DNA of 42,316 bases from an uncultured Clostridia bacterium. Its GTDB lineage: Bacteria; Bacillota; Clostridia; Christensenellales; UBA3700. The notes beneath the pieces were generated by a model. That model was not told where the DNA came from, ran no database searches, and saw only the letters and a list, made by a program, of their open reading frames with translations. Below are positions 1 through 42,316 of this stretch, piece after piece. Within the stretch, counting starts at the first letter, position 1, and every line of letters starts with the position of its first letter. The stretch spans positions 1 through 42,316 of the forward strand of contig CAMOQV010000001.1 in assembly GCA_946623205.1 (NCBI GenBank), given 5' to 3'. The translations under genes and the position numbers were made by a program.

Positions 1-88
1 TTCCATGTATAGATGTTAAATAAACGTGTTTTCATATCGATGTAATTATAGTTTTATTCAATTAATTTTGTCAATAATGTTTTTAAAC

Positions 89-376
89 TTATTCACTAAT
101 CTCATAAACCTTTAATGACTTATCAAATCTAGACTTATTTAAAACATCCAAAATAGGAAGGCTTTTGCATCTATCGGCATGTTTTTGTAAACATTCCATA
201 TTTTCCCATCTTTCGAAAAAGACAATTTCTTTATCCTCTTTATTATATTGAGAAACATCAAAGGCTATGCATCCATCATCAATACCCTTAGACATCTTTG
301 CATGCTCTTTTGCAGCCAACATAAATACTGGCACGTCCTTTTCTTCTAATTTGTTTACACATACTACATATATCAT
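89..376 (-). CDS. ABM-domain protein (antibiotic-biosynthesis-monooxygenase-like / putative quinol monooxygenase family)
   Basis: 95-aa ORF. Its size and the FFERWENMECLQKHA segment fit the small ferredoxin-like ABM fold. Recognised by eye only. Confidence 0.5.
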   Translation of the reverse strand: MIYVVCVNKLEEKDVPVFMLAAKEHAKMSKGIDDGCIAFDVSQYNKEDKEIVFFERWENMECLQKHADRCKSLPILDVLNKSRFDKSLKVYEISE

Positions 377-422
377 AAATTCACCCTTTTAAATATTTAT
401 TTTTTCTTAGTATAATATAGGC

Positions 423-650
423 ATGGACGATATTAAACCACTAACCGATGAAGAAAAAGATTTAATAATCAATTGGTTCATCAAAAACGAGGGCCCTCGA
501 GGCGAAGCTCAGATTAAGACTTATAGACTAAGAGATAAGTTAGACAAATCTCCTAAAGCTTCTCACGAACTAATCAAAACAAATATTGAAACTAATTCTT
601 ATAAGATTGATTCTATGAGTTTTTATTTAGTCCTTATGGCTCACATTTAA
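423..650 (+). CDS. hypothetical small protein (75 aa), doubtful
   Basis: The ORF starts 7 nt after a TATAAT box (411-416) and has no SD, so it would be leaderless. Its stop (648-650) directly abuts the stop of the convergent giant gene (651-653). It contains a GC-rich palindrome that could be the operon terminator. No recognisable domain. Confidence 0.25.
   Translation: MDDIKPLTDEEKDLIINWFIKNEGPRGEAQIKTYRLRDKLDKSPKASHELIKTNIETNSYKIDSMSFYLVLMAHI
483..505 (-). terminator. possible weak intrinsic terminator of the giant-gene operon
   Basis: The GC-rich palindrome CGAGGGCCCTCG (488-499) is the only GC island in the region. On the minus strand it is followed by TTTTT (483-487). The stem is short, 4-5 bp. 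Confidence 0.25.
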
Positions 651-3600
651 TTATATATCGTTAGGATCCAAGCTAAGTTTTATTTGCCCATATGTAACTT
701 TTATACTATAAGATCCAGTTACATCATTTCCGTTTTCATCATAGATATGTAACTCGCTAATCTTATTTTCTTGTACTCCAACGATTTGTTGTGGTGTTAC
801 AAAAGTGCACGCTATTCTATGTCCGCTAACCAATGTTCCTTGAGATAGGAATACTTCTTGATGTATGCTTCCGTTTGTTATTAATTGAGAAATAGAATTT
901 GTAGAGATTGCAATATATTTTGGTTTAACTACAACAGCATTTCCATTAACAACAATACGATAATTATTTGCAATGTTTGTTGTTCTAAATACATCTGAAC
1001 TGCTATAAACGCAAATCTCGTTTACATTCAAATCCGCAGCCTTAATTACGCCAGCATTAACAATTGGGCCCCTTATGCTTTGCATTGTCCATTCAATTAC
1101 AACATTTGAAGGTTGAGAAACTATTGTCCAAGCATTTGTCTTTGGACTTATTTCTTGTCCAGTGTATGTCTTAATGTAATTCTTTACATTAATTACAATA
1201 ATTTCCTTATCTGTCATTTCTACTTGGCCGTCAACCATATGGATGATAAATCTATTTGTAACATCATTTCCATAAGAGTCGAATAGCTTAAACTTCATAA
1301 TTTTACTTCTACTTATTCCAACGCCGACTTGACCGCCCAAAATCTCACATTCATATGTATATCCTTTGCTAATCAAGTTTTCAAACAAGCCTTTGTTTAC
1401 ATAAACTCCACTCTCGTTTGTAAATTCATATGATTCAACTTGTTGCTTTGGAGCAAGCTCAGCATCTGGATTCAATGGATCAAATGAACCTAATGTAAAT
1501 ACTGGATGTATATACATTTCTTTATCATAGAAATAATCTTCAACGTTAACAGTACTTGAAATATCTGAATCTTGTGAATTCTCGTTGTTGCTACCGCTTC
1601 CGCTAGCACCACCACTACTATTTGAATCGCTTCCAGTAACTTCTACAGCAATCCATCCCAATCCATATACATATACTTCAACCCAAGCATGTGCTTGTTT
1701 TTTAGTAATTGAAGTCTTTGTGTTAGGTTCTGTAACTTCGCCCTTTAATCCAACAACAAGTCTCGCTGGAATGCCTAATGTTCTATATAACAATGTTGCA
1801 GCACTTGCATAATGTCTACATACACCTTCTTTGTACTTAGTTAAGAATGCATATACAAAATCTGATTCTTCATCTAACGCTGGATCATATGCTAAGTTAT
1901 ATTTAGCAGACTTTTGAATATATTGAGCAACCTTTTGAATAACTGCAGAATCGCTAATTGTAAAGCCTTGACTGTTTATAATACTGATTAAATATTGTTT
2001 CAATTCGCCATCTGGAACAGTTAAATAATTAGATCTAAATAAATTGCTCATTCTATAATCTTGCTCAATTATTCTTAAATCTTGAGTTGTTTGAGATAGT
2101 TGAGTTAATATACCAACTGTTGAATCTCTATATTCTATTTCATACCCAAAGCCATCATGTTCTAATGTATGCAACTCTTGTGGATCCATATATTCCATTG
2201 CTGTATAGTATGGAACTAAAGCACCGTCAATAAATGATTTGATTGTTACATTATTTTTGCTTACTCCTAAATCACCTAGAGCAAGGCCTGTTAGAGCGTT
2301 ATATGAATATGTCTTTTCGTTATATGTAAATGTTCTATTTGCAATAGAACTATCCTCTGCATTCCATGTTGATCCTGTATAGTTTGCATAAGCTTCAGTC
2401 TTTAGATAAATCGATCCTGCGACATCTGATGTAACCATACATAATACTGATTCTTTATCTGCACCATTGTTATCTTGGTAATCAAAATTTTCATCCCAAT
2501 CTTGAATATTATCTTCTTCTGGATCTTCTGGCATATCTTTTTCGTCTGCAACGATTGTTAATGTACCGAAAATAATATTTACTGGCTCATAGAATTCTTC
2601 GTGTTCCCCATATACTTTAGCTGATGCCTTATTTGGAACAGAACCAATATCTACAATTCTTCCGTAGATTTCAACCGCAAGTTGATCGCCTTCTAAAACA
2701 GAGCCTGTCTCGATAATATAATGGTCATACATTAATGGAGTGCCACTATATACTGCATATTTACTACCTGTCTTTATGGTAATTTTTCTCTTAATGATTT
2801 CTATGTTACCTTTTGTGTCAATATTATATTCATAGTTTTCGCTAACATCTACATCATTTGTTTCATCTTCATCGCCATCACTGCCATCGAAAACAGAGAT
2901 ATCATAATCTATAATGTATGTTTCGTTTTCAGATAATCCTAATTCTAATCTTCCGCCGCCAAATGTAACGCTATTTACGACCATATAATGGCCATCAACG
3001 AATCTGCTTACTTTTTGCAACTTTCCATCTACAATACCATCTACAAGAATCTCTTCAATATCTTTTGCTGTTTGCATTTCGCCTGTGTATTCTAATGAAG
3101 CATTAGATGGTCTAATATAAATTAGTTTCTTATGAATAATTAAATTAATACTGCTAAATTCAACTATTGTTCCAGCTAAATCGACAAACGAAATTGCATA
3201 ATAGTTAGCTTCTTTATACTCATCTAAATCTGCATCATAAGTTAAAACTTTAATATCGCTTGTGTTTATTACGTATTCACCTGCATTGGTTTTAGCGAAT
3301 TCAGCTACATTAATAATATCGTCGCCTAATAGTTTTGTGTTATCTATAATATATTCGCTAATGTTAGGTGTATGCTCTTTAGCATCATATTCATATTCAA
3401 TATTGCTAATTTGGATATATATTTGTCTTGCTACGATATTTAAAGTTTGCGTTCTTAATTCAACATCATAACAATCAGCGTTGTCTAGAATATATTCACC
3501 AATCTCAACTGTATATTCGCCAATCTCTGTGCCTTCGCCTATAAATTCGAGAACACGTAATTCGTCGCCGCCAACCAAGCTTCCTTCTATAAATTCATAT

Positions 3601-6600
3601 TCATCTATAGTATGAACTTCTCCATCGTATTCAACCTCAATATGTTTTGGAGCAACAACTAATTTACGAGGAACGACTTGCACATATGATTCATCATTTG
3701 TGTACGTAATAATAAAGTTACTTGTAACTGTGTATCTCATCGTGCCATCGCTGTATGTTATTACAGGATTACTCATCGAAGCATAGCCATCTCCTGGAGT
3801 CTTTACGCTTAAGCTATATGTTGGGCTAAATGTGAATATTATTTGCTCTAGAGCATCATCTATTATGAATGCATTTGCTGCTTCACCTGCTGCTATATGA
3901 TCACCACCAAACACAATTGCTGGAGTATGAGCTTTACCATCATATTCAAATACCGAATGTTCCGCTTCTTCATCCCAAGCCACATTTAAAACTCTCGGAT
4001 TAATTGTTAATGTAACAACTGGAACATCCGATTCAATTATTGTTCCTTGTGCGTTTCTATAATTAACCTCTATTCCATCTTTCACGAAATGGACATTATA
4101 ATATCCTTTCATAAATAGATCAAAATCTATCATAGAGTAGCTATATACATAATCTGCATTTTGTACATCTTTTACGTTTGCAGTTGTATATGGGGCTAGA
4201 TTTAATTTATCGCCAAATACTAAATTAGTCTCATCTTGTAGCGGATCTCTATATGAAACGTTGTTATATTCGTCTTCTTCTTTAATAACTTCATGTATAT
4301 CTGGACTATGCTTTAATCCATCATATGTATATTCTGCGTTTGCTATAGAAATATAAATATGTATTGGGTTGATTGTCAATGTAACTGGGTTTGGTCCCAC
4401 TGGAAGAACCTGATAATAGTCAGCAGGGATCCTCTCGCCATAGTTATTATATGAAACTATTGGATAATACTCTTCAACAGTTTCTATTCCGTTAATTGTC
4501 TTTGTAATAGTATTGTTTTGAACATCGTAAACATACGTGCCAACACCAATAAAGCCTTTGTTTATAACTTCATCTCCTGGCAACAATTCATATCCATCTA
4601 CTGGATAGAATAAAATTTCCGCAAATTTCTCGTTGCCATCATATGTTACAGTGTTATCCTCTGTATGTAGATATACTGGTACAGGATTAATAGTTAGATT
4701 AACCATAGGGTTTGAGCCATCTTTTAATGCATTATCCCCATCTACAAATCCTAAAATTGTATAATTGCTTGTTACTTCTTCATTGTTAGCATTTAATATC
4801 TTTAATTCGCTTAATTCGAATTCGTAAACATAATCCCCATCTGCGATTGATTTAATCGTTGTTCTTGTAAAGTAGTCTACATTGAAATGGTCTCCATCCA
4901 TCAAGCCAACATCGCTACCAACTATTGGTTCATAGCTATCATTGACCTTCTTTACTACGCTAAAGGTTGGAGAGTGTGGTTGTCTATTATATATATAAAC
5001 TCCATTTACGGCCTTAACATAGATCTCTCTATTTACGATAAATAGAGTTACACCTTCTATGCCCTCATCAAACAATACGCCATCACTATCTACATAGTGA
5101 ATGTTATAATATGTAGCATACTCTAACGAAGCTGCCATCTTAATTTGAGCATTTAGTGGAGCGAAATGATATGTTCCAATTTCTTTGCCTTTATATGGTT
5201 CTTTATCTAATGTATCGCCAGATAGTAGATTTGTATTATTGAATGAAACTACATAAGAAACAACGCTATCAACAGTTTGCTTCATCACTTCTTGGATGCT
5301 TGGATAATGGTCTTTTCCGTCATAGATAATAGTCGTATCAGTCAATTGATAATATATATCTATCTTCTTAATAATTAACTCAACATAAGCCATACCTTGA
5401 GCAAATTCATTATCGTTTGAATCAATGTAATGAATTTCATAGTATGTTGGATCTTCGGCAGCCATTCTCTTTATTTGCATTTCAAATGGATTAAATGTAT
5501 ATTCGCCAACTTCTATTCTTTCAAATGGAGATAAATACAAATAATCATTTGTTAACAACATCGACTCTTCTGCATCGACATATTGAACTAAATCTGCATC
5601 CCAAACAACTTCTTTAATTGTTGGAGTATGCTTATTTCTATCGTAAGATACTTGAGTATCTATTAACTTGATATAAATATCTCTCTTTTCAATTTCAAAA
5701 GCTGATTGAGTATTATCATCTTTAAATGATATTTGATAATAATCAACAACTTGCTTATTAGCATCTACAATTGTAATACCTGCAATATCTATTGCATATT
5801 CCCCTATATCTGTTCTTTCATAAGGCGTAATATCAATTGAATCTCCATCAAGTAGGTTACTTTCAAAGCTATACTCTTTAATATTTGGATTTTGTTTTGC
5901 TCTATTATATGGAGTTGTATATATAGCATCTATGCTAATTACGATATCAATCTTTGTAATTTCTAATGTTACTTGAGCGTTTTCAACATTAATTGTGTTG
6001 TTCAATTTGTCTACATAACTAATGTTGTAATACGTACATGCAGTATATACATTGTTTTTATATTTAGCGATTGGATAATAATCCTCTATAGTTTCCTCGC
6101 CATTTACATTCATCGTAATCTTATTTGTATATAAATCATATGCATATGTGCCAATTGCGCTAAATACTGGAACGTATGCTATATCTCCTGTCAATATCTT
6201 TGTAGTTTCTTCTGTTGCATCAACATATGTACCTGATACGTCATCGTAATATACTTCTTTTATTATTGGACTATGAAGCTCTCTATCAAATGATGTTGAG
6301 TAATTATCTAACATCAAAGTAATTTCTATTGGAACAATTGTAATTGTTACAAATATATTACCTTGCGTTACTGGTACTGCGTCAACAGGCATACCATTTC
6401 CATCTAGTGTTATTGCATAATATTTAATTTCATAATAATCAACAACTTCTTGCGCACTATTTAAAACCTTTTTATCGTTTAGATCAAACGTATCTGTACC
6501 CACATCAGTTCTCTTATAATCTGAAGTTGAATATGAATCCCCAGATAATAAGGCAGCATAATCTGGGATAACCCCGGCATCGTGTGCATGGCCGTCGTAT

Positions 6601-9600
6601 GTGAATGTATATTCTATTAACCCAATTTTGAATTCTATTTTACTAATTATTATTTGAGCTGAAGATATATCATCTTTAAATGTTATGTTATAGCAATATG
6701 TCTCTATATCACCATTTGCGTCCTTAATGTTAATATCAGATATATCAACATCATATGATCCAATATCTGTTTGTCCATATGGTGTTAAATCTAGATAATC
6801 GCCAGAAATCAAATTGCCTTCATATGACACTTTTGGATATTGCACTTCTCTTGTATAAGAAGAATCTAAATCTTCTATCGTAACTAATACGTCTATCTTT
6901 TCAATTGTTAATGTAGATAGGATATTATCAAACGAAATATCGTAATACGAAACAGCACCATCTGATTCATTAACGACTTCTATATCGCTAATATCGATAT
7001 TATATACACCTGGGTTAATCTTTGCATATGGTGCAAGATTCAAGCTATCACCATTTAAGCAACTTCCTGATGTAATGCTAATTTCCGGACGTTGATAATC
7101 TCTTGTATATGTAGTAGTTTTTGATGGTTCAATAGTAACCATTAAAGCTCTCTTTGTAATATTGAATGTTATAATTGCATCATCTAAATCTATAGAATTG
7201 CCATCCAAATCTACAAAATAGATTTCATAATAACTAGCATCAGAATCCACATTATCTTCATTATGAAGAATTGGATAATAATGTTCCTCTAAAACTGCTT
7301 CGCCTATTGTTGCAGTAAGTGTTTGCGTTTTAAAGTTGAAAACATAGCTTCCTATTTCAATAAAGCTTCTAATTGTCAAATAATCGTCAGGTAACAATAC
7401 TGAAGAATTTGTTTCTGCAGATACATATTGAGCGCCATCCCATAGGACTTCTTTAATATGTGGTGCATGAGATGTCTTTGTATATTCATAAGACTCATCT
7501 TGTATTATTTGTAAATATAAATCGATTTTCTTAATAGTTAATGTAACGCTATCTTTATTATCCTTATAAATTACATTGTAGCAATCTGTAACATCTTCTT
7601 GCGTTTCGCTATTTAGAATCTTTAAATCATAATTTGTAAAACCATAAATTCCAACTTCTGATCTTAAATAACTATCTTTATCTATATAATCATTTTCTAG
7701 TAACTTCGATTCCCCGCTTATTACTTCTTCTATTTCTGGTCGAACATATCCTCTATCGTATTTATAAATTTTATCTGTTAACGCAATAGTAATAACTCTT
7801 GGGACAATTGTTAATGTAACTGATGTCTTATCCTCATAGCAGTGTATTTGATAATGATGAGTTACGTCTTCTCCTGTCTCTAGATTATGGAATTTAATTT
7901 CATCTGCATAATGAGTATATGTGCCAATTTCGCTATGCCACCAACCAACATCGCTATATGCATCTCCTGTCAATAAATAGCCTTCCAAAAACTGATTGCC
8001 TTCCAAATCTACTGATTTCATAGTTGGCATATAATTAGCTCTTGAATACTCTACTTCTCTATCCTCTAAGCGCAAATATACATCTATTTTTCTAATTGTT
8101 AGATTTGCTATAACATCTTCACTATCTAAATAAGGTGTATCTAATTCATCAACATAAGATATCTTATAATAATCAACATTAATTAATTCTTCATCAACTC
8201 GTCTTTGAATTATATTAAAATCTTCCTCTTCATCATCTGGCATTAGAATCTTATTTTGTGTTAGGTTATAGTTATATTCACCAACTTCGATAAACTCTCT
8301 TGTAATGAAGACATCCCCATCTAATAAGCTTCCACTCAATAATTCAAATGTTGGATGATGTGCTTGTCTATCAAAAGCAACATTAACATCTGTTATCCTT
8401 ATTGTTAATTCAATAGGATTAATTGTTAATGTTACAATTTCTTCAGTATTTATAGTGTTATCTTCATTGATAAAACCTAAAATTTCGTAATACGTCTTGA
8501 TATTTTCTTCATTTTGATCGTATATCTTTAGATTGTTTAAATCAAAGGTATATGTATAATCATCTTTGTTTAATCTCTCATCTAATGGCTTTACGTGCTC
8601 TCTTGTAAAGAAGCCAAGATTGAATCTATCTTCACCAAGAAGACCAATATCGCCATTTTCAATTTGCACATACGAAATGTCATTAGTTAATTCATCTACA
8701 ACTTTCTTAACTATAATAATCTCTGGACGATATTGTTTTACACCTTCAAATGTAAATGTCTTATTTATAGTCTTTATATAGAATGCTCTCTTTATAATAT
8801 TCAATGTAGCTACATCTTTGCCTTCAACAAATCTTACATCGTAATAGCTAACTTCATCACCATTTGAATTTCTAATCTTTACGTTTTTAATGTCATATTC
8901 ATAACTACCAACTATGCTGTTTCCAAATTCAGATACATCAATATAATCACCCGCAAGCAACTTGCTCTCGCCATCTATATATTCAAATGCATTGATAGCA
9001 TAGTAGTTATCATCAAATATAACTGTTTTTTCTTCATTTGTTAGAGTAACAATTCTCTTTAAAATCTTTAAGCTTCCGAAATCTTCATCTACAATTGTGA
9101 AATATTTTTCTGAGTTATAATCTAAAACGGCTCTAACAACAACCTCAGATTCTGCCAATACCGGGTTGTAATCTATCATCTTTGCAAGAACTGGATAGAT
9201 AGTACCTGTTCTATTATTTTCCGTATCATATATGCCAGGCAAATCTAACTCTTCTGGCACATATGGTTCATATTCTCCCGTTAGTGCATTTAATCTTAAT
9301 AGATAATATGTTGGTTCATCCTCGCTATATAAAGCAGTGCCGTCATATTCTTTTTCTTTGCTTTGAGTTGTTACCTTTAATTTAACTTTTTCTACAACTA
9401 AATCGCCTAATACCAACTTTAATTTATAGTTAGTACTCTCTATGCCATTTTCATAATCATCTTCGCTTTCATATATCTTAATATCCAAATCGTTTGTTAG
9501 TGTCCCTGGATATGTAAGTGTAGGAATCGAAGATCCTTTACTAACTCGAATTAGCGCATCTTTATATAACGTTCCTTCTACGTGTTCAAATCCAGCCGTT

Positions 9601-10772
9601 AAAGGTAGCCCATCGAACGTTTTTTTGTTTGCTAATGTATTAACTGTAATTTCTGCCTTTTCAACCTTTAGTGTGCCAAATCTTGGTACTATTTCATAGT
9701 TTGCCAAGTTTGTATTATCATTTGGATACCATTGCACAGAGTTTTGAATAGTTGAAGCGTTTGTAATCTCTTTAAAATCGCCAAACGAGAATCCTTCGCC
9801 TTGTGGTAATAAAGTAGAATCGTAAATTACTGTTTTGTCGCTAAGAGGCGTACCATCATATGTTTTTGTTTTATCGTTAGTCTTTATCTCTAGTCTTATC
9901 TTAGCTACATTTACTCTTCCATAGTTATAATGCACATCATAATATTTGTTTGTAACGTCTTTGCCATCTTTGTTCAATATTTTCATTGGCATATTGTTTG
10001 TGTATATGCCAGCATTATAACCAAATGTCTTTGGCGTAATATCTATAGAATCTGAATAACAAAGATTACCTGAAGATATATCATATTGAGATAATTCAAA
10101 TGTTTGGCCATTATATGTAGTATTTATACTTTCAGTATCGATTGTAATTCTCTTTTTCGTGAAATCAACTGCTTTTGTTTCTAATATAATGTTATAAGCA
10201 TCAGTTACATCTAAGCCTTCTTTGTTTATAATCTTCAACTTGTCTATATCTGGAGTAACATTAAATGTGTTTTCGTCTACATCATCAAATATAAATGAAT
10301 CACACTCTATCTTATCTGCATAAGCTAAATCGCTCGTTAATCTTAATATAGTGCCATATTCTATTTCATTATTTACAATGCAAATTGTAATGTCTTTCTT
10401 TTTGATGACAACACTAACTGCCTTTCCGTGTTGCGTCGCACCAAAAGATCTTTCAGAAACGGTTCTTATTTCATATTCACCTGGAGTTTCTGGCAATCCA
10501 GCAGTCCATTGTGTATCATTCTTCTCTTTATATTCTGTTGTAGATTTACTAAAGATACTATTTGATTCATAATAAACTCTCTCACCATAAGTTAAATCTG
10601 TTTCCCCAACGACAGGATCAAGAATCATACCATTAATACCAACTAATGTTGAAACGACAATAAAGACAGCAATCAAGCAAGCTATAATTAAAATCTTATG
10701 CTTAATTATTGAATCTCTAATTGATGCTAACGTCTCTAAACGTTTTTTGTAGATATCGTACGTTACTTTCAT
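651..10772 (-). CDS. giant (3,373 aa) type-II membrane-anchored surface protein: MBG-like repeat array plus transglutaminase-like cysteine-protease core
   Basis: Uninterrupted ORF whose ATG overlaps the upstream stop (TGATG). N-terminal K/R-rich segment followed by a hydrophobic helix, ILIIACLIAVFIVVSTLVGING. About 26 tandem repeats of roughly 85-110 aa (pattern K-x-I-x-I, Y-D/N/T-G/R-x-x-H-x-P, LL-x-GD, G-x-Y, YY-x-I, TLTI). Acidic linker ADEKDMPEDPEED. TgpA-like module with GVCRHYASAA (Cys codon 1818-1820) and HAWVEVYVYGLGWIAVEVTG (His codon 1689-1691). Ser/Gly/Asn linker, then about 3 more repeats. Confidence 0.9.
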   Translation of the reverse strand: MKVTYDIYKKRLETLASIRDSIIKHKILIIACLIAVFIVVSTLVGINGMILDPVVGETDLTYGERVYYESNSIFSKSTTEYKEKNDTQWTAGLPETPGEYEIRTVSERSFGATQHGKAVSVVIKKKDITICIVNNEIEYGTILRLTSDLAYADKIECDSFIFDDVDENTFNVTPDIDKLKIINKEGLDVTDAYNIILETKAVDFTKKRITIDTESINTTYNGQTFELSQYDISSGNLCYSDSIDITPKTFGYNAGIYTNNMPMKILNKDGKDVTNKYYDVHYNYGRVNVAKIRLEIKTNDKTKTYDGTPLSDKTVIYDSTLLPQGEGFSFGDFKEITNASTIQNSVQWYPNDNTNLANYEIVPRFGTLKVEKAEITVNTLANKKTFDGLPLTAGFEHVEGTLYKDALIRVSKGSSIPTLTYPGTLTNDLDIKIYESEDDYENGIESTNYKLKLVLGDLVVEKVKLKVTTQSKEKEYDGTALYSEDEPTYYLLRLNALTGEYEPYVPEELDLPGIYDTENNRTGTIYPVLAKMIDYNPVLAESEVVVRAVLDYNSEKYFTIVDEDFGSLKILKRIVTLTNEEKTVIFDDNYYAINAFEYIDGESKLLAGDYIDVSEFGNSIVGSYEYDIKNVKIRNSNGDEVSYYDVRFVEGKDVATLNIIKRAFYIKTINKTFTFEGVKQYRPEIIIVKKVVDELTNDISYVQIENGDIGLLGEDRFNLGFFTREHVKPLDERLNKDDYTYTFDLNNLKIYDQNEENIKTYYEILGFINEDNTINTEEIVTLTINPIELTIRITDVNVAFDRQAHHPTFELLSGSLLDGDVFITREFIEVGEYNYNLTQNKILMPDDEEEDFNIIQRRVDEELINVDYYKISYVDELDTPYLDSEDVIANLTIRKIDVYLRLEDREVEYSRANYMPTMKSVDLEGNQFLEGYLLTGDAYSDVGWWHSEIGTYTHYADEIKFHNLETGEDVTHHYQIHCYEDKTSVTLTIVPRVITIALTDKIYKYDRGYVRPEIEEVISGESKLLENDYIDKDSYLRSEVGIYGFTNYDLKILNSETQEDVTDCYNVIYKDNKDSVTLTIKKIDLYLQIIQDESYEYTKTSHAPHIKEVLWDGAQYVSAETNSSVLLPDDYLTIRSFIEIGSYVFNFKTQTLTATIGEAVLEEHYYPILHNEDNVDSDASYYEIYFVDLDGNSIDLDDAIITFNITKRALMVTIEPSKTTTYTRDYQRPEISITSGSCLNGDSLNLAPYAKINPGVYNIDISDIEVVNESDGAVSYYDISFDNILSTLTIEKIDVLVTIEDLDSSYTREVQYPKVSYEGNLISGDYLDLTPYGQTDIGSYDVDISDINIKDANGDIETYCYNITFKDDISSAQIIISKIEFKIGLIEYTFTYDGHAHDAGVIPDYAALLSGDSYSTSDYKRTDVGTDTFDLNDKKVLNSAQEVVDYYEIKYYAITLDGNGMPVDAVPVTQGNIFVTITIVPIEITLMLDNYSTSFDRELHSPIIKEVYYDDVSGTYVDATEETTKILTGDIAYVPVFSAIGTYAYDLYTNKITMNVNGEETIEDYYPIAKYKNNVYTACTYYNISYVDKLNNTINVENAQVTLEITKIDIVISIDAIYTTPYNRAKQNPNIKEYSFESNLLDGDSIDITPYERTDIGEYAIDIAGITIVDANKQVVDYYQISFKDDNTQSAFEIEKRDIYIKLIDTQVSYDRNKHTPTIKEVVWDADLVQYVDAEESMLLTNDYLYLSPFERIEVGEYTFNPFEMQIKRMAAEDPTYYEIHYIDSNDNEFAQGMAYVELIIKKIDIYYQLTDTTIIYDGKDHYPSIQEVMKQTVDSVVSYVVSFNNTNLLSGDTLDKEPYKGKEIGTYHFAPLNAQIKMAASLEYATYYNIHYVDSDGVLFDEGIEGVTLFIVNREIYVKAVNGVYIYNRQPHSPTFSVVKKVNDSYEPIVGSDVGLMDGDHFNVDYFTRTTIKSIADGDYVYEFELSELKILNANNEEVTSNYTILGFVDGDNALKDGSNPMVNLTINPVPVYLHTEDNTVTYDGNEKFAEILFYPVDGYELLPGDEVINKGFIGVGTYVYDVQNNTITKTINGIETVEEYYPIVSYNNYGERIPADYYQVLPVGPNPVTLTINPIHIYISIANAEYTYDGLKHSPDIHEVIKEEDEYNNVSYRDPLQDETNLVFGDKLNLAPYTTANVKDVQNADYVYSYSMIDFDLFMKGYYNVHFVKDGIEVNYRNAQGTIIESDVPVVTLTINPRVLNVAWDEEAEHSVFEYDGKAHTPAIVFGGDHIAAGEAANAFIIDDALEQIIFTFSPTYSLSVKTPGDGYASMSNPVITYSDGTMRYTVTSNFIITYTNDESYVQVVPRKLVVAPKHIEVEYDGEVHTIDEYEFIEGSLVGGDELRVLEFIGEGTEIGEYTVEIGEYILDNADCYDVELRTQTLNIVARQIYIQISNIEYEYDAKEHTPNISEYIIDNTKLLGDDIINVAEFAKTNAGEYVINTSDIKVLTYDADLDEYKEANYYAISFVDLAGTIVEFSSINLIIHKKLIYIRPSNASLEYTGEMQTAKDIEEILVDGIVDGKLQKVSRFVDGHYMVVNSVTFGGGRLELGLSENETYIIDYDISVFDGSDGDEDETNDVDVSENYEYNIDTKGNIEIIKRKITIKTGSKYAVYSGTPLMYDHYIIETGSVLEGDQLAVEIYGRIVDIGSVPNKASAKVYGEHEEFYEPVNIIFGTLTIVADEKDMPEDPEEDNIQDWDENFDYQDNNGADKESVLCMVTSDVAGSIYLKTEAYANYTGSTWNAEDSSIANRTFTYNEKTYSYNALTGLALGDLGVSKNNVTIKSFIDGALVPYYTAMEYMDPQELHTLEHDGFGYEIEYRDSTVGILTQLSQTTQDLRIIEQDYRMSNLFRSNYLTVPDGELKQYLISIINSQGFTISDSAVIQKVAQYIQKSAKYNLAYDPALDEESDFVYAFLTKYKEGVCRHYASAATLLYRTLGIPARLVVGLKGEVTEPNTKTSITKKQAHAWVEVYVYGLGWIAVEVTGSDSNSSGGASGSGSNNENSQDSDISSTVNVEDYFYDKEMYIHPVFTLGSFDPLNPDAELAPKQQVESYEFTNESGVYVNKGLFENLISKGYTYECEILGGQVGVGISRSKIMKFKLFDSYGNDVTNRFIIHMVDGQVEMTDKEIIVINVKNYIKTYTGQEISPKTNAWTIVSQPSNVVIEWTMQSIRGPIVNAGVIKAADLNVNEICVYSSSDVFRTTNIANNYRIVVNGNAVVVKPKYIAISTNSISQLITNGSIHQEVFLSQGTLVSGHRIACTFVTPQQIVGVQENKISELHIYDENGNDVTGSYSIKVTYGQIKLSLDPNDI
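2558..10400 (-). repeat. protein-level tandem array of about 26 diverged MBG-like (YDG ... NY/YY ... TLTI) Ig-like repeats inside the giant CDS
   Basis: Repeat boundaries were read from the translation (recurring TLTI/LTIN-P/K-x-I-x-I junctions). The copies are diverged at the protein level, and I saw no long identical DNA stretches. Confidence 0.7.
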
Positions 10773-12991
10773 CAGTACAATTCAAGCTCCCCTGATATTG
10801 TGGTTATTATGAAGTTCTTTGTTATATCTACTAATACAGTATTATCATTTTGATCTTTCTTACTATAGTAAATCTTTACTTCTTCTATATCGTTATCTGC
10901 TATGCCTTGCTCCGTTAGGATTGTTGGCATAGTTACTTTAACTACTAAATCTTCAATATATCCTTGATATTCATATGTGAAATCATCTTCATCACATTGC
11001 AATCTTGCACCTGGTGTATATGCAGCTCTTTCGCTTCCTGCAGTTACTGTAATTAAGACAGGAGTGATCTTTACTTCGCCAGGAATTGCTTCTATTTCAT
11101 AATCATCCGTAGCATCGACACCACCTCTTAAAATCTCAACTTTGAATGGATTTTCATACACACCTATATCTCTAAATGTGTTTTGGAACGTTAATCTCAA
11201 TTCGTCTGTTTCTGCTAAATGTCCTGCTTCAATAGAATATGCTTCAACTGTTCTATCTGTATTGTTATATGTAAAGTTTGCGTTCTTGCCTCTGATTCTC
11301 AAAAGATATTTATAAACATGCAAGGTGCCTGCACGTGTATAATCATAGCCATATTCATCACTTACATCTTCACCGTTTTCATCTACAATTACTGGCTCAA
11401 CATAGTTTGGCGTTTTACCAACTTCTGTCCTTGAAGATATGAAGTTATATGACACGATTGTGTGATTTGGTTCCAAATTGCCTGTATAGTAAACTTCTGT
11501 GCCGGCGCCTGTTAATGGTTGACCATTATATTCTCTTGAAACATCTTCAGTTGTTAAATATAAAATTGTTCTAACTTGCACAAATAATCCTTGCTCATAA
11601 GAAAAATCAAAATCATTTGTTACTTCATCGCCATCCGCGTTATAGATATGGAATTCTTCTATATTTGTTAAACCAGCATTACCAAGTTTTGTAAATCCTG
11701 ATGGATATTCAAAATCTATAATGCTACCACTCTTATCTGCATTTCCATAAAAACCAGCTGTATAATAGAACCCATCATATTTTTTTATTAAATCTATTAA
11801 ATCGCCTTCTAAGAAGTCGCCTTCTTTACGTGAATCATGTATAACCCCATCTTCGTCTGCGCCTAATGGATAATACCTACCATCAACGCCATCTTGAGGA
11901 ACTTGGCTTATCTTTGGTTTAATAACAGATTGATTATCCTCGTTTGAAACAGTTCTTCCTGTTGGATCTGTTGGAACCCAACCAACACCATCTACATATA
12001 TCTCTACCCACGCGTGCGCGTCTCTATTAGTTACTTCAACTTCTTCATCTTTTATAGCCTTTACGCTAAAGCCATCTACTCTTCTTGCTGGAATGCCTGC
12101 AGATCTATACATTAATACTGCGGCGCTCGCAAAGTGTTGGCAGATACCTTTTTTGTATTTAGACATAAAAGCAACTACGACATCGCTTTCGTTGTTCATA
12201 GCTCTATCGAATTCCAAATCATAAGATGCAGCATTTGAAACATAATTTGAAATGTTAGAATAAATATTCTTTGTATCTTTTGACCAGCCTTTATCTCTCA
12301 ATATATCTAAAAAATATTGTTTTGTTGTTTGAGGAACTGCTGTGTAATGTTCATATACGAAAGTTCTATATGCTAATTCTTCTTGCGAATATTGTGTTCT
12401 TGGCGATGATTTAACCATAGATGACAATGTATCTGCATTATATTTATTAGCGCCAAAATAAATTGCTGTATATGGGCTACTTACATCACCGCTATTTTCT
12501 ATATCACTTGTTTGAAGTTTAACACTGCTTCCCATTGGAGATGTGTAATATGGGAGTACATAGTTGTTGTAATTAGGATCAATCTTCATGCTATATATCA
12601 ATGCACCTTGCTCATCACAATATAACGCAGTTAAATAATCACATGAGATTGAATTATTTATTAATTCTTGGTATTCAACCGGATTTTGCCATGCATTATT
12701 TTCCATATCTCCATATGCAAAGGCTTTTAATAATACTGTTCCATTTGAATTTGCTGTAACTCTATAACAAACTCTTGTTTCACTATCCGAATCTGTTCCC
12801 AAATCCGAAGAGAATTGTCCATTTCTATTTAAAGCGTTAGCTAAAGCCTCAGAAAGGCCTGTCTTCATAACGCCATCTTCAAAGTTTACGAAAAAGCGCA
12901 CAACAAACAAAAGCAAAGCTGCAATAGTAAATATTGCTAACATGCCTACAAGATTCAATCCATGATTACTTTGCTTCTTCTCTTGTGCCAT
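10772..12991 (-). CDS. membrane-anchored transglutaminase-like protein (739 aa) with C-terminal MBG-like repeats; short paralogue of the giant protein
   Basis: N-terminal TM LVGMLAIFTIAALLLFVV. Canonical Transglut_core triad context: KKGICQHFASAA (Cys 12140-12142) and DAHAWVEIYVDGVGWVPTDPTG (His 12014-12016, DPT Asp). The pre-core region aligns with the giant protein (VLPYYTSP vs LVPYYTAM; AFAYGDMENNAW vs EAYANYTGSTW). The C-terminus has 3-4 YNG/YxI-type repeats. Confidence 0.88.
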   Translation of the reverse strand: MAQEKKQSNHGLNLVGMLAIFTIAALLLFVVRFFVNFEDGVMKTGLSEALANALNRNGQFSSDLGTDSDSETRVCYRVTANSNGTVLLKAFAYGDMENNAWQNPVEYQELINNSISCDYLTALYCDEQGALIYSMKIDPNYNNYVLPYYTSPMGSSVKLQTSDIENSGDVSSPYTAIYFGANKYNADTLSSMVKSSPRTQYSQEELAYRTFVYEHYTAVPQTTKQYFLDILRDKGWSKDTKNIYSNISNYVSNAASYDLEFDRAMNNESDVVVAFMSKYKKGICQHFASAAVLMYRSAGIPARRVDGFSVKAIKDEEVEVTNRDAHAWVEIYVDGVGWVPTDPTGRTVSNEDNQSVIKPKISQVPQDGVDGRYYPLGADEDGVIHDSRKEGDFLEGDLIDLIKKYDGFYYTAGFYGNADKSGSIIDFEYPSGFTKLGNAGLTNIEEFHIYNADGDEVTNDFDFSYEQGLFVQVRTILYLTTEDVSREYNGQPLTGAGTEVYYTGNLEPNHTIVSYNFISSRTEVGKTPNYVEPVIVDENGEDVSDEYGYDYTRAGTLHVYKYLLRIRGKNANFTYNNTDRTVEAYSIEAGHLAETDELRLTFQNTFRDIGVYENPFKVEILRGGVDATDDYEIEAIPGEVKITPVLITVTAGSERAAYTPGARLQCDEDDFTYEYQGYIEDLVVKVTMPTILTEQGIADNDIEEVKIYYSKKDQNDNTVLVDITKNFIITTISGELELY

Positions 12992-12992
12992 C

Positions 12993-14438
12993 CTAAATGT
13001 TATTTACAATGTTATGAATGTATTGTTTACATCTTGGCATTGCTTCCTCTCCAAATAGTTCATTTAGCTTGTCTACTAACCCATCTGCTCCATTTTTAAC
13101 GTAGATTGGGTTCTTCATCTCAAGCTTTCTCAATATCTTCTTAGATAAGATATCGTCTAACGCATCAAGTTCTTCTCCGCCACATCCAATGTAAATCGGT
13201 ACATACTTATTTATTTGCATCATAATTCTGTTACCAAATGTTACTTGGAAATGCTTCGTTAAGTAATTGTCTAATTCCTTTAACTTCTCTTTGTTTCTCT
13301 CTGTTAATGCATTCTCTTGTTGTGCATTTAATATCAATCGATCAAAATCTTTTGCACTTAAATGTAGATTAGAACTATTTCTTCCTCTAAATGGTTCACA
13401 CTTGTTATCCAAGTTTAGAATCATAGCTCTATCGTATACCTTATCTGAAATAGCAAATGTACTATCATCATTGTTTGCTGTTCCAATAAACCACATGTTT
13501 GTTGGTAATTGTATTTGTCCATCTTTCAAACTTGCTGGGTCTGTTGCCCACTTGTCTGAAACTACTTCCATATATCTTTCATCTGCTCTTGGTAATTCCA
13601 ATAAAGATAAGAATTCTGCAAAGTAATACTCAACTCTCGCAATATTCATTTCATCTAGCACTGTTATATAGATGTCTTCTGAATAATTCGCTTCATACAT
13701 CTTCTTTAATAGAGCTGTTTCATTAAAGTGCTTTGTGAATTCATTGTAATATCCAATAAGGTCTGTTCTTTCCTTCCACATAGGTTGAATTGGAATAACT
13801 GTTGATGGATTCTCTACAAATCTACCAAATGCATATGCAAGTGATGTCTTACCTGTACCAGACATACCTTGCAATATTAAGATGTGAGATACTCCAAGTC
13901 CAGCTATGAATGACCTAATATCTTCTGCTCTGTAATATAACCCTAATTCATTTGCTGAATAGTTTCTAAAATCATCACAGAACATCTCTAATGTAATATT
14001 GTTGATGTAATCATCCTTTGAATATGTCTCTCTCTTCTTATCTATTTGCTTCAATATGCTGAATCTAGATATGTTCTTGTTGTTCTTATCACTAGCTTTG
14101 CTTGAGCCTATACTTCCTGTTCCTTCAACTAATAATTCGTTTGGCAACGATAGTTGATATGAACCATGATGTCTTTGATATCTATACAAGGCTCTTGCAT
14201 TTTCTCTAATTCTTTTGAAGATAACGATAACAGTCACTAAAAGTACAATTGGAGTACCAATTAAAAGAGCGATTAAATATACGAAATCTATTACGTTTTG
14301 TTCTTCAATATATTTTTTGAACTCTTCAATATTAGCAACTATTACCAATTCCAAGATGAAAGCAACAATCACAACGATTATTGCGGCTACAATCATAACA
14401 TTAGTTAGAGTTATTTTCTTATTGTTTGAACTTTTCAT
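12993..14438 (-). CDS. membrane-anchored McrB-type AAA+ NTPase (481 aa, two N-terminal TM helices)
   Basis: Walker A GMSGTGKTS (13842-13868). Walker B plus following helix VLDEMNIARVEYYFAEFLSLLE (compare McrB IIDEINRANLSKVFGE..LLE). LPTNMWFIGTANNDDST (compare McrB NVYIIGLMNTADRS). Two hydrophobic helices lie at the N-terminus, followed by a basic stretch, KRIRENARALYRYQRHH. Confidence 0.8.
   Translation of the reverse strand: MKSSNNKKITLTNVMIVAAIIVVIVAFILELVIVANIEEFKKYIEEQNVIDFVYLIALLIGTPIVLLVTVIVIFKRIRENARALYRYQRHHGSYQLSLPNELLVEGTGSIGSSKASDKNNKNISRFSILKQIDKKRETYSKDDYINNITLEMFCDDFRNYSANELGLYYRAEDIRSFIAGLGVSHILILQGMSGTGKTSLAYAFGRFVENPSTVIPIQPMWKERTDLIGYYNEFTKHFNETALLKKMYEANYSEDIYITVLDEMNIARVEYYFAEFLSLLELPRADERYMEVVSDKWATDPASLKDGQIQLPTNMWFIGTANNDDSTFAISDKVYDRAMILNLDNKCEPFRGRNSSNLHLSAKDFDRLILNAQQENALTERNKEKLKELDNYLTKHFQVTFGNRIMMQINKYVPIYIGCGGEELDALDDILSKKILRKLEMKNPIYVKNGADGLVDKLNELFGEEAMPRCKQYIHNIVNNI
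12994..14110. repeat. direct repeat copy A (1,117 bp), apparently 100% identical to 15982-17098
   Basis: Base-by-base reading agrees. The encoded C-terminal ~370 aa are identical, as are the antisense shadow ORFs (13267-13626 = 16255-16614; 13499-13726 = 16487-16714). The offset is a constant 2,988 bp. Confidence 0.9.
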
Positions 14439-15981
14439 CTTCTACCTTCTTAAACAATATTTCTCTTTGTAGTCTCTTCTTGGTCTTCTTCCATGCCATT
14501 TTGTAATACTCGCCGATTACTTTGTATTCCTTTTCGATTAATTTAAACTTGTCCTCATCTGTATAGTCTTGATAATCTACTTCCAATCCAAGTTGATTTC
14601 TAAATGCATTATTTTGTGTAATTGCACTATCAAATTTCTCTCTTTGAAGCTCCATTGAATGTTGCATGTTTGCTAATTCTTTTTCAAGATTACCTTTTGC
14701 TTGAATTAAATTGCTTCTTTCGTTGTTCACTTGGCCTAGTTCTTGTTCAAAAACCGCTTGTCTTTGAGCTATTTTGTTTTCATAAGCTATTGCCATGCTT
14801 GCTTTTTCTTCTTGCAAGTTCGCAATATCGCCCTTTAGTGCTTTAATTGTTCCTTTTTGTTTTTCAATAACGCTATTTGCACTTTGAAGTTCTAGTAATT
14901 GAGATTCTAGATATTGGATTCTTTCATTTTGTATTAAAATGTATTCATCTATTTCCTTTCCGCTAAGCTTTTGCTTGCCTCTTAATTCTTGAATTCTCTC
15001 TTTAACTTCTTCAATTCTTTCAGCTTCTTCGATCTTCAATTGTTTTTCCATTTCTTCTTGAAGAGATTCGCCAAGTTCCATACTATGCATTTGCATTAAG
15101 AACAATAGCAACAAAACTGTGTTATTGAAATCGTCTTCAGCTTCTCTATCTAATTGTTTTTCAACAGCTTCTCTTGTAATAGAATATCCTGGTGCTGAAT
15201 ATGTAGATATATATTCATATAAGGCAAGAGCATATTTGAAGTTTGTTTCCATTTTTAAAACGTTAGTTTTTGTAATAGGTGGCTTAATCATTGGCACCTT
15301 GCTTACTTCTACCATAAGCGGAGTAGATAGCAATTTCAAAATAGCGTTTAAAACGTCTTCAATTCTTTGTACAACTTTAGCGTTAGCACTATCTTTAGAC
15401 AATGACATATTCTCATCTTCAATATTGATTGAATATGTAATATTTCTTTGTTTTGTTTTATATTTAGAGCCAATCTCTAAAACTGTGTAATATTTTCCTG
15501 AATATTCTGTAATCTTGTTATATCTTTCAGTTGTGAAGTCTCTTAAATAAGTTAATAGCAAATACAAGAATCTATTCTCATAAACAGCATAATCACTTAG
15601 CTTTTCTACGGTGTAAATCTTTTCTGGTCTTACTTCATCTGTTTCTTCGTCAATCTCTTTAATTAAAGATGCGTGCTTTGCAAGATGGCTAATAGATTCT
15701 TTTGATACACTCTTTGTCTTTTCAATTAAAACAACTTCTCCGTTTGTTCTAATGAATTGTCTTTCTTGCGAAATTGCCTTTTCTATATACTTTAGATTGT
15801 TTTCAATTTCGCTTATCCAATCTTCTGTTACTTCACACTTAATTCTTTCTATTGAAAGCTTAGATATCTTACTTGAACCAAGCGAGTTGATTTGACGTAA
15901 AAAGTTTTGGATACCCTTATCCTTTAGCGCAAACTTTTTATATTCAACAAACGCTCTATAGTAATAATCTATCGTTCTCAT
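14419..15981 (-). CDS. McrC-position partner protein: DUF2357-like N-terminal region plus long coiled coil, no nuclease domain (520 aa)
   Basis: Sandwiched between the two McrB-like genes and translationally coupled to both (TAATG at 15981; 20-nt overlap at 14419-14438). The YAVYENRFLYLLLTYL motif (about 15568-15582) resembles the ENRF(V/L)K motif of DUF2357/McrC-like proteins. Residues ~300-470 are heptad-rich and E/K/Q/L-rich (EEMEKQLKIEEAERIEEVKERIQELRGKQ...). No PD-(D/E)xK signature is visible. Confidence 0.6.
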   Translation of the reverse strand: MRTIDYYYRAFVEYKKFALKDKGIQNFLRQINSLGSSKISKLSIERIKCEVTEDWISEIENNLKYIEKAISQERQFIRTNGEVVLIEKTKSVSKESISHLAKHASLIKEIDEETDEVRPEKIYTVEKLSDYAVYENRFLYLLLTYLRDFTTERYNKITEYSGKYYTVLEIGSKYKTKQRNITYSINIEDENMSLSKDSANAKVVQRIEDVLNAILKLLSTPLMVEVSKVPMIKPPITKTNVLKMETNFKYALALYEYISTYSAPGYSITREAVEKQLDREAEDDFNNTVLLLLFLMQMHSMELGESLQEEMEKQLKIEEAERIEEVKERIQELRGKQKLSGKEIDEYILIQNERIQYLESQLLELQSANSVIEKQKGTIKALKGDIANLQEEKASMAIAYENKIAQRQAVFEQELGQVNNERSNLIQAKGNLEKELANMQHSMELQREKFDSAITQNNAFRNQLGLEVDYQDYTDEDKFKLIEKEYKVIGEYYKMAWKKTKKRLQREILFKKVEDEKFKQ

Positions 15982-17318
15982 TAAATGTTATTTACAATGT
16001 TATGAATGTATTGTTTACATCTTGGCATTGCTTCCTCTCCAAATAGTTCATTTAGCTTGTCTACTAACCCATCTGCTCCATTTTTAACGTAGATTGGGTT
16101 CTTCATCTCAAGCTTTCTCAATATCTTCTTAGATAAGATATCGTCTAACGCATCAAGTTCTTCTCCGCCACATCCAATGTAAATCGGTACATACTTATTT
16201 ATTTGCATCATAATTCTGTTACCAAATGTTACTTGGAAATGCTTCGTTAAGTAATTGTCTAATTCCTTTAACTTCTCTTTGTTTCTCTCTGTTAATGCAT
16301 TCTCTTGTTGTGCATTTAATATCAATCGATCAAAATCTTTTGCACTTAAATGTAGATTAGAACTATTTCTTCCTCTAAATGGTTCACACTTGTTATCCAA
16401 GTTTAGAATCATAGCTCTATCGTATACCTTATCTGAAATAGCAAATGTACTATCATCATTGTTTGCTGTTCCAATAAACCACATGTTTGTTGGTAATTGT
16501 ATTTGTCCATCTTTCAAACTTGCTGGGTCTGTTGCCCACTTGTCTGAAACTACTTCCATATATCTTTCATCTGCTCTTGGTAATTCCAATAAAGATAAGA
16601 ATTCTGCAAAGTAATACTCAACTCTCGCAATATTCATTTCATCTAGCACTGTTATATAGATGTCTTCTGAATAATTCGCTTCATACATCTTCTTTAATAG
16701 AGCTGTTTCATTAAAGTGCTTTGTGAATTCATTGTAATATCCAATAAGGTCTGTTCTTTCCTTCCACATAGGTTGAATTGGAATAACTGTTGATGGATTC
16801 TCTACAAATCTACCAAATGCATATGCAAGTGATGTCTTACCTGTACCAGACATACCTTGCAATATTAAGATGTGAGATACTCCAAGTCCAGCTATGAATG
16901 ACCTAATATCTTCTGCTCTGTAATATAACCCTAATTCATTTGCTGAATAGTTTCTAAAATCATCACAGAACATCTCTAATGTAATATTGTTGATGTAATC
17001 ATCCTTTGAATATGTCTCTCTCTTCTTATCTATTTGCTTCAATATGCTGAATCTAGATATGTTCTTGTTGTTCTTATCACTAGCTTTGCTTGAGCCTACA
17101 TTGCCAACGCCCTTAACCTTAATAGCCTTGTCTGGCAATTGAAGTTCAACTGTTTGTGTTGTTTCTCTAAAATCTTTTGCTTGCTTTGCTTGGATGATAA
17201 GCAAAATAACCATTATCGCAATGAAAGACACAATCAACGTAGAATAAATAATAATCGCATACGTTGATGTGAAAATATCTATGATTTCACTGGACAATAA
17301 AAATAACGTATTAAGCAT
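15981..17318 (-). CDS. membrane-anchored McrB-type AAA+ NTPase (445 aa, N-terminal TM anchor)
   Basis: Same AAA+ module as 12993-14438 (Walker A 16830-16856, Walker B DE 16638-16643), with a different N-terminus: IIIYSTLIVSFIAIMVILLIIQAKQAK. GGAGGA sits 6 nt upstream of the ATG. Confidence 0.8.
   Translation of the reverse strand: MLNTLFLLSSEIIDIFTSTYAIIIYSTLIVSFIAIMVILLIIQAKQAKDFRETTQTVELQLPDKAIKVKGVGNVGSSKASDKNNKNISRFSILKQIDKKRETYSKDDYINNITLEMFCDDFRNYSANELGLYYRAEDIRSFIAGLGVSHILILQGMSGTGKTSLAYAFGRFVENPSTVIPIQPMWKERTDLIGYYNEFTKHFNETALLKKMYEANYSEDIYITVLDEMNIARVEYYFAEFLSLLELPRADERYMEVVSDKWATDPASLKDGQIQLPTNMWFIGTANNDDSTFAISDKVYDRAMILNLDNKCEPFRGRNSSNLHLSAKDFDRLILNAQQENALTERNKEKLKELDNYLTKHFQVTFGNRIMMQINKYVPIYIGCGGEELDALDDILSKKILRKLEMKNPIYVKNGADGLVDKLNELFGEEAMPRCKQYIHNIVNNI
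15982..17098. repeat. direct repeat copy B (1,117 bp), apparently 100% identical to 12994-14110
   Basis: See copy A. Identity stops abruptly at 17098/17099 (copy A 14110/14111) and at the stop codons (TAA here, TAG in copy A). Confidence 0.9.
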
Positions 17319-18786
17319 CTATATCCTCCAAAAAATCATCAATATCTTCAATTTCGTCATCATCTTCATATTTTGAAGCTCTTATTAAATCGTCATCGCT
17401 AGCTAATTTTGCTTCATCATCTTCGTAATCTATCTCGTCTTCTTGCTTCTTTGCGAATCTATTTGAATAATACTCTTCATCTTGATCATTATTTGAAGAA
17501 CTTGCATTTGCATTTTCTTCATACATATAATCCATCAAAACTCTAGATAACTCTTCATTCTTTGTTCCGATTAAATGAGAAATCTTCTTTGTCATTTCCT
17601 TATCGTTTGCGCTACTAATAATTGGTGCAACTAAAGGCAAAATTCTTTCTATTAAGATAGTGTTTCTAAACTCTTTTTCTGGAATGCCAAATTGGCCAAG
17701 TAATGATACAAATCTTTCGATTTCAACACATTCTTTATTAGACAATTTAACTTCCTTTTGAATTGCCATAATACTATCAATGAACTTCCAATCATCTTCG
17801 CTCATCATGAACGAGCCCTTTTGCGAATCAATTCTATACAAATAGTCGTATGTAACATCACATGAACCTACAGACTCTACACGATCATTTGTTGGTCTTG
17901 GATGTATTTCAATGATTGTAGCTGCTTTTCTCAATTCTTTTGGATACCACTTAATTTCATCAAATGTTTCAATTGCGCAGAATACAATGTGAGATGGAAT
18001 TCTCAAATTCTTATTCTTGTATTCAAGTTCTACGTCGCTATATCTAACATTCAATAGTGGTAGAGTTGCAGCCAAAATATCTTGTTTTTCTGGACCAAGA
18101 TTTACAAGTTCTATTAATCTTAGTTCTTCAAGACCTAAATCTTTATCCAATGCTCTAACTAATGATTCTGTATTAAATACGATATCCATATCAAATTGCT
18201 TTGATTTAATACCAATACTTGCTAATTGATCAATAATAATTCCACCAAGCTCAATATCGTCTGTATTTAATACAACAAACTTTCCAGATAAAACTGCACT
18301 AATTACTCTTATTGCTTCTTTAGAATCTAGAGTAACTCCTCTTTCTTGTAAATTTTCTAGGAATATATCTAGAACATCTGAATATGCTACATAATTCTTA
18401 ACAATCTTTTGATTAACTCTTTCTCTCTTTGAAATATTAAATGCTGAATCAAAGAAATATTCGATTGCTTCATTTTTATTCTTTTGAGTATAACGAGATG
18501 TTAACATTTCAATCTGAGTTATCTTGCTATATGTTGGATCCTTTAATTTGTTTCTCATATTTACTGCGGATAATCCCAAAATTGCAAATGCTATAAATCC
18601 AGCAACCATCATCATGATGCATGCTGACAACCAAACTACATCAATATCACTTGTTGGAGAAAAACTTCTAACAAGTGGAACTGTCAAAGCAGCAAGGCCT
18701 GCAGCCATCATTACATATAAAGCTCTTTGCCAGCCGCTATCATACATTTTTAATGGAGACTTTTCATATGAATCATATCTTCTCAT
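17311..18786 (-). CDS. membrane-anchored degenerate paralogue of the McrB-type module with poly-acidic C-terminal tail (491 aa)
   Basis: Two N-terminal TM helices. The cytoplasmic part aligns by eye with the neighbouring ATPases but lacks the catalytic motifs: LNTDDIELGG replaces LQGMSGTGKTS, LIELVNLGPEKQDILAATLPLLN replaces VLDEMNIARVEYYFAEFLSLLE, and IPSHIVFCAIETFDE replaces LPTNMWFIGTANNDD. About 60 C-terminal residues are D/E-rich. AGGAGG RBS. Confidence 0.6.
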   Translation of the reverse strand: MRRYDSYEKSPLKMYDSGWQRALYVMMAAGLAALTVPLVRSFSPTSDIDVVWLSACIMMMVAGFIAFAILGLSAVNMRNKLKDPTYSKITQIEMLTSRYTQKNKNEAIEYFFDSAFNISKRERVNQKIVKNYVAYSDVLDIFLENLQERGVTLDSKEAIRVISAVLSGKFVVLNTDDIELGGIIIDQLASIGIKSKQFDMDIVFNTESLVRALDKDLGLEELRLIELVNLGPEKQDILAATLPLLNVRYSDVELEYKNKNLRIPSHIVFCAIETFDEIKWYPKELRKAATIIEIHPRPTNDRVESVGSCDVTYDYLYRIDSQKGSFMMSEDDWKFIDSIMAIQKEVKLSNKECVEIERFVSLLGQFGIPEKEFRNTILIERILPLVAPIISSANDKEMTKKISHLIGTKNEELSRVLMDYMYEENANASSSNNDQDEEYYSNRFAKKQEDEIDYEDDEAKLASDDDLIRASKYEDDDEIEDIDDFLEDIDA

Positions 18787-18796
18787 AATCCACCTC

Positions 18797-19813
18797 CTAC
18801 ACCAAATCTGAATATGGAATCACTTGACCTTCATAGTAGAAAGTAATTTGATCTACATTTTCAAATGCTCCACTTTCGATTTTTGGTTTTGATTTATACA
18901 ATCTAACTGTACGTACTTGGTAACATCCAGAGAACGCGCTGGATTTAACTGTTTCGGCACCATACAATTGGACTGTTTTTAAACCTTGACAGAAGCTAAC
19001 TGTATTTGCATTTATTGTCTTTGTTTCTAATATTGCCTCAACTAGCGAGCTACATGAAACAATGGCACTGCTGTTAATCTTCTTTGCCTCAATATCTACG
19101 GTATATAAAGATGGGCAAGAAACGATTGCTCCAGCTTCAACTTCATCAAGATGATATACACTAATACTCTTAACATTTGATTGGTTAAAAGCTCCCTTTT
19201 TAATTCCACTCAAATTAAATGTTCTATCTTGCGTAAACGCAATAGACGTCGTGTCTGGATTTACTTTTTGTATGTAAATCTTTCCAACGCTTTCTTCTAC
19301 TAACGTAACTCCTGGATACAAATCATTTGTACCTACGTTGTTACCAAGCCAAATTTGCATTTGTTGATACATTGGAAGATACATTGCAATAAATACTCCT
19401 GTAAGTAAAACCAAAAATGCTGTCAATGTTGCACTAAATGCTGTGAATTTTTTGGTTGCATCGGCAACTTTTGCTCTTGTCTTCTTTACTGGAGCTGCTT
19501 GTTTAATTTCTATAATTTCGATTGCTTCACAATTTGGACGCAATGGCATTTGCTTTGCCTTACCAAAATATTCGCCTGGCTTTGCGTATTGTTTTGTGAA
19601 TAATATATTATCTGTTTCTAGGACTTTACCTTTTGCGTCAACTTGATTGATTTTGCAAGTAATATCTTTAATTAACTCTCTTGAATTGTTCTTAAATTCA
19701 ATAATTGCGTATCTTTGTTTTTCTTCGATAAAGATGACATATCTTGTTGCGATAAGACTACTCTTTAGTTTGCTACTTAGGGTGACTGCTTTATAAATAA
19801 CTTTAGTTGCCAT
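18797..19813 (-). CDS. single-pass membrane protein with extracellular BspA-type leucine-rich repeats (LRR_5-like)
   Basis: Central TM FTAFSATLTAFLVLLTGVFIAMYL. The C-terminal ~150 aa show units of ~20-23 aa with (A/S)(F/I)x(S/G)Cxx(L/V) (GAFNQSNVKSI, AIVSCPSLYTV, AIVSCSSLVEA, VSFCQGLKTV, SAFSGCYQVRTV, GAFENVDQI). GGGGGT RBS. Confidence 0.65.
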   Translation of the reverse strand: MATKVIYKAVTLSSKLKSSLIATRYVIFIEEKQRYAIIEFKNNSRELIKDITCKINQVDAKGKVLETDNILFTKQYAKPGEYFGKAKQMPLRPNCEAIEIIEIKQAAPVKKTRAKVADATKKFTAFSATLTAFLVLLTGVFIAMYLPMYQQMQIWLGNNVGTNDLYPGVTLVEESVGKIYIQKVNPDTTSIAFTQDRTFNLSGIKKGAFNQSNVKSISVYHLDEVEAGAIVSCPSLYTVDIEAKKINSSAIVSCSSLVEAILETKTINANTVSFCQGLKTVQLYGAETVKSSAFSGCYQVRTVRLYKSKPKIESGAFENVDQITFYYEGQVIPYSDLV

Positions 19814-20555
19814 TTGTCTTTACCCCCTTTTGCTTAAATTGAGGTCTGAAAATCGCTCTAGTTATAAATAATATAATTGGGACCGTTGCTATATATGCAA
19901 TAATTGGAACTACGATGGCTGCCACACTAATTGTTTGCTCATAATTTTTACTCCACATAGACATTAATGGAGAAACATCTCCAGCAAATCCTGCTAAGAA
20001 AAATGCTATAACAGCAAATGCTGCTGGAATAATAGCAATAGCTGCAGTAAATGCATATTTAAGCATATCTGTCGTTCTAATGTTTTGCTTATTTACTTTT
20101 TCGTTGTTAGCTTTAATAACGTTTATTTGAACAGTTTTTGTCCTTTCAGATAAACGAACCAAATCTAACTCTCCACCATCAATTGTTTGCTGATCAATAG
20201 TGATAGTCTTGAATGGAACATATTCGTCGTCATTCTTTTCGTCATACATTGTTACTTCATAACGAATAGATTGTAAATCTTGAGCAAGAATTGGACGTAA
20301 GTAACAATTTAACCCTTTGTACACAATAACCGCCTTGTTAATATATTGTGCAGATTTTGATCCCGTAACTTGTACGATAAGCGTTCTTGTTTCTAGACTA
20401 TCTTCGTCCTTAACAATTTTGTCTGGACCTTTGAAGACGCGTCTATTAATCATGAACACTTTTGGGAAAACGAACATGTTTAGCGCAGCCAATATAATAA
20501 ATGCTATTACAAAGACTGAACTGGCAATGTCTAAATCGATAACACCAAAAAGCAT
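19803..20555 (-). CDS. small 3-TM membrane protein with ~130-aa cytoplasmic domain (250 aa); first gene of the operon
   Basis: Hydrophobic helices at aa ~10-30 and two near the C-terminus. Basic residues flank the cytoplasmic faces. GAGGGA lies upstream of the ATG. No recognisable family. Confidence 0.6.
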   Translation of the reverse strand: MLFGVIDLDIASSVFVIAFIILAALNMFVFPKVFMINRRVFKGPDKIVKDEDSLETRTLIVQVTGSKSAQYINKAVIVYKGLNCYLRPILAQDLQSIRYEVTMYDEKNDDEYVPFKTITIDQQTIDGGELDLVRLSERTKTVQINVIKANNEKVNKQNIRTTDMLKYAFTAAIAIIPAAFAVIAFFLAGFAGDVSPLMSMWSKNYEQTISVAAIVVPIIAYIATVPIILFITRAIFRPQFKQKGVKTNGN

Positions 20556-20606
20556 AGTCCCTCTCTTAAATTTTTATTTTTATTCGCGCTTGCGTTATAT
20601 TTTTAT

Positions 20607-20634
20607 ATTATAGCAAACAAAGTATAGCGCGCAA
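20607..20634 (-). promoter_or_regulatory. candidate sigma-70-type promoter of the eight-gene operon
   Basis: Minus strand reads TTGCGC (20629-20634), a 16-nt spacer, then the extended -10 TGCTATAAT (20607-20615). It lies about 50 nt upstream of the ATG at 20555. Confidence 0.4.
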
Positions 20635-20697
20635 GACTTAAAAATAATTAATGCGCGCATAAAAATTTAAAATAAAAATGCCCAAATGTGTCGATTT

Positions 20698-21393
20698 TTA
20701 TAAAGTTTTTACGATATCTTCGAAACTTATTTCATTAAATGGTTCTTTGTTATTTTCGTCCCTAACTATATTTCCGGTTAGAAAAAACTTAAGATTTAGA
20801 TCTCTTGCTACTTTTCCATCTTCTTTTTCCGAATTACCAAAATACACAACTTCATCAGCTTTTAGATTGAATTTTTCTAGCACTTCTTTAATGAAATTCT
20901 TATTTGGCTTAGCAAAATGAGACTCTTCATATGATGTAATATAATCGAAAGATTTTGGATCTATTCCAGCAAATCTAATTCTCGCTTCCATAGCATTTTT
21001 TGGAAAGACTGGGTTTGCAACAACAATGACCTTGCCTACTCTTTTTTTTATCTCGTTAATTATTTGTTGTGCGCCCTCATATGCTGGCTCGCAAAAGGCT
21101 TTTGTGTTTTCAAATTCTGTAGAATAAAATACTCCAAATTCTTTGCAAATTTCATCTATGTTTTTATCTGGATAACATGCTTTAAATGTCTTCCAAAAAG
21201 CTTCCATACACGTTGTCTTTCCATCATTTTTTCTCATAGCATCAGTGCCAGCCCAAACAGCTTTTACAAAACTGTCTTTTTCGAATCCAAATGGTGCCAT
21301 ATGCTTATATAAATAACCGAAATATCCTCTCAAAAAGTTGTCTTCATTCATTGGCAATAATGTGCCATCTAAATCAAATAATACTGCCTTCAT
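20698..21393 (-). CDS. HAD-superfamily hydrolase
   Basis: The N-terminal motif I, KAVLFDLDGTLL, is diagnostic. The 231-aa length is typical. Confidence 0.8.
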   Translation of the reverse strand: MKAVLFDLDGTLLPMNEDNFLRGYFGYLYKHMAPFGFEKDSFVKAVWAGTDAMRKNDGKTTCMEAFWKTFKACYPDKNIDEICKEFGVFYSTEFENTKAFCEPAYEGAQQIINEIKKRVGKVIVVANPVFPKNAMEARIRFAGIDPKSFDYITSYEESHFAKPNKNFIKEVLEKFNLKADEVVYFGNSEKEDGKVARDLNLKFFLTGNIVRDENNKEPFNEISFEDIVKTL

Positions 21394-21469
21394 TTTTCAT
21401 CCTTTAAATCTTTAGATTTATTTGCATTAACATTATACATTTTATGCTTGTATTTTCAAAACGTTTTTT

Positions 21470-21500
21470 ACAAACAAAGGCTAGAGTTTTCACCCTAGCC
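21470..21500 (-). terminator. intrinsic terminator after the DUF975 gene
   Basis: Minus strand reads GGCTAG-GGTGAAAACT-CTAGCC followed by TTTGTTTGT. Confidence 0.5.
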
Positions 21501-21549
21501 CGTATGTCGTTTATGGTGTCCGTCTTCTAGTCTTTTCTTAATTGCTTAA

Positions 21550-22272
21550 TTATTCTGCATCAAAAACTTTTGCTTCTTGATCTGTGATTTCACCTTCGAT
21601 AATTTCACCATCTTCTTCTTGTGGTTCATTGTCTTTGATTAATTCTAAATAGAAGTTAGCTTTTGTCATTTCATAATATGGTCTTACCCAAAGTGTGCCA
21701 ACGAATAAACATAAGAAACCAACGATGTACCATCCGATGAAGCTTAAGTCTAATACAAATAAATCCCACTTATGTCCTTTTGTTAATTCCTTACTTCTAT
21801 TTAAGCAATAACTCCAATCCTTATTTGGTTGGTCTTGTTGAACATAGATTGCCATAGAATATGCATAAGATTTTATGATACCTGGAATTATAAGCAACAA
21901 TGTCCATAAGAAAACGAATATTGATGTCATAATTCGAAGAATAATTGCATCGCCTAAGCATTCTTTAAAACCAACAAATAAATTATTTAGATTGGCTTTT
22001 TCATTCTTTCTTGCCGAAGTTACTGCGACTCTAACTGCACCATACTTCAATGGTCCCGTAACGATTAAAGCAGCTACGCTTAAAATTGTGCTAAAAGTAA
22101 TTCTAAAGTAACTAATACCAGATTTAAAATCATATGGAGTGGATCCAGATACGATACCAAGTATTAATTCTAAAATAAGGAATACTAATAACATATTCAA
22201 CCAACGATCGCCAAATAATTTGCGACCTAATTGGTCTTTTGCTCTTTCTTTTAATTCTTGTCTAGTTGCCAT
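21550..22272 (-). CDS. DUF975-family integral membrane protein
   Basis: The N-terminus RQELKERAKDQLGRKLFGDRW followed by multiple TM helices matches my recollection of DUF975. The C-terminal tail is acidic. Confidence 0.55.
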   Translation of the reverse strand: MATRQELKERAKDQLGRKLFGDRWLNMLLVFLILELILGIVSGSTPYDFKSGISYFRITFSTILSVAALIVTGPLKYGAVRVAVTSARKNEKANLNNLFVGFKECLGDAIILRIMTSIFVFLWTLLLIIPGIIKSYAYSMAIYVQQDQPNKDWSYCLNRSKELTKGHKWDLFVLDLSFIGWYIVGFLCLFVGTLWVRPYYEMTKANFYLELIKDNEPQEEDGEIIEGEITDQEAKVFDAE

Positions 22273-22372
22273 TTTGTGCCCTCCAATTCACTATAATAAT
22301 TATATACTTATATAAAATGCTGGTCAATTTTACAATTCTTAAGATTATATCTTAACTGCCAAATAACAAGCA

Positions 22373-22403
22373 AAATGCGCCACATTTTTTTGTGGCGCAT
22401 TTA
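22373..22403 (-). terminator. intrinsic terminator after the EEP-family gene
   Basis: Perfect 12-bp arms AAATGCGCCACA / TGTGGCGCATTT around a 7-nt loop, 16 nt downstream of the stop. A T-rich tract follows on the minus strand. Confidence 0.6.
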
Positions 22404-22418
22404 TCCTTTATTACTTCT

Positions 22419-23579
22419 TTATGCTAAAAGCTCAAATTCAAGATATACAGGTTGGTGATCAGAGAACGCAAATCCGTCTATCTTCTTTGAACCTTGTTTT
22501 GTCTCTATTGTTTGGATATTCTTAACAGAGATATTGTCAGATACAATGTATCCATCAACTGTACAAACGAATGTGTTGTTTGGATCCCATTCGATATCGT
22601 TGTTTCTACATGTTGGCTTGTTGTCTGCTGCATAAATTGTAAAGCCATCAACAATTGGAGACTTCTTCTCGTCGTTAAACATATATGCTACCCAATCTGG
22701 AGCTCTCTTTGTCATAGCAAATGGTCTGTTTTCTGAAGTGTAAGCATATTGTGGATTATTCGTTAACAAATCATGATTGAAATCACCACCAACAACTACA
22801 TAGTGTCCTGCTTCTTTACAAGCACTCAAGAATCCGTTTAATTCTTTCATTTGTTGTTCTCTAATAGTACCGCCTTCATCGTATGCAGACATATGTGAAT
22901 TAACAATGTATAAATTCTTATCATTAGATACTTTAATTACACAAACAGCAAAACATCTATCTAAATCAAACAATTTAGAAAAGTCGTCTGCAATTGTATA
23001 TTGCTTTCTTTCTGCTGATTGAATCTTATATTTAGATAGAGTTGTTAGTCCTGCATTTACAGATCCATGCATATCGTATAGAGGATATGGCAAGAAAGCT
23101 GAATGGAAATTCACACAGTGGATTGAATCAAATCCAGTAAATGCATCAACAATTGCATTATGTTGGTTAACTTTATATGAACGAGTAGATTTCGTATCTA
23201 CTTCTTGGAACATCATAAAATCTGGATTCATCTCTTTAACTGCGTTAACAGATCCTGTTGTGTTGAACTCTACAACCTCTTTAGAAAAAGCTTTCGACCA
23301 ATGTCCAACCGTTGGATTTCCTGCATCATCGTAACCTGTGTCTAAAAAGAATGTGAAATCTTGAGAATATGCGCCAAAGCCTATGTTGTACGTAGTACAA
23401 GAATAAATCTCTCCTACACTTACTGTTTCAAGATTTGATTTGGAATTAATTTCTAGTGGCATATCGCCTAACCTAGAATAACTTAAGAAAATATACCCTA
23501 CATAGCCACCGGCAAATACAATAATCAAACCAATAACTGCTGCTAGAGTAATTAATGTGATTTTTAATCCTTTCTTCAT
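22419..23579 (-). CDS. membrane-anchored endonuclease/exonuclease/phosphatase (EEP) family protein
   Basis: N-terminal TM. EEP motifs FMMFQEVD, GGDFNHD and the C-terminal SDHQPV. Confidence 0.75.
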   Translation of the reverse strand: MKKGLKITLITLAAVIGLIIVFAGGYVGYIFLSYSRLGDMPLEINSKSNLETVSVGEIYSCTTYNIGFGAYSQDFTFFLDTGYDDAGNPTVGHWSKAFSKEVVEFNTTGSVNAVKEMNPDFMMFQEVDTKSTRSYKVNQHNAIVDAFTGFDSIHCVNFHSAFLPYPLYDMHGSVNAGLTTLSKYKIQSAERKQYTIADDFSKLFDLDRCFAVCVIKVSNDKNLYIVNSHMSAYDEGGTIREQQMKELNGFLSACKEAGHYVVVGGDFNHDLLTNNPQYAYTSENRPFAMTKRAPDWVAYMFNDEKKSPIVDGFTIYAADNKPTCRNNDIEWDPNNTFVCTVDGYIVSDNISVKNIQTIETKQGSKKIDGFAFSDHQPVYLEFELLA

Positions 23580-23674
23580 AGTTTCCCCTCTATATCTTTG
23601 ATACTTTAATTATACTTATATTCATACATATATTCAATAGAAGGCCTTTTTGGGAAAATTTTACATTATTTGAT

Positions 23675-23703
23675 TTCACATATTATGTGAGGTATGGTAT
23701 TAT
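23675..23703 (+). promoter_or_regulatory. candidate pfl promoter
   Basis: TTCACA (23675-23680), a 17-nt spacer, then the extended -10 TGgTATTAT (23695-23703). It sits just upstream of the riboswitch. Confidence 0.5.
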
Positions 23704-23726
23704 AGTATTAGTAAATCCGAATATAT

Positions 23727-23800
23727 CTTTCTTGTAACTGACGGAATTGTGGAATACCACAGGGGAGCAAGAAAAGTTTTAGTCGACCGTCTGGGCATAT
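23727..23800 (+). promoter_or_regulatory. ZTP (pfl-motif) riboswitch aptamer
   Basis: P1 CUUG/CAAG. J1/2 ACUGACGGAA (consensus GACUGGCG). P2 GUGG-AAUA-CCAC. AGGGGAGC (consensus CCGGGGAGC). Linker, then GACCGUCUGGGCA (consensus ACCGCCUGGGCA). The pseudoknot GACGG/CCGUC is perfectly complementary, with a compensatory change relative to the consensus GGCG/CGCC. It lies directly upstream of pflB, the gene for which the motif was named. Confidence 0.8.
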
Positions 23801-23826
23801 AAGTAGCTCGGGTCGATTTTTTGTTA
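23782..23826 (+). terminator. riboswitch expression platform (attenuator terminator)
   Basis: UCGACC(GU)CUGGGC ... GCUCGGGUCGA hairpin followed by UUUUUU (23817-23822). Its 5' arm overlaps the pseudoknot/P3 strand, as expected for a transcriptional ON switch. Confidence 0.7.
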
Positions 23827-23839
23827 ATTGGAGGTATAT

Positions 23840-26065
23840 ATGGAAGCTTGGAGAGGTTTTATTGAAGGCAATTGGACAAATGAAATTGATGTTAGAAATT
23901 TCATTTCATTAAACTACACTCCTTATCTTGATGGACCAGAATTCTTGGAAGGCCCAACAGAAAGAACTAAGAGAGTGTCTAAACGTTTAGACGATTTATT
24001 AAGACAAGAATTTGAAAAAGGTGGAGTTTTAGATATTGACACACATACTGTATCTACAGTATTTGCATTCAAACCTGGATATGTAATAAAGGAAGACGAT
24101 ATTATCGTTGGGCTTCAAACTGATGCTCCACTAAAGAGAGCCATCTCTCCGTTTGCTGGTTTTAGAATGAGTGAACAAGCTTGTAAAGCTTATGGATATG
24201 AAATCGGCGAAAACATTAGAGATGAATTCAAATATAGAACAACTCATAACACTGCTGTATTTAAGGCATACACAGATGATATGAAGAGAGCTAGACACTG
24301 TGGCATCTTAACTGGTCTTCCAGATGCTTATGGAAGAGGAAGAATCATTGGCGATTATAGAAGAATTGCTCTTTATGGTATGGACTATTTAATGGAGCAA
24401 AAGAAAAAAGATAAAGCTAATCTTGGTCTAAATGAAATGACAGAAGAAAACATCCACTTAATTGAAGATGTTGCAAAGCAATTAGATTTCATGCAAGCCC
24501 TAAAAGATCAAGCTGCCCTATACGGCTTTGATATCTCAAATCCAGCAACTAATGCTAAAGAGGCTATTCAATGGTTATATTTTGGATATCTTGGTGCTGT
24601 TAAAGAACAAAATGGCGCTGCAAATTCAATCGGTAGAATTACAACATTTTTAGATATATACATTACAAGAGATCTAAAGGAAGGAACTTTAACCGAAGCT
24701 CAAGCTCAAGAATTAATTGATGACTTCGTTATTAAATTAAGATTAGTTAGACACTTAAGAACTCCAGAATACAATGAACTATTCGCTGGAGATCCTACTT
24801 GGGTTACTTCATCTGAAGGTGGTATTGGCGAAGATGGAAGACCTCTTCTAACAAAGACAAGTTATAGAATGCTTCAAACTCTATACAATTTAGGACCATC
24901 TGCTGAACCAAACATTACAATCCTTTGGTCAGAAGATTTACCAAAGCCATTTAAGGAATTCTGTGCACAAGTTTCTATCGATACAGATTCTATTCAATAT
25001 GAAAATGATGACGTTATGAGAAAGACATATGGTGACGATTATGCTATTGCTTGCTGCGTTAGTGCGATGAAGGTTGGAAAGCAAATGCAATTCTTCGGAG
25101 CTAGATGTAATTTAGCAAAAGTTTTATTAATGTCTCTAAACGGCGGTAAGGATGAGATCCATGGTATCCAAGTTGCTCCAGAAGGCAAAGTATATGACGA
25201 AGAAGTACTAAAATATGAAGATGTATTAGAATCTTTTAAATATTATGCTTCTTGGATGGCTAAATTATATGTTAATACAATGAACGTTATTCACTATATG
25301 CACGATAAATATGCATATGAAAGATTAATGATGTCTCTTCATGATACAAACGTTGAAAGATTGATGGCATTTGGCATTTCAGGTCTTTCTGTTTTGGTTG
25401 ATTCCCTATCTGCTATTAAATATGCACAAGTTACTCCAATAAAGGATGAAAGAGGTATTATTACTGAATTCAAAACTGAAGGTGAATTCCCTAAATATGG
25501 TAATGATGATGATAGAGTAGATAGAATCGCTAAGTGGGTTACAGAATTCTTCTACAATGAATTATGCAAAACAAAAGCATATAGAGGTGCTAAGCATACA
25601 TTATCTATCTTAACTATTACGTCAAACGTTATGTATGGCAAAAAGACTGGTTCTACTCCAGATGGAAGAAAAGCTGGCGAACCATTTGCGCCTGGCGCTA
25701 ACCCAATGCACGGAAGAGATTGCCAAGGAGCTCTAGCTTCACTAAACTCTGTTGCTAAGCTTGAATATAGCTGCTGCAGAGATGGTATTTCAAATACATT
25801 CTCTATCACTCCAAATACATTAGGAAAGAACAACAAAGATAGAGTTGATCACTTGGTAAGCATTCTAGATGGATACTTCATTCAAAACGCTCACCACTTA
25901 AACGTAAATGTTTTAAACAGAGAAAAGCTTATTGATGCAATGGAAAATCCATTAAAGTATCCAAACTTAACAATAAGAGTTTCTGGATATGCAGTAAACT
26001 TCAATAAATTATCTCTAGAGCAAAAGAAGGAAGTTATTTCTCGTACATTCCACGAGAAGATGTAG
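23840..26065 (+). CDS. pflB: pyruvate formate-lyase (formate C-acetyltransferase)
   Basis: Active-site [25 protein letters not shown] and glycyl-radical motif [12 protein letters not shown] chose the ATG at 23840, 5 nt after GGAGG (23830-23834), over the in-frame TTG at 23828 used by the ORF track. Confidence 0.95.
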
Positions 26066-26066
26066 A

Positions 26067-26777
26067 ATGAGAATACACTCTTTTGAATCACTAGCAACAT
26101 TAGATGGAGATGGCGTTAGATACGCCATCTACTTTAATGGATGCCCTCTTCGTTGTGTATATTGTCACAACCCGGACACTTGGGGCGTTTCTGGCGAAGA
26201 TTATTCAGCCGAAGACCTATTTAACAAAGTTAAAAGATATAAGCCTTATTTTGGCCAAAATGGCGGTGTAACGTTCTCTGGTGGCGAGCCATTACTTAGC
26301 GCATCATTTATAAACGAAGTTAATTCTTATTTAAAAACCGAAAATATTAAATACGCTTTAGATACATCTGGACAAGTTGATATGACAGATGATGTAAAAG
26401 AGGCAATTAATAATTCTGATTTAGTTATTCTTGATTTAAAATTTTGGGATAACGATTCTTATTATAAATACACTAGAAAAACAATGATGAAAACTATAAC
26501 TATGTTATATTACCTTGCTGCTATACAAAAACGCACTTGGATAAGAACTGTCATTGTACCTGGGATAAACGATTCAAAAGAAGTTTTAGATAAATATATA
26601 GATATAGTTAAACAATTCCCTCATGTAGAAAAATATGAGCTTTTGGGATTCCACACAATGGGCTTTTTTAAATACGAAAATCTAGGGATTGATAACCCTT
26701 TAAAAGACACTCCTGCCCTATCTCAAGACGTCTTAAAAGACCTTCAAAATTACGTTGATAATAAGTTAAAAAATTAA
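26067..26777 (+). CDS. pflA: pyruvate formate-lyase activating enzyme (radical SAM)
   Basis: CPLRCVYCHNPDTW (CxxxCxxC radical-SAM cluster) and GGVTFSGGEPLL. It starts 1 nt after the pflB stop. Confidence 0.92.
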   Translation: MRIHSFESLATLDGDGVRYAIYFNGCPLRCVYCHNPDTWGVSGEDYSAEDLFNKVKRYKPYFGQNGGVTFSGGEPLLSASFINEVNSYLKTENIKYALDTSGQVDMTDDVKEAINNSDLVILDLKFWDNDSYYKYTRKTMMKTITMLYYLAAIQKRTWIRTVIVPGINDSKEVLDKYIDIVKQFPHVEKYELLGFHTMGFFKYENLGIDNPLKDTPALSQDVLKDLQNYVDNKLKN

Positions 26778-26886
26778 CGATAAAAATTGTTCACAAACCT
26801 AACAATTTGTCTTGATTTTACTCTTTTTATTTGATATCCTTTTTTGCGGTTGAGGTTTATAAAAACTAACTAGGAGGGTTATTTAA

Positions 26887-27864
26887 ATGAGTAAGAAACT
26901 TACTAACAACATTTTATTACTTACCGTAGTTCTTGTTGTTCTAGCTTCTATCTTATTCGTTGGTTTAGCAGCAAATAATACATTTGCTTATGCCGATGAA
27001 GATGATGGAAATTTAGAATATCAAGAAGTATATGTAACTTACAACAACCAATTCAACGTTTGGGGAACAACAACAGTGATTGACATTACTGAAATCAATC
27101 GTCCTTTCGCTTCACTTGACATCAGAGTCCTAGACGGCGTTCAAAATCTATACTTTACAGATGGTGGACAAAACCTTGGATTAGTTAATTCTAAGATCGT
27201 TATCGAATCTAGAAGCACAGATATTAACATCTACATCGACGGATTTGATATTGCTGGTGCAGAAAACAATTGTACATTCATCAACAAATCAACAAAGGGA
27301 ACTGTAACATTTATTAACAATGGTACAAATCCAGTTGTTATCTCTGGTGCTACAAGAACAGGAAGTGGTAGCTTTGAAGATGGTTTAGGAATCAGCGGCG
27401 TTATCTACACAAAAGGTAACATTGCATTCTCTGGCGAAGCTGGATTCATCATCGATGGTGCTGGTTACATCTCTTCTACAACATACGGTGGCAACCTTGA
27501 CTACGGTAACACAGGTTTACAAGTTAACGGAAGCAAGAAAGTTTATGTTAACACAACTGTAGATATTATCGGCGGAAATGGCCAAAGCGGTGCTTATATC
27601 CCTGGTCTATTAGGTTTTGACGGTGGACATGGTGGTTATGCATTTGATGGTTCTTCTGCAAACATCATCATTGGAGAAGCTGGATTCTTATCATTAACAG
27701 GTGGACATGGTGGTAATGGTGCTTGCCAATATGGTAGCGGCACATTAGGCGCTGCTGGTAAAGGATGCGCAGCTTACAAGGGTTCTATCCATGTAAACGA
27801 TACATCTAAGTTCACATACGTTGCTGGAGAAGACGGAGAAGCAGGACGTTACTACAACAAATAA
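26887..27864 (+). CDS. secreted or N-terminally anchored Gly-rich hypothetical protein (possible beta-helix)
   Basis: Signal/anchor helix ILLLTVVLVVLASILFVGLAA and AGGAGG RBS. The C-terminal half has recurring units: GEAGF(I/L)..(D/T)G(A/G)G, GGHGGYAFDG and GGHGGNGA. No family recognised. Confidence 0.6.
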   Translation: MSKKLTNNILLLTVVLVVLASILFVGLAANNTFAYADEDDGNLEYQEVYVTYNNQFNVWGTTTVIDITEINRPFASLDIRVLDGVQNLYFTDGGQNLGLVNSKIVIESRSTDINIYIDGFDIAGAENNCTFINKSTKGTVTFINNGTNPVVISGATRTGSGSFEDGLGISGVIYTKGNIAFSGEAGFIIDGAGYISSTTYGGNLDYGNTGLQVNGSKKVYVNTTVDIIGGNGQSGAYIPGLLGFDGGHGGYAFDGSSANIIIGEAGFLSLTGGHGGNGACQYGSGTLGAAGKGCAAYKGSIHVNDTSKFTYVAGEDGEAGRYYNK

Positions 27865-27883
27865 TGTCTCAAGAAAACAAATT

Positions 27884-27917
27884 GAGGAGACCAAAATGAT
27901 ATGGTCTCCTCTTTTTT
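27884..27917. terminator. bidirectional intrinsic terminator between convergent genes
   Basis: GAGGAGACC-N10-GGTCTCCTC followed by TTTTTT on the plus strand. The minus-strand flank is T-rich (AATTTGTTTT). Confidence 0.8.
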
Positions 27918-27932
27918 GCTTAAAATGCTTTT

Positions 27933-30900
27933 CTATTTTTCTCGAATAGCATCTATTGGTTTTTGTCTTGCGATTCTCGCAACTGGAAGTAATGAAGAAA
28001 TGACGCTTGCAACCAATGCAACTGCAAATACCATTAATATCTCAACAAATCCTACTTTTAACAATACCAATCCTGCAATCGCTTCCCCAATCTTGTTGTT
28101 TAATACAATAGCTACCGCAATCAAAGCTGCTATAGCTAATACAAAATTGATAACAGCAATGATAGCTGATTCCGAATAGAATATCTTAAATACATCTACG
28201 CCTCTTGCACCAACAGCTCTTAAGATACCAATTTCATGACGCTTGTTATTAATAGAGATAGACATAAAGTTGTAGAACAATAACATAGAGAATGCAGCCA
28301 TTGCTATACCAACATATAAGAATATCTTTTCAAGTTCAGACAACAAAGATACCCATATCATAATTGAATTTACAAGTGGAGATTGAAGTGCATAATAGAA
28401 ATCATCATTTGTCTTATCTTTCCAGTCAATCTTATCATAAGCATCTTGCGAATCATAGTACAAAGATACAATCTTTGTTAATGCTTGTGTATTTGATGGT
28501 TTTGCCGCAAACATTCTTGAATAATTTAAATCCATTTTGCTAGCAGCAAATTCTTCTATCTCACTTCTTTGCATATAGAAGATGTAGTTTGTGTATATTG
28601 AAGAAGAACTCTCTCTTATAAACACACCAACAATTTTCTTTGCGTATTCTTGTTTTTCCTTTTGATTGTTACCCTTAGTAGTAATATATGAGAATGTTAT
28701 ATCCATATCGCTTAGGCTAAGATTACCATCAACAATAGCTTTGTTAAATCTATCAATTCTTGCTTGTTTGTATTTTAAATACCATGTGTTGTCATATTCT
28801 GAAACATCATAGTTACCATAATTATCAACAAATTGCATCATATACCAATTCATAAATTCGCGTTTTAAATTATCGTCAAATACCAAAGTCTCTTCTCTTC
28901 TATATTCTTTAAATGCATTAATCAATATTTCGTTGTCTTTGTAGTCATTATAGAACTCTTCATAATGCAATTCTGTATATTTGTTATAACTATATTCAGC
29001 AAATCTTTGGATGTTTTGTAGTGCTTTTGCATTTGGGCATTGATTAATAATTTTTGTTATTAATAATTGTTTTGCTTGTTCTGCATATGCAGCAACATCA
29101 TCCTTTATATCAGTATTATCAAAGACATTATCATAATTACCTTCATTGCTCGTCCAATTTTGTATATGATTTTTTAAGTTGTAATATACATTCATATAGA
29201 AATATTGAGCGTCTGGTTCACCGCTTGTAATAAAAGCAGGAACTTTTGCAAAATCAATTTGATAATAATTCTCACCATTAATCTCGATAGTATCAAATTC
29301 AAGAGGTGATTCTGACACAGTTTTGAATAATTGTTTTGTTATATCTCCCTCAGGTCTAGAATTCCAAATCTCTCTTTCGCGATAATAATTAAACAACTGA
29401 TTTGCTACATATGGATCAACTTTTTCTCCGTTTAACGCTTTGTAACTATTAAAATAGTTTTGAGCATATATACAATTTGTTAAACCAGATAAATCATTTC
29501 CATAGCGGAACGAGATATCATCATATACCATATTGTATGCTTGTTGCCATGATATATTCGCACTATACGGAGTTATTAATACACCATCGCTCGTAACATC
29601 GGAATAAATACCGTCAAATGTATATTCTTTCCATTCATCTATTCCTTCTTCTTGTTCATAAATCTTCAAGAAACTTACAATCCTTGCAAGATAATCCATA
29701 TCTACTAAAATTTCATTCTTTCCTAAATCTGTCTTTGCTTGATTAAAGAATGTTTTTTTAGTTTCATCAGTAAATAGTACAACATTATCTTTCCTATCTG
29801 CGCCATCTTGTTCATATTCTAGTCCGAACCATCCAGCGCCTCCCCATTCATCATTAAAGCTATAATTATTAGATTTACCAATAACGTTCTTTTCAAAATA
29901 TTCTAAAGAAACAAATGCCATACAATGAAGCCCTGTTTGTCTTGCACTTTGCAATTTGTTTGATAAATCATATAATTCTTGTGACATGCTAGAAGGATCT
30001 GCCTTCTTTAAACTATCATATGGAGATAAATCTAAATTTGTATCTATAATTCCAACTATCTTATAATAGTTGTTGCTGTTATCTCTAATATAGAACCCAA
30101 GAATGTTGTCTTCAGTTACACTTTCTGCCTCAATATATTTCGTGTATTCTTTAGCGTCTCTAATCCCATACCCTTTAAATGTATTATATGTGTCAAGAGA
30201 TATACATATTTCATTTAATCCAGTCGGATAAGTACCTCTATGTAACTTAACTCCATATTTTTGAGCCTTATCTGCATTTAGCGCAACACAGCCATAGAAT
30301 TGGCTTGAATAGTAGTAATTATTTGTTACATTCTTTACTGTGCTATTATACAAACCCGCATCAAATCGGCCAACGACATCAAAACCAACACCTGTTCGTG
30401 CTTCAACTTCTTGTTTGAAAGCTTCTCCAAACTTATTATCGCCACCCCAGCCTCCTTTAGTAAATACAATAACTTGCTCGTCAGATTTTTCAAGAGAATT
30501 CACTGTTGCTGACACTTTGTTTACTCTCGCAAACGTAACCGCAAGACCAAACATTGCAAAGGCAACAAAAGATAAAAGAATTGTCATAAATAATCTAAAT
30601 GGTTTTACTCGCAACGATTTTGCACCCATTCTAAATGCGGCGCTCATTGGGAACTTAGATTTTACAACTCTCCACTTTTCTTTCTTTTGCTCAATGAATT
30701 CATTATCTGTTTCAATAAATGATTCCTTTTGCCCATTTTCATTAATCATGGCAGCATAAGATACAGAATCATTTATTCTTGAATCAATTGAAAAATATGC
30801 ATCTTCATCTGTTGTTGCTAGTTTTTTATTAATTAAATCGATATCTTCTTTTGTAAGCTTATGACCTTTTTCGAATCTAATAAGATTAGAACCATATAAA

Positions 30901-31610
30901 GAAACGCCTGATTCTGTCTCGTCAGTATCCTCTGTTATTTTTGTAATATCTGAGATTACTTTACCATCTTTAAGTTCAATTACTCTATCGCCAAATCTCT
31001 CTGCAAAATCTCTATCGTGAGATACTATAACTACAAGCCTTGTTTTAGATAACTTCTTTAGAGTTTCAAACACTGCAAGACCGGTTGCTGAATCTAGTGC
31101 ACCTGTTGGTTCATCACCAAACAGAATCTTTGGCTCTTTTACAAGCGCACGCGCAATAGCGACTCTTTGCTTTTGACCACCAGATAATTCATTTGGTTTT
31201 CTTTTGCCAAATCCAACAAGATCTACCTCTTCCAAAATACTATTAATTATTTCATCTGTTGGCTTTTTGTGTTGTAATTCAAGCGCTAACGCAATATTCT
31301 CTCTAACCGTAAAATCACTTAAAATATTGTATTCTTGGAAAATAAAGCCTAAGTAAGTATTTCTATAACTATCCATTTCAGATGCATCGAAATTCTTTGA
31401 GGATTTTCCATTAATTACAATTTCTCCTGAATCAGCTATATCCAATCCACCCATTACGTTTAATAGCGTAGATTTACCTGAACCAGATTTACCTAGAATA
31501 AAAACAAGACCCGTGTCTGGGAACTTTAGTGATACATCATCTAAAGCTGGGACCGGGTCTGCATTCTTTATCTTATAAACCTTTTTTAGGTTTTTTACCT
31601 CTAACATCAT
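27933..31610 (-). CDS. fused ABC transporter ATPase / MacB-FtsX-type permease with very large extracytoplasmic domain (1,225 aa)
   Basis: N-terminal Walker A GKSGSGKST, signature LSGGQKQR and Walker B ILFGDEPTGALD. TM near aa ~345 (LFMTILLSFVAFAMFGLAV). About 750 aa of hydrophilic sequence. The C-terminal FtsX-like 3-TM module includes RHEIGILRAVGAR. Confidence 0.85.
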   Translation of the reverse strand: MMLEVKNLKKVYKIKNADPVPALDDVSLKFPDTGLVFILGKSGSGKSTLLNVMGGLDIADSGEIVINGKSSKNFDASEMDSYRNTYLGFIFQEYNILSDFTVRENIALALELQHKKPTDEIINSILEEVDLVGFGKRKPNELSGGQKQRVAIARALVKEPKILFGDEPTGALDSATGLAVFETLKKLSKTRLVVIVSHDRDFAERFGDRVIELKDGKVISDITKITEDTDETESGVSLYGSNLIRFEKGHKLTKEDIDLINKKLATTDEDAYFSIDSRINDSVSYAAMINENGQKESFIETDNEFIEQKKEKWRVVKSKFPMSAAFRMGAKSLRVKPFRLFMTILLSFVAFAMFGLAVTFARVNKVSATVNSLEKSDEQVIVFTKGGWGGDNKFGEAFKQEVEARTGVGFDVVGRFDAGLYNSTVKNVTNNYYYSSQFYGCVALNADKAQKYGVKLHRGTYPTGLNEICISLDTYNTFKGYGIRDAKEYTKYIEAESVTEDNILGFYIRDNSNNYYKIVGIIDTNLDLSPYDSLKKADPSSMSQELYDLSNKLQSARQTGLHCMAFVSLEYFEKNVIGKSNNYSFNDEWGGAGWFGLEYEQDGADRKDNVVLFTDETKKTFFNQAKTDLGKNEILVDMDYLARIVSFLKIYEQEEGIDEWKEYTFDGIYSDVTSDGVLITPYSANISWQQAYNMVYDDISFRYGNDLSGLTNCIYAQNYFNSYKALNGEKVDPYVANQLFNYYREREIWNSRPEGDITKQLFKTVSESPLEFDTIEINGENYYQIDFAKVPAFITSGEPDAQYFYMNVYYNLKNHIQNWTSNEGNYDNVFDNTDIKDDVAAYAEQAKQLLITKIINQCPNAKALQNIQRFAEYSYNKYTELHYEEFYNDYKDNEILINAFKEYRREETLVFDDNLKREFMNWYMMQFVDNYGNYDVSEYDNTWYLKYKQARIDRFNKAIVDGNLSLSDMDITFSYITTKGNNQKEKQEYAKKIVGVFIRESSSSIYTNYIFYMQRSEIEEFAASKMDLNYSRMFAAKPSNTQALTKIVSLYYDSQDAYDKIDWKDKTNDDFYYALQSPLVNSIMIWVSLLSELEKIFLYVGIAMAAFSMLLFYNFMSISINNKRHEIGILRAVGARGVDVFKIFYSESAIIAVINFVLAIAALIAVAIVLNNKIGEAIAGLVLLKVGFVEILMVFAVALVASVISSLLPVARIARQKPIDAIREK

Positions 31611-31692
31611 AATATAAGCCCCCTCCTAGTAGAACCCTACTATATATATAATTATAGCGTATTATAATGTTTTAGCAAAATCTGGGCATTTC

Positions 31693-31723
31693 AAAAAATG
31701 GCAATATGTGTTGAAAAATTGCC
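31693..31723 (-). terminator. intrinsic terminator after trmB
   Basis: Minus strand reads GGCAAT-N12-ATTGCC followed by A-TTTTTT. Confidence 0.5.
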
Positions 31724-31726
31724 AAA

Positions 31727-32395
31727 CTAGACGCGAACTATTGCTCTATGAATTTTCTTTCCTTCTAAAATATATTTTATCTCGTGCTCTGTTTTTATAT
31801 TATTTAAATCATTTAAAGCTTCTAAATCCCAGCACTCTTCAAGCACCGTTAAATTCTCTAATTTATATTGTTCTAGAGAATATGCAAAGAAATCTTTATC
31901 GTCTGTTTTTTGAATAATTAATCCGCCCTCTTTTAAGATATCTTTGTAGATTTTTAAAAATCTTGGGTTCGTTAAACGCTGTCTTGCATCACACTTATTT
32001 GGAAGTGGATTTGAAAAATTAAGATAGATTGTATCTATCGAATGAGGCTTAATAAATTTTTCTAAACATTCAATTCTGCAATTTAGGAATTTTAGATTCT
32101 CAAGCTTTGCTTGTCTTGCCTTATCTATGGCGCCAATAATTACATTTGAGAACATTTCAACTGCAATGAAATTTTTATCTTTAAACTTATTTGCTATTTG
32201 AATTGCAAAGCCACCAAGACCACATCCTAAATCTAAGCAAACTGGGTTTGCGTTGTTAAAGATTCTAAAATAGTCAAAGTACTCTTTGTCTTTAATGTAC
32301 TCATTTACATTAGTAAATGAACCCTCATACGCAAGCAAAAGATCGCTAGAGTTAAAAATACGTTGATCCAAATTAGATTTCTTTCTCATTCGCAT
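31727..32395 (-). CDS. trmB: tRNA (guanine46-N7)-methyltransferase
   Basis: SAM motif LDLGCGLGGFAIQIA and TrmB-type IYLNFSNPLPNKCDARQRL (compare FPDPWxKxRHxKRR). I prefer the start at the MRMRKK Met (32395), which is typical of TrmB N-termini. The ORF track extends 12 codons further, to 32431. Confidence 0.8.
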   Translation of the reverse strand: MRMRKKSNLDQRIFNSSDLLLAYEGSFTNVNEYIKDKEYFDYFRIFNNANPVCLDLGCGLGGFAIQIANKFKDKNFIAVEMFSNVIIGAIDKARQAKLENLKFLNCRIECLEKFIKPHSIDTIYLNFSNPLPNKCDARQRLTNPRFLKIYKDILKEGGLIIQKTDDKDFFAYSLEQYKLENLTVLEECWDLEALNDLNNIKTEHEIKYILEGKKIHRAIVRV

Positions 32396-32489
32396 GGCTA
32401 AATTATACTTTGAAATATCCATCAAAAACAACCAATTTTGACAATGCTTTATATGCGTGCTAAATTATATTTAAGATGGAGGGAAAGAT

Positions 32490-33530
32490 ATGGGGGTTCA
32501 ACATAACGTAACAAAAAAGCAACCTCTTTTGAATGACAAAGGCAACATCCAAGAGCCAGGCTATGCACTTAACCAAGTATGGCATTATTCAAGAGCGGAT
32601 ATTAAAGCTCCAAAATGGAGAATTAAAGAATGGGATTATTACTATATTGGCACAAAAGATTATGGCCTATGCTTGACCATTTCAGATTGTGGATATGTAG
32701 GAACAATTTCGGCATCTTTATTAGATTTTAAAAACAAAACACAAATCAACAAAACTGGCATTAAATTCTTCACTATGGGAAGGCTACAATTGCCTAATAC
32801 TCCAGACGTTGGAGATATCTATGCAAAATGCGCCCAAGCTGACTTTGCTTTTGAAAACGACGGCAAAGAAAAACATCTATCTGGTGTATTCAACAAATTC
32901 TATGATAATCTAGACCCTCTTGTATTTGATATCACCCTATATGATATCCCAAAAGACCATATGGTTATCGCTACCCCATTCAATAAAGACAAGCACTTCT
33001 ATTACAACCAAAAAACTAATCTTTTAAAAGCAAAAGGTTATTTCACTATAAAAGGTGAAGAATACTCTTTTGAAGAAAATAAAGGTCTTGCAACACTAGA
33101 TTGGGGCCGTGGTGTTTGGACGTACGATAACACATGGCTTTGGTCTTCTTGTAATGGATATTTAGAAGATGGTTCAACCTTTGGTTGGAATCTTGGTTAT
33201 GGATTTGGAGACACATCAAAAGCATCAGAAAATATGGCCTTTTTAAATGGTGTTGCATCAAAACTTGATGATGTAACATTTAACATTCCTCAAAAAGACG
33301 GAAAAGATGTTTTTATGTCTCCTTGGACATTCACCTCTCAAGATGGCAAAATAAATCTATCCTTCACTCCTATCATAGATAGATTCGATCCATTGGATTT
33401 CAAAGTTATTATGATGGTGCCTCATCAAGTCTTTGGCTATTTTAACGGCGAAATAACGCTATCTGATGGAAAAGTCATAAAGGTAAAAGACTTTTTAGGA
33501 TTTGCCGAAAAAGTTCACAATAAGTGGTAA
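32490..33530 (+). CDS. DUF2804-family protein
   Basis: 346-aa soluble protein with GGAGGG RBS. KEWDYYYI and GWNLGYGFGD match my recollection of DUF2804. Not verified. Confidence 0.5.
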   Translation: MGVQHNVTKKQPLLNDKGNIQEPGYALNQVWHYSRADIKAPKWRIKEWDYYYIGTKDYGLCLTISDCGYVGTISASLLDFKNKTQINKTGIKFFTMGRLQLPNTPDVGDIYAKCAQADFAFENDGKEKHLSGVFNKFYDNLDPLVFDITLYDIPKDHMVIATPFNKDKHFYYNQKTNLLKAKGYFTIKGEEYSFEENKGLATLDWGRGVWTYDNTWLWSSCNGYLEDGSTFGWNLGYGFGDTSKASENMAFLNGVASKLDDVTFNIPQKDGKDVFMSPWTFTSQDGKINLSFTPIIDRFDPLDFKVIMMVPHQVFGYFNGEITLSDGKVIKVKDFLGFAEKVHNKW

Positions 33531-33550
33531 TATAAAGCTCACAATAAAAT

Positions 33551-33578
33551 TCTCCAGGTGATGAGCCTGGAGATTTTT
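33551..33578. terminator. bidirectional intrinsic terminator between convergent genes
   Basis: TCTCCAGG-TGATGAG-CCTGGAGA followed by TTTTT on the plus strand. The opposite flank is A-rich. Confidence 0.75.
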
Positions 33579-33599
33579 ATTTCTATTAAAACTATTGTT

Positions 33600-34772
33600 T
33601 TAGATTCTAGCTACGCCAGATTTTCTAGCTGCTTCTGCAACTGCTTTAGCAACTGTTGGTCCTACACGTAGATCAAATGCCTTTGGAAGGATGTAATCTG
33701 GGTTTAATTCTTCATCAGAAACTAATCCCGCAATAGCGTTAGCTGCAGCAATCTTCATTTCTTCGTTGATATCACTAGCTCTTACGTCTAATGTTCCTCT
33801 GAAGATACCTGGGAATGCTAATACGTTGTTAATTTGGTTAGGGAAATCTGATCTTCCTGTACCAACAACTGCAGCGCCAGCTTCTTTTGCTAAATCTGGC
33901 ATAATTTCTGGAGTTGGGTTAGCCATAGCCATAATAATTGGATCTTTAGCCATTGATCTAACCATATCTTGTGAAACAAGACCAGCCTTAGATACGCCAA
34001 CGAAAATATCTGCGCCCTTCATTGCATCTGCAAGTCCGCCTTTGATGTGCTTTTTGTTAGAGAAAGCTGCAATAGCTTGCTTATCTGGAGTTAATCTTGG
34101 ATCTCCTTCGCAGATAACACCCTTAGAATCGCACATAATAACTTCTTTTAATCCAGCAGACAATAATAATTTAGCGATAGCTACACCGGCAGCGCCAGCG
34201 CCTGAGAATACTGCTGTACAATCAGATAACTTCTTTCCAACAATCTTTAGAGCATTCATAGTAGCTGCTAAACAAATAACAGCTGTACCATGTTGGTCAT
34301 CGTGGAAAATTGGAATATCACAACATTCTTTTAATCTCTTTTCGATTTCAAAGCATCTTGGAGCTGAAATATCTTCTAGGTTAACGCCACCAAATGATCC
34401 AGCAAGTAATCTTACTGTGTTTACGATATCGTCAACGTTTTTAGATCTTACGCAAAGTGGAATTGCATCAACATTACCAAATGTCTTAAACAATACACAC
34501 TTTCCTTCCATAACTGGCATACCAGCTTCTGGACCAATGTCGCCTAATCCTAAAACTGCAGTACCATCTGTAACAACGGCAACAGTATTCCATCTTCTTG
34601 TTAATTCATATGATTTATTAACGTCTTTTTGAATTTCAAGACATGGTTGAGCAACACCTGGTGTGTATGCTAATGATAAATCTTCTTTGTCTTTTACTGG
34701 CACTCTAGAAATATATTCTAGTTTACCTTTCCATTCGTAGTGTTTCTTTAATGATTCTTCTGCGTAATTCAT
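33600..34772 (-). CDS. NAD(P)-dependent malic enzyme (short form)
   Basis: LSLAYTPGVA, VAVVTDGTAVLGLGDIGP, GGVNLEDISAP, FHDDQHGTA and the dinucleotide fold FSGAGAAG. Confidence 0.9.
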   Translation of the reverse strand: MNYAEESLKKHYEWKGKLEYISRVPVKDKEDLSLAYTPGVAQPCLEIQKDVNKSYELTRRWNTVAVVTDGTAVLGLGDIGPEAGMPVMEGKCVLFKTFGNVDAIPLCVRSKNVDDIVNTVRLLAGSFGGVNLEDISAPRCFEIEKRLKECCDIPIFHDDQHGTAVICLAATMNALKIVGKKLSDCTAVFSGAGAAGVAIAKLLLSAGLKEVIMCDSKGVICEGDPRLTPDKQAIAAFSNKKHIKGGLADAMKGADIFVGVSKAGLVSQDMVRSMAKDPIIMAMANPTPEIMPDLAKEAGAAVVGTGRSDFPNQINNVLAFPGIFRGTLDVRASDINEEMKIAAANAIAGLVSDEELNPDYILPKAFDLRVGPTVAKAVAEAARKSGVARI

Positions 34773-34773
34773 A

Positions 34774-35898
34774 TTATTTCTCCCATGGGAATACGTACTT
34801 TAATCCCAAATCGTCTCTTACTTTACTCATTTCTTTTTGTACTGGTTCAGAAATTGGAACACCCTTATTCTTTCTTTCTTGCCATACGTTATATTCTTTT
34901 TCTCCTGCAGAATAAATATGGTCTTGGCCTGGAGCCTTCTTTGAAGCTCTAATAGAACGAATAATTTCGCCTGCCTTCTTTCTACATAAATCTTCACCTA
35001 GGAAGTGGTTTGTATCAATAGCGATGAAGAAGTGACCTAAATGATATGGAACTTTCTTACCGTTTTCGTCTTTGCCATTTAATGCCTTACCATAAGCACC
35101 ATCTTGAAGTGCTGCAGATAGAAGTTCAATAGCAAGAGCATATCCATAGCCCTTGTAGCCGCCTAAAGCTTCGCCAATACCGCCAAGTGTAGTTAGAGCT
35201 GCTGTACCATTTCTGATTTTCTTTAATGCCTCGCCAGCATCGCCTTCAACTGGCTTGCCATCTAAGCCAATGATTGTACCTGGGTGAACGTTTTCTTTAA
35301 TTCTTTCATAGTATTCGATTTTACCATTTTGTGTAATAGATGTAGCACAGTCAATGTTGAAATCAAATGGTTCATCTGTTGGAATACCAATTGTTAATGG
35401 GTTTGTACCAAACATACCCTCAACACCAAATGTTGGAGCAACAGATGGACGAGCGTTTGTACCTGTAATACCGATACAACCTTGCTTTGTTGCCATTGTT
35501 GTATAGTATCCAGCAATACCATAGTGGCAAGAATTTCTTACTACTACCATACCCATACCATATTTCTTTGCTTTATCGATAGCCATTTGCATTGATTTGT
35601 AACCAATTACTTGGCCCATACCATCATGACCATCAACAACTGCTGTTGTTTCTGTTTCTTTAATTATTTCGAAATTTGTTTTTGGTTGTTGAATACCATC
35701 GTTAATTCTATCAATATAAATTGGTTTAAAACGATTGCATCCATGAGATTCAATACCTCTCTTGTCTGCTTCTAGCAAAATATCTGTACAAATCTTTGCT
35801 TCGTCTCTTGGAACACCTACGCCTGCAAAAGCATCAGTAATAAAATCCTCAGCTGTTTTCCAGTCCAAATAAGGTCTGCCCATATTATCTCTTTCCAT
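34774..35898 (-). CDS. Ldh_2-family (malate/L-lactate/sulfolactate-type) 2-hydroxyacid dehydrogenase
   Basis: GIESHGCNRF, HDGMGQV, the RNSCHYG-like segment and GGYKGYGYA are typical of Pfam Ldh_2. It abuts the malic enzyme gene with a 1-nt gap. The substrate is not inferable. Confidence 0.7.
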   Translation of the reverse strand: MERDNMGRPYLDWKTAEDFITDAFAGVGVPRDEAKICTDILLEADKRGIESHGCNRFKPIYIDRINDGIQQPKTNFEIIKETETTAVVDGHDGMGQVIGYKSMQMAIDKAKKYGMGMVVVRNSCHYGIAGYYTTMATKQGCIGITGTNARPSVAPTFGVEGMFGTNPLTIGIPTDEPFDFNIDCATSITQNGKIEYYERIKENVHPGTIIGLDGKPVEGDAGEALKKIRNGTAALTTLGGIGEALGGYKGYGYALAIELLSAALQDGAYGKALNGKDENGKKVPYHLGHFFIAIDTNHFLGEDLCRKKAGEIIRSIRASKKAPGQDHIYSAGEKEYNVWQERKNKGVPISEPVQKEMSKVRDDLGLKYVFPWEK

Positions 35899-35994
35899 GT
35901 GAACCTCCTAAAAAGTTAATTGTTTTGCTAATTTTTATTTTACTATTCTTTATAGAATAGTTCAATGCCCGTTTTGTTTTTGGCAATGAATAAA

Positions 35995-36020
35995 GAAAAA
36001 TCGGCCCTTCAAAAAGGCCG
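35995..36020 (-). terminator. intrinsic terminator after the GPH transporter gene
   Basis: Minus strand reads CGGCCTTT-TTG-AAGGGCCG followed by ATTTTTC. Confidence 0.55.
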
Positions 36021-36055
36021 GTTCTTCACTAGTTATACTATATGTTAAGTTATTG

Positions 36056-37522
36056 CTATTTAGAACTCTTCTCTTGAGCAATTTTAGCGTGTTTTTCTTC
36101 CAATTCTTGCTTTATCATATTATATCTATCTCTTCCTAGATTTGCTCTATATGATGTTATTGCAGAAATAATAAATGTAATTCCTGGAATAACCGCAAGA
36201 ACTATTCTTATTGCCAATAATGCACCTTCTGGTTGTGTGATTTGACCATATTGCTCAATCATTTCATAATATGCTTCTGAGTTTGCTTCTATATAACCAG
36301 CGGCGCCTAGTATTAATGAAACAAGTGCGCAACCAACACCTGATGCGAACTTATAGCAGAATTGGGTAACACCATAATATGCACCTTCTCTTCTTTTGCC
36401 ATTTACATATTCATCTACGTCAACAACATCAGGAAGTGCTGCCCATGGAATAATTTGGATAGCACTCATACCAATACCACACAAAGCTACGTGAACAATT
36501 GTTAAAGCAACATTTTTCATTGGCATAAATATTGCAAGCAATAAAATTACTGTCATATAAACACAAGATCCTGCATATACAACATGCTTTTGGAATTTTT
36601 TACATAAAAAGTCCCAAAGTGGCGCAGATAAGATTGCGCATACCAAAGGTATTGCAATAAATACCATTGAAAGCGTTGCGTCTCCACTAAATCCTAGAGA
36701 ATCGTTAATGTAGAATACGAATACTGTCATAATGATATCGAATCCCATCATAGATAATAAGAATGTCATCATTATGTTTCTAAATTCTTTTAGTTTAAAG
36801 AACTCTTTTAGAGTTTGGATGAAGCTCTTATCATTGTCTTCAGAATAATCAAATCTTTCTTTAACACCAAAGCAGCAAAGTAGCCATATTACTAATGCGA
36901 TCCCGCCAAAGATTGCAGATGCTGTCATATATGAATATTTTGCACTATCTAGAGGAGTATTGTTTTTAATGAACAATTCATAGAAGATACTTGTTTCACC
37001 ATCTGCAAGCAACGCAAAGATTGCAGCGCCCATAATTAAGCCTAAGTTTGCCATGATGATTCTAATACTATTTAATGAAGTTCTTTCGTCATAGTCTTTA
37101 GTCATATTTGGAGCTAAAGTGTTATATGGAATATAAATAATTGTCCATGTTGTGCAATATAAAATGTACATAGCTGTATAGAATAAGAACAACAATGCTT
37201 GCACATCTGTTGATGGAACCATCCACATTAATATGAAAGAAACTATGAATGGTACTGATCCAAATAACATGTAAACTTTACGCTTACCGAATCTTGATTG
37301 TGTTTTGTCTACAATTCTTCCCATTAAATAGTCAGTGATTGCATCCCATCCTTTCCCTATTAAGAAAACACCGGATGCAAGCGCTGGTTTTAATCCACCT
37401 ACGTTGATCATGAAATATAAAAAGTAGAAGTTGATTGTAGCAAATAAAATGTTTGATGCCATATCGCCAGCTCCGAAGGCTAGCTTTTCTTTAAATGCTA
37501 ATTTTTGTTTCGTCTTTCCCAT
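36056..37522 (-). CDS. GPH-family (glycoside-pentoside-hexuronide:cation) MFS symporter
   Basis: About 12 TM segments. N-terminal KLAFGAGDMASN and D..MGRIVDKTQSRFGKRK, characteristic of MelB/YicJ-type carriers. Confidence 0.75.
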   Translation of the reverse strand: MGKTKQKLAFKEKLAFGAGDMASNILFATINFYFLYFMINVGGLKPALASGVFLIGKGWDAITDYLMGRIVDKTQSRFGKRKVYMLFGSVPFIVSFILMWMVPSTDVQALLFLFYTAMYILYCTTWTIIYIPYNTLAPNMTKDYDERTSLNSIRIIMANLGLIMGAAIFALLADGETSIFYELFIKNNTPLDSAKYSYMTASAIFGGIALVIWLLCCFGVKERFDYSEDNDKSFIQTLKEFFKLKEFRNIMMTFLLSMMGFDIIMTVFVFYINDSLGFSGDATLSMVFIAIPLVCAILSAPLWDFLCKKFQKHVVYAGSCVYMTVILLLAIFMPMKNVALTIVHVALCGIGMSAIQIIPWAALPDVVDVDEYVNGKRREGAYYGVTQFCYKFASGVGCALVSLILGAAGYIEANSEAYYEMIEQYGQITQPEGALLAIRIVLAVIPGITFIISAITSYRANLGRDRYNMIKQELEEKHAKIAQEKSSK

Positions 37523-37563
37523 AATTTAACCTCTTTTAATATAGTATATCAAAAATTTACATG

Positions 37564-37615
37564 AAAAAAGCCCCAATTTTTTGATATGTACCTCCTTGTT
37601 GTCCAACAATTGGGG
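37564..37615 (-). terminator. probable terminator of the hydrogenase operon
   Basis: Minus strand reads CCCCAATT ... AATTGGGG (8-bp arms, long 29-nt loop with an inner TTGTT/AACAA stem) followed by C-TTTTTT. Confidence 0.45.
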
Positions 37616-37659
37616 TTCATAGCATTTCTTGGGGCTCTTTATTTGCTTTAAGTTAGGTA

Positions 37660-39393
37660 TTAATAATTTGCTCTTGGAGCATACTTTGTATGAAGTATTT
37701 CGTGAGCCTTATGACTATTTGGTTCTCCAAAGAATTCTTTATATAATTCCTTAACTGCTGGATTCTCGTGAGACTTACGAAGCTTCATTGCCTTATCTGT
37801 AGCATAGATGCTTGCAGCACGAGTTGCCTTGATATCTGTAAAGTTTCTTGTGTATGCATCCTTAATTGGTTGTCCACCACCGTTTACACATCCGCCTGGG
37901 CAAGACATGATTTCGATGAATTGATATGGGCTTGTGCCAGCCTTAATTTGATCCATAAGGATTCTTGCATTAGCAAGACCAGATGCAACTGCAACTTTAA
38001 CCTTTGTACCAGCGATATCGTATTCAGCTTCTTTAATGCCGTTTGTTCCTCTAACTTCCATGAAGTCGATGTTTGGATTTTCTTTTCCTGTTAATACTTC
38101 AGATACTGTACGTAATGCAGCTTCCATAACACCACCTGTTGCGCCAAAGATTAAACCAGCACCTGTATCAATTCCCAAAGGAGCATCAAAGTCTTCATCT
38201 GGAAGATCATTGAACATTAAACCAAATCTCTTAATTAATTTAGCTAATTCTCTTGTTGTTAATACAGCATCGATATCTGGAACACCTGCAGCTGCTTCGA
38301 AATCTCTTGTCTTTTCAAACTTCTTAGCAACACAAGGCATAATAGATACTACATAAATATCTTTAGGATCCATTCCAAGCTTTTGAGCATAATATGTCTT
38401 AACTACTGCACCAAACATTTGTTGTGGTGATTTGCAAGAAGATAAGTGTCCTAATTGTTCTGGGTAGTTGTGTTCGATGAACTTAATCCAAGCTGGAGAA
38501 CAAGATGTAATCATTGGAAGTTTTCCGCCGTTCTTTACTCTTCCGATAAATTCTGTTCCTTCTTCCATAATTGTTAAATCTGCAGCGAAGTCTACATCGA
38601 ATACATCATTGAATCCAATTCTTCTTAATGCAGCAACCATCTTACCTTCAACGTTTGTTCCGATTGGGCTACCAAACTCTTCTCCAAGACCAACTCTTAC
38701 AGAAGGAGCAGTACCTACAACAACTCTCTTTGTTGGATCTGCAATAGCTGCGATAACATTATCTATTTCGCTTCTTTCTGTAATAGCGCCTGTTGGACAT
38801 ACGTTAATACATTGTCCGCAACCTACACATGGAGTTTCTCCAAGGTTCTTTTCAAATGCACAACCGATTCTTGTATCGAAACCTCTTCCGTTTGGTCCGA
38901 TAACTGCAACTGATTGATACTTTTCGCAAGCTGCTACACATCTTCTACATTTAATACACTTTGAATTATCTCTAATTAAATATGTTGTTGAATCATCATA
39001 TTCTGCATGTGACTTTTCGCCTTCATATCTCTTTGCATCGCAATTGTATTCTAAAGCTAATGCTTGTAGTTCACAATGTTGATTTCTATCACAACTTAAA
39101 CAATCTTGCTTGTGATCAGATAATAATAATTCTAAAGTCTTTTTTCTGCTTTCTAATACTCTTTGAGTATTTGTGAAAACTTCCATTCCTTCAAATACTG
39201 GATATACACAAGAAGCAACAAGTGATCTTGCTCCCTTAACTTCTACTACGCAAACACGGCAAGCACCAATTGCATTGATGTCTCTTAAGTAGCATAGAGT
39301 TGGGATCTTAATGCCAGCTTGTTTAGCGGCGTCTAATATTGTTGTACCTTCTTCAACTTGAAGTGGAAGATTGTTAATCTTAATATTTACCAT
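37660..39393 (-). CDS. hydA: [FeFe]-hydrogenase catalytic subunit, M3-type architecture (2Fe-2S, His-ligated 4Fe-4S, 2x4Fe-4S, H-domain)
   Basis: N-terminal 2Fe-2S ferredoxin fold (CYLRD..GACRVC). HKQDCLSCDRNQHCELQ, CIKCRRCVAAC and CVGCGQCINVCP. H-cluster motifs TSCSPAW (variant of TSCCPxW), MPCVAKKFE and EIMSCPGGCVNGGGQP. AGGAGG RBS. Confidence 0.92.
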   Translation of the reverse strand: MVNIKINNLPLQVEEGTTILDAAKQAGIKIPTLCYLRDINAIGACRVCVVEVKGARSLVASCVYPVFEGMEVFTNTQRVLESRKKTLELLLSDHKQDCLSCDRNQHCELQALALEYNCDAKRYEGEKSHAEYDDSTTYLIRDNSKCIKCRRCVAACEKYQSVAVIGPNGRGFDTRIGCAFEKNLGETPCVGCGQCINVCPTGAITERSEIDNVIAAIADPTKRVVVGTAPSVRVGLGEEFGSPIGTNVEGKMVAALRRIGFNDVFDVDFAADLTIMEEGTEFIGRVKNGGKLPMITSCSPAWIKFIEHNYPEQLGHLSSCKSPQQMFGAVVKTYYAQKLGMDPKDIYVVSIMPCVAKKFEKTRDFEAAAGVPDIDAVLTTRELAKLIKRFGLMFNDLPDEDFDAPLGIDTGAGLIFGATGGVMEAALRTVSEVLTGKENPNIDFMEVRGTNGIKEAEYDIAGTKVKVAVASGLANARILMDQIKAGTSPYQFIEIMSCPGGCVNGGGQPIKDAYTRNFTDIKATRAASIYATDKAMKLRKSHENPAVKELYKEFFGEPNSHKAHEILHTKYAPRANY

Positions 39394-39405
39394 TTCTCTA
39401 TCCTC

Positions 39406-41301
39406 CTATTTCTTCTCAATTGCATGGAACTTACATGTTTGATAGCAAACACCACACTTAATACACTTATTTGGATCAATTGTGTGTTTTTCTCTAACTG
39501 TACCAGAAATAGCATATACTGGGCACTTTCTAGCACAAGCTGTACATCCCTTACAGTTGTCGTTAATTTCGTATCTAATTAACTTCTTACATACGCCAGC
39601 TGGACATCTTCTTTCAACGATGTGAGCTTCGTATTCTTTTCTGAAGTTCTTTAGTGTAGATAGAACTGGGTTTGGAGCTGTTTGTCCAAGTCCGCATAGA
39701 GCGTTATCTTTAATGTAGTAGCAAAGCTCTTCCATCTTGTCTAAATCTTCAAGTGTTGCTGTACCTTCTGTAACTTTTGTTAGCAATTCCAAAAGTCTTC
39801 TTGTACCTACTCTACATGGAGTACACTTTCCGCAAGATTCATCAACTGTGAATTCTAGGAAGAATTTCGCAATATCTACCATACAAGTATCTTCGTCCAT
39901 AACGATAAGACCACCAGATCCCATCATTGAACCAATTTTAATTAAGTTATCATAATCGATTGGAACATCTAAGTTTTCAGCAGTAATACAACCACCTGAT
40001 GGACCACCAGTTTGAGCAGCCTTGAACTTCTTTCCATTTGGAACGCCACCGCCGATATCATCAACAATTTCTCTTAAAGTTGTTCCCATTGGAACTTCAA
40101 CAAGACCTGTGTTTGTAATCTTTCCACCTAAAGCGAATACCTTTGTTCCCTTTGACTTTTCTGTACCAACTGTGTTGAACCACTCTGCACCATTTAAAAT
40201 GATTTGAGCTACGTTTGCATATGTTTCAACGTTATTTAATAGGGTTGGCTTGCCAAATAAACCTTTGTTTGCTGGGAATGGAGGACGAACTCTTGGTTCA
40301 CCACGCTTTCCTTCGATAGATGTCATAAGAGCTGTTTCTTCTCCGCATACGAATGCGCCTGCGCCTAGACGTATATCAATATCAAATTTAAATCCTGTAC
40401 CTAGAATGTTATCACCTAGTAAGCCATATTCTCTAGCTTGCTTGATGGCAATTCTACATCTTTCAACAGCAATTGGATATTCAGCACGAACATAGATATA
40501 ACCTTGATGTGCACCAATAGCGTAAGCTGCAATTGACATAGCTTCCAAAATTGCATGTGGATCGCCTTCTAGAACAGATCTATCCATGAATGCACCTGGG
40601 TCGCCTTCGTCTGCGTTACAGCAAACATACTTGATGTCGCCCTTTGCATCATGACATAATTGCCACTTTCTTCCTGTTGGGAAACCAGCACCACCACGGC
40701 CACGAAGACCTGAAGCTAAAATTGTATCTATAACTTGTTGTGGAGTCATTTCTGTTAATGCTTTTGCAAGAGCTCTGTAACCATCTCTTCCAATATATTC
40801 ATCAACGTTTTCTGGGTTAATTAAACCACAGTTTCTTAAAGCTACACGGTGTTGCTTCTTATAGAAGTTTGTTTCAGACAAAGCTGGAGCGGCGTGATGG
40901 TCTGCTGCTGCCTTTTCTTTGTATAACAATCTTTCTACTGGCTTATTGTTTAAAATGTGTTCGCTTACAATTTCATCTACATCGGCTTCTTTAACATAGC
41001 TATAGAATGAACCTTCTGGGTAAACGATAACAACTGGGCCTACGGCACAAAGACCGAAACAGCCTGTTCTAATGATTTGAACATCTCCGGTTAATCCCTT
41101 TTCTGCAATTAGATCTTGGAATCTCTTATAGATGTCATTTGAATGGTTTGATGTACATCCTGTTCCTCCGCAGATTAAAACAGTATGTCTATATGTAATA
41201 TTCTTTGCGATTCTTTCTTCTTTTGTTAGTTGATTGTCTCTAAATTCAACTATATCGCACATTTGCTTTTTAATAGCTTCAATATCTTTAATAGTTTTCA
41301 T
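39406..41301 (-). CDS. hydB: NuoF-like flavin/NAD(P)H-binding hydrogenase subunit with N-terminal thioredoxin-like 2Fe-2S and C-terminal 2x[4Fe-4S]
   Basis: GRGGAGFPTGRKW, ESCGKCTPCR, C-terminal CKGCTACARKCP and CIKCGVCYQTC. I chose the ATG at 41301, 5 nt after GGAGG, over the in-frame TTG at 41313 used by the ORF track. Confidence 0.9.
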   Translation of the reverse strand: MKTIKDIEAIKKQMCDIVEFRDNQLTKEERIAKNITYRHTVLICGGTGCTSNHSNDIYKRFQDLIAEKGLTGDVQIIRTGCFGLCAVGPVVIVYPEGSFYSYVKEADVDEIVSEHILNNKPVERLLYKEKAAADHHAAPALSETNFYKKQHRVALRNCGLINPENVDEYIGRDGYRALAKALTEMTPQQVIDTILASGLRGRGGAGFPTGRKWQLCHDAKGDIKYVCCNADEGDPGAFMDRSVLEGDPHAILEAMSIAAYAIGAHQGYIYVRAEYPIAVERCRIAIKQAREYGLLGDNILGTGFKFDIDIRLGAGAFVCGEETALMTSIEGKRGEPRVRPPFPANKGLFGKPTLLNNVETYANVAQIILNGAEWFNTVGTEKSKGTKVFALGGKITNTGLVEVPMGTTLREIVDDIGGGVPNGKKFKAAQTGGPSGGCITAENLDVPIDYDNLIKIGSMMGSGGLIVMDEDTCMVDIAKFFLEFTVDESCGKCTPCRVGTRRLLELLTKVTEGTATLEDLDKMEELCYYIKDNALCGLGQTAPNPVLSTLKNFRKEYEAHIVERRCPAGVCKKLIRYEINDNCKGCTACARKCPVYAISGTVREKHTIDPNKCIKCGVCYQTCKFHAIEKK

Positions 41302-41313
41302 TTTGACCTCCAA

Positions 41314-41847
41314 CTAGTTTTCCTTAGTAACTTCTTCGATTGCTTCATCGATGCCTTCGAACTTCTTAATAATATCTGCAACCTTATCTTCTGTTAAATT
41401 ACCAAATACTTCGTCATTAACAGTAGCAACTGGAGCAAGTCCGCAACAACCGATGCAACGACAAGCTTCTAATGACCATTCTCTATCTGCTGTACATCCA
41501 CCAACTGGAATACCTAATAATTCAGAGAACTTGTCAATAACAGCTTGTGAGCCTTTTACGTAACATGCTGTACCTAGACAAACAGAAACGTGACGCTTTC
41601 CTTTTGGGTTCAATTTGAATTGCGCATAGAATGTTGTAACACCATATAACTTTTCAAGTGATACGTTTAGTTCTTCTGCTATAATTTTTTGAACTTCAAT
41701 TGGAAGATAACCATAAATTTCTTGAGCTTGTTGAAGAGCTATCATTTCGCAACCATCAATCTTTTTGATTTCTTGCAACTTTTGTCTTAACTCTTTTTCT
41801 TGCTCAGGTGTGCCATTGAAAGGAACTGTAGTCTTTTCAACTTTCAT
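41314..41847 (-). CDS. hydC: NuoE-like [2Fe-2S] hydrogenase subunit
   Basis: Thioredoxin-like 2Fe-2S pattern SVCLGTACYVKG ... CRCIGCCGLAPV. GGAGG RBS. The gene order hydC-hydB-hydA is typical of HydABC/Hnd-type enzymes. Confidence 0.88.
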   Translation of the reverse strand: MKVEKTTVPFNGTPEQEKELRQKLQEIKKIDGCEMIALQQAQEIYGYLPIEVQKIIAEELNVSLEKLYGVTTFYAQFKLNPKGKRHVSVCLGTACYVKGSQAVIDKFSELLGIPVGGCTADREWSLEACRCIGCCGLAPVATVNDEVFGNLTEDKVADIIKKFEGIDEAIEEVTKEN

Positions 41848-41968
41848 ACTTCAACCTCCACAAAAACTTTATTTAACCTTTTAATTGTCCATATTGTTAA
41901 AAAAATAACAAATGTGATTAGGTATTATATTATCATAATATAATCACGCGTGTAAAACGAATAACCAT

Positions 41969-41996
41969 AAAAAATGGAACCTATTTGTTAGGTTCC
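41969..41996 (-). terminator. intrinsic terminator after the tRNA pair
   Basis: Minus strand reads GGAACCT-AACAAAT-AGGTTCC followed by A-TTTTTT, 6 nt after the tRNA-Met CCA end. Confidence 0.7.
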
Positions 41997-42001
41997 GTTT
42001 T

Positions 42002-42079
42002 TGGTAGCGGCGGTGAGATTCGAACTTACGATCCCCCGGGTATGAACCGGGTGCTCTAGACCAACTAAGCTACGCCGCC
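42002..42079 (-). tRNA. tRNA-Met (CAT), elongator type
   Basis: Hand-folded cloverleaf. Acceptor GGCGGCG/CGCCGCT (G1-U72 wobble), U8, D-arm GCTT-AGTTGGTCTA-GAGC, anticodon arm CCCGG-TTCATAC-CCGGG, and T-arm GTAAG-TTCGAAT-CTCAC (one A-C mismatch). A73 and an encoded CCA. It closely resembles Bacillus-type elongator Met. The tRNA-Ile2 (lysidine) alternative is not formally excluded. Confidence 0.8.
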
Positions 42080-42089
42080 AAATAATTAT

Positions 42090-42164
42090 TGGGTGCGGGG
42101 GTAGGTTTCGAACCTACGACCTCTGGGTTATGAGCCCAACGAGCTACCACTGCTCCACCCCGCG
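42090..42164 (-). tRNA. initiator tRNA-fMet (CAT)
   Basis: Acceptor CGCGGGG/CCCCGCA with the bacterial initiator C1xA72 mismatch. Three consecutive G-C pairs (G29-31:C39-41) close the CTCATAA loop. T-arm GTAGG-TTCGAAA-CCTAC. Encoded CCA, and the discriminator reads C. Confidence 0.88.
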
Positions 42165-42179
42165 ATACGATGCTTACAT

Positions 42180-42209
42180 ATCTTAATTTATTAAAATTAT
42201 GTTTGTCAA
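42180..42209 (-). promoter_or_regulatory. candidate promoter of the tRNA pair
   Basis: Minus strand reads a perfect TTGACA (42204-42209), an 18-nt spacer, then TAAGAT (42180-42185). It lies about 15 nt upstream of the tRNA-fMet 5' end. Confidence 0.35.
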
Positions 42210-42316
42210 GTGTTTTTCGCTGTGCTACATTTGCAATTGCCCAAGTTTATATTGCAAATACCCCTCTTGATTGTCTGACTCTCTAACTATAAGAAAGTCT
42301 TTATTTAATTTTTTCA

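Follow-up and report, generated by a model that had tools for sequence, protein, structure and literature searches.

A membrane-anchored McrBC-like operon encoding giant transglutaminase-core surface proteins in gut Clostridia

An eight-gene operon and its surface proteins

Eight open reading frames, all on the minus strand, abut or overlap throughout positions 651-20555 of the window, the whole 42,316-nt stretch of an uncultured Clostridia genome analysed here. Genes g1 and g2 overlap by 11 nt (19803-19813), g2 and g3 are separated by a 10-nt gap containing AGGAGG (before 18786), g3 and g4 overlap by 8 nt (17311-17318), g4 and g5 meet at TAATG (15981), g5 and g6 overlap by 20 nt (14419-14438), g6 and g7 lie 1 nt apart (12992), and g7 and g8 meet at TGATG (10772). 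A recheck of frames and junctions bore out the initial annotation on all of these points. Beyond the last gene, a small convergent ORF (423-650) abuts the stop codon of g8.

Upstream of g1 lies a single promoter-like element (20584-20634, minus strand), comprising a TTGCGC -35 hexamer (20634-20629), a 16-nt spacer and a TATAAT -10 hexamer (20612-20607), with a conserved ACGCAAGCGCGA box (20595-20584) downstream of the -10. Although the element scores under the threshold of a generic promoter scan, it and the downstream ACGCAAGCGC box are retained ahead of the g1 orthologues of L006 and L010, the two closest relatives. The absence of an internal terminator, also proposed initially, holds with a reservation: a consensus scan lists one terminator-like site in the operon (14384-14362, minus strand), which has only three G-C pairs, falls in the transmembrane (TM)-coding portion of g6, and is taken as a chance match.

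The first two genes encode membrane proteins. The 250-aa product of g1 (19803-20555) has three TM segments and a loop of ~140 aa that is predicted to be cytoplasmic from the basic residues flanking the TM segments; at least 14 loci have an orthologue in the matching position, and searches against Pfam, NCBIfam and PADLOC profiles returned no family match. The 338-aa product of g2 (18797-19813) is a single-pass protein with a cytoplasmic N-domain (~aa 15-103), a TM segment (aa 128-146) and an extracellular LRR_5 region (Pfam E 9.5e-11), in agreement with its earlier description as an LRR surface protein and that of g1 as a 3-TM protein. Its N-domain is conserved in 16 homologues, among them forms of 175-215 aa with no detected LRR match, and relatives carry ectodomains of anywhere from 0 to ~2,000 aa.

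The last two genes encode type-II-anchored transglutaminase-core proteins, as had been proposed, and Pfam finds Transglut_core in both (E 1e-20, and 8e-22 for g7). In the 739-aa g7 (10772-12991), a TgpA-like core with an intact Cys-His-Asp triad (aa 238-343; DNA 11963-12280) precedes two YDG-type repeats. The 3,373-aa g8 (651-10772) begins with a conserved cytoplasmic tail of ~25 residues (aa 1-26; DNA 10695-10772) and a TM segment, continues through ~25 YDG-type beta-repeats (aa 198-2744; DNA 2541-10181) to a Cys-His-Glu core (aa 2943-3044; DNA 1641-1946), and ends with a Ser/Gly linker and an AgI/II-C2-like region. Among solved structures, the transglutaminase core comes closest to PDB 6g49 (E 6e-9, g7), annotated as a protein-glutamine gamma-glutamyltransferase, which we take to be Pseudomonas aeruginosa TgpA. 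The catalytic Cys and His are kept in nearly all copies of the core. The assignment of the repeats as MBG-like is at best tentative: they match Pfam MBG/YDG only at subthreshold levels (E 0.03-0.25) and a PDB search with a confident model of one repeat gave no match.

Predicted topology shows all three surface proteins, the LRR protein and the two TgpA-like putative cysteine transglutaminases or proteases, to be oriented N-in/C-out; g8 accordingly reads as a predicted stalk of ~25 repeats with its catalytic domain close to the tip. The g8 tail motif, M-x-Y-x-x-Y-x-x-K...K-x-A..., is conserved in ~45 genomes. The g8 ectodomain spans ~600 to 3,373 aa among relatives, a spread of ~5-fold. Ectodomains this variable would also fit a role in conflict or defence.

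The GTPase paralogues and their McrC-like partner

At the centre of the operon are two McrB-type AAA+ GTPases: g4 (15981-17318; 445 aa), with one N-terminal TM segment, and g6 (12993-14438; 481 aa), with an N-terminal TM hairpin of two segments. Both match AAA_5 (Pfam E 2e-7), and Escherichia coli McrB is the sole PDB match of the module (best 6hz4, E 8e-4, g4). The alignment to McrB is ungapped, retaining Walker A, the DExN Walker B and the NxxD motif (DEMN and NNDD in g4), and these catalytic motifs are invariant in the family alignment. The core also matches PDC-M26A, a McrB-like PADLOC model (E ~1e-43; 8e-44 for g4), and we thus place the ATPase with McrB, as in the initial annotation. Anchor types are characteristic of gene position, with one TM segment on the first copy in 40 of 48 loci and two on the second in 40 of 41.

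The g4 and g6 genes have in common a perfect direct repeat of 1,117 nt, overlooked initially, whose copies at 12994-14110 and 15982-17098 encode the C-terminal 372 aa of g6 and g4, respectively. Homogenisation of this kind is general: nucleotide identity between the active copies is 92-100% in each of the 31 relatives compared (31/31), whereas orthologues from different genomes have only 55-68% protein identity, which indicates concerted evolution of the two genes. The N-terminal anchors nevertheless remain distinct and specific to gene position. Taken together, concerted evolution and distinct anchors argue that one putative ring-forming module has to be kept identical on two anchors. It is extremely improbable that the repeat, and with it the second intact paralogue, arose by in silico duplication of one gene during assembly. 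Perfect identity across 1.1 kb is unusual, and many related contigs do break at the GTPase gene, but 31 independent assemblies show the duplicated layout, with copies 92-100% identical behind different N-termini (1-TM and 2-TM); among them is the isolate genome of Anaerocaecibacter muris, whose copies have 97% identity and a longest exact run of 182 nt.

A third paralogue, g3 (17311-18786; 491 aa), consists of a TM hairpin, an inactive McrB-like AAA+ domain and an acidic C-terminal tail. Its family aligns with the AAA+ family in hhalign (99.8% probability, E 2e-28), while Walker A, Walker B and NxxD are lost throughout. By these criteria g3 is a degenerate AAA+ paralogue, a predicted pseudo-GTPase conserved family-wide; in most relatives it is longer (1,050-1,380 aa), with an additional N-terminal GH3-like region. 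The earlier reading of three membrane-tethered AAA+ paralogues, two intact and one degenerate, is therefore upheld, as are the TM topologies on which it drew. Motifs and topology show the two intact GTPases as the same predicted catalytic module on two anchors, one TM segment versus a 2-TM hairpin, and the third as a membrane-anchored, presumably catalytically dead relative.

Between the two GTPase genes lies g5 (14419-15981), encoding a soluble McrC-like protein of 520 aa with a DUF2357 N-domain (~aa 50-260) and a C-terminal coiled coil of ~200 aa. DUF2357 scores 21 bits in the window's own g5, under the Pfam cut-off of 23.3, and is found in 12 of 38 family members (best E 1.6e-7). An AF2 model has long helices at residues 304-463 and gave no structural match to McrC. 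The family alignment contains neither a conserved D/E/K triad nor a nuclease, consistent with the original description of a coiled-coil protein in the McrC position without a nuclease. These features show g5 as a soluble McrC-type predicted activator, with a long coiled coil in place of the nuclease. Certain loci have neither g5 nor the second GTPase; if these loci are real, g5 would be dispensable.

Distribution and relation to known systems

Christensenellales-like gut Clostridia share the order g1-g2-g3-AAA-CC-AAA-TG-TG across ~45 independent related loci; the arrangement is far beyond chance. In species-representative genomes at least 578 stretches match, most of them under the labels Clostridia or Christensenellaceae-like, and cultured A. 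muris is among the carriers of a related locus. The operon thus appears to be conserved over hundreds of small uncultured gut Clostridia; no relative was found in viral contigs. Flanking genes are housekeeping (pyruvate formate-lyase, FeFe hydrogenase, malic enzyme), and the flanks are common to the window and L006. Homologous pairs of 4-TM McrB-like and DUF2357-like genes occur alone, adjoining polysaccharide-export or acyltransferase genes. Because these pairs occur without a transglutaminase, the GTPase pair has a function for which the surface proteins of the operon are not needed.

Among the closest known systems is E. coli McrBC (6hz4, 6ut6, 7vsr), a type IV restriction system to whose AAA+ motifs the module aligns without gaps. 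As in McrBC, the partner has the McrC N-terminal DUF2357 domain, and the GTPase and partner genes are adjacent and overlapping. Unlike McrBC, the operon has TM anchors in place of the DNA-binding N-domain, a coiled coil in place of the McrC nuclease, two homogenised GTPase copies plus a pseudo-GTPase, giant extracellular proteins, and a housekeeping context rather than a defence island. Pfam, NCBIfam and PADLOC detected no nuclease, methylase or DNA-binding domain in the operon proteins, in keeping with the initial view that this is not a restriction system.

Nuclease-poor McrBC relatives whose McrC homologue bears coiled coils are known as CoCoNuT and CoCoPALM (Bell et al. 2024, PMC11090510), and the operon resembles them in both respects. 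In CoCoPALM, so far named only and without analysis, the GTPase carries a fused TM-containing FtsB-like region and is linked to a surface appendage by way of pilus assembly (PMC11090510), a likeness that extends to the TM region and the surface link. Those clades, however, have a shortened NxD where ungapped McrB alignment gives NxxD here; no HEPN, other nuclease, signal-peptidase or pilus genes were found in the operon, and its partners are transglutaminase-core and LRR giants. The MoxR AAA+/DUF58-VWA/TgpA triad and the Bat operon likewise pair a cytoplasmic AAA+ NTPase with a membrane-anchored external TgpA-type core. In contrast to these, the NTPase here is McrB-type (AAA_5) rather than MoxR (AAA_3), a VWA or DUF58 protein is absent, the transglutaminases cross the membrane once in type-II orientation and bear long repeat stalks rather than being polytopic, and there is a McrC-like predicted activator. 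PDC-M26, an untested phage-defence candidate proposed from guilt by embedding, includes protein A, the profile that best matches the GTPase core (E 1e-43), but the match is limited to the AAA+ core (profile positions ~312-431 of 724), the candidate's other components match no operon protein, and its definition rests on embedding among BREX, DISARM or RM loci, where the operon does not lie. We found no publication describing an operon of a McrBC-like GTPase and giant transglutaminases. With the ATPase placed beside McrB, the gene set conserved and no described system matched, the initial annotation stands as regards composition.

A possible envelope machine

Our best reading, to which we tentatively assign a probability of about 0.45, is an envelope machine without a defence role, whose membrane-tethered GTPase would act on the giant surface fibres; the mechanism that follows is inferred. 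Canonical McrB binds DNA through its N-terminal domain, and McrC stimulates McrB by inserting into its ring. By analogy, the GTPase modules would assemble into a McrB-like ring at the cytoplasmic side of the membrane, TM anchors taking the place of the DNA-binding domain, and the DUF2357 finger of g5 would plug the ring and stimulate GTPase activity, while its coiled coil may dimerise or contact other components. Through its anchors, the ring would engage the cytoplasmic tail and TM anchor of g8 and the cytoplasmic N-domain of g2, a coupling to the extracellular proteins that could be mechanical or allosteric. Conservation of the g8 tail and the g2 N-domain offers circumstantial support for such coupling. 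GTP hydrolysis might then drive or gate insertion, assembly, positioning or activation of the fibres, whose conserved Cys-His-Glu/Asp centre would cross-link or cleave an extracellular substrate on the cell's own envelope or a partner surface.

Direct coupling would be absent if the operon merely joined a membrane McrBC-like pair, serving the envelope independently (in polysaccharide or membrane homeostasis, for instance), to ordinary adhesin or transglutaminase surface proteins. The solitary 4-TM McrB-like and DUF2357-like pairs and the freely varying sizes of the surface proteins suit this account, which we consider unlikely given that the AAA-CC-AAA-TG-TG order is nearly invariant and translationally coupled across ~45 genomes, that an autonomous adhesin would need no conserved cytoplasmic tail such as that of g8, and that the cytoplasmic domain of g2 is conserved too. 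Distinctly unlikely, in our view, is envelope-level conflict or defence, in which variable giants would sense, or serve as decoys for, contact by phage or competitors and a McrBC-derived GTPase would transduce the signal or execute a response at the membrane. The great majority of McrBC relatives serve in defence (PMC11090510), PDC-M26A of an untested defence candidate (10.1101/2024.01.29.577857) is the nearest match to the GTPase core, and lengths differ strongly among close relatives (g8, 1,560-3,373 aa; LRR protein, 175-2,154 aa). Against this, Pfam, NCBIfam and PADLOC searches found no effector (nuclease, HEPN or recognisable pore-former) in the operon proteins, PADLOC models match just one of the eight, the neighbourhood is housekeeping with synteny kept over a whole order-level clade, and the family is absent from viral contigs.

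Surface motility or retraction, in which coiled-coil-linked cytoplasmic GTPase rings pull or move ~100-nm fibres much as internal motors drive the surface legs of Mycoplasma mobile, would bring cytoplasmic NTPases, a coiled coil and giant membrane-anchored fibres into one machinery. We regard it as very unlikely: no homology to gliding components was found to support the analogy drawn initially, and we know of no role for McrB rings in moving proteins. The hosts, gut bacteria with small cells and slow growth, can be grown on agar only (10.1101/2022.03.07.483007), which would suit such a motor, but the protologues consulted for cultured relatives mention no motility.

The operon joins a nuclease-free, membrane-anchored McrBC relative to giant transglutaminase-core surface proteins, a combination we found described nowhere; under the envelope-machine reading, it would represent a chromosomal, vertically inherited machine of the cell envelope rather than a restriction or defence module.

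An eight-gene operon of gut Clostridia

The eight genes, called g1 to g8 here in order of transcription, all lie on the minus strand between 20555 and 651 with near-zero spacing. Every junction matches the list in the initial annotation: overlaps of 11, 8 and 20 nt, shared-base TAATG and TGATG junctions, and gaps of 1 nt and of 10 nt, the latter with AGGAGG. A small convergent ORF (423-650) abuts the final stop codon of the operon. No internal terminator had been seen by eye, and a consensus scan of the coding strand lists one terminator-like site within the operon (14384-14362, minus strand). With only 3 G-C pairs, and a position inside the part of g6 that encodes its transmembrane (TM) region, this site is in our view chance.

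The single promoter-like element proposed upstream consists of TTGCGC, a 16-nt spacer and TATAAT (20634-20607). It falls under the threshold of a generic scan, but both the element and a downstream ACGCAAGCGC box are conserved ahead of g1 at L006 and L010, the loci of the two closest relatives, and on this conservation we regard it as the probable operon promoter. Around it, in an intergenic region of 32% GC (20584-20660), lie three boxes that contain GCGCG (ATGCGCGCAT, TTGCGCGCTA and CAAGCGCGAA). Two of the three are kept in L006 and L010, and the boxes may form an operator.

The genomic setting is ordinary, non-mobile chromosome. Elsewhere the window encodes pyruvate formate-lyase (PFL) together with its activase, an FeFe hydrogenase, malic enzyme, transporters and the like, and the closest relative, L006, has the same PFL, phosphatase and DUF975 flanks. 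A mobile element or defence island was rejected on these housekeeping flanks and the conserved synteny, and no relatives were found on viral contigs. Other features of the window include a HAD-family hydrolase gene (20698-21393) between DUF975 and the operon, missing from that position in the syntenic L006; a 1,225-aa fusion of an ABC ATPase domain with a C-terminal FtsX-type permease domain (27933-31610; MacB/FtsEX-like); and a 325-aa ORF without a Pfam match downstream of the PFL activase (26887-27864).

The gene set recurs widely. Close homologues of the GTPase number at least 8,000 among metagenome proteins. At 50% identity there are 743 clusters with E ≤ 1e-30, and a scan of one genome per species returned at least 578 matching stretches. 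Almost all come from uncultured gut Clostridia labelled Christensenellaceae, Borkfalkiaceae, Coproplasma, Pumilibacteraceae and similar; the isolate Anaerocaecibacter muris is also among the matches and carries the full cluster (L031). These gut hosts have small cells, grow slowly and are poor in CAZymes (10.1101/2022.03.07.483007). ORFs were called in all fetched loci and then searched with the eight window proteins. The linkage proposed from a single sequence proved to be conserved, with about 45 loci sharing the order small TM protein, LRR protein, pseudo-GTPase, GTPase, coiled coil, GTPase, transglutaminase and giant transglutaminase.

A duplicated McrB-type GTPase and its partners

Assignment of the AAA+ proteins to the McrB branch is borne out. 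Pfam AAA_5 matches both g4 (445 aa) and g6 (481 aa) at E 2e-7, and E. coli McrB is their sole match among PDB sequences. The HMMER alignment to E. coli McrB runs without a gap through Walker A (GMSGTGKT), a DExN-type Walker B (LDEMN) and NxxD (NNDD), residues that are invariant across 19 homologues. The only PADLOC match in the operon is also to this AAA+ core (E 1e-43), by the model PDC-M26A, a McrB-like protein of an untested defence candidate (10.1101/2024.01.29.577857). At the N-terminus, g4 and g6 have one or two TM helices and then a short linker, with no DNA-recognition domain at that position. Anchor type follows gene position, the first GTPase copy having one TM segment in 40 of 48 loci and the second having two in 40 of 41.

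The initial annotation had described three membrane-tethered AAA+ paralogues, two intact and one degenerate, and hydropathy and motif content agree. By hydropathy, all three AAA+ modules are cytoplasmic, as are g5, the loop of g1 and the N-domain of g2, and the LRR and transglutaminase parts lie outside. The degenerate member, g3 (491 aa), has no Pfam match, but an alignment between its family and that of the GTPases extends over 319 columns (99.8% probability, E 2e-28), with Walker A, Walker B and NxxD missing throughout the g3 family. By this profile alignment, g3 is a conserved pseudo-GTPase. It is short in the window (17311-18786), whereas in most relatives the protein has 1,050-1,380 aa (L001:6576-9998, L004:5845-9984, L009:6502-9975 and 43 others). 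These long forms carry an N-terminal region of about 650 aa ahead of a TM hairpin, with GH3_C and Fn3-like matches. The GH3-like region is predicted to be cytoplasmic, since the proteins have two TM segments and no signal peptide, and it has been lost from the lineage of the window and from the two relatives closest to it.

The coiled-coil protein in the McrC position, g5 (520 aa), is a nuclease-free McrC-like protein, as had been supposed. DUF2357, the N-terminal domain of McrC, matches it at 21 bits, under the Pfam cut-off of 23.3, and is detected in 12 of 38 g5 homologues (best E 1.6e-7). The C-terminal half is modelled as long helices. Pfam, NCBIfam and PADLOC find no nuclease family in g5, and its invariant columns hold no conserved D/E/K triad. 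Foldseek found no meaningful match in the PDB for the full-length model, a null result that we attribute to dominance of the model by the coiled coil and by the finger, a conserved, low-confidence region at about aa 74-128. Searching PDB sequences with the g5-family profile gave coiled-coil matches only (apolipoproteins, tropomyosin), which we judged spurious.

The two GTPase genes share a perfect direct repeat of 1,117 nt (12994-14110 in g6 and 15982-17098 in g4), which covers the last 372 codons of each and reaches one base into the stop codon. In all 31 relatives that have both genes, nucleotide identity over the same region is 92-100% within the genome, while orthologues in different genomes share 55-68% protein identity. 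Despite the shared C-terminal repeat, the N-termini stay different and position-specific. This is concerted evolution, driven by gene conversion and kept up throughout the clade, and one catalytic module held on two anchors fits a mixed ring that packs as a homo-oligomer. That the repeat is an artefact of assembly is scarcely credible: the same arrangement occurs in 31 assemblies including an isolate genome, in which identity is 97% and the longest exact run is 182 nt. Seven loci (L007, L012, L021, L035, L045, L059 and L060) have neither g5 nor the second GTPase, and a one-TM GTPase directly precedes the transglutaminase. Recombination between the repeats and collapsed assembly are equally expected to produce this form. 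L006 and L007, from separate samples, encode an identical first GTPase protein (P0004) in the two configurations.

Membrane-tethered McrB-like proteins extend beyond this operon. TM segments precede Walker A in 89 of the 150 best representatives, and many have four such segments. Three four-TM forms that we looked up are two-gene pairs (L083:10001-13406, L084:10001-14359 and L085:10001-16183); these GTPases make up a second large family, with at least 5,987 homologues. Pooled into one profile, the three partners show homology to the N-domain of g5 (hhalign 95.5%, E 1.5e-8) and have a YENRF motif in common with it; in one pair, the DUF2357-like partner is fused to an acetyltransferase domain. 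All three pairs come from Clostridia and lie in housekeeping or polysaccharide-export/cell-envelope neighbourhoods, with no transglutaminase there.

Transglutaminase-core and other surface proteins

Two type-II-anchored transglutaminase-core proteins had been proposed, and both g7 (739 aa) and g8 (3,373 aa) combine a single N-terminal TM segment with a Pfam Transglut_core match (E 8e-22 and 1e-20 to 2e-20, respectively). The closest solved sequence to this core is PDB 6g49 (named protein-glutamine gamma-glutamyltransferase; E 6e-9), which we take to be TgpA of P. aeruginosa, represented by its periplasmic domain. Nearly all copies among the relatives keep the catalytic Cys and His. As third catalytic residue g7 has Asp, and g8 and most relatives have Glu.

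By iterated HMM searches, g8 has about 25 repeats between aa 198 and 2744 and g7 has two, each 81-126 aa long. Their consensus, TLxI..YDG..P..LLxGD..GxY..YYxI, resembles the Pfam MBG/YDG families. The array of repeats claimed earlier is present; its description as MBG-like is no more than plausible, single repeats matching MBG (PF17883) and YDG (PF18657) at E 0.03-0.25 only, and Foldseek finding no PDB match for an AF2 model of one repeat (pLDDT 96; best E 0.4). Since the repeats are not alike at the DNA level, the array is an old one. Over its C-terminal 349 aa (651-1700), g8 scores 26.8 bits against AgI_II_C2, with a cut-off of 27.1, and a faint match also occurs in the giant proteins of relatives. 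AgI_II_C2 is the C2 domain of streptococcal antigen I/II. At the other end, the cytoplasmic tail (aa 1-26; 10695-10772) keeps the motif M-x-Y-x-x-Y-x-x-K-(I/V/M)-x-K-x-A...(R/K) in about 45 genomes, in contrast to an ectodomain that varies in length from about 600 to 3,373 aa.

The second gene encodes the single-pass LRR surface protein that had been recognised by eye (LRR_5, E 1e-10). The cytoplasmic N-domain of g2 is kept even in homologues of 175-215 aa without a detected LRR match. No family match was found for the 3-TM protein g1, and BLASTP found no similarity between its cytoplasmic loop and the g2 N-domain. NCBIfam gave zero matches for all eight operon proteins.

Known systems, proposed function and wider meaning

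The operon has a bona fide McrB/McrC-type GTPase pair, yet is not a member of the McrBC type IV restriction systems. Restriction was rejected, as it had been at the outset: there is no methylase, and Pfam, NCBIfam and PADLOC find no nuclease or DNA-binding domain. The nearest published precedent is CoCoPALM, a membrane-associated, coiled-coil, appendage-linked McrBC derivative (PMC11090510). CoCoNuT and CoCoPALM GTPases have a shortened NxD motif, whereas the window GTPase has NxxD, with GTANNDDST gap-free against McrB GLMNTADRS; NNDD can also be read as NxD followed by D, and the NxxD call rests on the ungapped alignment. Neither the HEPN or other nuclease of CoCoNuT nor the signal-peptidase and pilus genes of CoCoPALM were found in the eight ORFs or their neighbours. 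Of the PDC-M26 candidate, PDC-M26A is the only component matched, via the AAA+ core alone.

Likeness to the MoxR-VWA/DUF58-TgpA triad is limited to the pairing of an AAA+ NTPase with a TgpA-type transglutaminase. The three differences noted from the sequence hold: the AAA+ belongs to the McrB branch, is membrane-tethered and has a McrC-like partner. The triad's ATPase is MoxR (AAA_3), whereas the window proteins match only AAA_5 in Pfam and have McrB as best solved relative. Further, no operon protein matches VWA or DUF58 in Pfam, and the triad's TgpA is polytopic where the window transglutaminases are single-pass. Literature searches on McrB with transglutaminase, PDC-M26, CoCoPALM, and Christensenellales with transglutaminase gave no account of the system, in line with the initial impression that no characterised system has this composition. 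The finding is genuine and conserved, and in the literature searched it is undescribed. We rate the operon as a joining of known kinds, namely a McrBC-derived GTPase module and an AAA+/TgpA pairing.

The sequence analysis establishes the operon's domain content, topology and conservation, its intact GTPase and transglutaminase motifs, its lack of a nucleic-acid module and its non-mobile context. By analogy with McrBC structures, we propose that the GTPase modules would form a ring beneath the membrane, that the DUF2357 finger of g5 (about aa 74-128) would enter the ring and stimulate GTP hydrolysis, and that the g5 coiled coil would dimerise or bridge. The TM anchors would take the position of McrB's DNA-binding domain and, with the g8 tail and the g2 N-domain, provide a route from GTP hydrolysis to the surface proteins. 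Hydrolysis might then serve to insert or assemble the very long type-II proteins, to position them, or to switch on the distal cysteine centre. We give this general reading, an envelope machine in which a membrane-tethered GTPase acts on surface proteins, slightly less than an even chance (about 0.45).

A more ambitious proposal is that the operon represents a new class of transmembrane mechanochemical machine, in which a McrBC-type ring acts via GTP hydrolysis on transglutaminase/protease-tipped fibres of about 100 nm used for attachment. The ring would be a McrBC GTPase taken from DNA restriction, with a gene-converted module, two anchors and a pseudo-subunit; the fibres would let gut Clostridia of ultra-small size adhere to partner cells or to host material, and the four-TM McrB-like/DUF2357 pairs of other Clostridia would be simpler members. 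We offer this only tentatively and consider it rather unlikely. Among the rivals to the general reading, we think it unlikely that the genes form co-located but independent units, an idea supported by the existence of the stand-alone four-TM pairs and to be set beside the gene order shared by relatives. Envelope defence seems distinctly unlikely, and a role in motility or retraction very much so.

McrBC is the textbook GTP-dependent restriction motor. Here, a McrB/McrC pair stripped of DNA-binding and nuclease parts and tethered to the membrane seems fixed in the core genome of a widespread, barely cultured gut group, which suggests that the module is used for something other than defence. The operon also represents a second, independent pairing of an AAA+ NTPase with a TgpA-type transglutaminase, and could help explain the MoxR-TgpA pairing, which to our knowledge has long lacked an explanation. 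Order-wide gene conversion of the two GTPase copies is a clean case, found in nature, of selection that keeps ring subunits identical on different anchors. With Anaerocaecibacter muris as a cultured carrier, the system is open to experiment.

Follow-up and report, generated by a model that had tools for sequence, protein, structure and literature searches.

A predicted membrane-anchored giant protein of gut Clostridia with a long repeat stalk and a distal transglutaminase-type module

Several described systems resemble parts of the locus analyzed here. TgpA of Pseudomonas aeruginosa (PA2873) is a compact protein of 688 aa with six transmembrane (TM) helices and the transglutaminase (TGase) domain at the membrane; its periplasmic domain shows transglutaminase activity in vitro (PMC3507681). 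Published lists of the domains that build the stalks of fibrillar adhesins and periscope proteins include MBG, MBG_2 and YDG (PMC9210967, PMC8201768). CoCoPALM is a clade of McrB proteins that was named, in 2024, after its association with pilus assembly factors; the respective article gives the name without a description and does not mention transglutaminase (PMC11090510). A literature search that combined McrB, transglutaminase and membrane found nothing relevant.

The giant gene and its repeat array

The window (the whole stretch of 42,316 nucleotides that was analyzed, from an uncultured bacterium of the Clostridia) contains a gene for a giant protein that consists mostly of tandem repeats.

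651..10772, minus strand: whole gene, by translation of the open reading frame (3373 aa, 382 kDa, pI 4.4)
9051..10439, minus strand: units 1-5 (aa 112-574), canonical, YDG/MBG-like (e.g., KTYDGTPL), delineated by repeat profiles
3153..9050, minus strand: units 6-24 (aa 575-2540), a diverged subtype, delineated by repeat profiles and comparison with relatives
2538..3152, minus strand: units 25-26 (aa 2541-2745), with unit 26 canonical, delineated by repeat profiles
654..1517, minus strand: three C-terminal units (aa 3086-3373), delineated by profiles and a model, which make up the head cassette together with the TGase module

The reading frame is unbroken, with zero internal stop codons over 3373 aa; the start ATG overlaps the stop codon of the upstream short TGase gene by one base (TGATG), and the protein ends with ...KLSLDPNDI. 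An independent ENA assembly contains the same operon with a collinear gene of 3374 aa that is 97.6% identical at the nucleotide level and differs in length by one in-frame codon indel. The gene is under purifying selection, with dN/dS values, from the comparison of the two assemblies, of 0.13 for the whole gene, 0.06-0.17 across all segments, and 0.11 for the TGase module. The second assembly, the low dN/dS and the lack of DNA repeats longer than 42 nt exclude, at the level of assemblies, a mis-assembled concatenation, which an earlier note on this DNA had named as a possible refutation.

An iterated profile detects 26 units at E<0.01, 24 of these preceding the TGase module and 2 following it. 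With weak or undetected units added at about 2264-2369, 2541-2665 and 3186-3278, there are 26 units before the module and three after, as the earlier note had estimated. The units before the module, with starts from 112 to 2666, are 80-137 aa long and, together with a membrane-proximal half-unit, form an array body of about 2,690 aa. The diverged units 6-24 follow the pattern Y-D/N/T-R/G..H.P ... LL.GD ... G.Y ... YY.I ... TLTI. In local alignments of at least 40 columns, the identity between units has a median of 34% and a maximum of 50%, and DNA-level repeats within the gene do not exceed 42 nt and 83% identity, consistent with an old expansion, as previously proposed, and not with a VNTR. 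The stalk showed no regular super-repeat; strong unit pairs occur at every offset. A two-unit MAFFT alignment of overlapping repeat pairs was dropped because it was staggered by identity and out of register.

The assignment of the repeats to the MBG family, made in the earlier note, stands as homology but not as a direct match. The Pfam models of MBG, MBG_2 and YDG (PF17883, PF18676, PF18657) do not match the whole protein at E<=0.1, neither Pfam nor NCBIfam gives a usable match to these families for the full sequence or for individual units, and the scores of single units against Pfam (E 0.03-0.24 for MBG, 0.07 for MBG_2) are at noise level. The connection is made via relatives. The repeats of the homologue P0005 pass YDG (120.9 bits), MBG (49.4) and MBG_2 (38.5); 105 canonical units include 22 with a Pfam match to YDG, 11 to MBG_2 and 6 to MBG; the diverged units align over their full length with the canonical units of relatives (hhalign, 98.6%, E 1.3e-15, 89 columns); and reciprocal repeat HMMs of the present protein and its relatives match in register. 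By these profile comparisons, the units are homologous to YDG/MBG-type stalk repeats, with YDG fitting them at least as well as MBG, and the interpretation of the array as a stalk agrees with the published stalk-domain listings (PMC9210967, PMC8201768). AgI_II_C2 (PF17998) was rejected as a domain of these proteins, its matches in relatives spanning only ~30-80 of the 148 model positions.

The AF2 model of a single unit is an eight-strand all-beta structure (pLDDT 94.5); being limited to one unit, it says nothing about the geometry between domains or the rise per unit. A Foldseek search of this model against the PDB produced no significant match and no close solved structure, with weak similarity to an adhesin repeat (4ng0, E 0.012, TM 0.34) and a PKD domain (TM 0.45), so that the predicted fold class is small all-beta and at best Ig-like.

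The head module and the membrane anchor

The segments that flank the main array are the following.

10698..10772, minus strand: cytoplasmic tail (aa 1-25, MKVTYDIYKKRLETLASIRDSIIKH), which fits the motif M..Y[DE].Y..[KR]...
10623..10697, minus strand: single TM helix, predicted signal anchor (about aa 26-50), from hydropathy (segment about aa 20-52)
10440..10610, minus strand: membrane-proximal conserved half-unit (aa 55-111), from a search of 674 cluster representatives
2448..2537, minus strand: acidic linker (aa 2746-2775, 13 D/E in 30 aa), from composition
1617..2447, minus strand: TgpA-type module (aa 2776-3052) comprising a beta pre-core, a helical region and Transglut_core, from Pfam and from PDB sequence and fold searches
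1818..1820, minus strand: predicted catalytic Cys2985 (GVCRHYA), from alignment with TgpA and family conservation
1689..1691, minus strand: predicted catalytic His3028 (AHAWVEV), from the same evidence
1641..1643, minus strand: Glu3044, at the usual position of the triad Asp, from the same evidence
1518..1616, minus strand: Ser/Gly/Asn-rich linker (aa 3053-3085), predicted to be disordered from the model

Transglut_core (PF01841) scores 73.8 bits over aa 2943-3044 (cut-off 23, E 1.7e-20), and the entire module is similar to the periplasmic domain of TgpA by sequence (6g49, E 5.8e-10). The model of the head module (pLDDT 87.5) also matches 6g4h/6g49 in fold (Foldseek, E 4e-10, probability 1.0, about 300 columns), with TM scores of 0.56-0.57 when normalised to the target. 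The order read previously from the letters alone, that is, repeats, acidic linker, TgpA-like pre-core and Cys-His core, Ser/Gly/Asn linker and three more repeats, is thus recovered in full. Across 102 cassettes, the His is invariant, and the Cys and the Glu are each conserved in at least 90%. The third triad residue is not Asp: where TgpA has this Asp, the alignment places Glu3044, and Glu in this position is the norm in the family as opposed to a product of decay. With the canonical Asp replaced, the chemistry may differ. The transglutaminase fold also covers proteases, deamidases and inactive binders.

At the other end of the protein, the residues ahead of the TM segment are basic (6 K/R vs 3 D/E), no obvious cleavage site is seen in the TM helix, and its position is the same in homologues. 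Hydropathy analysis of the whole protein detects this one TM segment and no hydrophobic segment at the C-terminus, which fits the topology suggested earlier, with a short basic cytoplasmic N-terminus and one TM helix, and the rest of the protein outside the cell. The tail, the TM helix and the half-unit comprise one N-terminal module that is located at the N-terminus in nearly all matches listed from the 674 cluster representatives. The tail motif is kept in the long class of these proteins, with a different tail in the short class, and is also present on giants that contain neither of the TGase signature motifs. A search of NCBIfam (E<=0.1) for signals of the KxYKxGKxW or YSIRK type gave a single weak, unrelated match, so the motif is not a known signal type; this conserved cytoplasmic tail motif is new in the present analysis.

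The family and its McrB-like neighbours

The head cassette (the TGase module plus about 290 residues) occurs at 494 or more places among species-representative genomes, and the best 69 loci all come from gut or faecal Clostridia. The distal placement of the enzyme, which the earlier note considered unusual, is indeed distal but not an oddity of one gene: in 103 cassettes, the module lies 240-360 aa from the C-terminus, so that this distal position is an unvarying feature of a large family. Comparison of repeat numbers among related genomes, a check suggested in the same note, shows that stalk length varies from about 1,350 to 4,641 aa across species, and the closest relatives, of ~1,600 aa, are missing some 15-17 middle units (among units 6-24). 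The two strains have the same length apart from one codon, and the variation is seen only between species. Across the family, the head is constant and the stalk variable. One carrier has been cultured, Anaerocaecibacter muris CLA-AA-M11, and its locus comprises an McrB-like gene and TGase proteins of 1092 and 2186 aa. The family is already in the databases, under the name 'transglutaminase domain-containing protein', and the single-gene result is mostly confirmatory; the family itself is widespread and unstudied.

Immediately upstream of the giant gene, the same strand encodes a short paralogue and three further proteins.

10772..12991, minus strand: short paralogue (739 aa) with a TM anchor, the same TGase module and repeats, and without the long stalk, from Pfam and alignment
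12993..17318, minus strand: McrB-like AAA_5 protein (481 aa), DUF2357-like protein (520 aa) and a second McrB-like AAA_5 protein (445 aa), from Pfam and PDB searches

Unlike the giant with its Glu, the short paralogue has a triad with Asp. The scores of the other neighbours are weak (AAA_5, E 2e-7; McrB in the PDB, E about 1e-3), and for the McrC-like protein, the DUF2357 match (E 2e-4) is below the cut-off and the PDB search gave noise only. A protein of 491 aa is a further neighbour. In the best 69 loci, the usual gene order is McrB-like, McrC-like, McrB-like, short TGase and long TGase, the cassette gene is usually the last one in the operon, and 52 loci contain two adjacent TGase genes. 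In 30 of the 31 loci with enough upstream DNA, the first TGase gene is immediately preceded by an McrB-like gene. The giant gene, with ~10 kb of co-oriented, tightly packed upstream genes, accounts for about 1.5% of the 1.3-Mb assembly.

Proposed function and comparison with known systems

We consider it reasonably probable (about 0.6) that the giant is a type-II (N-in) membrane-anchored surface fibre carrying a stalk-borne distal thiol-enzyme head. Ig-like stalk domains measure ~4 nm per unit. By this estimate, the repeats would form an extended, rod-like stalk of roughly 100 nm, long enough to cross the cell wall and hold the head far outside it. The thiol enzyme at the tip would catalyze an acyl transfer with a target outside the cell, be it the cross-linking of proteins, deamidation, or the cleavage of isopeptide or peptide bonds, and the short paralogue would catalyze the same reaction near the membrane. 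The length of the stalk would set the reach, which species might tune by adding or losing units in the middle. Through the tail, the fibre is probably coupled to a partner in the cytoplasm or the membrane; the obvious candidate, suggested by co-occurrence, is the co-encoded McrB-like GTPase module, which could act in export, placement or control of the fibre. More speculatively, and in our estimate doubtfully, the giant could be the working end of an undescribed Gram-positive envelope machine, in which a membrane-tethered, nuclease-free McrB/McrC-like GTPase module recognizes the tail and acts on the ~100-nm enzyme-tipped fibre by export, positioning, tensioning or signalling along it. If so, surface fibres would be operated by a motor of the restriction type that has been put to a new use.

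The heads might, instead of acting on foreign targets, join the fibres covalently with one another, with the short paralogue or with the wall, resulting in a pilus- or mesh-like surface structure organised by the McrB/McrC-like membrane module. We find this possible but unlikely. The two TGase genes lie side by side, overlapping or adjacent, and the three repeats that the head always carries are possible substrates or docking sites, but no cross-link motif was found, and both TGase proteins retain a TM anchor of their own. Transglutaminases are protein cross-linkers by definition (PMC3507681), yet there are giants with the same tail and without the TGase motifs, suggesting that a fibre is possible without the head. 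Similarly, the link of the related clade CoCoPALM to pilus assembly factors (PMC11090510) is to be set against the result of the Pfam search of the ten upstream ORFs, which detected no signal-peptidase or sortase-like assembly factor.

That the TGase fold at the tip is a non-catalytic binder, and the protein a fibrillar adhesin of reversed polarity, appears improbable in view of the conservation of Cys, His and Glu and the low dN/dS of the module, although fibrillar adhesins share the stalk-plus-tip design (PMC9210967). The replacement of the canonical Asp would be compatible with such a binder, as would the loss of the Cys in the cassettes of some relatives (GMYRHYA in P0011), but Glu is the norm in the family and not a mark of decay. 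Finally, an artefact, that is, mis-joined repeat-bearing genes or a decaying pseudogene, is barely credible: the source MAG is fragmented (148 contigs, 87% complete) and assembly errors are common in long repeat genes, but the independent assembly contains the same gene, the longest DNA repeat is 42 nt, and dozens of relatives share the architecture.

Under the preferred reading of an anchored fibre with an enzyme at its tip, the family would provide a putative natural example of an enzyme on a length-tunable stalk and a Cys-His-Glu branch of the transglutaminase fold for characterisation, and the tail motif could be a handle on the role of membrane-bound McrB-like GTPases outside DNA defence. 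Christensenellales-type gut Clostridia with small genomes are abundant and almost uncultured; purifying selection and the presence of the family in hundreds of species-representative genomes suggest that these proteins probably have an important role at the cell surface.

Among the known systems, CoCoPALM resembles the operon in its context, which here consists of putative McrB-type AAA+ proteins with membrane segments and a candidate McrC-like partner, with no DNA-restriction context; the defining features of CoCoPALM, fusions of the FtsB-like kind and neighbours from the signal-peptidase family, were not found in the window. The giant and TgpA (6G49, 6G4H) are alike, in sequence and fold, in the pre-core, the helical part and the Cys-His core. 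Both are membrane-anchored with the enzyme module outside the cytoplasm (for the giant, by prediction), and both adjoin AAA_5-type AAA+ genes, the neighbour of the TgpA gene being presumably MoxR. Unlike TgpA, the giant has a single TM helix, and its enzyme module carries a triad Glu, follows a stalk of ~2,690 aa and precedes three additional C-terminal units; the TgpA-type domains DUF3488 and DUF4129 are not among its Pfam hits.

Periscope proteins have highly similar DNA repeats in strain-variable numbers, whereas those of the giant are at most 83% identical over at most 42 nt and its two strains are one codon apart; because the units are at most 50% identical, long DNA repeats are lacking and the length is equal in two strains, the giant does not represent strain-level periscope variation. 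In common with fibrillar adhesins and periscope proteins (CdrA, SasG, Rib), tandem small beta domains would project a tip, and as in adhesins with MBG/MBG_2/YDG stalks, the length in the giant's family is set by the number of repeats. The C-terminal LPXTG anchor of sortase-anchored fibrillar adhesins is absent from the giant, and the polarity is reversed: the giant is anchored by the TM helix at its N-terminus and has its tip at the C-terminus, as against a C-terminal LPXTG and an N-terminal tip in the adhesins. The tip of the giant is an enzyme fold and not a known adhesive domain.

A giant gene and its setting

The giant gene is real, being backed by a second assembly. The window is the first 42 kb of contig 1 (the assembly comprises 1.3 Mb in 148 contigs, is 87% complete and has a G+C content of ~32%), and the features of the gene and its product are as follows.

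651..10772, minus strand: ORF of the giant protein, translated into 3373 residues with no stop
aa 55-111: half-unit related to the stalk units (profiles, boundaries by eye)
aa 112 to 2745: 26 stalk units of 80-137 aa each (profiles, boundaries by eye)
aa 2746-2775: acidic linker directly before the transglutaminase-like (TGase) module
After the TGase module: Ser/Gly/Asn linker, predicted to be disordered
After the enzyme module: three C-terminal units (profiles, boundaries by eye)

A 3374-aa protein that is 98% identical to the giant is present in another assembly, in which a 62.5-kb ENA contig carries the same operon; the two gene copies are collinear, share 97.6% DNA identity and differ by one in-frame codon, with a dN/dS of 0.13 overall and 0.06-0.17 across five segments. 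Direct DNA repeats within the gene reach at most 42 nt and 83% identity, so repeat-driven mis-assembly is not a concern, and the mis-assembled concatenation that the earlier note had considered is set aside. In the junction TGATG, the ATG of the giant overlaps by one base the TGA that ends the upstream 739-aa gene, and ~15 nt before this ATG is a GGGGAG. By hydropathy, there is one hydrophobic segment, at ~aa 20-52, preceded by a tail with 6 K/R vs 3 D/E; the rest of the protein (382 kDa, pI 4.4) is acidic, in agreement with the topology proposed previously, with a basic N-terminus, one transmembrane helix (TM) and the remainder outside the cell.

The remainder of the window codes for the ordinary metabolism of an anaerobe (pyruvate formate-lyase, FeFe hydrogenase and malic enzyme among others), and the Pfam matches of the scanned flanking ORFs include no phage or transposon families. 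The region of a 338-aa LRR_5 gene (window 18797-19813, minus strand) differs between the assemblies: the BLAST alignment breaks there, leaving ~235 nt of the window and ~100 nt of L074, the locus in the second assembly, unaligned, and no gene is called at this place in L074 (~1100-1990). A 1225-aa MacB-like protein (window 27933-31610, minus strand) is a fusion of an ABC ATPase domain with an FtsX-like permease end; the ~900 residues between the two have no Pfam match at E<=1e-5.

The repeats of the stalk

A profile from one unit, iterated over the giant itself, yielded 20 units (E<1e-3), and a full-length profile begun on the repeats of a relative and then adapted to the giant yielded 26 (E<0.01). 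With weak or undetected units added at ~2264-2369, 2541-2665 and 3186-3278 and boundaries set by eye, there are 26 units before the TGase module and three after it, the count previously read from the sequence. Any two stalk units share at most 50% identity (median 34%; local alignments of at least 40 columns), and no regular higher-order period was found among them. The canonical type, 'K.YDGTPL ... NY.I ... G.L.V', comprises units 1-5, unit 26 and those at the C-terminus; units 6-24 form a diverged subtype, 'Y-D/N/T-R/G..H.P ... LL.GD ... G.Y ... YY.I ... TLTI'.

For the whole giant, Pfam reported Transglut_core alone, with no MBG, MBG_2 or YDG, and single units reached E 0.03-0.24 for MBG and 0.07 for MBG_2, where unrelated families score as well. 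P0005, a 2286-aa homologue ('transglutaminase-like putative cysteine protease' by its database name), clears all three models, with 120.9 bits for YDG, 49.4 for MBG and 38.5 for MBG_2; an HMM from its repeats alone matches the giant in register, and the reverse search works too. When 21 middle and late stalk units of the giant (units 5-25) were aligned by hhalign with 105 canonical units from 69 related loci, the match covered the full length (89 columns) with a probability of 98.6% and E 1.3e-15; scanned singly, 22 of the 105 canonical units match YDG, 11 MBG_2 and 6 MBG (E<=0.01). Given the matches via P0005 and hhalign, the repeats of the giant are distant members of the YDG/MBG-type group; thus, the MBG label stands through homology via relatives but not as a direct Pfam match to MBG or MBG_2. 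In fibrillar adhesins and periscope proteins, the YDG/MBG-type families serve as stalk domains according to both papers that introduced or used them (PMC8201768, PMC9210967).

The AlphaFold2 model of unit 13 (aa 1291-1388), built from a 136-row alignment of units from the window and the loci, is confident (pLDDT 94.5); it shows eight strands and lacks any long helix. A Foldseek search of this model against the PDB returned nothing at E<=1e-3, the best, weak matches being a Lactobacillus reuteri adhesin repeat (4ng0; E 0.012, TM 0.34) and a PKD domain (TM 0.45), so the predicted fold is small, all-beta and at best Ig-like, and no solved structure comes close to it. Stalk domains of this kind measure ~4 nm per unit, and ~27 units would span ~100 nm.

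Repeat number was also compared with related genomes. Among the matches listed, the two proteins closest by the N-terminal module (57-59% identical there) are 1,560 and 1,594 aa long, are collinear with the giant over aa 1 to ~700-1,006 and ~2,399-2,543 to 3,366, and carry 9-10 stalk units vs 26; therefore, the lineage of the giant has ~15-17 additional middle units, which are of the diverged subtype. Because the units are at most 50% identical to one another and the 98%-identical strain carries an equal number, this expansion is old and fixed, as had been proposed against a VNTR, and is no case of length variation between strains.

The head module and its operon

The TGase module comprises 277 residues; among solved structures, the nearest to it is that of the TgpA periplasmic domain from P. 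aeruginosa, matched by sequence (6g49, E 5.8e-10) and by predicted fold (6g4h/6g49, E 4e-10, probability 1.0, TM 0.56-0.57, ~300 columns). The modelled match spans both pre-core and core, which bears out the earlier note. In vitro, the TgpA domain acts as a transglutaminase (PMC3507681). The catalytic residues of TgpA are matched in the alignment by Cys2985 and His3028, and its Asp by Glu3044; the short paralogue in the window keeps Asp at this position. All of 102 aligned heads have the His, and at least 90% have the Cys and at least 90% the Glu; Cys-His-Glu is the norm of the family and not a decay of the giant's copy. The protein ends in three well-predicted beta units, and in 103 cassettes the last TGase module lies 240-360 aa from the C-terminus, so the module and the three units form a fixed head.

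At least 27 giant proteins (2,000-5,463 aa) share this overall plan, all with one or two TGase modules and about 22 with the basic tail and TM at the start. A scan of species-representative genomes revealed at least 494 places encoding the module. The best 69 of these loci all come from MAGs labelled Clostridia, Eubacteriales or Firmicutes; most were sampled from gut or faeces, and many are of Christensenellales type (Borkfalkia, Scatosoma, Coproplasma, Christensenella), with one cultured strain, Anaerocaecibacter muris, among the 69. The recurring gene order is McrB-like, McrC-like, McrB-like, short TGase (653-1,695 aa in the best 69 loci) and long TGase (up to 4,641 aa); two TGase genes are adjacent in 52 loci, and an McrB-like gene directly precedes the first in 30 of the 31 loci with enough upstream DNA. 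In the short paralogue (window 10772-12991, minus strand), the TGase module and then repeats come straight after the TM anchor, without a stalk. Two more Transglut_core genes are present in the source genome, at C34:2372-2713 (1231-aa open frame) and C20:253-597 (374 aa).

The basis for the name 'McrB-like' is modest (AAA_5, E 2e-7; the sole PDB matches are to E. coli McrB, E ~1e-3), and 'McrC-like' refers to a sub-threshold DUF2357 match. CoCoPALM, an McrB clade tied to pilus assembly factors, appears in Bell et al. 2024 (PMC11090510) by name only, and that paper makes no mention of a transglutaminase. A 1,117-bp stretch is common to the two McrB-like genes (window 12994-14110 and 15982-17098; L074 3675-4791 and 6663-7779); within it, the between-assembly cross-matches are 99.8% identical vs 98.3% in the surrounding operon, which fits ongoing gene conversion between the two copies. 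A search that covered the source genome and 30 relatives recovered the system in 1 of 6 genomes of the same genus, 1 of 18 of the same family and 1 of 12 of the same order, and the same-genus copy has a long protein of ~1,606 aa with a 43%-identical TGase module; this patchiness and divergence suggest an accessory or laterally moving locus.

The cytoplasmic tail and the role of the giant

The long TGase proteins of different genera share a conserved tail of 20-25 residues (such as MLYDKYRKKI.K...(F/Y)R; in the giant, MKVTYDIYKKRLETLASIRDSIIKHK), and the motif M..Y[DE].Y..[KR][IM].K...[FYH][RK] is found on long TGase/fibre proteins in the window (10698-10772, minus strand) and in related loci (L005-L073); the short class has a minimal MT(R/K)K. 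The motif also starts 18 giants that showed neither of the TGase signature motifs. With the tail, TM and first half-unit (aa 1-125) as the query, 674 cluster representatives were retrieved (E<=1e-3), nearly all listed matches being at the extreme N-terminus, and an NCBIfam scan of the giant revealed no known signal-motif family. On a fibre that otherwise lies outside the cell, such a conserved peptide in the cytoplasm points to a partner there or in the membrane, for which the co-encoded McrB-like module is, by co-occurrence only, the obvious candidate.

Most likely, the giant is a membrane-anchored, stalked surface enzyme, with predicted activity. The repeats would serve as a spacer carrying the TgpA-type thiol enzyme far past the cell wall, the short paralogue would set the same enzyme close to the membrane, and stalk length would be tuned from species to species. 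A rival reading is that the fibres cross-link themselves; an inactive, purely adhesive head is disfavored by the conserved triad and by the dN/dS of 0.11 for the TGase module. Relatives are already in databases as 'transglutaminase domain-containing protein', and we found no paper on this family. As a stalked surface enzyme, the giant would be a variant of the fibrillar adhesin design, with the polarity reversed and an enzyme at the tip, and, equally, a variant of TgpA set on a stalk.

Follow-up and report, generated by a model that had tools for sequence, protein, structure and literature searches.

McrB-like NTPases with predicted membrane anchors, a candidate McrC-like partner and giant surface proteins in a conserved gene cassette of gut Clostridia

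The textbook example of a GTP-driven type IV restriction enzyme is McrBC; MoxR-DUF58-transglutaminase operons contain proteins of the transglutaminase fold. Tethering of McrB homologues to the membrane has a precedent: TM-anchored NxD McrB homologues are already known from CoCoPALM, a large clade in which NxD McrB GTPases are fused to an FtsB-like transmembrane (TM) and coiled-coil domain (Bell et al., 2024, PMC11090510). CoCoPALM systems are associated with genes of the signal-peptidase family (pilus assembly), and their McrB and McrC homologues both 'usually' carry coiled coils. The members of the NxD branch that are otherwise known are predicted defence systems; in CoCoNuTs, the McrC homologues often have no active nuclease and a HEPN or other nuclease is always nearby (PMC11090510). 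Here we describe a locus in the window, the whole 42,316-nt stretch of DNA that was analysed, which we are slightly inclined to read as the core of an envelope cassette, conserved and eight genes long, that encodes an McrBC-derived, nuclease-free NTPase machine at the inner face of the membrane.

The cassette and its McrB-like modules

All eight genes of the cassette lie on the minus strand. In order, they encode a 250-aa protein with three TM segments (19803..20555; ORF and hydropathy), a 338-aa membrane protein with a BspA-type LRR_5 ectodomain (18797..19813; Pfam LRR_5 E 9.5e-11, TM 123-150), the 491-aa product of gene P (17311..18786), the 445-aa McrB-like NTPase A (15981..17318), the 520-aa McrC-like partner C (14419..15981), the 481-aa McrB-like NTPase B (12993..14438), a 739-aa transglutaminase-fold protein with an N-terminal anchor (10772..12991; Pfam Transglut_core E 8e-22, TM 9-38), the gene of which starts 2 nt from the stop of gene B, and finally a 3373-aa giant, also with an N-terminal anchor (651..10772; TM 20-56). 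The transglutaminase core of the giant is located near its C-terminus (residues 2943-3044; Transglut_core E 1.7e-20); about 2900 aa carry no annotation, and an effector could hide there. Gene C encodes the sole soluble product, all remaining components being membrane proteins. In domain searches including Pfam, none of the eight cassette proteins matched a nuclease domain; likewise, HEPN or other toxin domains, a VWA/DUF58 gene and genes of the signal-peptidase family were not found in the cassette by domain searches. An EEP-family gene is located 2 kb upstream of the cassette, with synteny limited to close relatives.

The two NTPase ORFs that had been reported in an earlier note on this DNA are present on the minus strand with the lengths given there, and Walker A, Walker B, the sensor Asn and the N-x-D-[D/E] signature are all intact in the module, with identical motifs in A and B. 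Walker A (GMSGTGKT; A 16833..16856, B 13845-13868; from the translation) was invariant in 52 homologues. Walker B (VLDEMN; A 16632..16649, residues 224-229, B 13644-13661; coordinates derived from residue numbers) aligned with IIDEIN of McrB, and V224, L225, D226, E227 and N229 of A were invariant across 52 homologues. The sensor-1/signature NNDD (A 16452..16463, B 13464-13475), which is one form of the family motif N-x-D-[D/E], was invariant in 52 close homologues. HMMER and hhalign paired GMSGTGKT with GPPGVGKT of E. coli McrB, VIPIQPMWKERTDLIGYY with VNMVQFHQSYSYEDFIQGY, VLDEMNIARVEYYFAEFLSLLE with IIDEINRANLSKVFGEVMMLME and NMWFIGTANNDDS with NVYIIGLMNTADRS, so that the McrB motif series quoted in the earlier note does align opposite its E. 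coli counterparts. The NxxD element named there has to be corrected: in a set of 150 cluster representatives (50% identity), nearly all of the ~130 motif matches had the form N-x-D-[D/E]-S, in which the third-position Asp is conserved, and not the canonical NxxD. The window modules differ in this respect from McrB itself, which carries N-x-x-D-R. The N-x-D-[D/E] signature was described as McrB-specific and, read from sequence, agrees with the "NxD" branch of McrB (Bell et al., 2024, PMC11090510), the same GTPase branch as CoCoNuT CnuB/CnuC and PDC-M26A.

At the level of sequence profiles, the assignment of the A and B modules to the McrB type rather than the MoxR/RavA type was supported. Pfam AAA_5 matched gene A (E 2e-7) and gene B (E 2.4e-7), and the module scored 31 bits (cut-off 22). 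The best match of gene B in a phmmer search of the PDB was McrB 6hz4 (E 8e-4). With the family profile, McrB alone was recovered from all PDB sequences (E 0.002); nothing further was found below E 0.2, and no MoxR, RavA or CbbQ chains up to E 10. In hhalign, the family profile matched E. coli McrB with 95.2% probability (E 2.7e-8) over 153 columns reaching from Walker A to the sensor Asn, whereas the same profile matched E. coli RavA with 3.4% over 36 columns, which comprise the P-loop only. The preference for McrB over MoxR/RavA that had been put forward earlier was therefore upheld by the profiles, but the structural comparison proposed alongside it did not cleanly favour McrB. The AF2 model of gene A showed an AAA+ fold (mean pLDDT 73), and in Foldseek against the PDB the modelled module matched RavA (E 1.3e-5, TMq 0.42) marginally better than McrB 6hz4 (E 3e-5), with MCM (E 4e-5) and dynein (E 1.8e-4) following. 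Since the TM-scores were all low (0.25-0.42), the fold alone cannot tell the AAA+ clades apart.

Membrane anchors and homogenisation of the modules

Compared with McrBC of E. coli and Thermococcus gammatolerans (PDB 6hz4, 6ut6, 6ut3), with which they share the alignable AAA+ module, the window NTPases have TM anchors and no DNA-binding N-terminal domain; the anchors occupy the place of that domain in E. coli McrB, as had been proposed. By hydropathy, the 445-aa protein contains one hydrophobic segment (residues 19-43, TYAIIIYSTLIVSFIAIMVILLIIQ; 17190..17264) and the 481-aa protein two (TM1, residues 13-35, 14334..14402; TM2, residues 52-74, 14217..14285), all on the minus strand, in agreement with the earlier count. 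Strong hydrophobic N-terminal segments were present in 119 of 120 close homologues. In one-TM homologues (n=88), K+R averaged 0.75 ahead of the helix and 2.50 behind it; for the N-flank, loop and C-flank of two-TM homologues (n=33), the averages were 3.45, 1.27 and 2.70. From hydropathy combined with this charge heuristic, which was used here rather than DeepTMHMM, A is predicted to be N-out/C-in and the TM hairpin of B N-in/C-in. The NTPase is thereby predicted to face the cytoplasm in both forms, which is the orientation suggested before. By the charge heuristic, the N-terminus of the one-TM form is unlike a cleaved signal peptide in that it lacks a basic n-region.

The modules of A and B had been recognised as alike, but the extent of their identity had been missed. 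Positions 12994-14110 and 15982-17098 form a perfect direct repeat of 1117 nt (100% identity). The copy at 15982..17098 spans the entire NTPase module of A and runs into the stop codon, the last base of which (15981) lies outside the repeat, and the copy at 12994..14110 covers the module of B. Genes A and B shared 92-100% identity over their final ~1080 nt in 10 of 10 loci, always with the boundary at the same place, while orthologues from different loci were 83-84% identical in the close relatives L001 and L004 and 54-58% identical in more distant loci. In a NJ tree, A grouped with B of the same genome in all 10 cases. This homogenisation in every one of the related loci indicates concerted evolution. 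Judged by the tree and the identities, gene conversion is keeping the A and B modules alike in every lineage examined (10/10 loci). It is confined to the catalytic module; the membrane anchors of A and B stay distinct.

The partner gene, the dead paralogue and relatives of the cassette

Two further genes escaped the earlier note, namely the DUF2357 partner between the two NTPase genes and a dead third paralogue upstream (17311-18786). Gene C, which adjoins the ATPase genes in all loci as the DUF2357 partner gene does in McrBC, encodes a DUF2357 N-terminal domain, a coiled coil of ~170 aa and a basic C-terminal tail. The DUF2357-matching core (residues 57-181, 15439..15813, minus strand; Pfam and alignment) scored 27.6 bits (cut-off 23.3, E 2e-6) once the coiled coil was trimmed. 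DUF2357 was matched by 34 of 45 members of the C family (best E 5.9e-9; orthologues 25-40 bits), and PF09823 and NCBI names are already annotated on C homologues. The core contains the most conserved motif of C, ERQFIRxNGEVVxIEKxK, and residues 77-128 are a stretch of low pLDDT in the AF2 model of the monomer. The coiled-coil region (residues ~300-470, 14572..15084, minus strand; from the alignment) differs in length among species and is followed by a conserved 50-aa tail (14422..14571, minus strand; alignment and translation) with the basic motif WKKTKKRLQREIL, in which W497 and K501 are invariant in the family alignment. DUF2357 has been equated with the McrC N-terminal domain (Bell et al., PMC11090510), and we consider gene C to be McrC-like on the strength of this Pfam HMM. 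Searches of the PDB with the C-family profile gave no similarity to solved McrC and, for the coiled-coil part as well as the profile, returned coiled-coil chains only (apolipoprotein/tropomyosin-type). The AF2 model of the N-domain (pLDDT 80) had no Foldseek match in the PDB below E 0.05, and hhalign of the C family with E. coli McrC was not significant (0.2%). In place of the C-terminal PD-(D/E)xK nuclease of McrC, for which no nuclease family match was found in C, the protein has the coiled coil and the 50-aa basic tail.

Gene P encodes a TM hairpin (TM segments 21-40 and 47-78), an McrB-like module and an acidic C-terminal tail. Its family matched the ATPase family in hhalign with 99.7% probability (E 3e-26, 309 columns), and both the P-loop and N-x-D are absent from the module. 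By this profile match and the lost motifs, the product of P is a third membrane-anchored McrB-like paralogue that is catalytically dead. In distant loci, P orthologues are fused behind GH3 and Fn3-like domains. The other positions of the cassette are kept to different degrees. The position of the LRR gene (18797..19813) is filled by LRR_5 proteins of 860-1800 aa in other loci, and those of the 739-aa and 3373-aa transglutaminase-fold proteins are kept (the former in all loci reaching that far). Homologues of the 250-aa protein were found in L001 and L004 only, and ORFs of 230-270 aa hold the first position in distant loci. The surface proteins differ greatly in length between species.

The loci stem from gut Clostridia, Christensenellales-like and others, and gene order is retained among several Clostridia families, at identities of 54-58%. 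Homologues of the NTPases are abundant: a word-index search gave at least 8000 clusters (90% identity), all significant, and 743 representatives at 50% identity were below E 1e-30. Relatives of 700-870 aa carry long soluble N-terminal regions that are coiled-coil, like CnuB; one matches the coiled-coil protein LmuB. The sister of the window module in the tree is the GTPase of locus L024 (48% identity), which matches NCBIfam McrB NF008457 (E 1e-6) and is encoded in a locus with a SipW-type peptidase. L024 fits the published description of CoCoPALM. The window locus resembles CoCoPALM in its GTPases with the N-x-D-[D/E] signature and a TM segment N-terminal to the GTPase, in its DUF2357 partner with a coiled coil and no nuclease, and in the adjoining genes for exported or surface proteins. 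It differs from CoCoPALM in that it has neither a signal-peptidase-family gene nor a homologue of the small secreted proteins; in tblastn, the SipW-type peptidases of L024 and the adjacent small proteins had no match in the window, nor in any of 28 further loci. Moreover, the window GTPases have no coiled coil between TM and module, the linker being disordered rather than coiled coil as predicted from the AF2 model, and no Pfam match to DivIC/FtsB was found in the window proteins. Further differences are the doubled GTPase gene with two different anchors and homogenised modules, the third, dead paralogue, and partners that are giant transglutaminase-fold proteins and a BspA-LRR protein, with the GH3 fusion in relatives. 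CoCoNuTs differ in that their GTPase is soluble with a coiled coil and accompanied by a HEPN or nuclease, which was not found in the window cassette.

Possible mechanism and competing explanations

The locus lies in a chromosomal envelope-gene context and not, as McrBC, in a restriction locus. From the combination of duplicated, tethered McrB motors, a nuclease-less McrC-like partner and giant surface proteins, it seems that a restriction-enzyme motor has been reused at the cell envelope. The role beyond DNA restriction suggested in the earlier note is plausible, as the McrC-like partner has a coiled coil in place of a nuclease and no nuclease domain was found in the conserved cassette. From the gene neighbourhood we infer that the cassette probably encodes a GTP-driven membrane machine tied to surface-protein assembly. 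By analogy with McrBC of E. coli and T. gammatolerans, the modules would form hexameric rings that are tethered to the membrane via their N-termini, and A and B would prefer GTP. The conserved DUF2357 segment of C would insert into the ring pore and stimulate GTP hydrolysis, and its coiled coil may form a C dimer that bridges two rings. With A and B homogenised, the subunits might then stay interchangeable within one ring, or the two rings equivalent towards a symmetric dimer of C. The output would be a nucleotide-driven conformational or assembly step on co-encoded surface proteins instead of DNA cleavage, the putative substrates being the two giant transglutaminase-fold proteins and the BspA-type LRR protein, all membrane-anchored. 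A parallel may be seen in sister CoCoPALM systems, which pair the same GTPase and DUF2357 with SipW-type signal peptidases and small secreted proteins.

The cassette could alternatively serve in anti-phage defence or conflict, as a system of the CoCoNuT/CoCoPALM type. A membrane McrBC-like sensor would then sit where phages attack, with the variable giants as sensors, decoys or effectors. The module falls in the NxD branch, and the PADLOC candidate PDC-M26A matches it strongly (E 8e-44 to 1e-43), if over the GTPase part only of the 724-position model; as the other members of the branch are predicted defence systems, a conflict-related role may apply. The soluble relatives with CnuB-like N-termini and the highly variable length of the surface proteins point in the same direction. 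We nevertheless regard this explanation as unlikely: PDC-M26A was the lone PADLOC match, with no further component found, no nuclease, HEPN or other toxin domain was detected in the conserved cassette, and a gene order conserved across Clostridia families at such low identity looks like a vertical chromosomal operon and not like a mobile island.

That A and B are MoxR/RavA-class chaperones maturing the transglutaminase-fold proteins, with a superficial resemblance to McrB, is very improbable. Such AAA+ ATPases of the same superclade do occur beside transglutaminase-fold membrane proteins, and RavA was the top Foldseek match; against this stand the rejection of RavA in the profile comparison, the empty PDB profile search for this class, the McrB-specific signature and a partner with DUF2357 instead of VWA/DUF58. 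A perfect repeat could also reflect a collapsed or mis-joined sequence or a trivial, very recent duplication in an organism with a single ATPase gene, and contig L002 indeed runs A straight into the transglutaminase gene without C and B. This is hardly credible given that A-C-B with distinct one-TM and two-TM N-termini, and A/B DNA identities within the range given above, was recovered in 10 independent assemblies, the contig names of which point to SPAdes-, MEGAHIT- and IDBA-type assemblers, and that both anchor forms are abundant among homologues (88 one-TM versus 33 two-TM).

Returning to the envelope reading, its most specific version is a tentative one: the McrBC motor may have been exapted without its nuclease into a heteromeric membrane machine of two live and one dead anchored paralogue with a coiled-coil McrC-like activator, in which GTP hydrolysis assembles, anchors or remodels giant transglutaminase-cross-linked surface fibres of gut Clostridia. 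If so, homogenisation would have been selected because A and B must share one ring, and with this locus a role in cell-envelope biogenesis would be seen for the first time in an McrBC derivative. To our knowledge, the published hints at a use of the McrB motor away from nucleic acids are limited to a few sentences on CoCoPALM (Bell et al., 2024). The present locus offers a concrete, abundant and conserved case: motor and McrC-like activator are kept without the nuclease, next to giant surface proteins of the transglutaminase fold. The unusually clean concerted evolution, limited to the catalytic module, leads to a testable prediction on subunit mixing in AAA+ rings. At ~20 kb, the cassette represents a heavy investment for gut genomes of probably small size, and an envelope role, if true, would open a route to its function.

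Gene cassette and identity of its NTPases

The minus strand harbors eight tightly packed or overlapping genes between 651 and 20555, in the order small TM protein, BspA-type LRR protein, P, A, C, B, transglutaminase (TGase)-fold protein and TGase-fold giant. A (15981-17318, minus strand, 445 aa) and B (12993-14438, minus strand, 481 aa) are McrB-like NTPases that share an AAA+ module behind one or two TM helices, respectively. C (14419-15981, minus strand, 520 aa), located between them, encodes a DUF2357/McrC-like protein, and P (17311-18786, minus strand), located upstream, is a dead McrB-like paralogue composed of a TM hairpin, the module and an acidic tail. This order is common to about 20 loci from MAGs of Christensenellales-like and other Clostridia, and in some lineages (L018, L021 and L022) only a single ATPase was found. 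All cassette components but C are predicted membrane proteins, and a search of the cassette proteins against NCBIfam gave no match above a cut-off. For the TGase-fold giant (651-10772, 3373 aa) the sole Pfam match was the transglutaminase core at residues 2943-3044. The approximately 2900 unannotated residues upstream of this core look like many diverged beta-rich repeats, and self-BLAST at E 1e-5 detected no internal repeats in the giant. Residues 2771-3234 of the giant are paralogous to residues 68-521 of its 739-aa neighbor (25% identity, E 3e-35). Elsewhere in the window, a 1225-aa ORF is located on the minus strand (27933-31610).

Both A and B matched Pfam AAA_5 above cut-off (31 bits vs 22) as well as the PADLOC candidate PDC-M26A (E ~1e-43). 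When a single sequence was searched against all PDB chains, E. coli McrB was the sole significant match (E 8e-4), followed by ClpX (E 0.67); with a profile built from 52 members of the family, too, only McrB was retrieved (E 0.002). With hhalign, the family profile aligned to E. coli McrB across 153 columns that begin at Walker A and extend to the sensor region (95.2% probability, E 2.7e-8), compared with 3.4% over 36 columns, comprising the P-loop only, for E. coli RavA. Each of the four motifs that the earlier note had described as McrB-like was set opposite its named McrB counterpart in the alignments, which bears out the motif observation. The structural comparison suggested in the earlier note did not single out McrB: Foldseek analysis of an AF2 model of the ATPase (mean pLDDT 73) against the PDB confirmed the AAA+ fold, but McrB (6hz4, E 3e-5) was not separable from RavA (E 1.3e-5), MCM (E 4e-5) and dynein (E 1.8e-4), all of which had low TM-scores. 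Since Foldseek cannot discriminate between these AAA+ clades, the McrB assignment relies on the profile comparisons.

Among 150 representatives of clusters at 50% identity, the signature N-x-D-[D/E]-S was present in nearly all of the approximately 130 motif matches, with a conserved Asp at the third position and Asp or Glu at the fourth. Bell et al. (2024, PMC11090510) reported strict conservation of the NxD motif in the branch of McrB GTPases named after it, usually with Glu or a second Asp as the next residue. As N-x-D-[D/E]-S fits this description, the element previously regarded as NxxD-like is more aptly assigned to the NxD variant. From the motif and from relatives, we infer that the family belongs to the NxD branch together with CoCoNuT and CoCoPALM.

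A contains one strongly hydrophobic segment (residues 19-43) and B contains two (residues 13-35 and 52-74); segments of this kind were found in 119 of 120 close homologues. The one-TM forms (~440 aa, n=88) carry few K/R residues before the helix and more behind it (0.75 vs 2.50). In the two-TM forms (~466 aa, n=33) both the N- and the C-flank are basic, and the loop is short (about 21 residues) and carries little charge. From the charge pattern the NTPase of both forms is predicted to be cytoplasmic, as the earlier note proposed, and the pattern argues against a cleaved signal peptide. In the wider clade the module is preceded by one or two TM helices, by about four TM helices or by a soluble region of 350-450 aa, which matched a coiled-coil protein in one representative. 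The forms in which about four TM helices precede the GTPase module (560-700 aa, representatives P0154-P0266) make up a large sub-clade.

Concerted evolution of the A and B modules

The segments 12994-14110 and 15982-17098 are 100% identical over 1117 nt, a point absent from the earlier note. This repeat begins shortly behind the anchors and includes the stop codon except for its last base. Both genes were present in ten loci (the window, L001, L004, L005, L008, L010, L012, L017, L019 and L020), and in all ten A and B shared 92-100% DNA identity over their final ~1080 nt, with the boundary always placed ~1080-1110 nt before the stop, immediately behind the TM anchors. Between orthologues, protein identity was 54-58% in the more distant loci and 83-84% in the close relatives L001 and L004. 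In an NJ tree, A paired with B by genome in 10/10 cases. The A/B identity is the result of concerted evolution by repeated gene conversion, which is limited to the catalytic module and leaves the anchors distinct.

Such identity might also be produced by an assembly artefact. This is unlikely because the ten contigs come from different assemblies and differ in their A/B identity values. At one further locus, L002 (1488-4938 of the MEGAHIT-style contig k141_395179, ENA ERZ27297835), a one-TM ATPase is joined straight to the TGase gene, C and B being absent; this junction could have arisen either as a genuine deletion, through recombination of the 1.1-kb repeats with each other, or by mis-joining across them during assembly.

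The partner protein C and the dead paralogue P

After trimming of its coiled coil, C matched Pfam DUF2357 with 27.6 bits, above the cut-off of 23.3. Its orthologues scored 25-40 bits, and 34 of 45 relatives matched the model. Bell et al. (2024, PMC11090510) equate DUF2357 with the N-terminal domain of McrC, by which the McrB ring is plugged. Similarity to a solved McrC was supported neither by a PDB search with the profile of full-length C, which was swamped by coiled-coil matches, nor by Foldseek analysis of an AF2 model of the N-domain (pLDDT 80), and hhalign gave no support for a match to E. coli McrC, so that the link between C and McrC rests on the Pfam DUF2357 model. No PD-(D/E)xK domain was found in C by alignment or PDB profile search. 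Downstream of the DUF2357 domain follows a coiled coil of about 170 aa, the length of which varies between species, and the protein ends in a conserved, strongly basic tail helix (14422-14571, consensus EWKKxKKRIRREVL), which in the window reads WKKTKKRLQREIL.

The P family aligned to the ATPase family over 309 columns with 99.7% probability (E 3e-26), and both the P-loop and the N-x-D motif are missing from the aligned module. The tail of P (17311-17480) is a very acidic run of Asp and Glu. The opposite charges of the C and P tails suggest a putative tail-to-tail contact or a membrane-binding helix. In distant loci the same dead module is located behind a GH3+Fn3-like region and a TM hairpin (e.g. 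L005 7211-10534). The GH3 domain of these ~1100-aa paralogues was considered as an ectodomain, an idea that was dropped: since a signal peptide is missing from the GH3+Fn3-like region and the two TM helices are arranged as a hairpin, this region and the dead module are both predicted on the same, cytoplasmic side.

Relation to CoCoPALM and proposed function

The CoCoPALM clade was named by Bell et al. (2024), with details deferred to a later paper; in this clade an FtsB-like domain, made up of TM and coiled coil, is fused to the GTPase, and coiled coils usually occur on the McrB homologue as well as on the McrC homologue (PMC11090510). Literature searches on PDC-M26, McrB with transglutaminase, DUF2357 and CoCoPALM gave nothing relevant beyond this paper on CoCoNuT. 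A locus from a Bacilli MAG (L024) fits the published CoCoPALM description. It encodes an NxD GTPase with a TM helix and a short coiled coil, and a DUF2357 partner of 362 aa (E 4.5e-10). A SipW-type signal peptidase (12186-12752, 83 bits) and its degenerate second copy (5573-6100) bracket, within 5573-13467, these two proteins, a 361-aa unknown protein and four small proteins that have hydrophobic segments at the N-terminus. The L024 GTPase shares 48% identity with the window module and is sister to the window family in the tree.

The window shares with CoCoPALM the GTPase/DUF2357 motor pair, whereas its anchors are different, the GTPase is duplicated and homogenised, a pseudo-GTPase is added and TGase/LRR surface proteins replace the peptidase and pilin-like set. 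No homologue of the L024 peptidases or small proteins was found in the window or the other loci, and the linkers of A and B are predicted to be disordered, in contrast to the coiled coil of the CoCoPALM GTPase. Therefore, the window is a sister variant of CoCoPALM and not CoCoPALM itself. What the earlier note observed is confirmed and extended, and its interpretation of a membrane-tethered McrB-type NTPase with a non-DNA role is partly supported; membrane-anchored McrB homologues had already been published, while the architecture of this cassette had not.

A defence role for the cassette is a less probable but serious alternative. The searches identified no nuclease domain among the cassette proteins. 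An EEP-family (Exo_endo_phos) nuclease/phosphatase gene (22419-23579), located just upstream on the same strand together with genes for a DUF975 membrane protein (21550-22272) and a HAD hydrolase (20698-21393), was considered as the missing effector and dropped because its synteny, like that of the DUF975 gene, is limited to the two closest relatives, L001 and L004. The HAD gene is syntenic in L004 only, and all three genes seem unrelated to the cassette.

By analogy with McrBC structures (see also PMC11090510), the modules of A and B may assemble into hexamers that are anchored through their N-termini. A conserved segment of C, ERQFIRxNGEV, is located at the start of a stretch (residues 77-128) of low confidence in the monomer model; this segment may enter the pore and promote hydrolysis via the Asp of N-x-D, and the coiled coil may dimerise C and thereby connect two rings. 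The two subunits A and B would remain interchangeable through homogenisation. Judging from the gene neighborhood and the CoCoPALM parallel, the output of this motor would act on the co-encoded surface proteins and not on nucleic acid.

Follow-up and report, generated by a model that had tools for sequence, protein, structure and literature searches.

A 42,316-nt stretch of DNA from an uncultured Clostridia bacterium (the window) contains a gene, hereafter the target, whose product is probably (we put the chance at about 0.65) an McrC-like protein that works with a membrane-anchored McrB-like NTPase motor no longer engaged in restriction. To our knowledge, almost all known motors of the McrBC type serve restriction or defence, and the way in which McrC links GTP hydrolysis to an output is still debated. 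Translational coupling joins the target to a McrB-like gene of the NxD(E/D) branch on either side (Table 1): the ATG of the target shares one base with the stop codon of the upstream gene (TAATG, 15981-15983), and the downstream ATPase gene begins 20 nt before the end of the target, an overlap at 14419-14438. The first-pass annotation, made from the sequence alone, had described a 520-aa ORF in the McrC position, coupled on both sides to McrB-like genes, which keeps a DUF2357-like N-terminus and has a coiled coil in place of the nuclease. This description is borne out by the 1-nt and 20-nt overlaps with McrB-like flanks, by DUF2357 homology, by a helical heptad-rich rod and by zero nuclease matches. 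The target is predicted to be cytoplasmic, with zero TM segments, and it is the only protein of the cassette for which no N-terminal membrane anchor is predicted.

Table 1. Features of the cassette and of the target protein, with positions in the window
Feature	Position	Strand	Description
Giant protein	651..10772	-	3373 aa, N-terminal TM anchor, repeated domains, transglutaminase-like core aa 2943-3044
Transglutaminase-like protein	10772..12991	-	739 aa, N-terminal TM anchor, extracytoplasmic core; Cys-His-Asp motif residues readable in translation
Downstream McrB-like AAA+ NTPase	12993..14438	-	481 aa, two N-terminal TM helices
Direct repeat, copy 1	12994..14110		1117 bp, perfect; last 372 codons of downstream ATPase gene
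Target gene	14419..15981	-	520 aa, ATG start; DUF2357/McrC-N-like N-domain, coiled-coil rod, conserved C-terminal helix
Conserved basic/aromatic C-terminal helix, aa 476-519	14425..14556	-	F479, E483, W497, K501, I504, R505
Coiled-coil rod, aa 304-463	14593..15072	-	helices 304-340 and 344-463
DUF2357-homologous stretch, aa 57-280	15142..15813	-	Pfam (aa 57-181), hhalign, BLASTP
Putative finger, aa 72-128	15598..15768	-	strand 82-84, tip helix 94-103, strand 122-124; from conservation and McrC comparison (PMC7680126)
Upstream McrB-like AAA+ NTPase	15981..17318	-	445 aa, one N-terminal TM helix; Walker A GMSGTGKT, Walker B LDEMN, consensus loop NNDD
Direct repeat, copy 2	15982..17098		1117 bp, perfect; last 372 codons of upstream ATPase gene; offset 2988 bp
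TM protein with degenerate McrB-like domain	17311..18786	-	491 aa, Walker A lost, acidic tail
Two overlapping upstream genes, same operon	18797..20555	-	338-aa TM protein with BspA-type LRR_5 repeats and 250-aa 3-TM protein

Judged by sequence comparison, the N-terminal half of the target is homologous to the N-terminal domain of McrC (DUF2357), and this membership is family-level and transitive. In the profile search against Pfam DUF2357 (PF09823) the target itself stayed below the gathering score of 23.3 (21.0 bits, E 2.2e-4), whereas the family consensus reached 32.2 bits (E 8e-8) and eight family members 24.4-31.2 bits, all in one register (protein ~56-180 on profile ~90-215). DUF2357, matched by 17 of the 41 members, was the only family to be hit consistently. 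Alignment by hhalign to two DUF2357 proteins, both encoded directly downstream of McrB-like ATPases and both above the Pfam cut-off (one carries the DUF2357 annotation), gave a probability of 95.2% (E 2.7e-8, 200 columns, q71-280) for the first and 96.4% (E 1e-9, 183 columns, q72-263) for the second, and BLASTP connected the target itself to a DUF2357 protein over aa 59-256 (E 2e-12). The target and DUF2357 proteins have in common the motifs HLAKH (99-103), YENR (134-137) and KTNVL (238-242), in general form HLAxH, YENR and TN(V/I)L. The segment YAVYENRFLYLLLTYL (aa 131-146), likened in the first-pass annotation to the ENRF(V/L)K motif of DUF2357/McrC-like proteins, does contain such a motif, with Y134, E135, N136 and F138 invariant among 76 homologs and R137 kept in at least 90% of them. 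Among the PDB sequences of McrC the family profile found no match, a pairwise hhalign comparison with E. coli McrC by itself gave none either, and Foldseek searches with both AlphaFold2 models revealed no likeness to solved McrC structures.

McrC from E. coli and T. gammatolerans (PMC7680126) resembles the target in having a DUF2357-type N-domain and in being encoded by a gene coupled to that of a McrB-family AAA+ NTPase, and its finger-like insert, flanked by two long helices, has a putative counterpart in the target; by analogy, the target would be expected to act as a pore-inserted activator of hydrolysis. The finger fold of solved McrC consists of a helical bundle, a beta stalk and a loop-helix-loop tip. 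The secondary structure that AlphaFold2 predicts for the target is compatible with it, placing the strand, tip helix and strand of the putative finger between helices 54-71 and 130-160, with a pLDDT below 57 in the finger, for which Foldseek returns no McrC chain. Conservation in the family nevertheless peaks here (R74, Q75, F76, I77, G81, E87, K90, H99, L100, H103), and the combination of high conservation with low AlphaFold2 confidence is what would be expected of a segment that folds on its partner. In McrC the finger activates the NTPase through Arg/Lys residues acting via the consensus loop, and McrC dimers bridge two hexamers (PMC7680126); in the target, R74, K88, K90 and R137 are candidate basic residues for NTPase stimulation.

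Canonical McrC carries a C-terminal PD-(D/E)xK nuclease, whereas the target ends in a coiled coil and a terminal helix. AlphaFold2 predicts no strand beyond residue 276, only the two rod helices and the terminal helix of Table 1. The rod had been described as a continuous heptad-like helix over aa ~300-470; coiled-coil prediction supports a helical, heptad-rich rod of ~160 residues, with local heptad scores of up to 0.6-0.8, but it is not strictly continuous, since the register shifts. Over the whole family 51% of 28-residue windows are heptad-compatible in the rod versus 20% in the N-domain, the family profile matches apolipoprotein, SMC and tropomyosin, and the equivalent spacer measures 167-368 aa in homologs. 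The target matches no nuclease family in Pfam, NCBIfam or PADLOC and its models match no nuclease fold in Foldseek, in agreement with the earlier remark that no PD-(D/E)xK or other nuclease signature is visible. A cryptic nuclease fold in the C-terminal half, named in advance as a finding that would speak against that remark, was looked for by profile and by fold and was not found. The other finding so named, lack of any significant similarity to McrC/DUF2357 N-terminal domains together with no predicted interface with the ATPase, did not arise either. By these searches the nuclease is absent, and a coiled-coil spacer of 160-370 residues together with a conserved C-terminal helix stands in its place.

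The dominance of the rod invites the reading that the target is mainly a structural coiled-coil scaffold with a cytoskeletal or tethering role, in which the DUF2357-like domain is a non-regulating relic: the coiled coil occupies at least half of the protein, its length varies between homologs, and McrC was not retrieved as a structural match. We consider this very unlikely, because conservation is concentrated in the finger and the bundle (more than 30 invariant residues over 76 sequences) while the rod sequence varies freely, and because the gene is strictly coupled to both ATPase genes.

The flanking genes are predicted to encode McrB-like NTPases of the NxD(E/D) branch. Both match Pfam AAA_5 (E 2e-7), their soluble domains are identical, and the only PDB sequence match of the ATPase family profile is E. 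coli McrB (E 2e-5). They show 39% identity (E 1e-57) to a coiled-coil-fused McrB-like ATPase; the loop GTAN-x-D-(D/E) and a YDRA motif occur in both. GMSGTGKT, LDEMN and GTANNDDS are invariant in the ATPase family; NNDD corresponds to the NHDE/NTDE loops of the 39%-identical ATPases and also aligns gap-free to NTAD of E. coli. In this family the Ala of YDRA stands at the position of the second arginine of McrB, a replacement which suggests that the hydrolysis chemistry may differ from that of McrB. Canonical McrB has an N-terminal reader of modified DNA, whereas in the cassette ATPases neither a DNA-reader domain nor a coiled coil was found N-terminal of the AAA+ domain; it is preceded instead by TM helices and a short low-complexity linker of ~40-70 aa. 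The membrane anchoring of the ATPases argues against a restriction-type system. It had gone unremarked in the first-pass annotation.

The identity zone of the two paralogs runs from the linker past the membrane anchor up to the stop codon, and in the window it includes a perfect direct repeat (Table 1). This near-identity within a genome recurs in most of the related genomes compared, and 26 of the 29 loci compared for it show one one-helix and one two-helix anchor. Concerted evolution, limited to this part of the protein, keeps the two ATPase genes near-identical. Neither the perfect repeat nor the concerted evolution had been noted in the first-pass annotation. That the duplication is an assembly artefact, with a single real ATPase gene beside the target, is hardly credible, even though the copies are 100% identical over 1117 bp, short-read assemblers perform poorly with such repeats and many contigs break at the repeat: the two genes differ in their 5' anchor regions, either type of which is conserved from genome to genome, and independent assemblies agree on the layout (0-16 mismatches between the copies), including a cultured isolate whose copies are 98.5% identical and more diverged cases with 82-96% identity. 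The near-identical copies do cause assemblies to fragment at this locus; an ATPase fragment precedes the target in 36 of 37 short contigs.

Relatives of the target are present in 274 species genomes of Clostridia and form about 1200 clusters at 50% identity, mostly from uncultured gut Clostridia. The order ATPase, target, ATPase, transglutaminase-like proteins was found in all 31 long loci mapped except L036 and L087; these have a single ATPase copy, which indicates that the two anchor types are not strictly required. Conserved gene order, the one basis for the link, suggests that the cassette is tied to the transglutaminase-like proteins. The partner proteins are predicted to lie largely outside the cytoplasm. 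The degenerate 491-aa ATPase has homologs at the same position in other genomes, where it corresponds to the C-terminal part of GH3_C/Fn3-like proteins of 1120-1218 aa, and both the 338-aa and the 250-aa upstream genes are kept in the closest relative (L001). The first-pass annotation had mentioned neither this degenerate third ATPase nor the membrane-anchored transglutaminase-like giants of the cassette.

The context is neither mobile nor defence: the cassette, conserved in hundreds of gut Clostridia, lies among housekeeping genes and not in islands, and no relative was found in IMG/VR viral contigs. This bears on the alternative that the target is a CnuC/McrC-like subunit of a defence system, either CoCoNuT-like or an abortive-infection variant of Type IV restriction, with its effector elsewhere, e.g. 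in the transglutaminase-like proteins of cysteine-protease fold or in a nearby EEP-family protein. The ATPases and the N-domain are indeed closest to components of plasmid-borne operons built in CoCoNuT style, the PADLOC candidate PDC-M26A matches the ATPase (E 1e-43), and McrC homologs of CoCoNuTs often lack a nuclease (Bell et al. 2024, PMC11090510). Against these similarities stand the TM anchors in place of reader domains or coiled coils, the failure of Pfam scans of all cassette proteins to detect HEPN or any other nuclease, the largely extracytoplasmic location predicted for the partner proteins, the synteny of the cassette, next to housekeeping genes, across the 274 species genomes and the zero viral relatives. 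Between the EEP-family gene (22419-23579) and the cassette lie DUF975 and HAD genes, and the cassettes of the related loci L004-L006 lack an EEP gene. On balance we regard a defence function as improbable.

Nuclease-less McrC homologs with coiled coils have been reported previously in CoCoNuT and CoCoPALM systems, and the cassette is a further variant of this theme. CnuC/CnuB of CoCoNuTs, which belong to the NxD branch (PMC11090510), share with the cassette the N-x-D-(D/E) loop and the YDRA motif, and that branch already contains nuclease-less McrC homologs bearing coiled coils. In the cassette, unlike in CoCoNuTs, the coiled coil is C-terminal and confined to the McrC homolog, the ATPase having none; HEPN or other tandem nucleases, CSD, Zn-ribbon and Ig domains and a helicase are absent, and the genes lie in a chromosomal housekeeping neighbourhood, with membrane anchors and transglutaminase-like partners. 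From McrBC the cassette also differs in that two ATPase genes flank the McrC homolog. That Bell et al. 2024 (PMC11090510) had already described nuclease-less and coiled-coil McrC homologs from the NxD branch had not been taken into account in the earlier annotation.

In CoCoPALM systems, McrB-like GTPases of the NxD type carry an N-terminal fusion that contains TM segments, the McrC homolog bears coiled coils, and there is a link to the assembly of surface fibres (pili) (Bell et al. 2024, PMC11090510); our comparison is with a one-sentence published definition, the details being unpublished. Assigning the cassette to CoCoPALM would be a rival classification, compatible with the mechanism proposed below. 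It is suggested by the NxD(D) loop and the TM anchors of the ATPases, by the coiled coil on the McrC homolog and by the association with extracytoplasmic assembly-type enzymes and giant repeat proteins. However, the CoCoPALM GTPase has an FtsB-like TM and coiled-coil fusion, whereas the anchors of the cassette ATPases show no FtsB/DivIC similarity (Pfam, E <= 1) and no coiled coil accompanies them. In place of the signal-peptidase-family proteins of pilus assembly the cassette has transglutaminase-like proteins: no member of that family was detected in the cassette of the window (Pfam, NCBIfam) or in the precomputed Pfam matches of L001 and L004-L006, searches that very divergent homologs could escape. 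The word "transglutaminase" is absent from Bell et al. 2024 and from the supplements examined. We consider membership in CoCoPALM unlikely.

For an McrC-like partner of a membrane-anchored motor, the following mechanism can be proposed. The two ATPase isoforms, with the same motor and different anchors, would form a hexameric ring under the membrane, which the degenerate third paralog possibly joins. By analogy with McrC, we infer that the finger of the target (aa ~72-128) enters the pore of the ring and stimulates hydrolysis via the NxD loop, so that the target would serve as an NTPase-activating stalk or strut. The coiled coil would take the architectural role of the lost nuclease domain, and could either dimerise and bridge two rings or hold out the C-terminal helix to a partner in the manner of a lever or spacer. 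Instead of nucleic acid, the membrane-anchored transglutaminase-like giants would receive the output (for example their assembly, activation or cell-surface cross-linking).

More tentatively, and at less than even odds, we suggest that the whole McrB-McrC pair has left the restriction of nucleic acids and now forms part of an envelope machine that gut Clostridia inherit vertically. In such a machine a membrane-tethered ring of two anchor isoforms with gene-converted identical motor domains and a pseudo-ATPase (which has an extracellular domain in other clades) would be plugged by the nuclease-less coiled-coil McrC homolog and would drive or gate the process by which giant extracytoplasmic transglutaminase-like surface proteins are assembled, activated or cross-linked. 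If true, this would be the first non-defence function of an intact McrBC-type motor, and the unexplained MoxR-DUF58-transglutaminase clusters would have a counterpart built on McrB.

Such clusters, exemplified by the bifidobacterial PFNA operon (PMC6803598), likewise combine an AAA+ ATPase with a small adaptor or partner protein and a transglutaminase-like protein anchored in the membrane, and Fn3-type surface proteins occur near both PFNA-type clusters and the cassette (Fn3-like domains in L004-L006). The resemblance is best taken as analogy and not as homology of the adaptors: MoxR clusters have an AAA_3 ATPase with a DUF58/vWA partner, whereas the cassette has McrB-like AAA_5 with DUF2357-coiled-coil, and only the TM-anchored Transglut_core proteins are common to both. 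PcdA of Staphylococcus aureus (PMC10602043) provides a precedent, as a McrB-family protein that has exchanged restriction for a cellular function connected with envelope or division; its Walker motifs are degraded, its EVE reader domains are still present and a McrC-NTD partner is missing, whereas in the cassette ATPases the Walker motifs are intact and an McrC-like partner is retained. We found no description of this cassette in the searchable literature. A retained activator, a rod in place of the nuclease and a motor bolted to the membrane beside extracellular giants suggest that the McrB-McrC engine could be a general-purpose module. The cassette is also carried by the cultured Anaerocaecibacter muris, which makes the system open to experiment.

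The ORF that the first-pass annotation placed between two McrB-like genes is real and belongs to a long minus-strand operon, which runs from approximately position 20555 down to 651 in the window. The proposed translational coupling to both neighbors also holds: the target's ATG and the upstream stop codon share one base (TAATG), and its 3' end overlaps the next start by 20 nt. No transmembrane (TM) segment is predicted in the target; all the other operon proteins carry one or more.

Features of the operon and of its surroundings in the window
Feature	Position	Strand	Description
Giant repeat protein	651-10772	-	3373 aa; one N-terminal TM helix; second transglutaminase-like core
Transglutaminase-like protein	10772-12991	-	739 aa; one N-terminal TM helix
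Downstream ATPase	12993-14438	-	481 aa
Target	14419-15981	-	520 aa
Upstream ATPase	15981-17318	-	445 aa
Perfect direct repeat	12994-14110 = 15982-17098		1117 bp; last 372 codons of both ATPase genes
Degenerate McrB-like domain protein	17311-18786	-	491 aa; TM helix 5' of the domain, very acidic tail after it; Walker A lost
Endonuclease/exonuclease/phosphatase (EEP) family protein	22419-23579	-	TM-anchored
ABC ATPase/FtsX-like permease protein	27933-31610	-	1225 aa, single polypeptide
Two tRNA-Met (CAT) genes	42002-42164	-	Tandem, spacing 10 nt; window edge

Our profile-HMM searches identified the N-terminal half of the target as a homolog of McrC-N/DUF2357, as had been proposed from the motif YAVYENRFLYLLLTYL, which we located at aa 131–146. 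The target alone scores just under the gathering score of PF09823 (DUF2357) (21.0 bits, E 2.2e-4; gathering score 23.3 bits), the family consensus reaches 32.2 bits and eight members score 24–31 bits in identical register; DUF2357 is matched by 17 of 41 family members, and no second family recurs. The family is large (more than 1111 matching clusters at 90% identity), and the N-domain matches 1216 clusters at 50% identity (E <= 1e-3), always at residues 1–305. A tblastn search of plasmids with the consensus revealed a protein on a Rhodoferax plasmid (annotated DUF2357) and another on a Nostoc plasmid, both above the Pfam DUF2357 cut-off and each encoded immediately 3' of a ~790-aa protein that combines a long coiled coil with AAA_5. 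The relationship is supported by hhalign of the N-domain alignment against these two proteins (95.2%, E 2.7e-8, 200 columns; 96.4%, E 1e-9) and by BLASTP of the target against the Rhodoferax protein (E 2e-12, aa 59–256), and the motifs HLAxH, YENR and (K/R)TN(V/I)L are common to the target family and the plasmid proteins. E. coli McrC, itself a member of PF10117 and not of PF09823, was not matched by the family in hhalign when used alone; the N-domain profile had zero matches among PDB sequences, and PADLOC and NCBIfam searches with the target returned nothing. Foldseek searches with AlphaFold2 models of the full-length target (pLDDT 76.6) and of the N-domain (pLDDT 77.8) matched neither McrC nor any other fold, and thus gave no structure-based support for McrC homology; what the full-length model retrieved from the PDB was limited to weak helical matches, e.g. 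TolC, since the rod outweighs the rest of the model.

The most conserved segment of the family is aa 72–128, in which R74, Q75, F76, I77, G81, E87, H99, L100 and H103 are invariant among 76 sequences. The AlphaFold2 model shows it, with low confidence, as a strand, a tip helix and a strand between two long helices. The McrC finger has been described as a helical bundle with a beta stalk and a loop-helix-loop tip (PMC7680126), and the modeled layout of this putative finger matches that description, which is suggestive, not proof.

The C-terminal half of the target is a rod, not a nuclease. Helices are modeled at residues 304–340, 344–463 (pLDDT up to ~90) and 476–519, with no strands after residue 276, and in 89 homologs the N-domain and the C-terminal motif are separated by a spacer of 167 to 368 aa, with 3% Pro/Gly and 53% E/K/Q/R/L. 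The initial reading had this region as a continuous heptad-like helix. Its helical, heptad-compatible character was borne out (51% heptad-compatible windows in the spacer vs 20% in the N-domain of the 89 homologs), but the heptad register shifts: windowed scores reach 0.6–0.8, while a global 3.5-residue Fourier test is only marginal (p ~0.06–0.09) because of these shifts, and is less informative than windowed scoring and the family-wide comparison. The ends are conserved, and in the last helix F479, E483, W497, K501, I504 and R505 are invariant or near-invariant. In agreement with the first-pass annotation, we detected no nuclease family (Pfam, NCBIfam, PADLOC) or fold (Foldseek) in the target. 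A relic PD-(D/E)xK fold at aa 160–300 was considered and rejected on two grounds: the order of strands and helices disagrees with such a fold, and fold searches yielded no match. That the target is a purely structural coiled-coil protein is very unlikely. Among PDB sequences, the full-length family profile reached only coiled-coil proteins, and not McrC.

Both genes flanking the target encode McrB-like AAA+ NTPases, as first proposed; this follows from a Pfam AAA_5 match and from PDB sequence matches, which are to E. coli McrB only. The PADLOC candidate PDC-M26A also matches the ATPase (E 1e-43), which shares 39% identity with the Rhodoferax coiled-coil-fused ATPase (E 1e-57). The loop GTANNDDS corresponds to the NHDE and NTDE loops of the Rhodoferax and Nostoc relatives and carries the "NxD followed by E/D" signature that defines the branch holding CoCoNuT and CoCoPALM systems (Bell et al. 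2024, PMC11090510). An "NxxD" reading of the loop, taken from an ungapped alignment to E. coli NTAD, was dropped, as the 39%-identical relatives carry NHDE/NTDE. The segment DKVYDRAM is invariant (aa ~296–303 of the 445-aa copy; DYALRRRF in E. coli McrB), and its YDRA feature, in place of RRR in McrB, is common to the Rhodoferax and Nostoc ATPases. In the ungapped alignment, Ala stands opposite the arginine finger of McrB (Ec R349, Tg R426), and of the two arginines described for McrB only the neighboring one is retained; no aromatic residue follows the Walker A GKT. The reader domains are replaced by TM helices, one in the upstream and two in the downstream ATPase.

The 3' parts of the two ATPase genes are identical in the window, and this near-identity recurs in other genomes. 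At the first four loci examined, the two copies within a genome show 0–3 differences over their 3' ~1.1 kb; between genomes, ATPase orthologs are only 54–86% identical as proteins. Self-comparison (loci L001, L004–L006 and L012–L086) revealed 97.7–100% DNA identity of the flanking repeat in most loci carrying both copies, including 98.5% in the cultured isolate Anaerocaecibacter muris (CLA-AA-M11, locus L074), and 82–96% in a few more diverged ones. The 5' anchor regions stay distinct, with conserved anchor types (one helix vs two in 26 of 29 loci). The repeat is also where public assemblies break. Among 37 short contigs with the target (<4.1 kb; loci L009–L082), 36 have their start in the upstream ATPase gene and 26 their end in the downstream one; as a result, many copies of the target gene are left alone on contigs of 2–3.5 kb. 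An assembly artefact, which a perfect repeat might bring to mind, is highly improbable; the recurrence of the near-identity in related genomes and the distinct conserved anchors show that the duplication is real. The copies are homogenised by gene conversion, with a tract that begins at the linker immediately behind the TM anchors and reaches the stop codon. Two loci have a single ATPase gene beside the target (upstream only in L036, downstream only in L087), thus the two-anchor arrangement is not universal.

The cassette has a conserved gene order: pseudo-ATPase, ATPase, target, ATPase, one to several transglutaminase-like proteins and a giant repeat protein. The pseudo-ATPase gene, which precedes the first ATPase, encodes the degenerate McrB-like domain, the third of this type; in other clades this domain forms the C-terminal part of 1120–1218-aa GH3_C/Fn3-like proteins (L004 5298–8681, L005 5258–8623, L006 4924–8580). 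Transglutaminase-like genes occur in tandem at related loci, from one to five (five in L086). From its sequence, the giant protein appears to contain many internal repeats resembling MBG/YDG-type adhesin repeats, with only a faint YDG match, in L006. Relatives of the target are present in 274 species genomes, essentially all of Clostridia and mostly metagenome-assembled; a scan of IMG/VR found zero relatives, and the surrounding genes are of the housekeeping type (pyruvate formate-lyase, hydrogenase, malic enzyme). That the cassette is a defence system whose effector went unrecognised, as the PADLOC candidate match of the ATPase might suggest, is unlikely beside this distribution. The EEP gene is followed by DUF975 and HAD genes. 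L001, the closest relative, has the same arrangement, L004–L006 do not, and the EEP gene is therefore probably outside the cassette. Elsewhere in the window are a protein that joins an ABC ATPase domain at its N-terminus to an FtsX-like permease domain at its C-terminus, and a tRNA-Met pair.

The homology, coupling, predicted topology and conservation are demonstrated here; beyond these, we infer by analogy with McrBC that the target is the pore-inserted activator of a membrane-tethered ring made of the two anchor isoforms of the ATPase. The coiled coil would substitute for the architectural role of the nuclease domain, either as a dimer bridging two rings or by serving the conserved C-terminal helix as lever or spacer, and the output would target the extracytoplasmic transglutaminase-like proteins. 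We assign this mechanism as a whole a probability of about 0.65. NxD-branch McrC homologs are often without a nuclease, and in CoCoPALM systems McrB homologs with TM segments occur together with McrC homologs that carry coiled coils (Bell et al. 2024, PMC11090510); the core of our finding is therefore not new in kind. Classification of the cassette as CoCoPALM is a possibility to which we give a minor share, and it is compatible with the proposed activator mechanism. Our literature search found no description of an ATPase-target-ATPase-transglutaminase cassette; as far as we searched, the transglutaminase association, the placement of the target between two ATPase genes that evolve in concert but differ in their anchors, the pseudo-ATPase and the vertical, housekeeping-like distribution have not been described previously. 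In functional terms, the nearest analog is the MoxR-DUF58-transmembrane transglutaminase cluster (PMC6803598). PcdA (PMC10602043) provides a precedent for an McrB protein outside restriction, but has no McrC-like partner. The closest annotated relatives are the operons of the Rhodoferax (NZ_CP019242) and Nostoc (AP018224) plasmids, of CoCoNuT-like architecture, in which a ~450-aa coiled coil fused to the McrB-like ATPase is followed by the DUF2357 protein. In the Nostoc protein, CxxC motifs of zinc-ribbon-like type are found at the C-terminus; two genes upstream of the ATPase, a Ser/Thr kinase is encoded.

Follow-up and report, generated by a model that had tools for sequence, protein, structure and literature searches.

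Within one operon of an uncultured gut Clostridia bacterium, two ATPase genes carry the same 1,117 bp while their N-terminal membrane anchors are unrelated. The locus raises the question of how one part of two otherwise different genes has come to be letter-perfect, and whether the resulting direct repeat is a product of gene conversion, a recombinational switch, a recent duplication or an artefact of assembly. The window, that is the whole stretch of DNA that was analysed, comprises 42,316 nucleotides (GenBank assembly GCA_946623205.1, contig CAMOQV010000001.1, positions 1 to 42,316 of the forward strand).

The repeat and the genes that carry it

When the window was compared with itself by a script, the two repeat copies listed in Table 1 were 100% identical in the assembly consensus at an offset of 2,988 bp. 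At this offset there is a single perfect run of exactly 1,117 bp, the next-longest runs being at most 5 bp. No more than 30 nt past each border the identity has fallen to about 30-40%, and 30-nt windows placed just beyond either border are only 20-47% identical. Self-BLAST of the whole assembly (a 1.32-Mb MAG in 148 contigs) recovered the pair as the sole repeat of at least 200 bp at 90% identity or more. The A1 and A2 proteins are identical over exactly 371 C-terminal residues, where the first-pass annotation had estimated about 370, and the pair of identical antisense ORFs that it had listed is the repeat read on the other strand. The mismatch-free repeat, its offset and its abrupt borders are thus as that annotation had described them. 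The stop codons indeed differ: A1 ends with TAG at 12995-12993, followed by one base and then the ATG of the transglutaminase gene, and A2 ends with TAA at 15983-15981, overlapping the middle gene's ATG (TAATG).

Table 1 Features of the repeat locus (positions of the window).
Feature	Position	Strand	Description
Transglutaminase-core gene	10772..12991	(-)	739 aa, directly downstream of A1; Transglut_core E 8e-22
Gene A1	12993..14438	(-)	481-aa membrane-anchored McrB-like ATPase (ORF list, translation)
Repeat copy 1	12994..14110	(-)	Core of downstream ATPase gene A1; 1,117 bp, last 371 residues and first two stop-codon bases
Antisense ORF in copy 1	13267-13626		119 aa; repeat on opposite strand
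A1 anchor and linker	14111-14438		Two-helix hairpin following basic N-terminus
Unique spacer	14111-15981		1,871 bp between repeat copies; holds gene B
Middle gene B	14419..15981	(-)	520 aa; DUF2357-like N-terminal half, long C-terminal helix or coiled coil
Gene A2	15981..17318	(-)	445-aa membrane-anchored McrB-like ATPase
Repeat copy 2	15982..17098	(-)	Core of upstream ATPase gene A2; same 1,117 bp
Antisense ORF in copy 2	16255-16614		119 aa; repeat on opposite strand
A2 anchor and linker	17099-17318		Single helix, motif S/T-x-Y-A-I
Membrane protein gene	17311..18786	(-)	491 aa; 5' flank of unit; no Pfam family

The loosely related stretch noticed ahead of the repeat proved to be about 18 residues long; here A1 and A2 are recognisably but distantly related, showing that the original duplication exceeded today's identical tract and has since diverged. 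The anchors were also correctly called unrelated, since A1 has two hydrophobic helices (hydrophobic windows with maxima at residues 16 and 55) and A2 has one. Both repeat cores match Pfam AAA_5 at 31.3-31.5 bits (cut-off 22), and among solved structures E. coli McrB comes nearest (E 8e-4). The alignment with McrB (6hz4) spans Walker A (GxxGxGKT), Walker B (DExN) and the NNDD/NTAD block, the corresponding motifs in the core being GMSGTGKT, LDEMN and N-N-D-D.

The genes are arranged in the order A2 - gene B - A1 - transglutaminase. The middle gene had been labelled McrC-like, a label that goes back to its position and to sub-threshold matches to DUF2357 and is not supported beyond these: gene B itself scores 21 bits (E 2.2e-4) against a cut-off of 23.3, and the family is matched by nine of 15 gene B homologues, with a best E of 2e-6. 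The fold does not confirm the label, since the AF2 model is of moderate quality (mean pLDDT 73) and Foldseek returned no match to a PDB fold (nothing below E 0.16). The model contains an unbroken helix at residues 344-463 (about 120 residues), and a search of gene B for nuclease families found none, the C-terminal half being one long helix. At the 5' flank of the unit, the 491-aa membrane protein was considered as a dead ATPase paralogue. Searching relatives with the core by tblastn gave weak matches just upstream of A2 (20-28% identity, E 1e-10 to 1e-17; L039, L042, L051, L053, L054, L057 and L060-62); BLASTP against A2 was not significant in the source genome, and the candidate was set aside. 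PADLOC gave a sole match, to the candidate family PDC-M26A (E 1e-43), a name absent from the literature that we searched.

Homogenisation of the ATPase cores in gut Clostridia

We compared nine genomes of gut Clostridia having the two-copy layout, all of them metagenome assemblies. The two cores of one genome are 92.5-100% identical in nucleotides; between genomes, the core proteins share about 62-65% identity. In the core tree the upstream and downstream copies pair by genome in nine out of nine cases, the closest relative of each copy being its neighbour in the same genome. A tree forced to keep upstream cores in one clade and downstream cores in another is worse by 3,110.8 log-likelihood units (AU p 1e-58), and it is clear that the AU test rejects orthology of the cores. 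The anchor tree is different, as it groups by position, the upstream 1-TM type against the downstream 2-TM type with a support of 99/100; the two-helix type of A1 occupies the same position in all nine genomes. It follows from this grouping of the anchors that the duplication is old and that the homogenisation is limited to the core. The two trees and the AU test support the proposal of the first-pass annotation that gene conversion has acted within an older duplication.

Gene order is unchanged in the sister species (G005), whose own copies are 99.2-99.5% identical with a perfect run of 1,034 bp. Its repeat is 87.6% identical to that of the window, the cores differing by 87 synonymous and 27 non-synonymous codons out of 356. 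Fourfold sites are 24% diverged between the two species, as against 1,117 bp without a single difference inside the source genome. As the synonymous sites are also homogenised, purifying selection alone cannot explain the identity. The differences that do exist between paralogues are distributed over 159 synonymous and 14 non-synonymous codons, as opposed to 467 and 127 for the four closest between-genome pairs, for which the numbers of synonymous differences are partly saturated (Fisher p 3e-5). When pairs are matched for synonymous divergence, the ratios are 125:9 for paralogues and 87:27 between genomes (p 2e-4). That paralogue differences are nearly all synonymous suggests selection for identical core proteins.

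In all nine genomes the homology begins just past the anchor and finishes at or near the stop codon, the borders of the repeat moving by tens of bases among them. Six genomes have perfect runs of 910-1,118 bp and three are mosaics, with mismatches clustered at one end. The mismatches are confined to the 3' end in L051 and to the 5' end in L054, and the mosaic copies of L039, L044 and L046 have perfect runs of 155-233 bp with 68, 25 and 79 mismatches, respectively. L039 (93.9%) and L046 (92.5%) show that homogenisation can lapse for long periods. The shifting borders and partial tracts fit general recombination, and recA is present in the source genome.

Taken as a whole, we find it very probable that the repeat is the catalytic module of anciently duplicated McrB-like AAA+ genes whose cores have been overwritten by gene conversion, a reading that is strongly supported by the phylogeny from which we infer the conversion events. 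RecA-type homologous recombination, either intrachromosomal or between sister chromatids, would repeatedly overwrite one core with the other. Conversion tracts would reach only as far as the homology, with the unrelated membrane anchors as their 5' limit and, as their 3' limit, the stop codon, past which the genes are different, and repeated conversion within tracts bounded in this way would give the razor-sharp borders. The latest conversion in the source genome would then have been recent enough for no difference to have arisen in 1,117 bp. Selection appears to favour identical core proteins, probably because the two anchored forms would join or serve a single assembly and share one partner. 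As a by-product, the direct repeat lends itself to RecA-mediated deletion of 2,988 bp or to tandem amplification, and it breaks or confuses short-read assemblies.

Assembly, deletion and recent duplication as alternatives

The alternative that survives best is that the layout is real and the letter-perfect identity partly a product of assembly, the bubbles at a few truly different sites having been popped by the assembler and one consensus written twice. We regard this as possible, if on the whole unlikely. The source is a short-read-type MAG, and assemblers that use de Bruijn graphs pass twice through a collapsed repeat, so that perfect identity and shared strain SNPs can arise by construction. 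Four further conspecific assemblies show the full layout with an internally perfect repeat and 1-5 strain-specific SNPs, each present in both copies; all five conspecific assemblies that resolve the two copies thus show zero internal differences, as graph threading would give. The two in-repeat differences of the sister species lie near its two ends, where unique flanks can phase them. In the assembly ERZ27257202, fragments of the repeat beside the middle gene differ from the through-contig repeat at four of 311 compared positions (repeat positions 32, 917, 1001 and 1085), for which non-identical copies in a single genome may be one explanation. Against a general collapse, copies diverged by 0.4-7.5% were kept apart in other genomes, their mismatches being scattered along the repeat, and the unrelated genome L053 has a perfect run of 1,118 bp. 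Even if some differences were lost, the copies would be about 99% identical or more and the conclusion about conversion would be unchanged. The worry about mis-assembly raised in the first-pass annotation is therefore answered for the layout, by the four conspecific assemblies and eight other genomes, but not for the exact perfection.

A more doubtful possibility is that recombination at the repeat works as an on/off or dosage device, in which pop-out and re-amplification of 2,988 bp would create sub-populations with a one-anchor machine and no middle gene. Two identical direct repeats of 1.1 kb placed 3 kb apart are a standard substrate for RecA-dependent deletion and amplification, and the deletion was correctly calculated beforehand: 2,988 bp would be lost, comprising the middle gene and the anchor of the 481-aa protein, leaving one core, joined to the anchor of the 445-aa protein, immediately before the transglutaminase gene. 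Exactly this structure, an A2-anchored ATPase followed by one base and the transglutaminase gene, is found in two assemblies of different lineages, in contig L032 (99% identical to the window) and contig L066 (approximately 85-87%), which could be taken as real haplotypes carrying the predicted junctions. L065, 97% identical to L066, carries the end of the middle gene together with A1, showing that the L066 lineage also exists in full form. L032 has a k141 contig name, as given by MEGAHIT, which to our knowledge does not resolve repeats by path extension.

The same assembly that yielded L032 also contains L087, a contig reading from the end of the repeat through the middle gene and the A1 anchor to the start of the repeat, so that the “deleted” segment is present in that sample and a deletion in L032 is unproven. 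Where L087 overlaps the repeat it carries different SNPs, and it ends at most 2 nt from strain-variable positions, which points to a tangled graph of several haplotypes, where a shortcut contig is plausible. In view of L087, L032 and L066 were downgraded as evidence for deletion. Two other candidates for the deletion form were rejected: L048, where the ATPase carries the downstream-type two-helix anchor, is the normal 3' half of the locus, and L045 starts inside the core with its anchor outside the contig. An A2-type anchor directly before the transglutaminase gene was seen in none of 26 related loci from GTDB species-representative genomes.

Without the excised circle, moreover, a deletion between direct repeats cannot be reversed. 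The region from 11 to 19 kb contains no inverted repeats of at least 30 bp, and a Pfam scan of nine operon proteins revealed no recombinase. Nothing points to a programmed switch at the locus, and the recombinational switch envisaged in the first-pass annotation is not supported, since direct repeats yield deletion or amplification and not reversible switching. We think it improbable that cells toggle between a two-anchor machine with its partner gene and a stripped one-anchor version by RecA-dependent pop-out and re-amplification; if they did, the identity of the cores would be kept partly for that capacity and partly for one mixed ring.

That the tandem layout itself has been misbuilt, from one real ATPase gene or from a one-copy chromosome plus a free 2,988-bp circle, is most improbable. 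A de Bruijn graph of U-R-B-R-D would share its edges with that of U-R-D plus an R-B circle, and identical copies would be inseparable by short reads alone; nevertheless, the order ATPase - middle gene - ATPase - transglutaminase is unambiguous in L039, L046 and L044 where the copies have diverged, five conspecific assemblies from different samples agree, and a 3-kb circle without a replication gene would not be expected to persist.

Least likely of all, and in our view hardly tenable, is that each lineage duplicated its core recently and independently. The very high within-genome identity and the existence of a single-copy arrangement (A2 - middle gene - transglutaminase in G031/L055) would suit it. 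Against it stand the recurrence of one gene order in nine genomes with core identities of only about 62-65%, the two position-specific types of anchor found in every one of them, and the related but diverged residues of A1 and A2, about 18 in number, upstream of the repeat. A 113-aa ORF in G031 was considered as a remnant of the A1 anchor and discarded, because its N-terminus resembles the N-termini of the transglutaminase proteins themselves.

Relation to known systems and significance

Gene conversion between old duplicates, which we prefer, places the A1/A2 pair in small company. In the main text of Wang & Chen 2018 (PMC6053082) long-lasting concerted evolution in prokaryotes is described as rare and found mostly in subunits of stable complexes; only 26 prokaryotic genes are reported there, 22 of which encode subunits of one complex. 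Like the genes of that main text, A1 and A2 are closer within genomes than between them in many lineages, stem from a duplication that predates the lineages, are homogenised at synonymous sites, show signs of selection for a uniform protein and probably encode subunits of one complex. Unlike those genes, as the main text presents them, the duplicates belong to one operon and form direct repeats on either side of a presumed partner gene at a distance of 3 kb, and homogenisation affects only one module, the N-terminal anchors remaining distinct and specific to their position. The words “ATPase” and “McrB” occur nowhere in that main text, and in the literature we searched no link was found between McrB-like genes and gene conversion or concerted evolution.

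With E. coli McrBC (6hz4, 6ut6, 7vsr) the locus shares an AAA_5 core with Walker A and Walker B, the NNDD block aligning with the N-T-A-D of McrB, and a partner gene directly downstream of A2. In contrast to McrB, both N-termini are transmembrane anchors that take the place of the DNA-reading domain, and unlike McrC the gene B product has a sub-threshold DUF2357 match and no detectable PD-(D/E)xK nuclease. There are also two ATPase genes instead of one, and the neighbours are transglutaminase-core surface proteins. A further likeness is CoCoPALM (Bell et al. 2024), which has a McrB-like GTPase with a transmembrane N-terminal fusion, a coiled-coil protein without nuclease in the McrC position and, like the present locus, an apparent cell-envelope context. 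The GTPase signature reads T-A-N-N-D-D-S here and fits both NxD-D, the CoCoPALM variant, and NxxD. Unlike CoCoPALM, the operon proteins gave no Pfam match to the signal-peptidase family (pilus assembly) and include transglutaminase-core proteins instead; compared with the FtsB-like fusion of CoCoPALM, A1 and A2 have transmembrane anchors and no evident coiled coil, and the gene B product has the helix of about 120 residues. Bell et al. 2024 report nothing on twin ATPase genes or their homogenisation.

Gene conversion of duplicates is known yet rarely documented in bacteria, and the pattern described here is relevant to a McrBC-like system of uncultured gut Clostridia that is membrane-anchored, nuclease-free and unstudied. 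It has practical consequences, as the locus fragments short-read assemblies and can yield deletion-like contigs, and since the paralogues resemble recent duplicates, gene trees of the McrB-like family are misleading. For the system itself, it seems that A1 and A2 must remain the same protein in spite of their different anchors, and the uniformity of their cores points to a predicted shared ring or shared partner.

The repeat and its operon

Comparison of the window with itself at an offset of 2,988 bp confirmed the direct repeat and the sharp borders reported in the first-pass annotation. The perfect run is exactly 1,117 bp, all other runs at this offset are 5 bp or shorter, and beyond either border 30-nt windows are 20-47% identical. 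The repeat holds the last 371 residues of two McrB-like ATPases, A1 (downstream) and A2 (upstream), which are identical over this core (previously put at about 370 residues), together with two stop-codon bases; the stop codons are TAG in A1 and TAA in A2, as had been noted. It was also correctly observed that the region 5' of the repeat is merely related, about 18 residues of A1 and A2 being faintly alike, which indicates that the original duplication extended beyond the present tract, and that the N-terminal anchors differ: A1 has a basic stretch followed by two hydrophobic helices, A2 a single helix. Two 119-aa antisense ORFs are the repeat read from the opposite strand. In the whole assembly (148 contigs, 1.32 Mb, 86.6% complete), where the window is the entire contig C1, this is the sole repeat of at least 200 bp at 90% identity or more.

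Genes of the locus in transcription order, and the two repeat copies
Feature	Position	Strand	Remark
250-aa protein		-	first in transcription order
338-aa LRR_5 protein		-	second in transcription order
491-aa membrane protein	17311-18786	-	
ATPase A2, 445 aa	15981-17318	-	
Middle gene B, 520 aa	14419-15981	-	
ATPase A1, 481 aa	12993-14438	-	
Transglutaminase-core protein, 739 aa	10772-12991	-	
3,373-aa protein with transglutaminase core	651-10772	-	last gene of operon
Repeat copy in A1	12994-14110		
Repeat copy in A2	15982-17098		

All genes of the locus are on the minus strand, the TAA of A2 overlapping the ATG of B and the transglutaminase ATG lying one base from the TAG of A1. Both ATPases match Pfam AAA_5 (31 bits, threshold 22) and, in PADLOC, the candidate family PDC-M26A (E 1e-43). 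Among solved structures E. coli McrB comes closest (E 8e-4), in an alignment spanning the Walker A and Walker B motifs and an NNDD block that faces the NTAD of McrB. The match of B to DUF2357 is just under threshold, and 9 of 15 B homologues match this family (best E 2e-6). The AF2 model of B (pLDDT 73) has an unbroken C-terminal helix of about 120 residues, and searches of B gave neither a PDB fold match nor a nuclease. The most conserved block of B, residues 73-106, with many invariant positions (E73 R74 Q75 F76 I77 G81 E82 V83 ... H99 L100 H103), falls where AlphaFold gives no structure (pLDDT 29-50); possibly it folds only when bound to a partner, for instance the ATPase ring. On a conspecific contig (L035, ERZ28612973 scaffold_47860, 67-1588) the call for B is split into 303 and 177 aa in place of 520; either this copy is disrupted or the assembly is in error.

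Of the classes named in published work, the operon comes closest to CoCoPALM (Bell et al. 2024, PMC11090510), a group of McrBC derivatives that carry transmembrane and coiled-coil fusions. Since the operon has transglutaminase-core proteins where CoCoPALM has signal peptidases, its membership is not established.

Concerted evolution of the ATPase core

A scan of species-representative genomes gave 26 related loci in gut Clostridia MAGs (Christensenellales, Borkfalkiaceae and others), eight of which share the window's arrangement of two ATPase genes flanking a B homologue, with transglutaminase genes after them. In these nine genomes the two copies of the repeat (roughly 1.1 kb) have a nucleotide identity of 100% (window), 99.65% (L053), 99.5% (L038), 99.3% (L042), 98.8% (L051), 98.7% (L054), 97.7% (L044), 93.9% (L039) and 92.5% (L046), while cores outside the window's genus have about 62-65% protein identity to that of the window. 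In the core protein tree both copies pair by genome in all nine cases, and enforcing separate upstream and downstream clades on the core DNA is 3,110.8 log-likelihood units worse (AU p 1e-58). The anchors, on the other hand, are split into upstream and downstream types by a branch with 99/100 support, upstream anchors having one helix with an S-G-Y-A-I motif and downstream anchors a two-helix hairpin. Since cores pair by genome and anchors by position, the duplication is an old one in which concerted evolution is limited to the core, bearing out the earlier proposal of gene conversion of the catalytic module; independent recent duplications are excluded by the same pattern.

The sister species G005 has the window's gene order, with flanking proteins 44-76% identical to the window's. 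Its own two cores are 99.2-99.5% identical, with a 1,034-bp perfect run, whereas the repeats of window and G005 are 87.6% identical, differing at 87 synonymous and 27 non-synonymous codons in 356 and at 24% of fourfold sites. In a four-way protein alignment each species-specific core substitution is present in both paralogues of that species, and the anchors match A1 with A1 and A2 with A2.

In all nine genomes homology starts just past the anchor and linker and stops at the stop codon or a few bases from it. The exact 5' border varies by tens of bases, giving repeats of 1,098-1,208 bp. Perfect runs are 910-1,118 bp in six genomes (1,118 bp in the unrelated L053); mismatches are confined to one end in L051 and L054, and L039, L044 and L046 are mosaics. 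This is the pattern expected from general homologous recombination with variable tracts, and recA was found in the genome. The sharp edges are where homology stops, and the divergence beside them would then prevent further extension of the tract.

Concerted evolution by gene conversion is known from tufA/tufB and rRNA operons, and we conclude that the window repeat is real and well explained by this process. Particular to this locus are that the homogenised tract is a single gene module with position-specific membrane anchors at its border, that the twins are direct repeats 3 kb apart bracketing the presumed partner gene B, and that the family, a membrane-anchored McrB-like system, is uncharacterised; the literature searched held no paper tying McrB-like genes to conversion.

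Assembly of the repeat and the predicted deletion

The repeat had been flagged as liable to mis-assembly. The exact 445-aa protein is present on six public contigs, and the full layout occurs in L029/L028, L030 and L031 and in a fourth assembly, L034, reached via the variant protein P0010. In each of the four the two copies of the 1,117-bp repeat are identical to one another, and the 1-5 strain-specific SNPs occur in both. Some of the other genomes have copies that differ at 25-79 sites, and there the layout can be read without ambiguity, which together with the other assemblies shows that the architecture is not mis-built. The worry still stands for the exact perfection: a graph assembler collapsing near-identical copies prints one consensus twice, so that letter-perfect identity and shared SNPs can arise by construction.

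Recombination between the copies had been predicted to excise 2,988 bp, as a possible switch. In two contigs the 491-aa gene is followed by the A2 anchor, a single core ending in TAG and, after one base, the transglutaminase gene, exactly as expected of the recombinant: L032 (ERZ27257202, k141_6076168, 8,058 bp), 98.7-99.4% identical to the window, and L066 (JAEEGL013447803.1, 6,742 bp), about 85-87% identical and from a third lineage. The assembly of L032 also contains L087 (k141_4541531, 2,184 bp), in which B and the A1 anchor are preceded by 200 nt from the end of the repeat and followed by 111 nt from its start. The overlaps of L087 differ from the repeat of L032 at positions 917, 1001, 1085 and 32, and L087 ends within 2 nt of strain-variable sites. 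The "deleted" segment is therefore present in the sample, together with two or more haplotypes of the repeat. L032 and L087 could come from one genome with two non-identical copies, L032 being a shortcut through the shared repeat middle, or from a deleted strain mixed with a full-length strain. For L066, one metagenome-collection scan, a weak negative, gave no contig with the middle gene in its assembly; a 97%-identical relative, L065, carries the end of B, A1 and the transglutaminase gene. An A2-type anchor directly before the transglutaminase gene was seen in none of the 26 species-representative loci. Deletion-type contigs exist, and a real deletion haplotype is possible but unproven; a programmed switch is unlikely, as direct repeats delete or amplify and never invert.

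Relatives of the locus and probable selection on the paralogues

The product of the operon's final gene is 3,373 aa long in the window and only 1,594 aa in the sister species (L023 2703-7487). Between the two species the flanking surface-type proteins share 44-49% identity and the ATPase core more than 90%, so the motor evolves much more slowly than those parts of the locus that are exposed at the envelope. The genus also has a second, distinct system (G005 contig C34, L026 5166-8344; G001, L027 8262-11496), with a membrane-type McrB-like ATPase of about 515 aa (core 47-48% identical), a DUF2357-like partner and other downstream genes; it coexists with the twin system in G005 and was not found in the window's MAG (87% complete).

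In several relatives, tblastn with the ATPase core weakly matches the gene next to A2 on its upstream side (L039 7001-7513, L053 5939-6919, L054 2373-3380; 20-28% identity, E 1e-10 to 1e-17), suggesting a putative third, highly diverged paralogue at this position; the window's 491-aa protein had no significant BLASTP match to A2. Two Borkfalkia MAGs (L052 1656-8101, L056 1742-8077) have a B homologue and a downstream-type two-helix ATPase, with a protein of about 1,050-1,084 aa upstream of the middle gene replacing the A2-type ATPase, and no second core match was found in them. G031, of another family (L055/L024, 6746-12280), has a single-ATPase layout lacking the downstream ATPase: an A2-type-anchor ATPase (421 aa), the middle gene (529 aa), a 113-aa ORF like the N-terminus of a transglutaminase protein, and a 730-aa transglutaminase protein. 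This layout could be ancestral or a secondary loss.

Within genomes the paralogues differ at 159 synonymous and 14 non-synonymous codons, whereas the ratio for the four closest pairs of different genomes is 467:127 (Fisher p 3e-5). When synonymous divergence is comparable, L039 and L046 together give 125:9 against 87:27 for window and G005 (p 2e-4). These codon counts argue that the two proteins are kept nearly identical even where conversion lapsed. In Wang & Chen 2018 (PMC6053082), 26 genes are under concerted evolution, most long-lasting cases are complex subunits, and "functional uniformity" is argued for the tuf duplicates, which the near-identity of the paralogous ATPases resembles. We infer that both anchored ATPase forms may serve one assembly with B.
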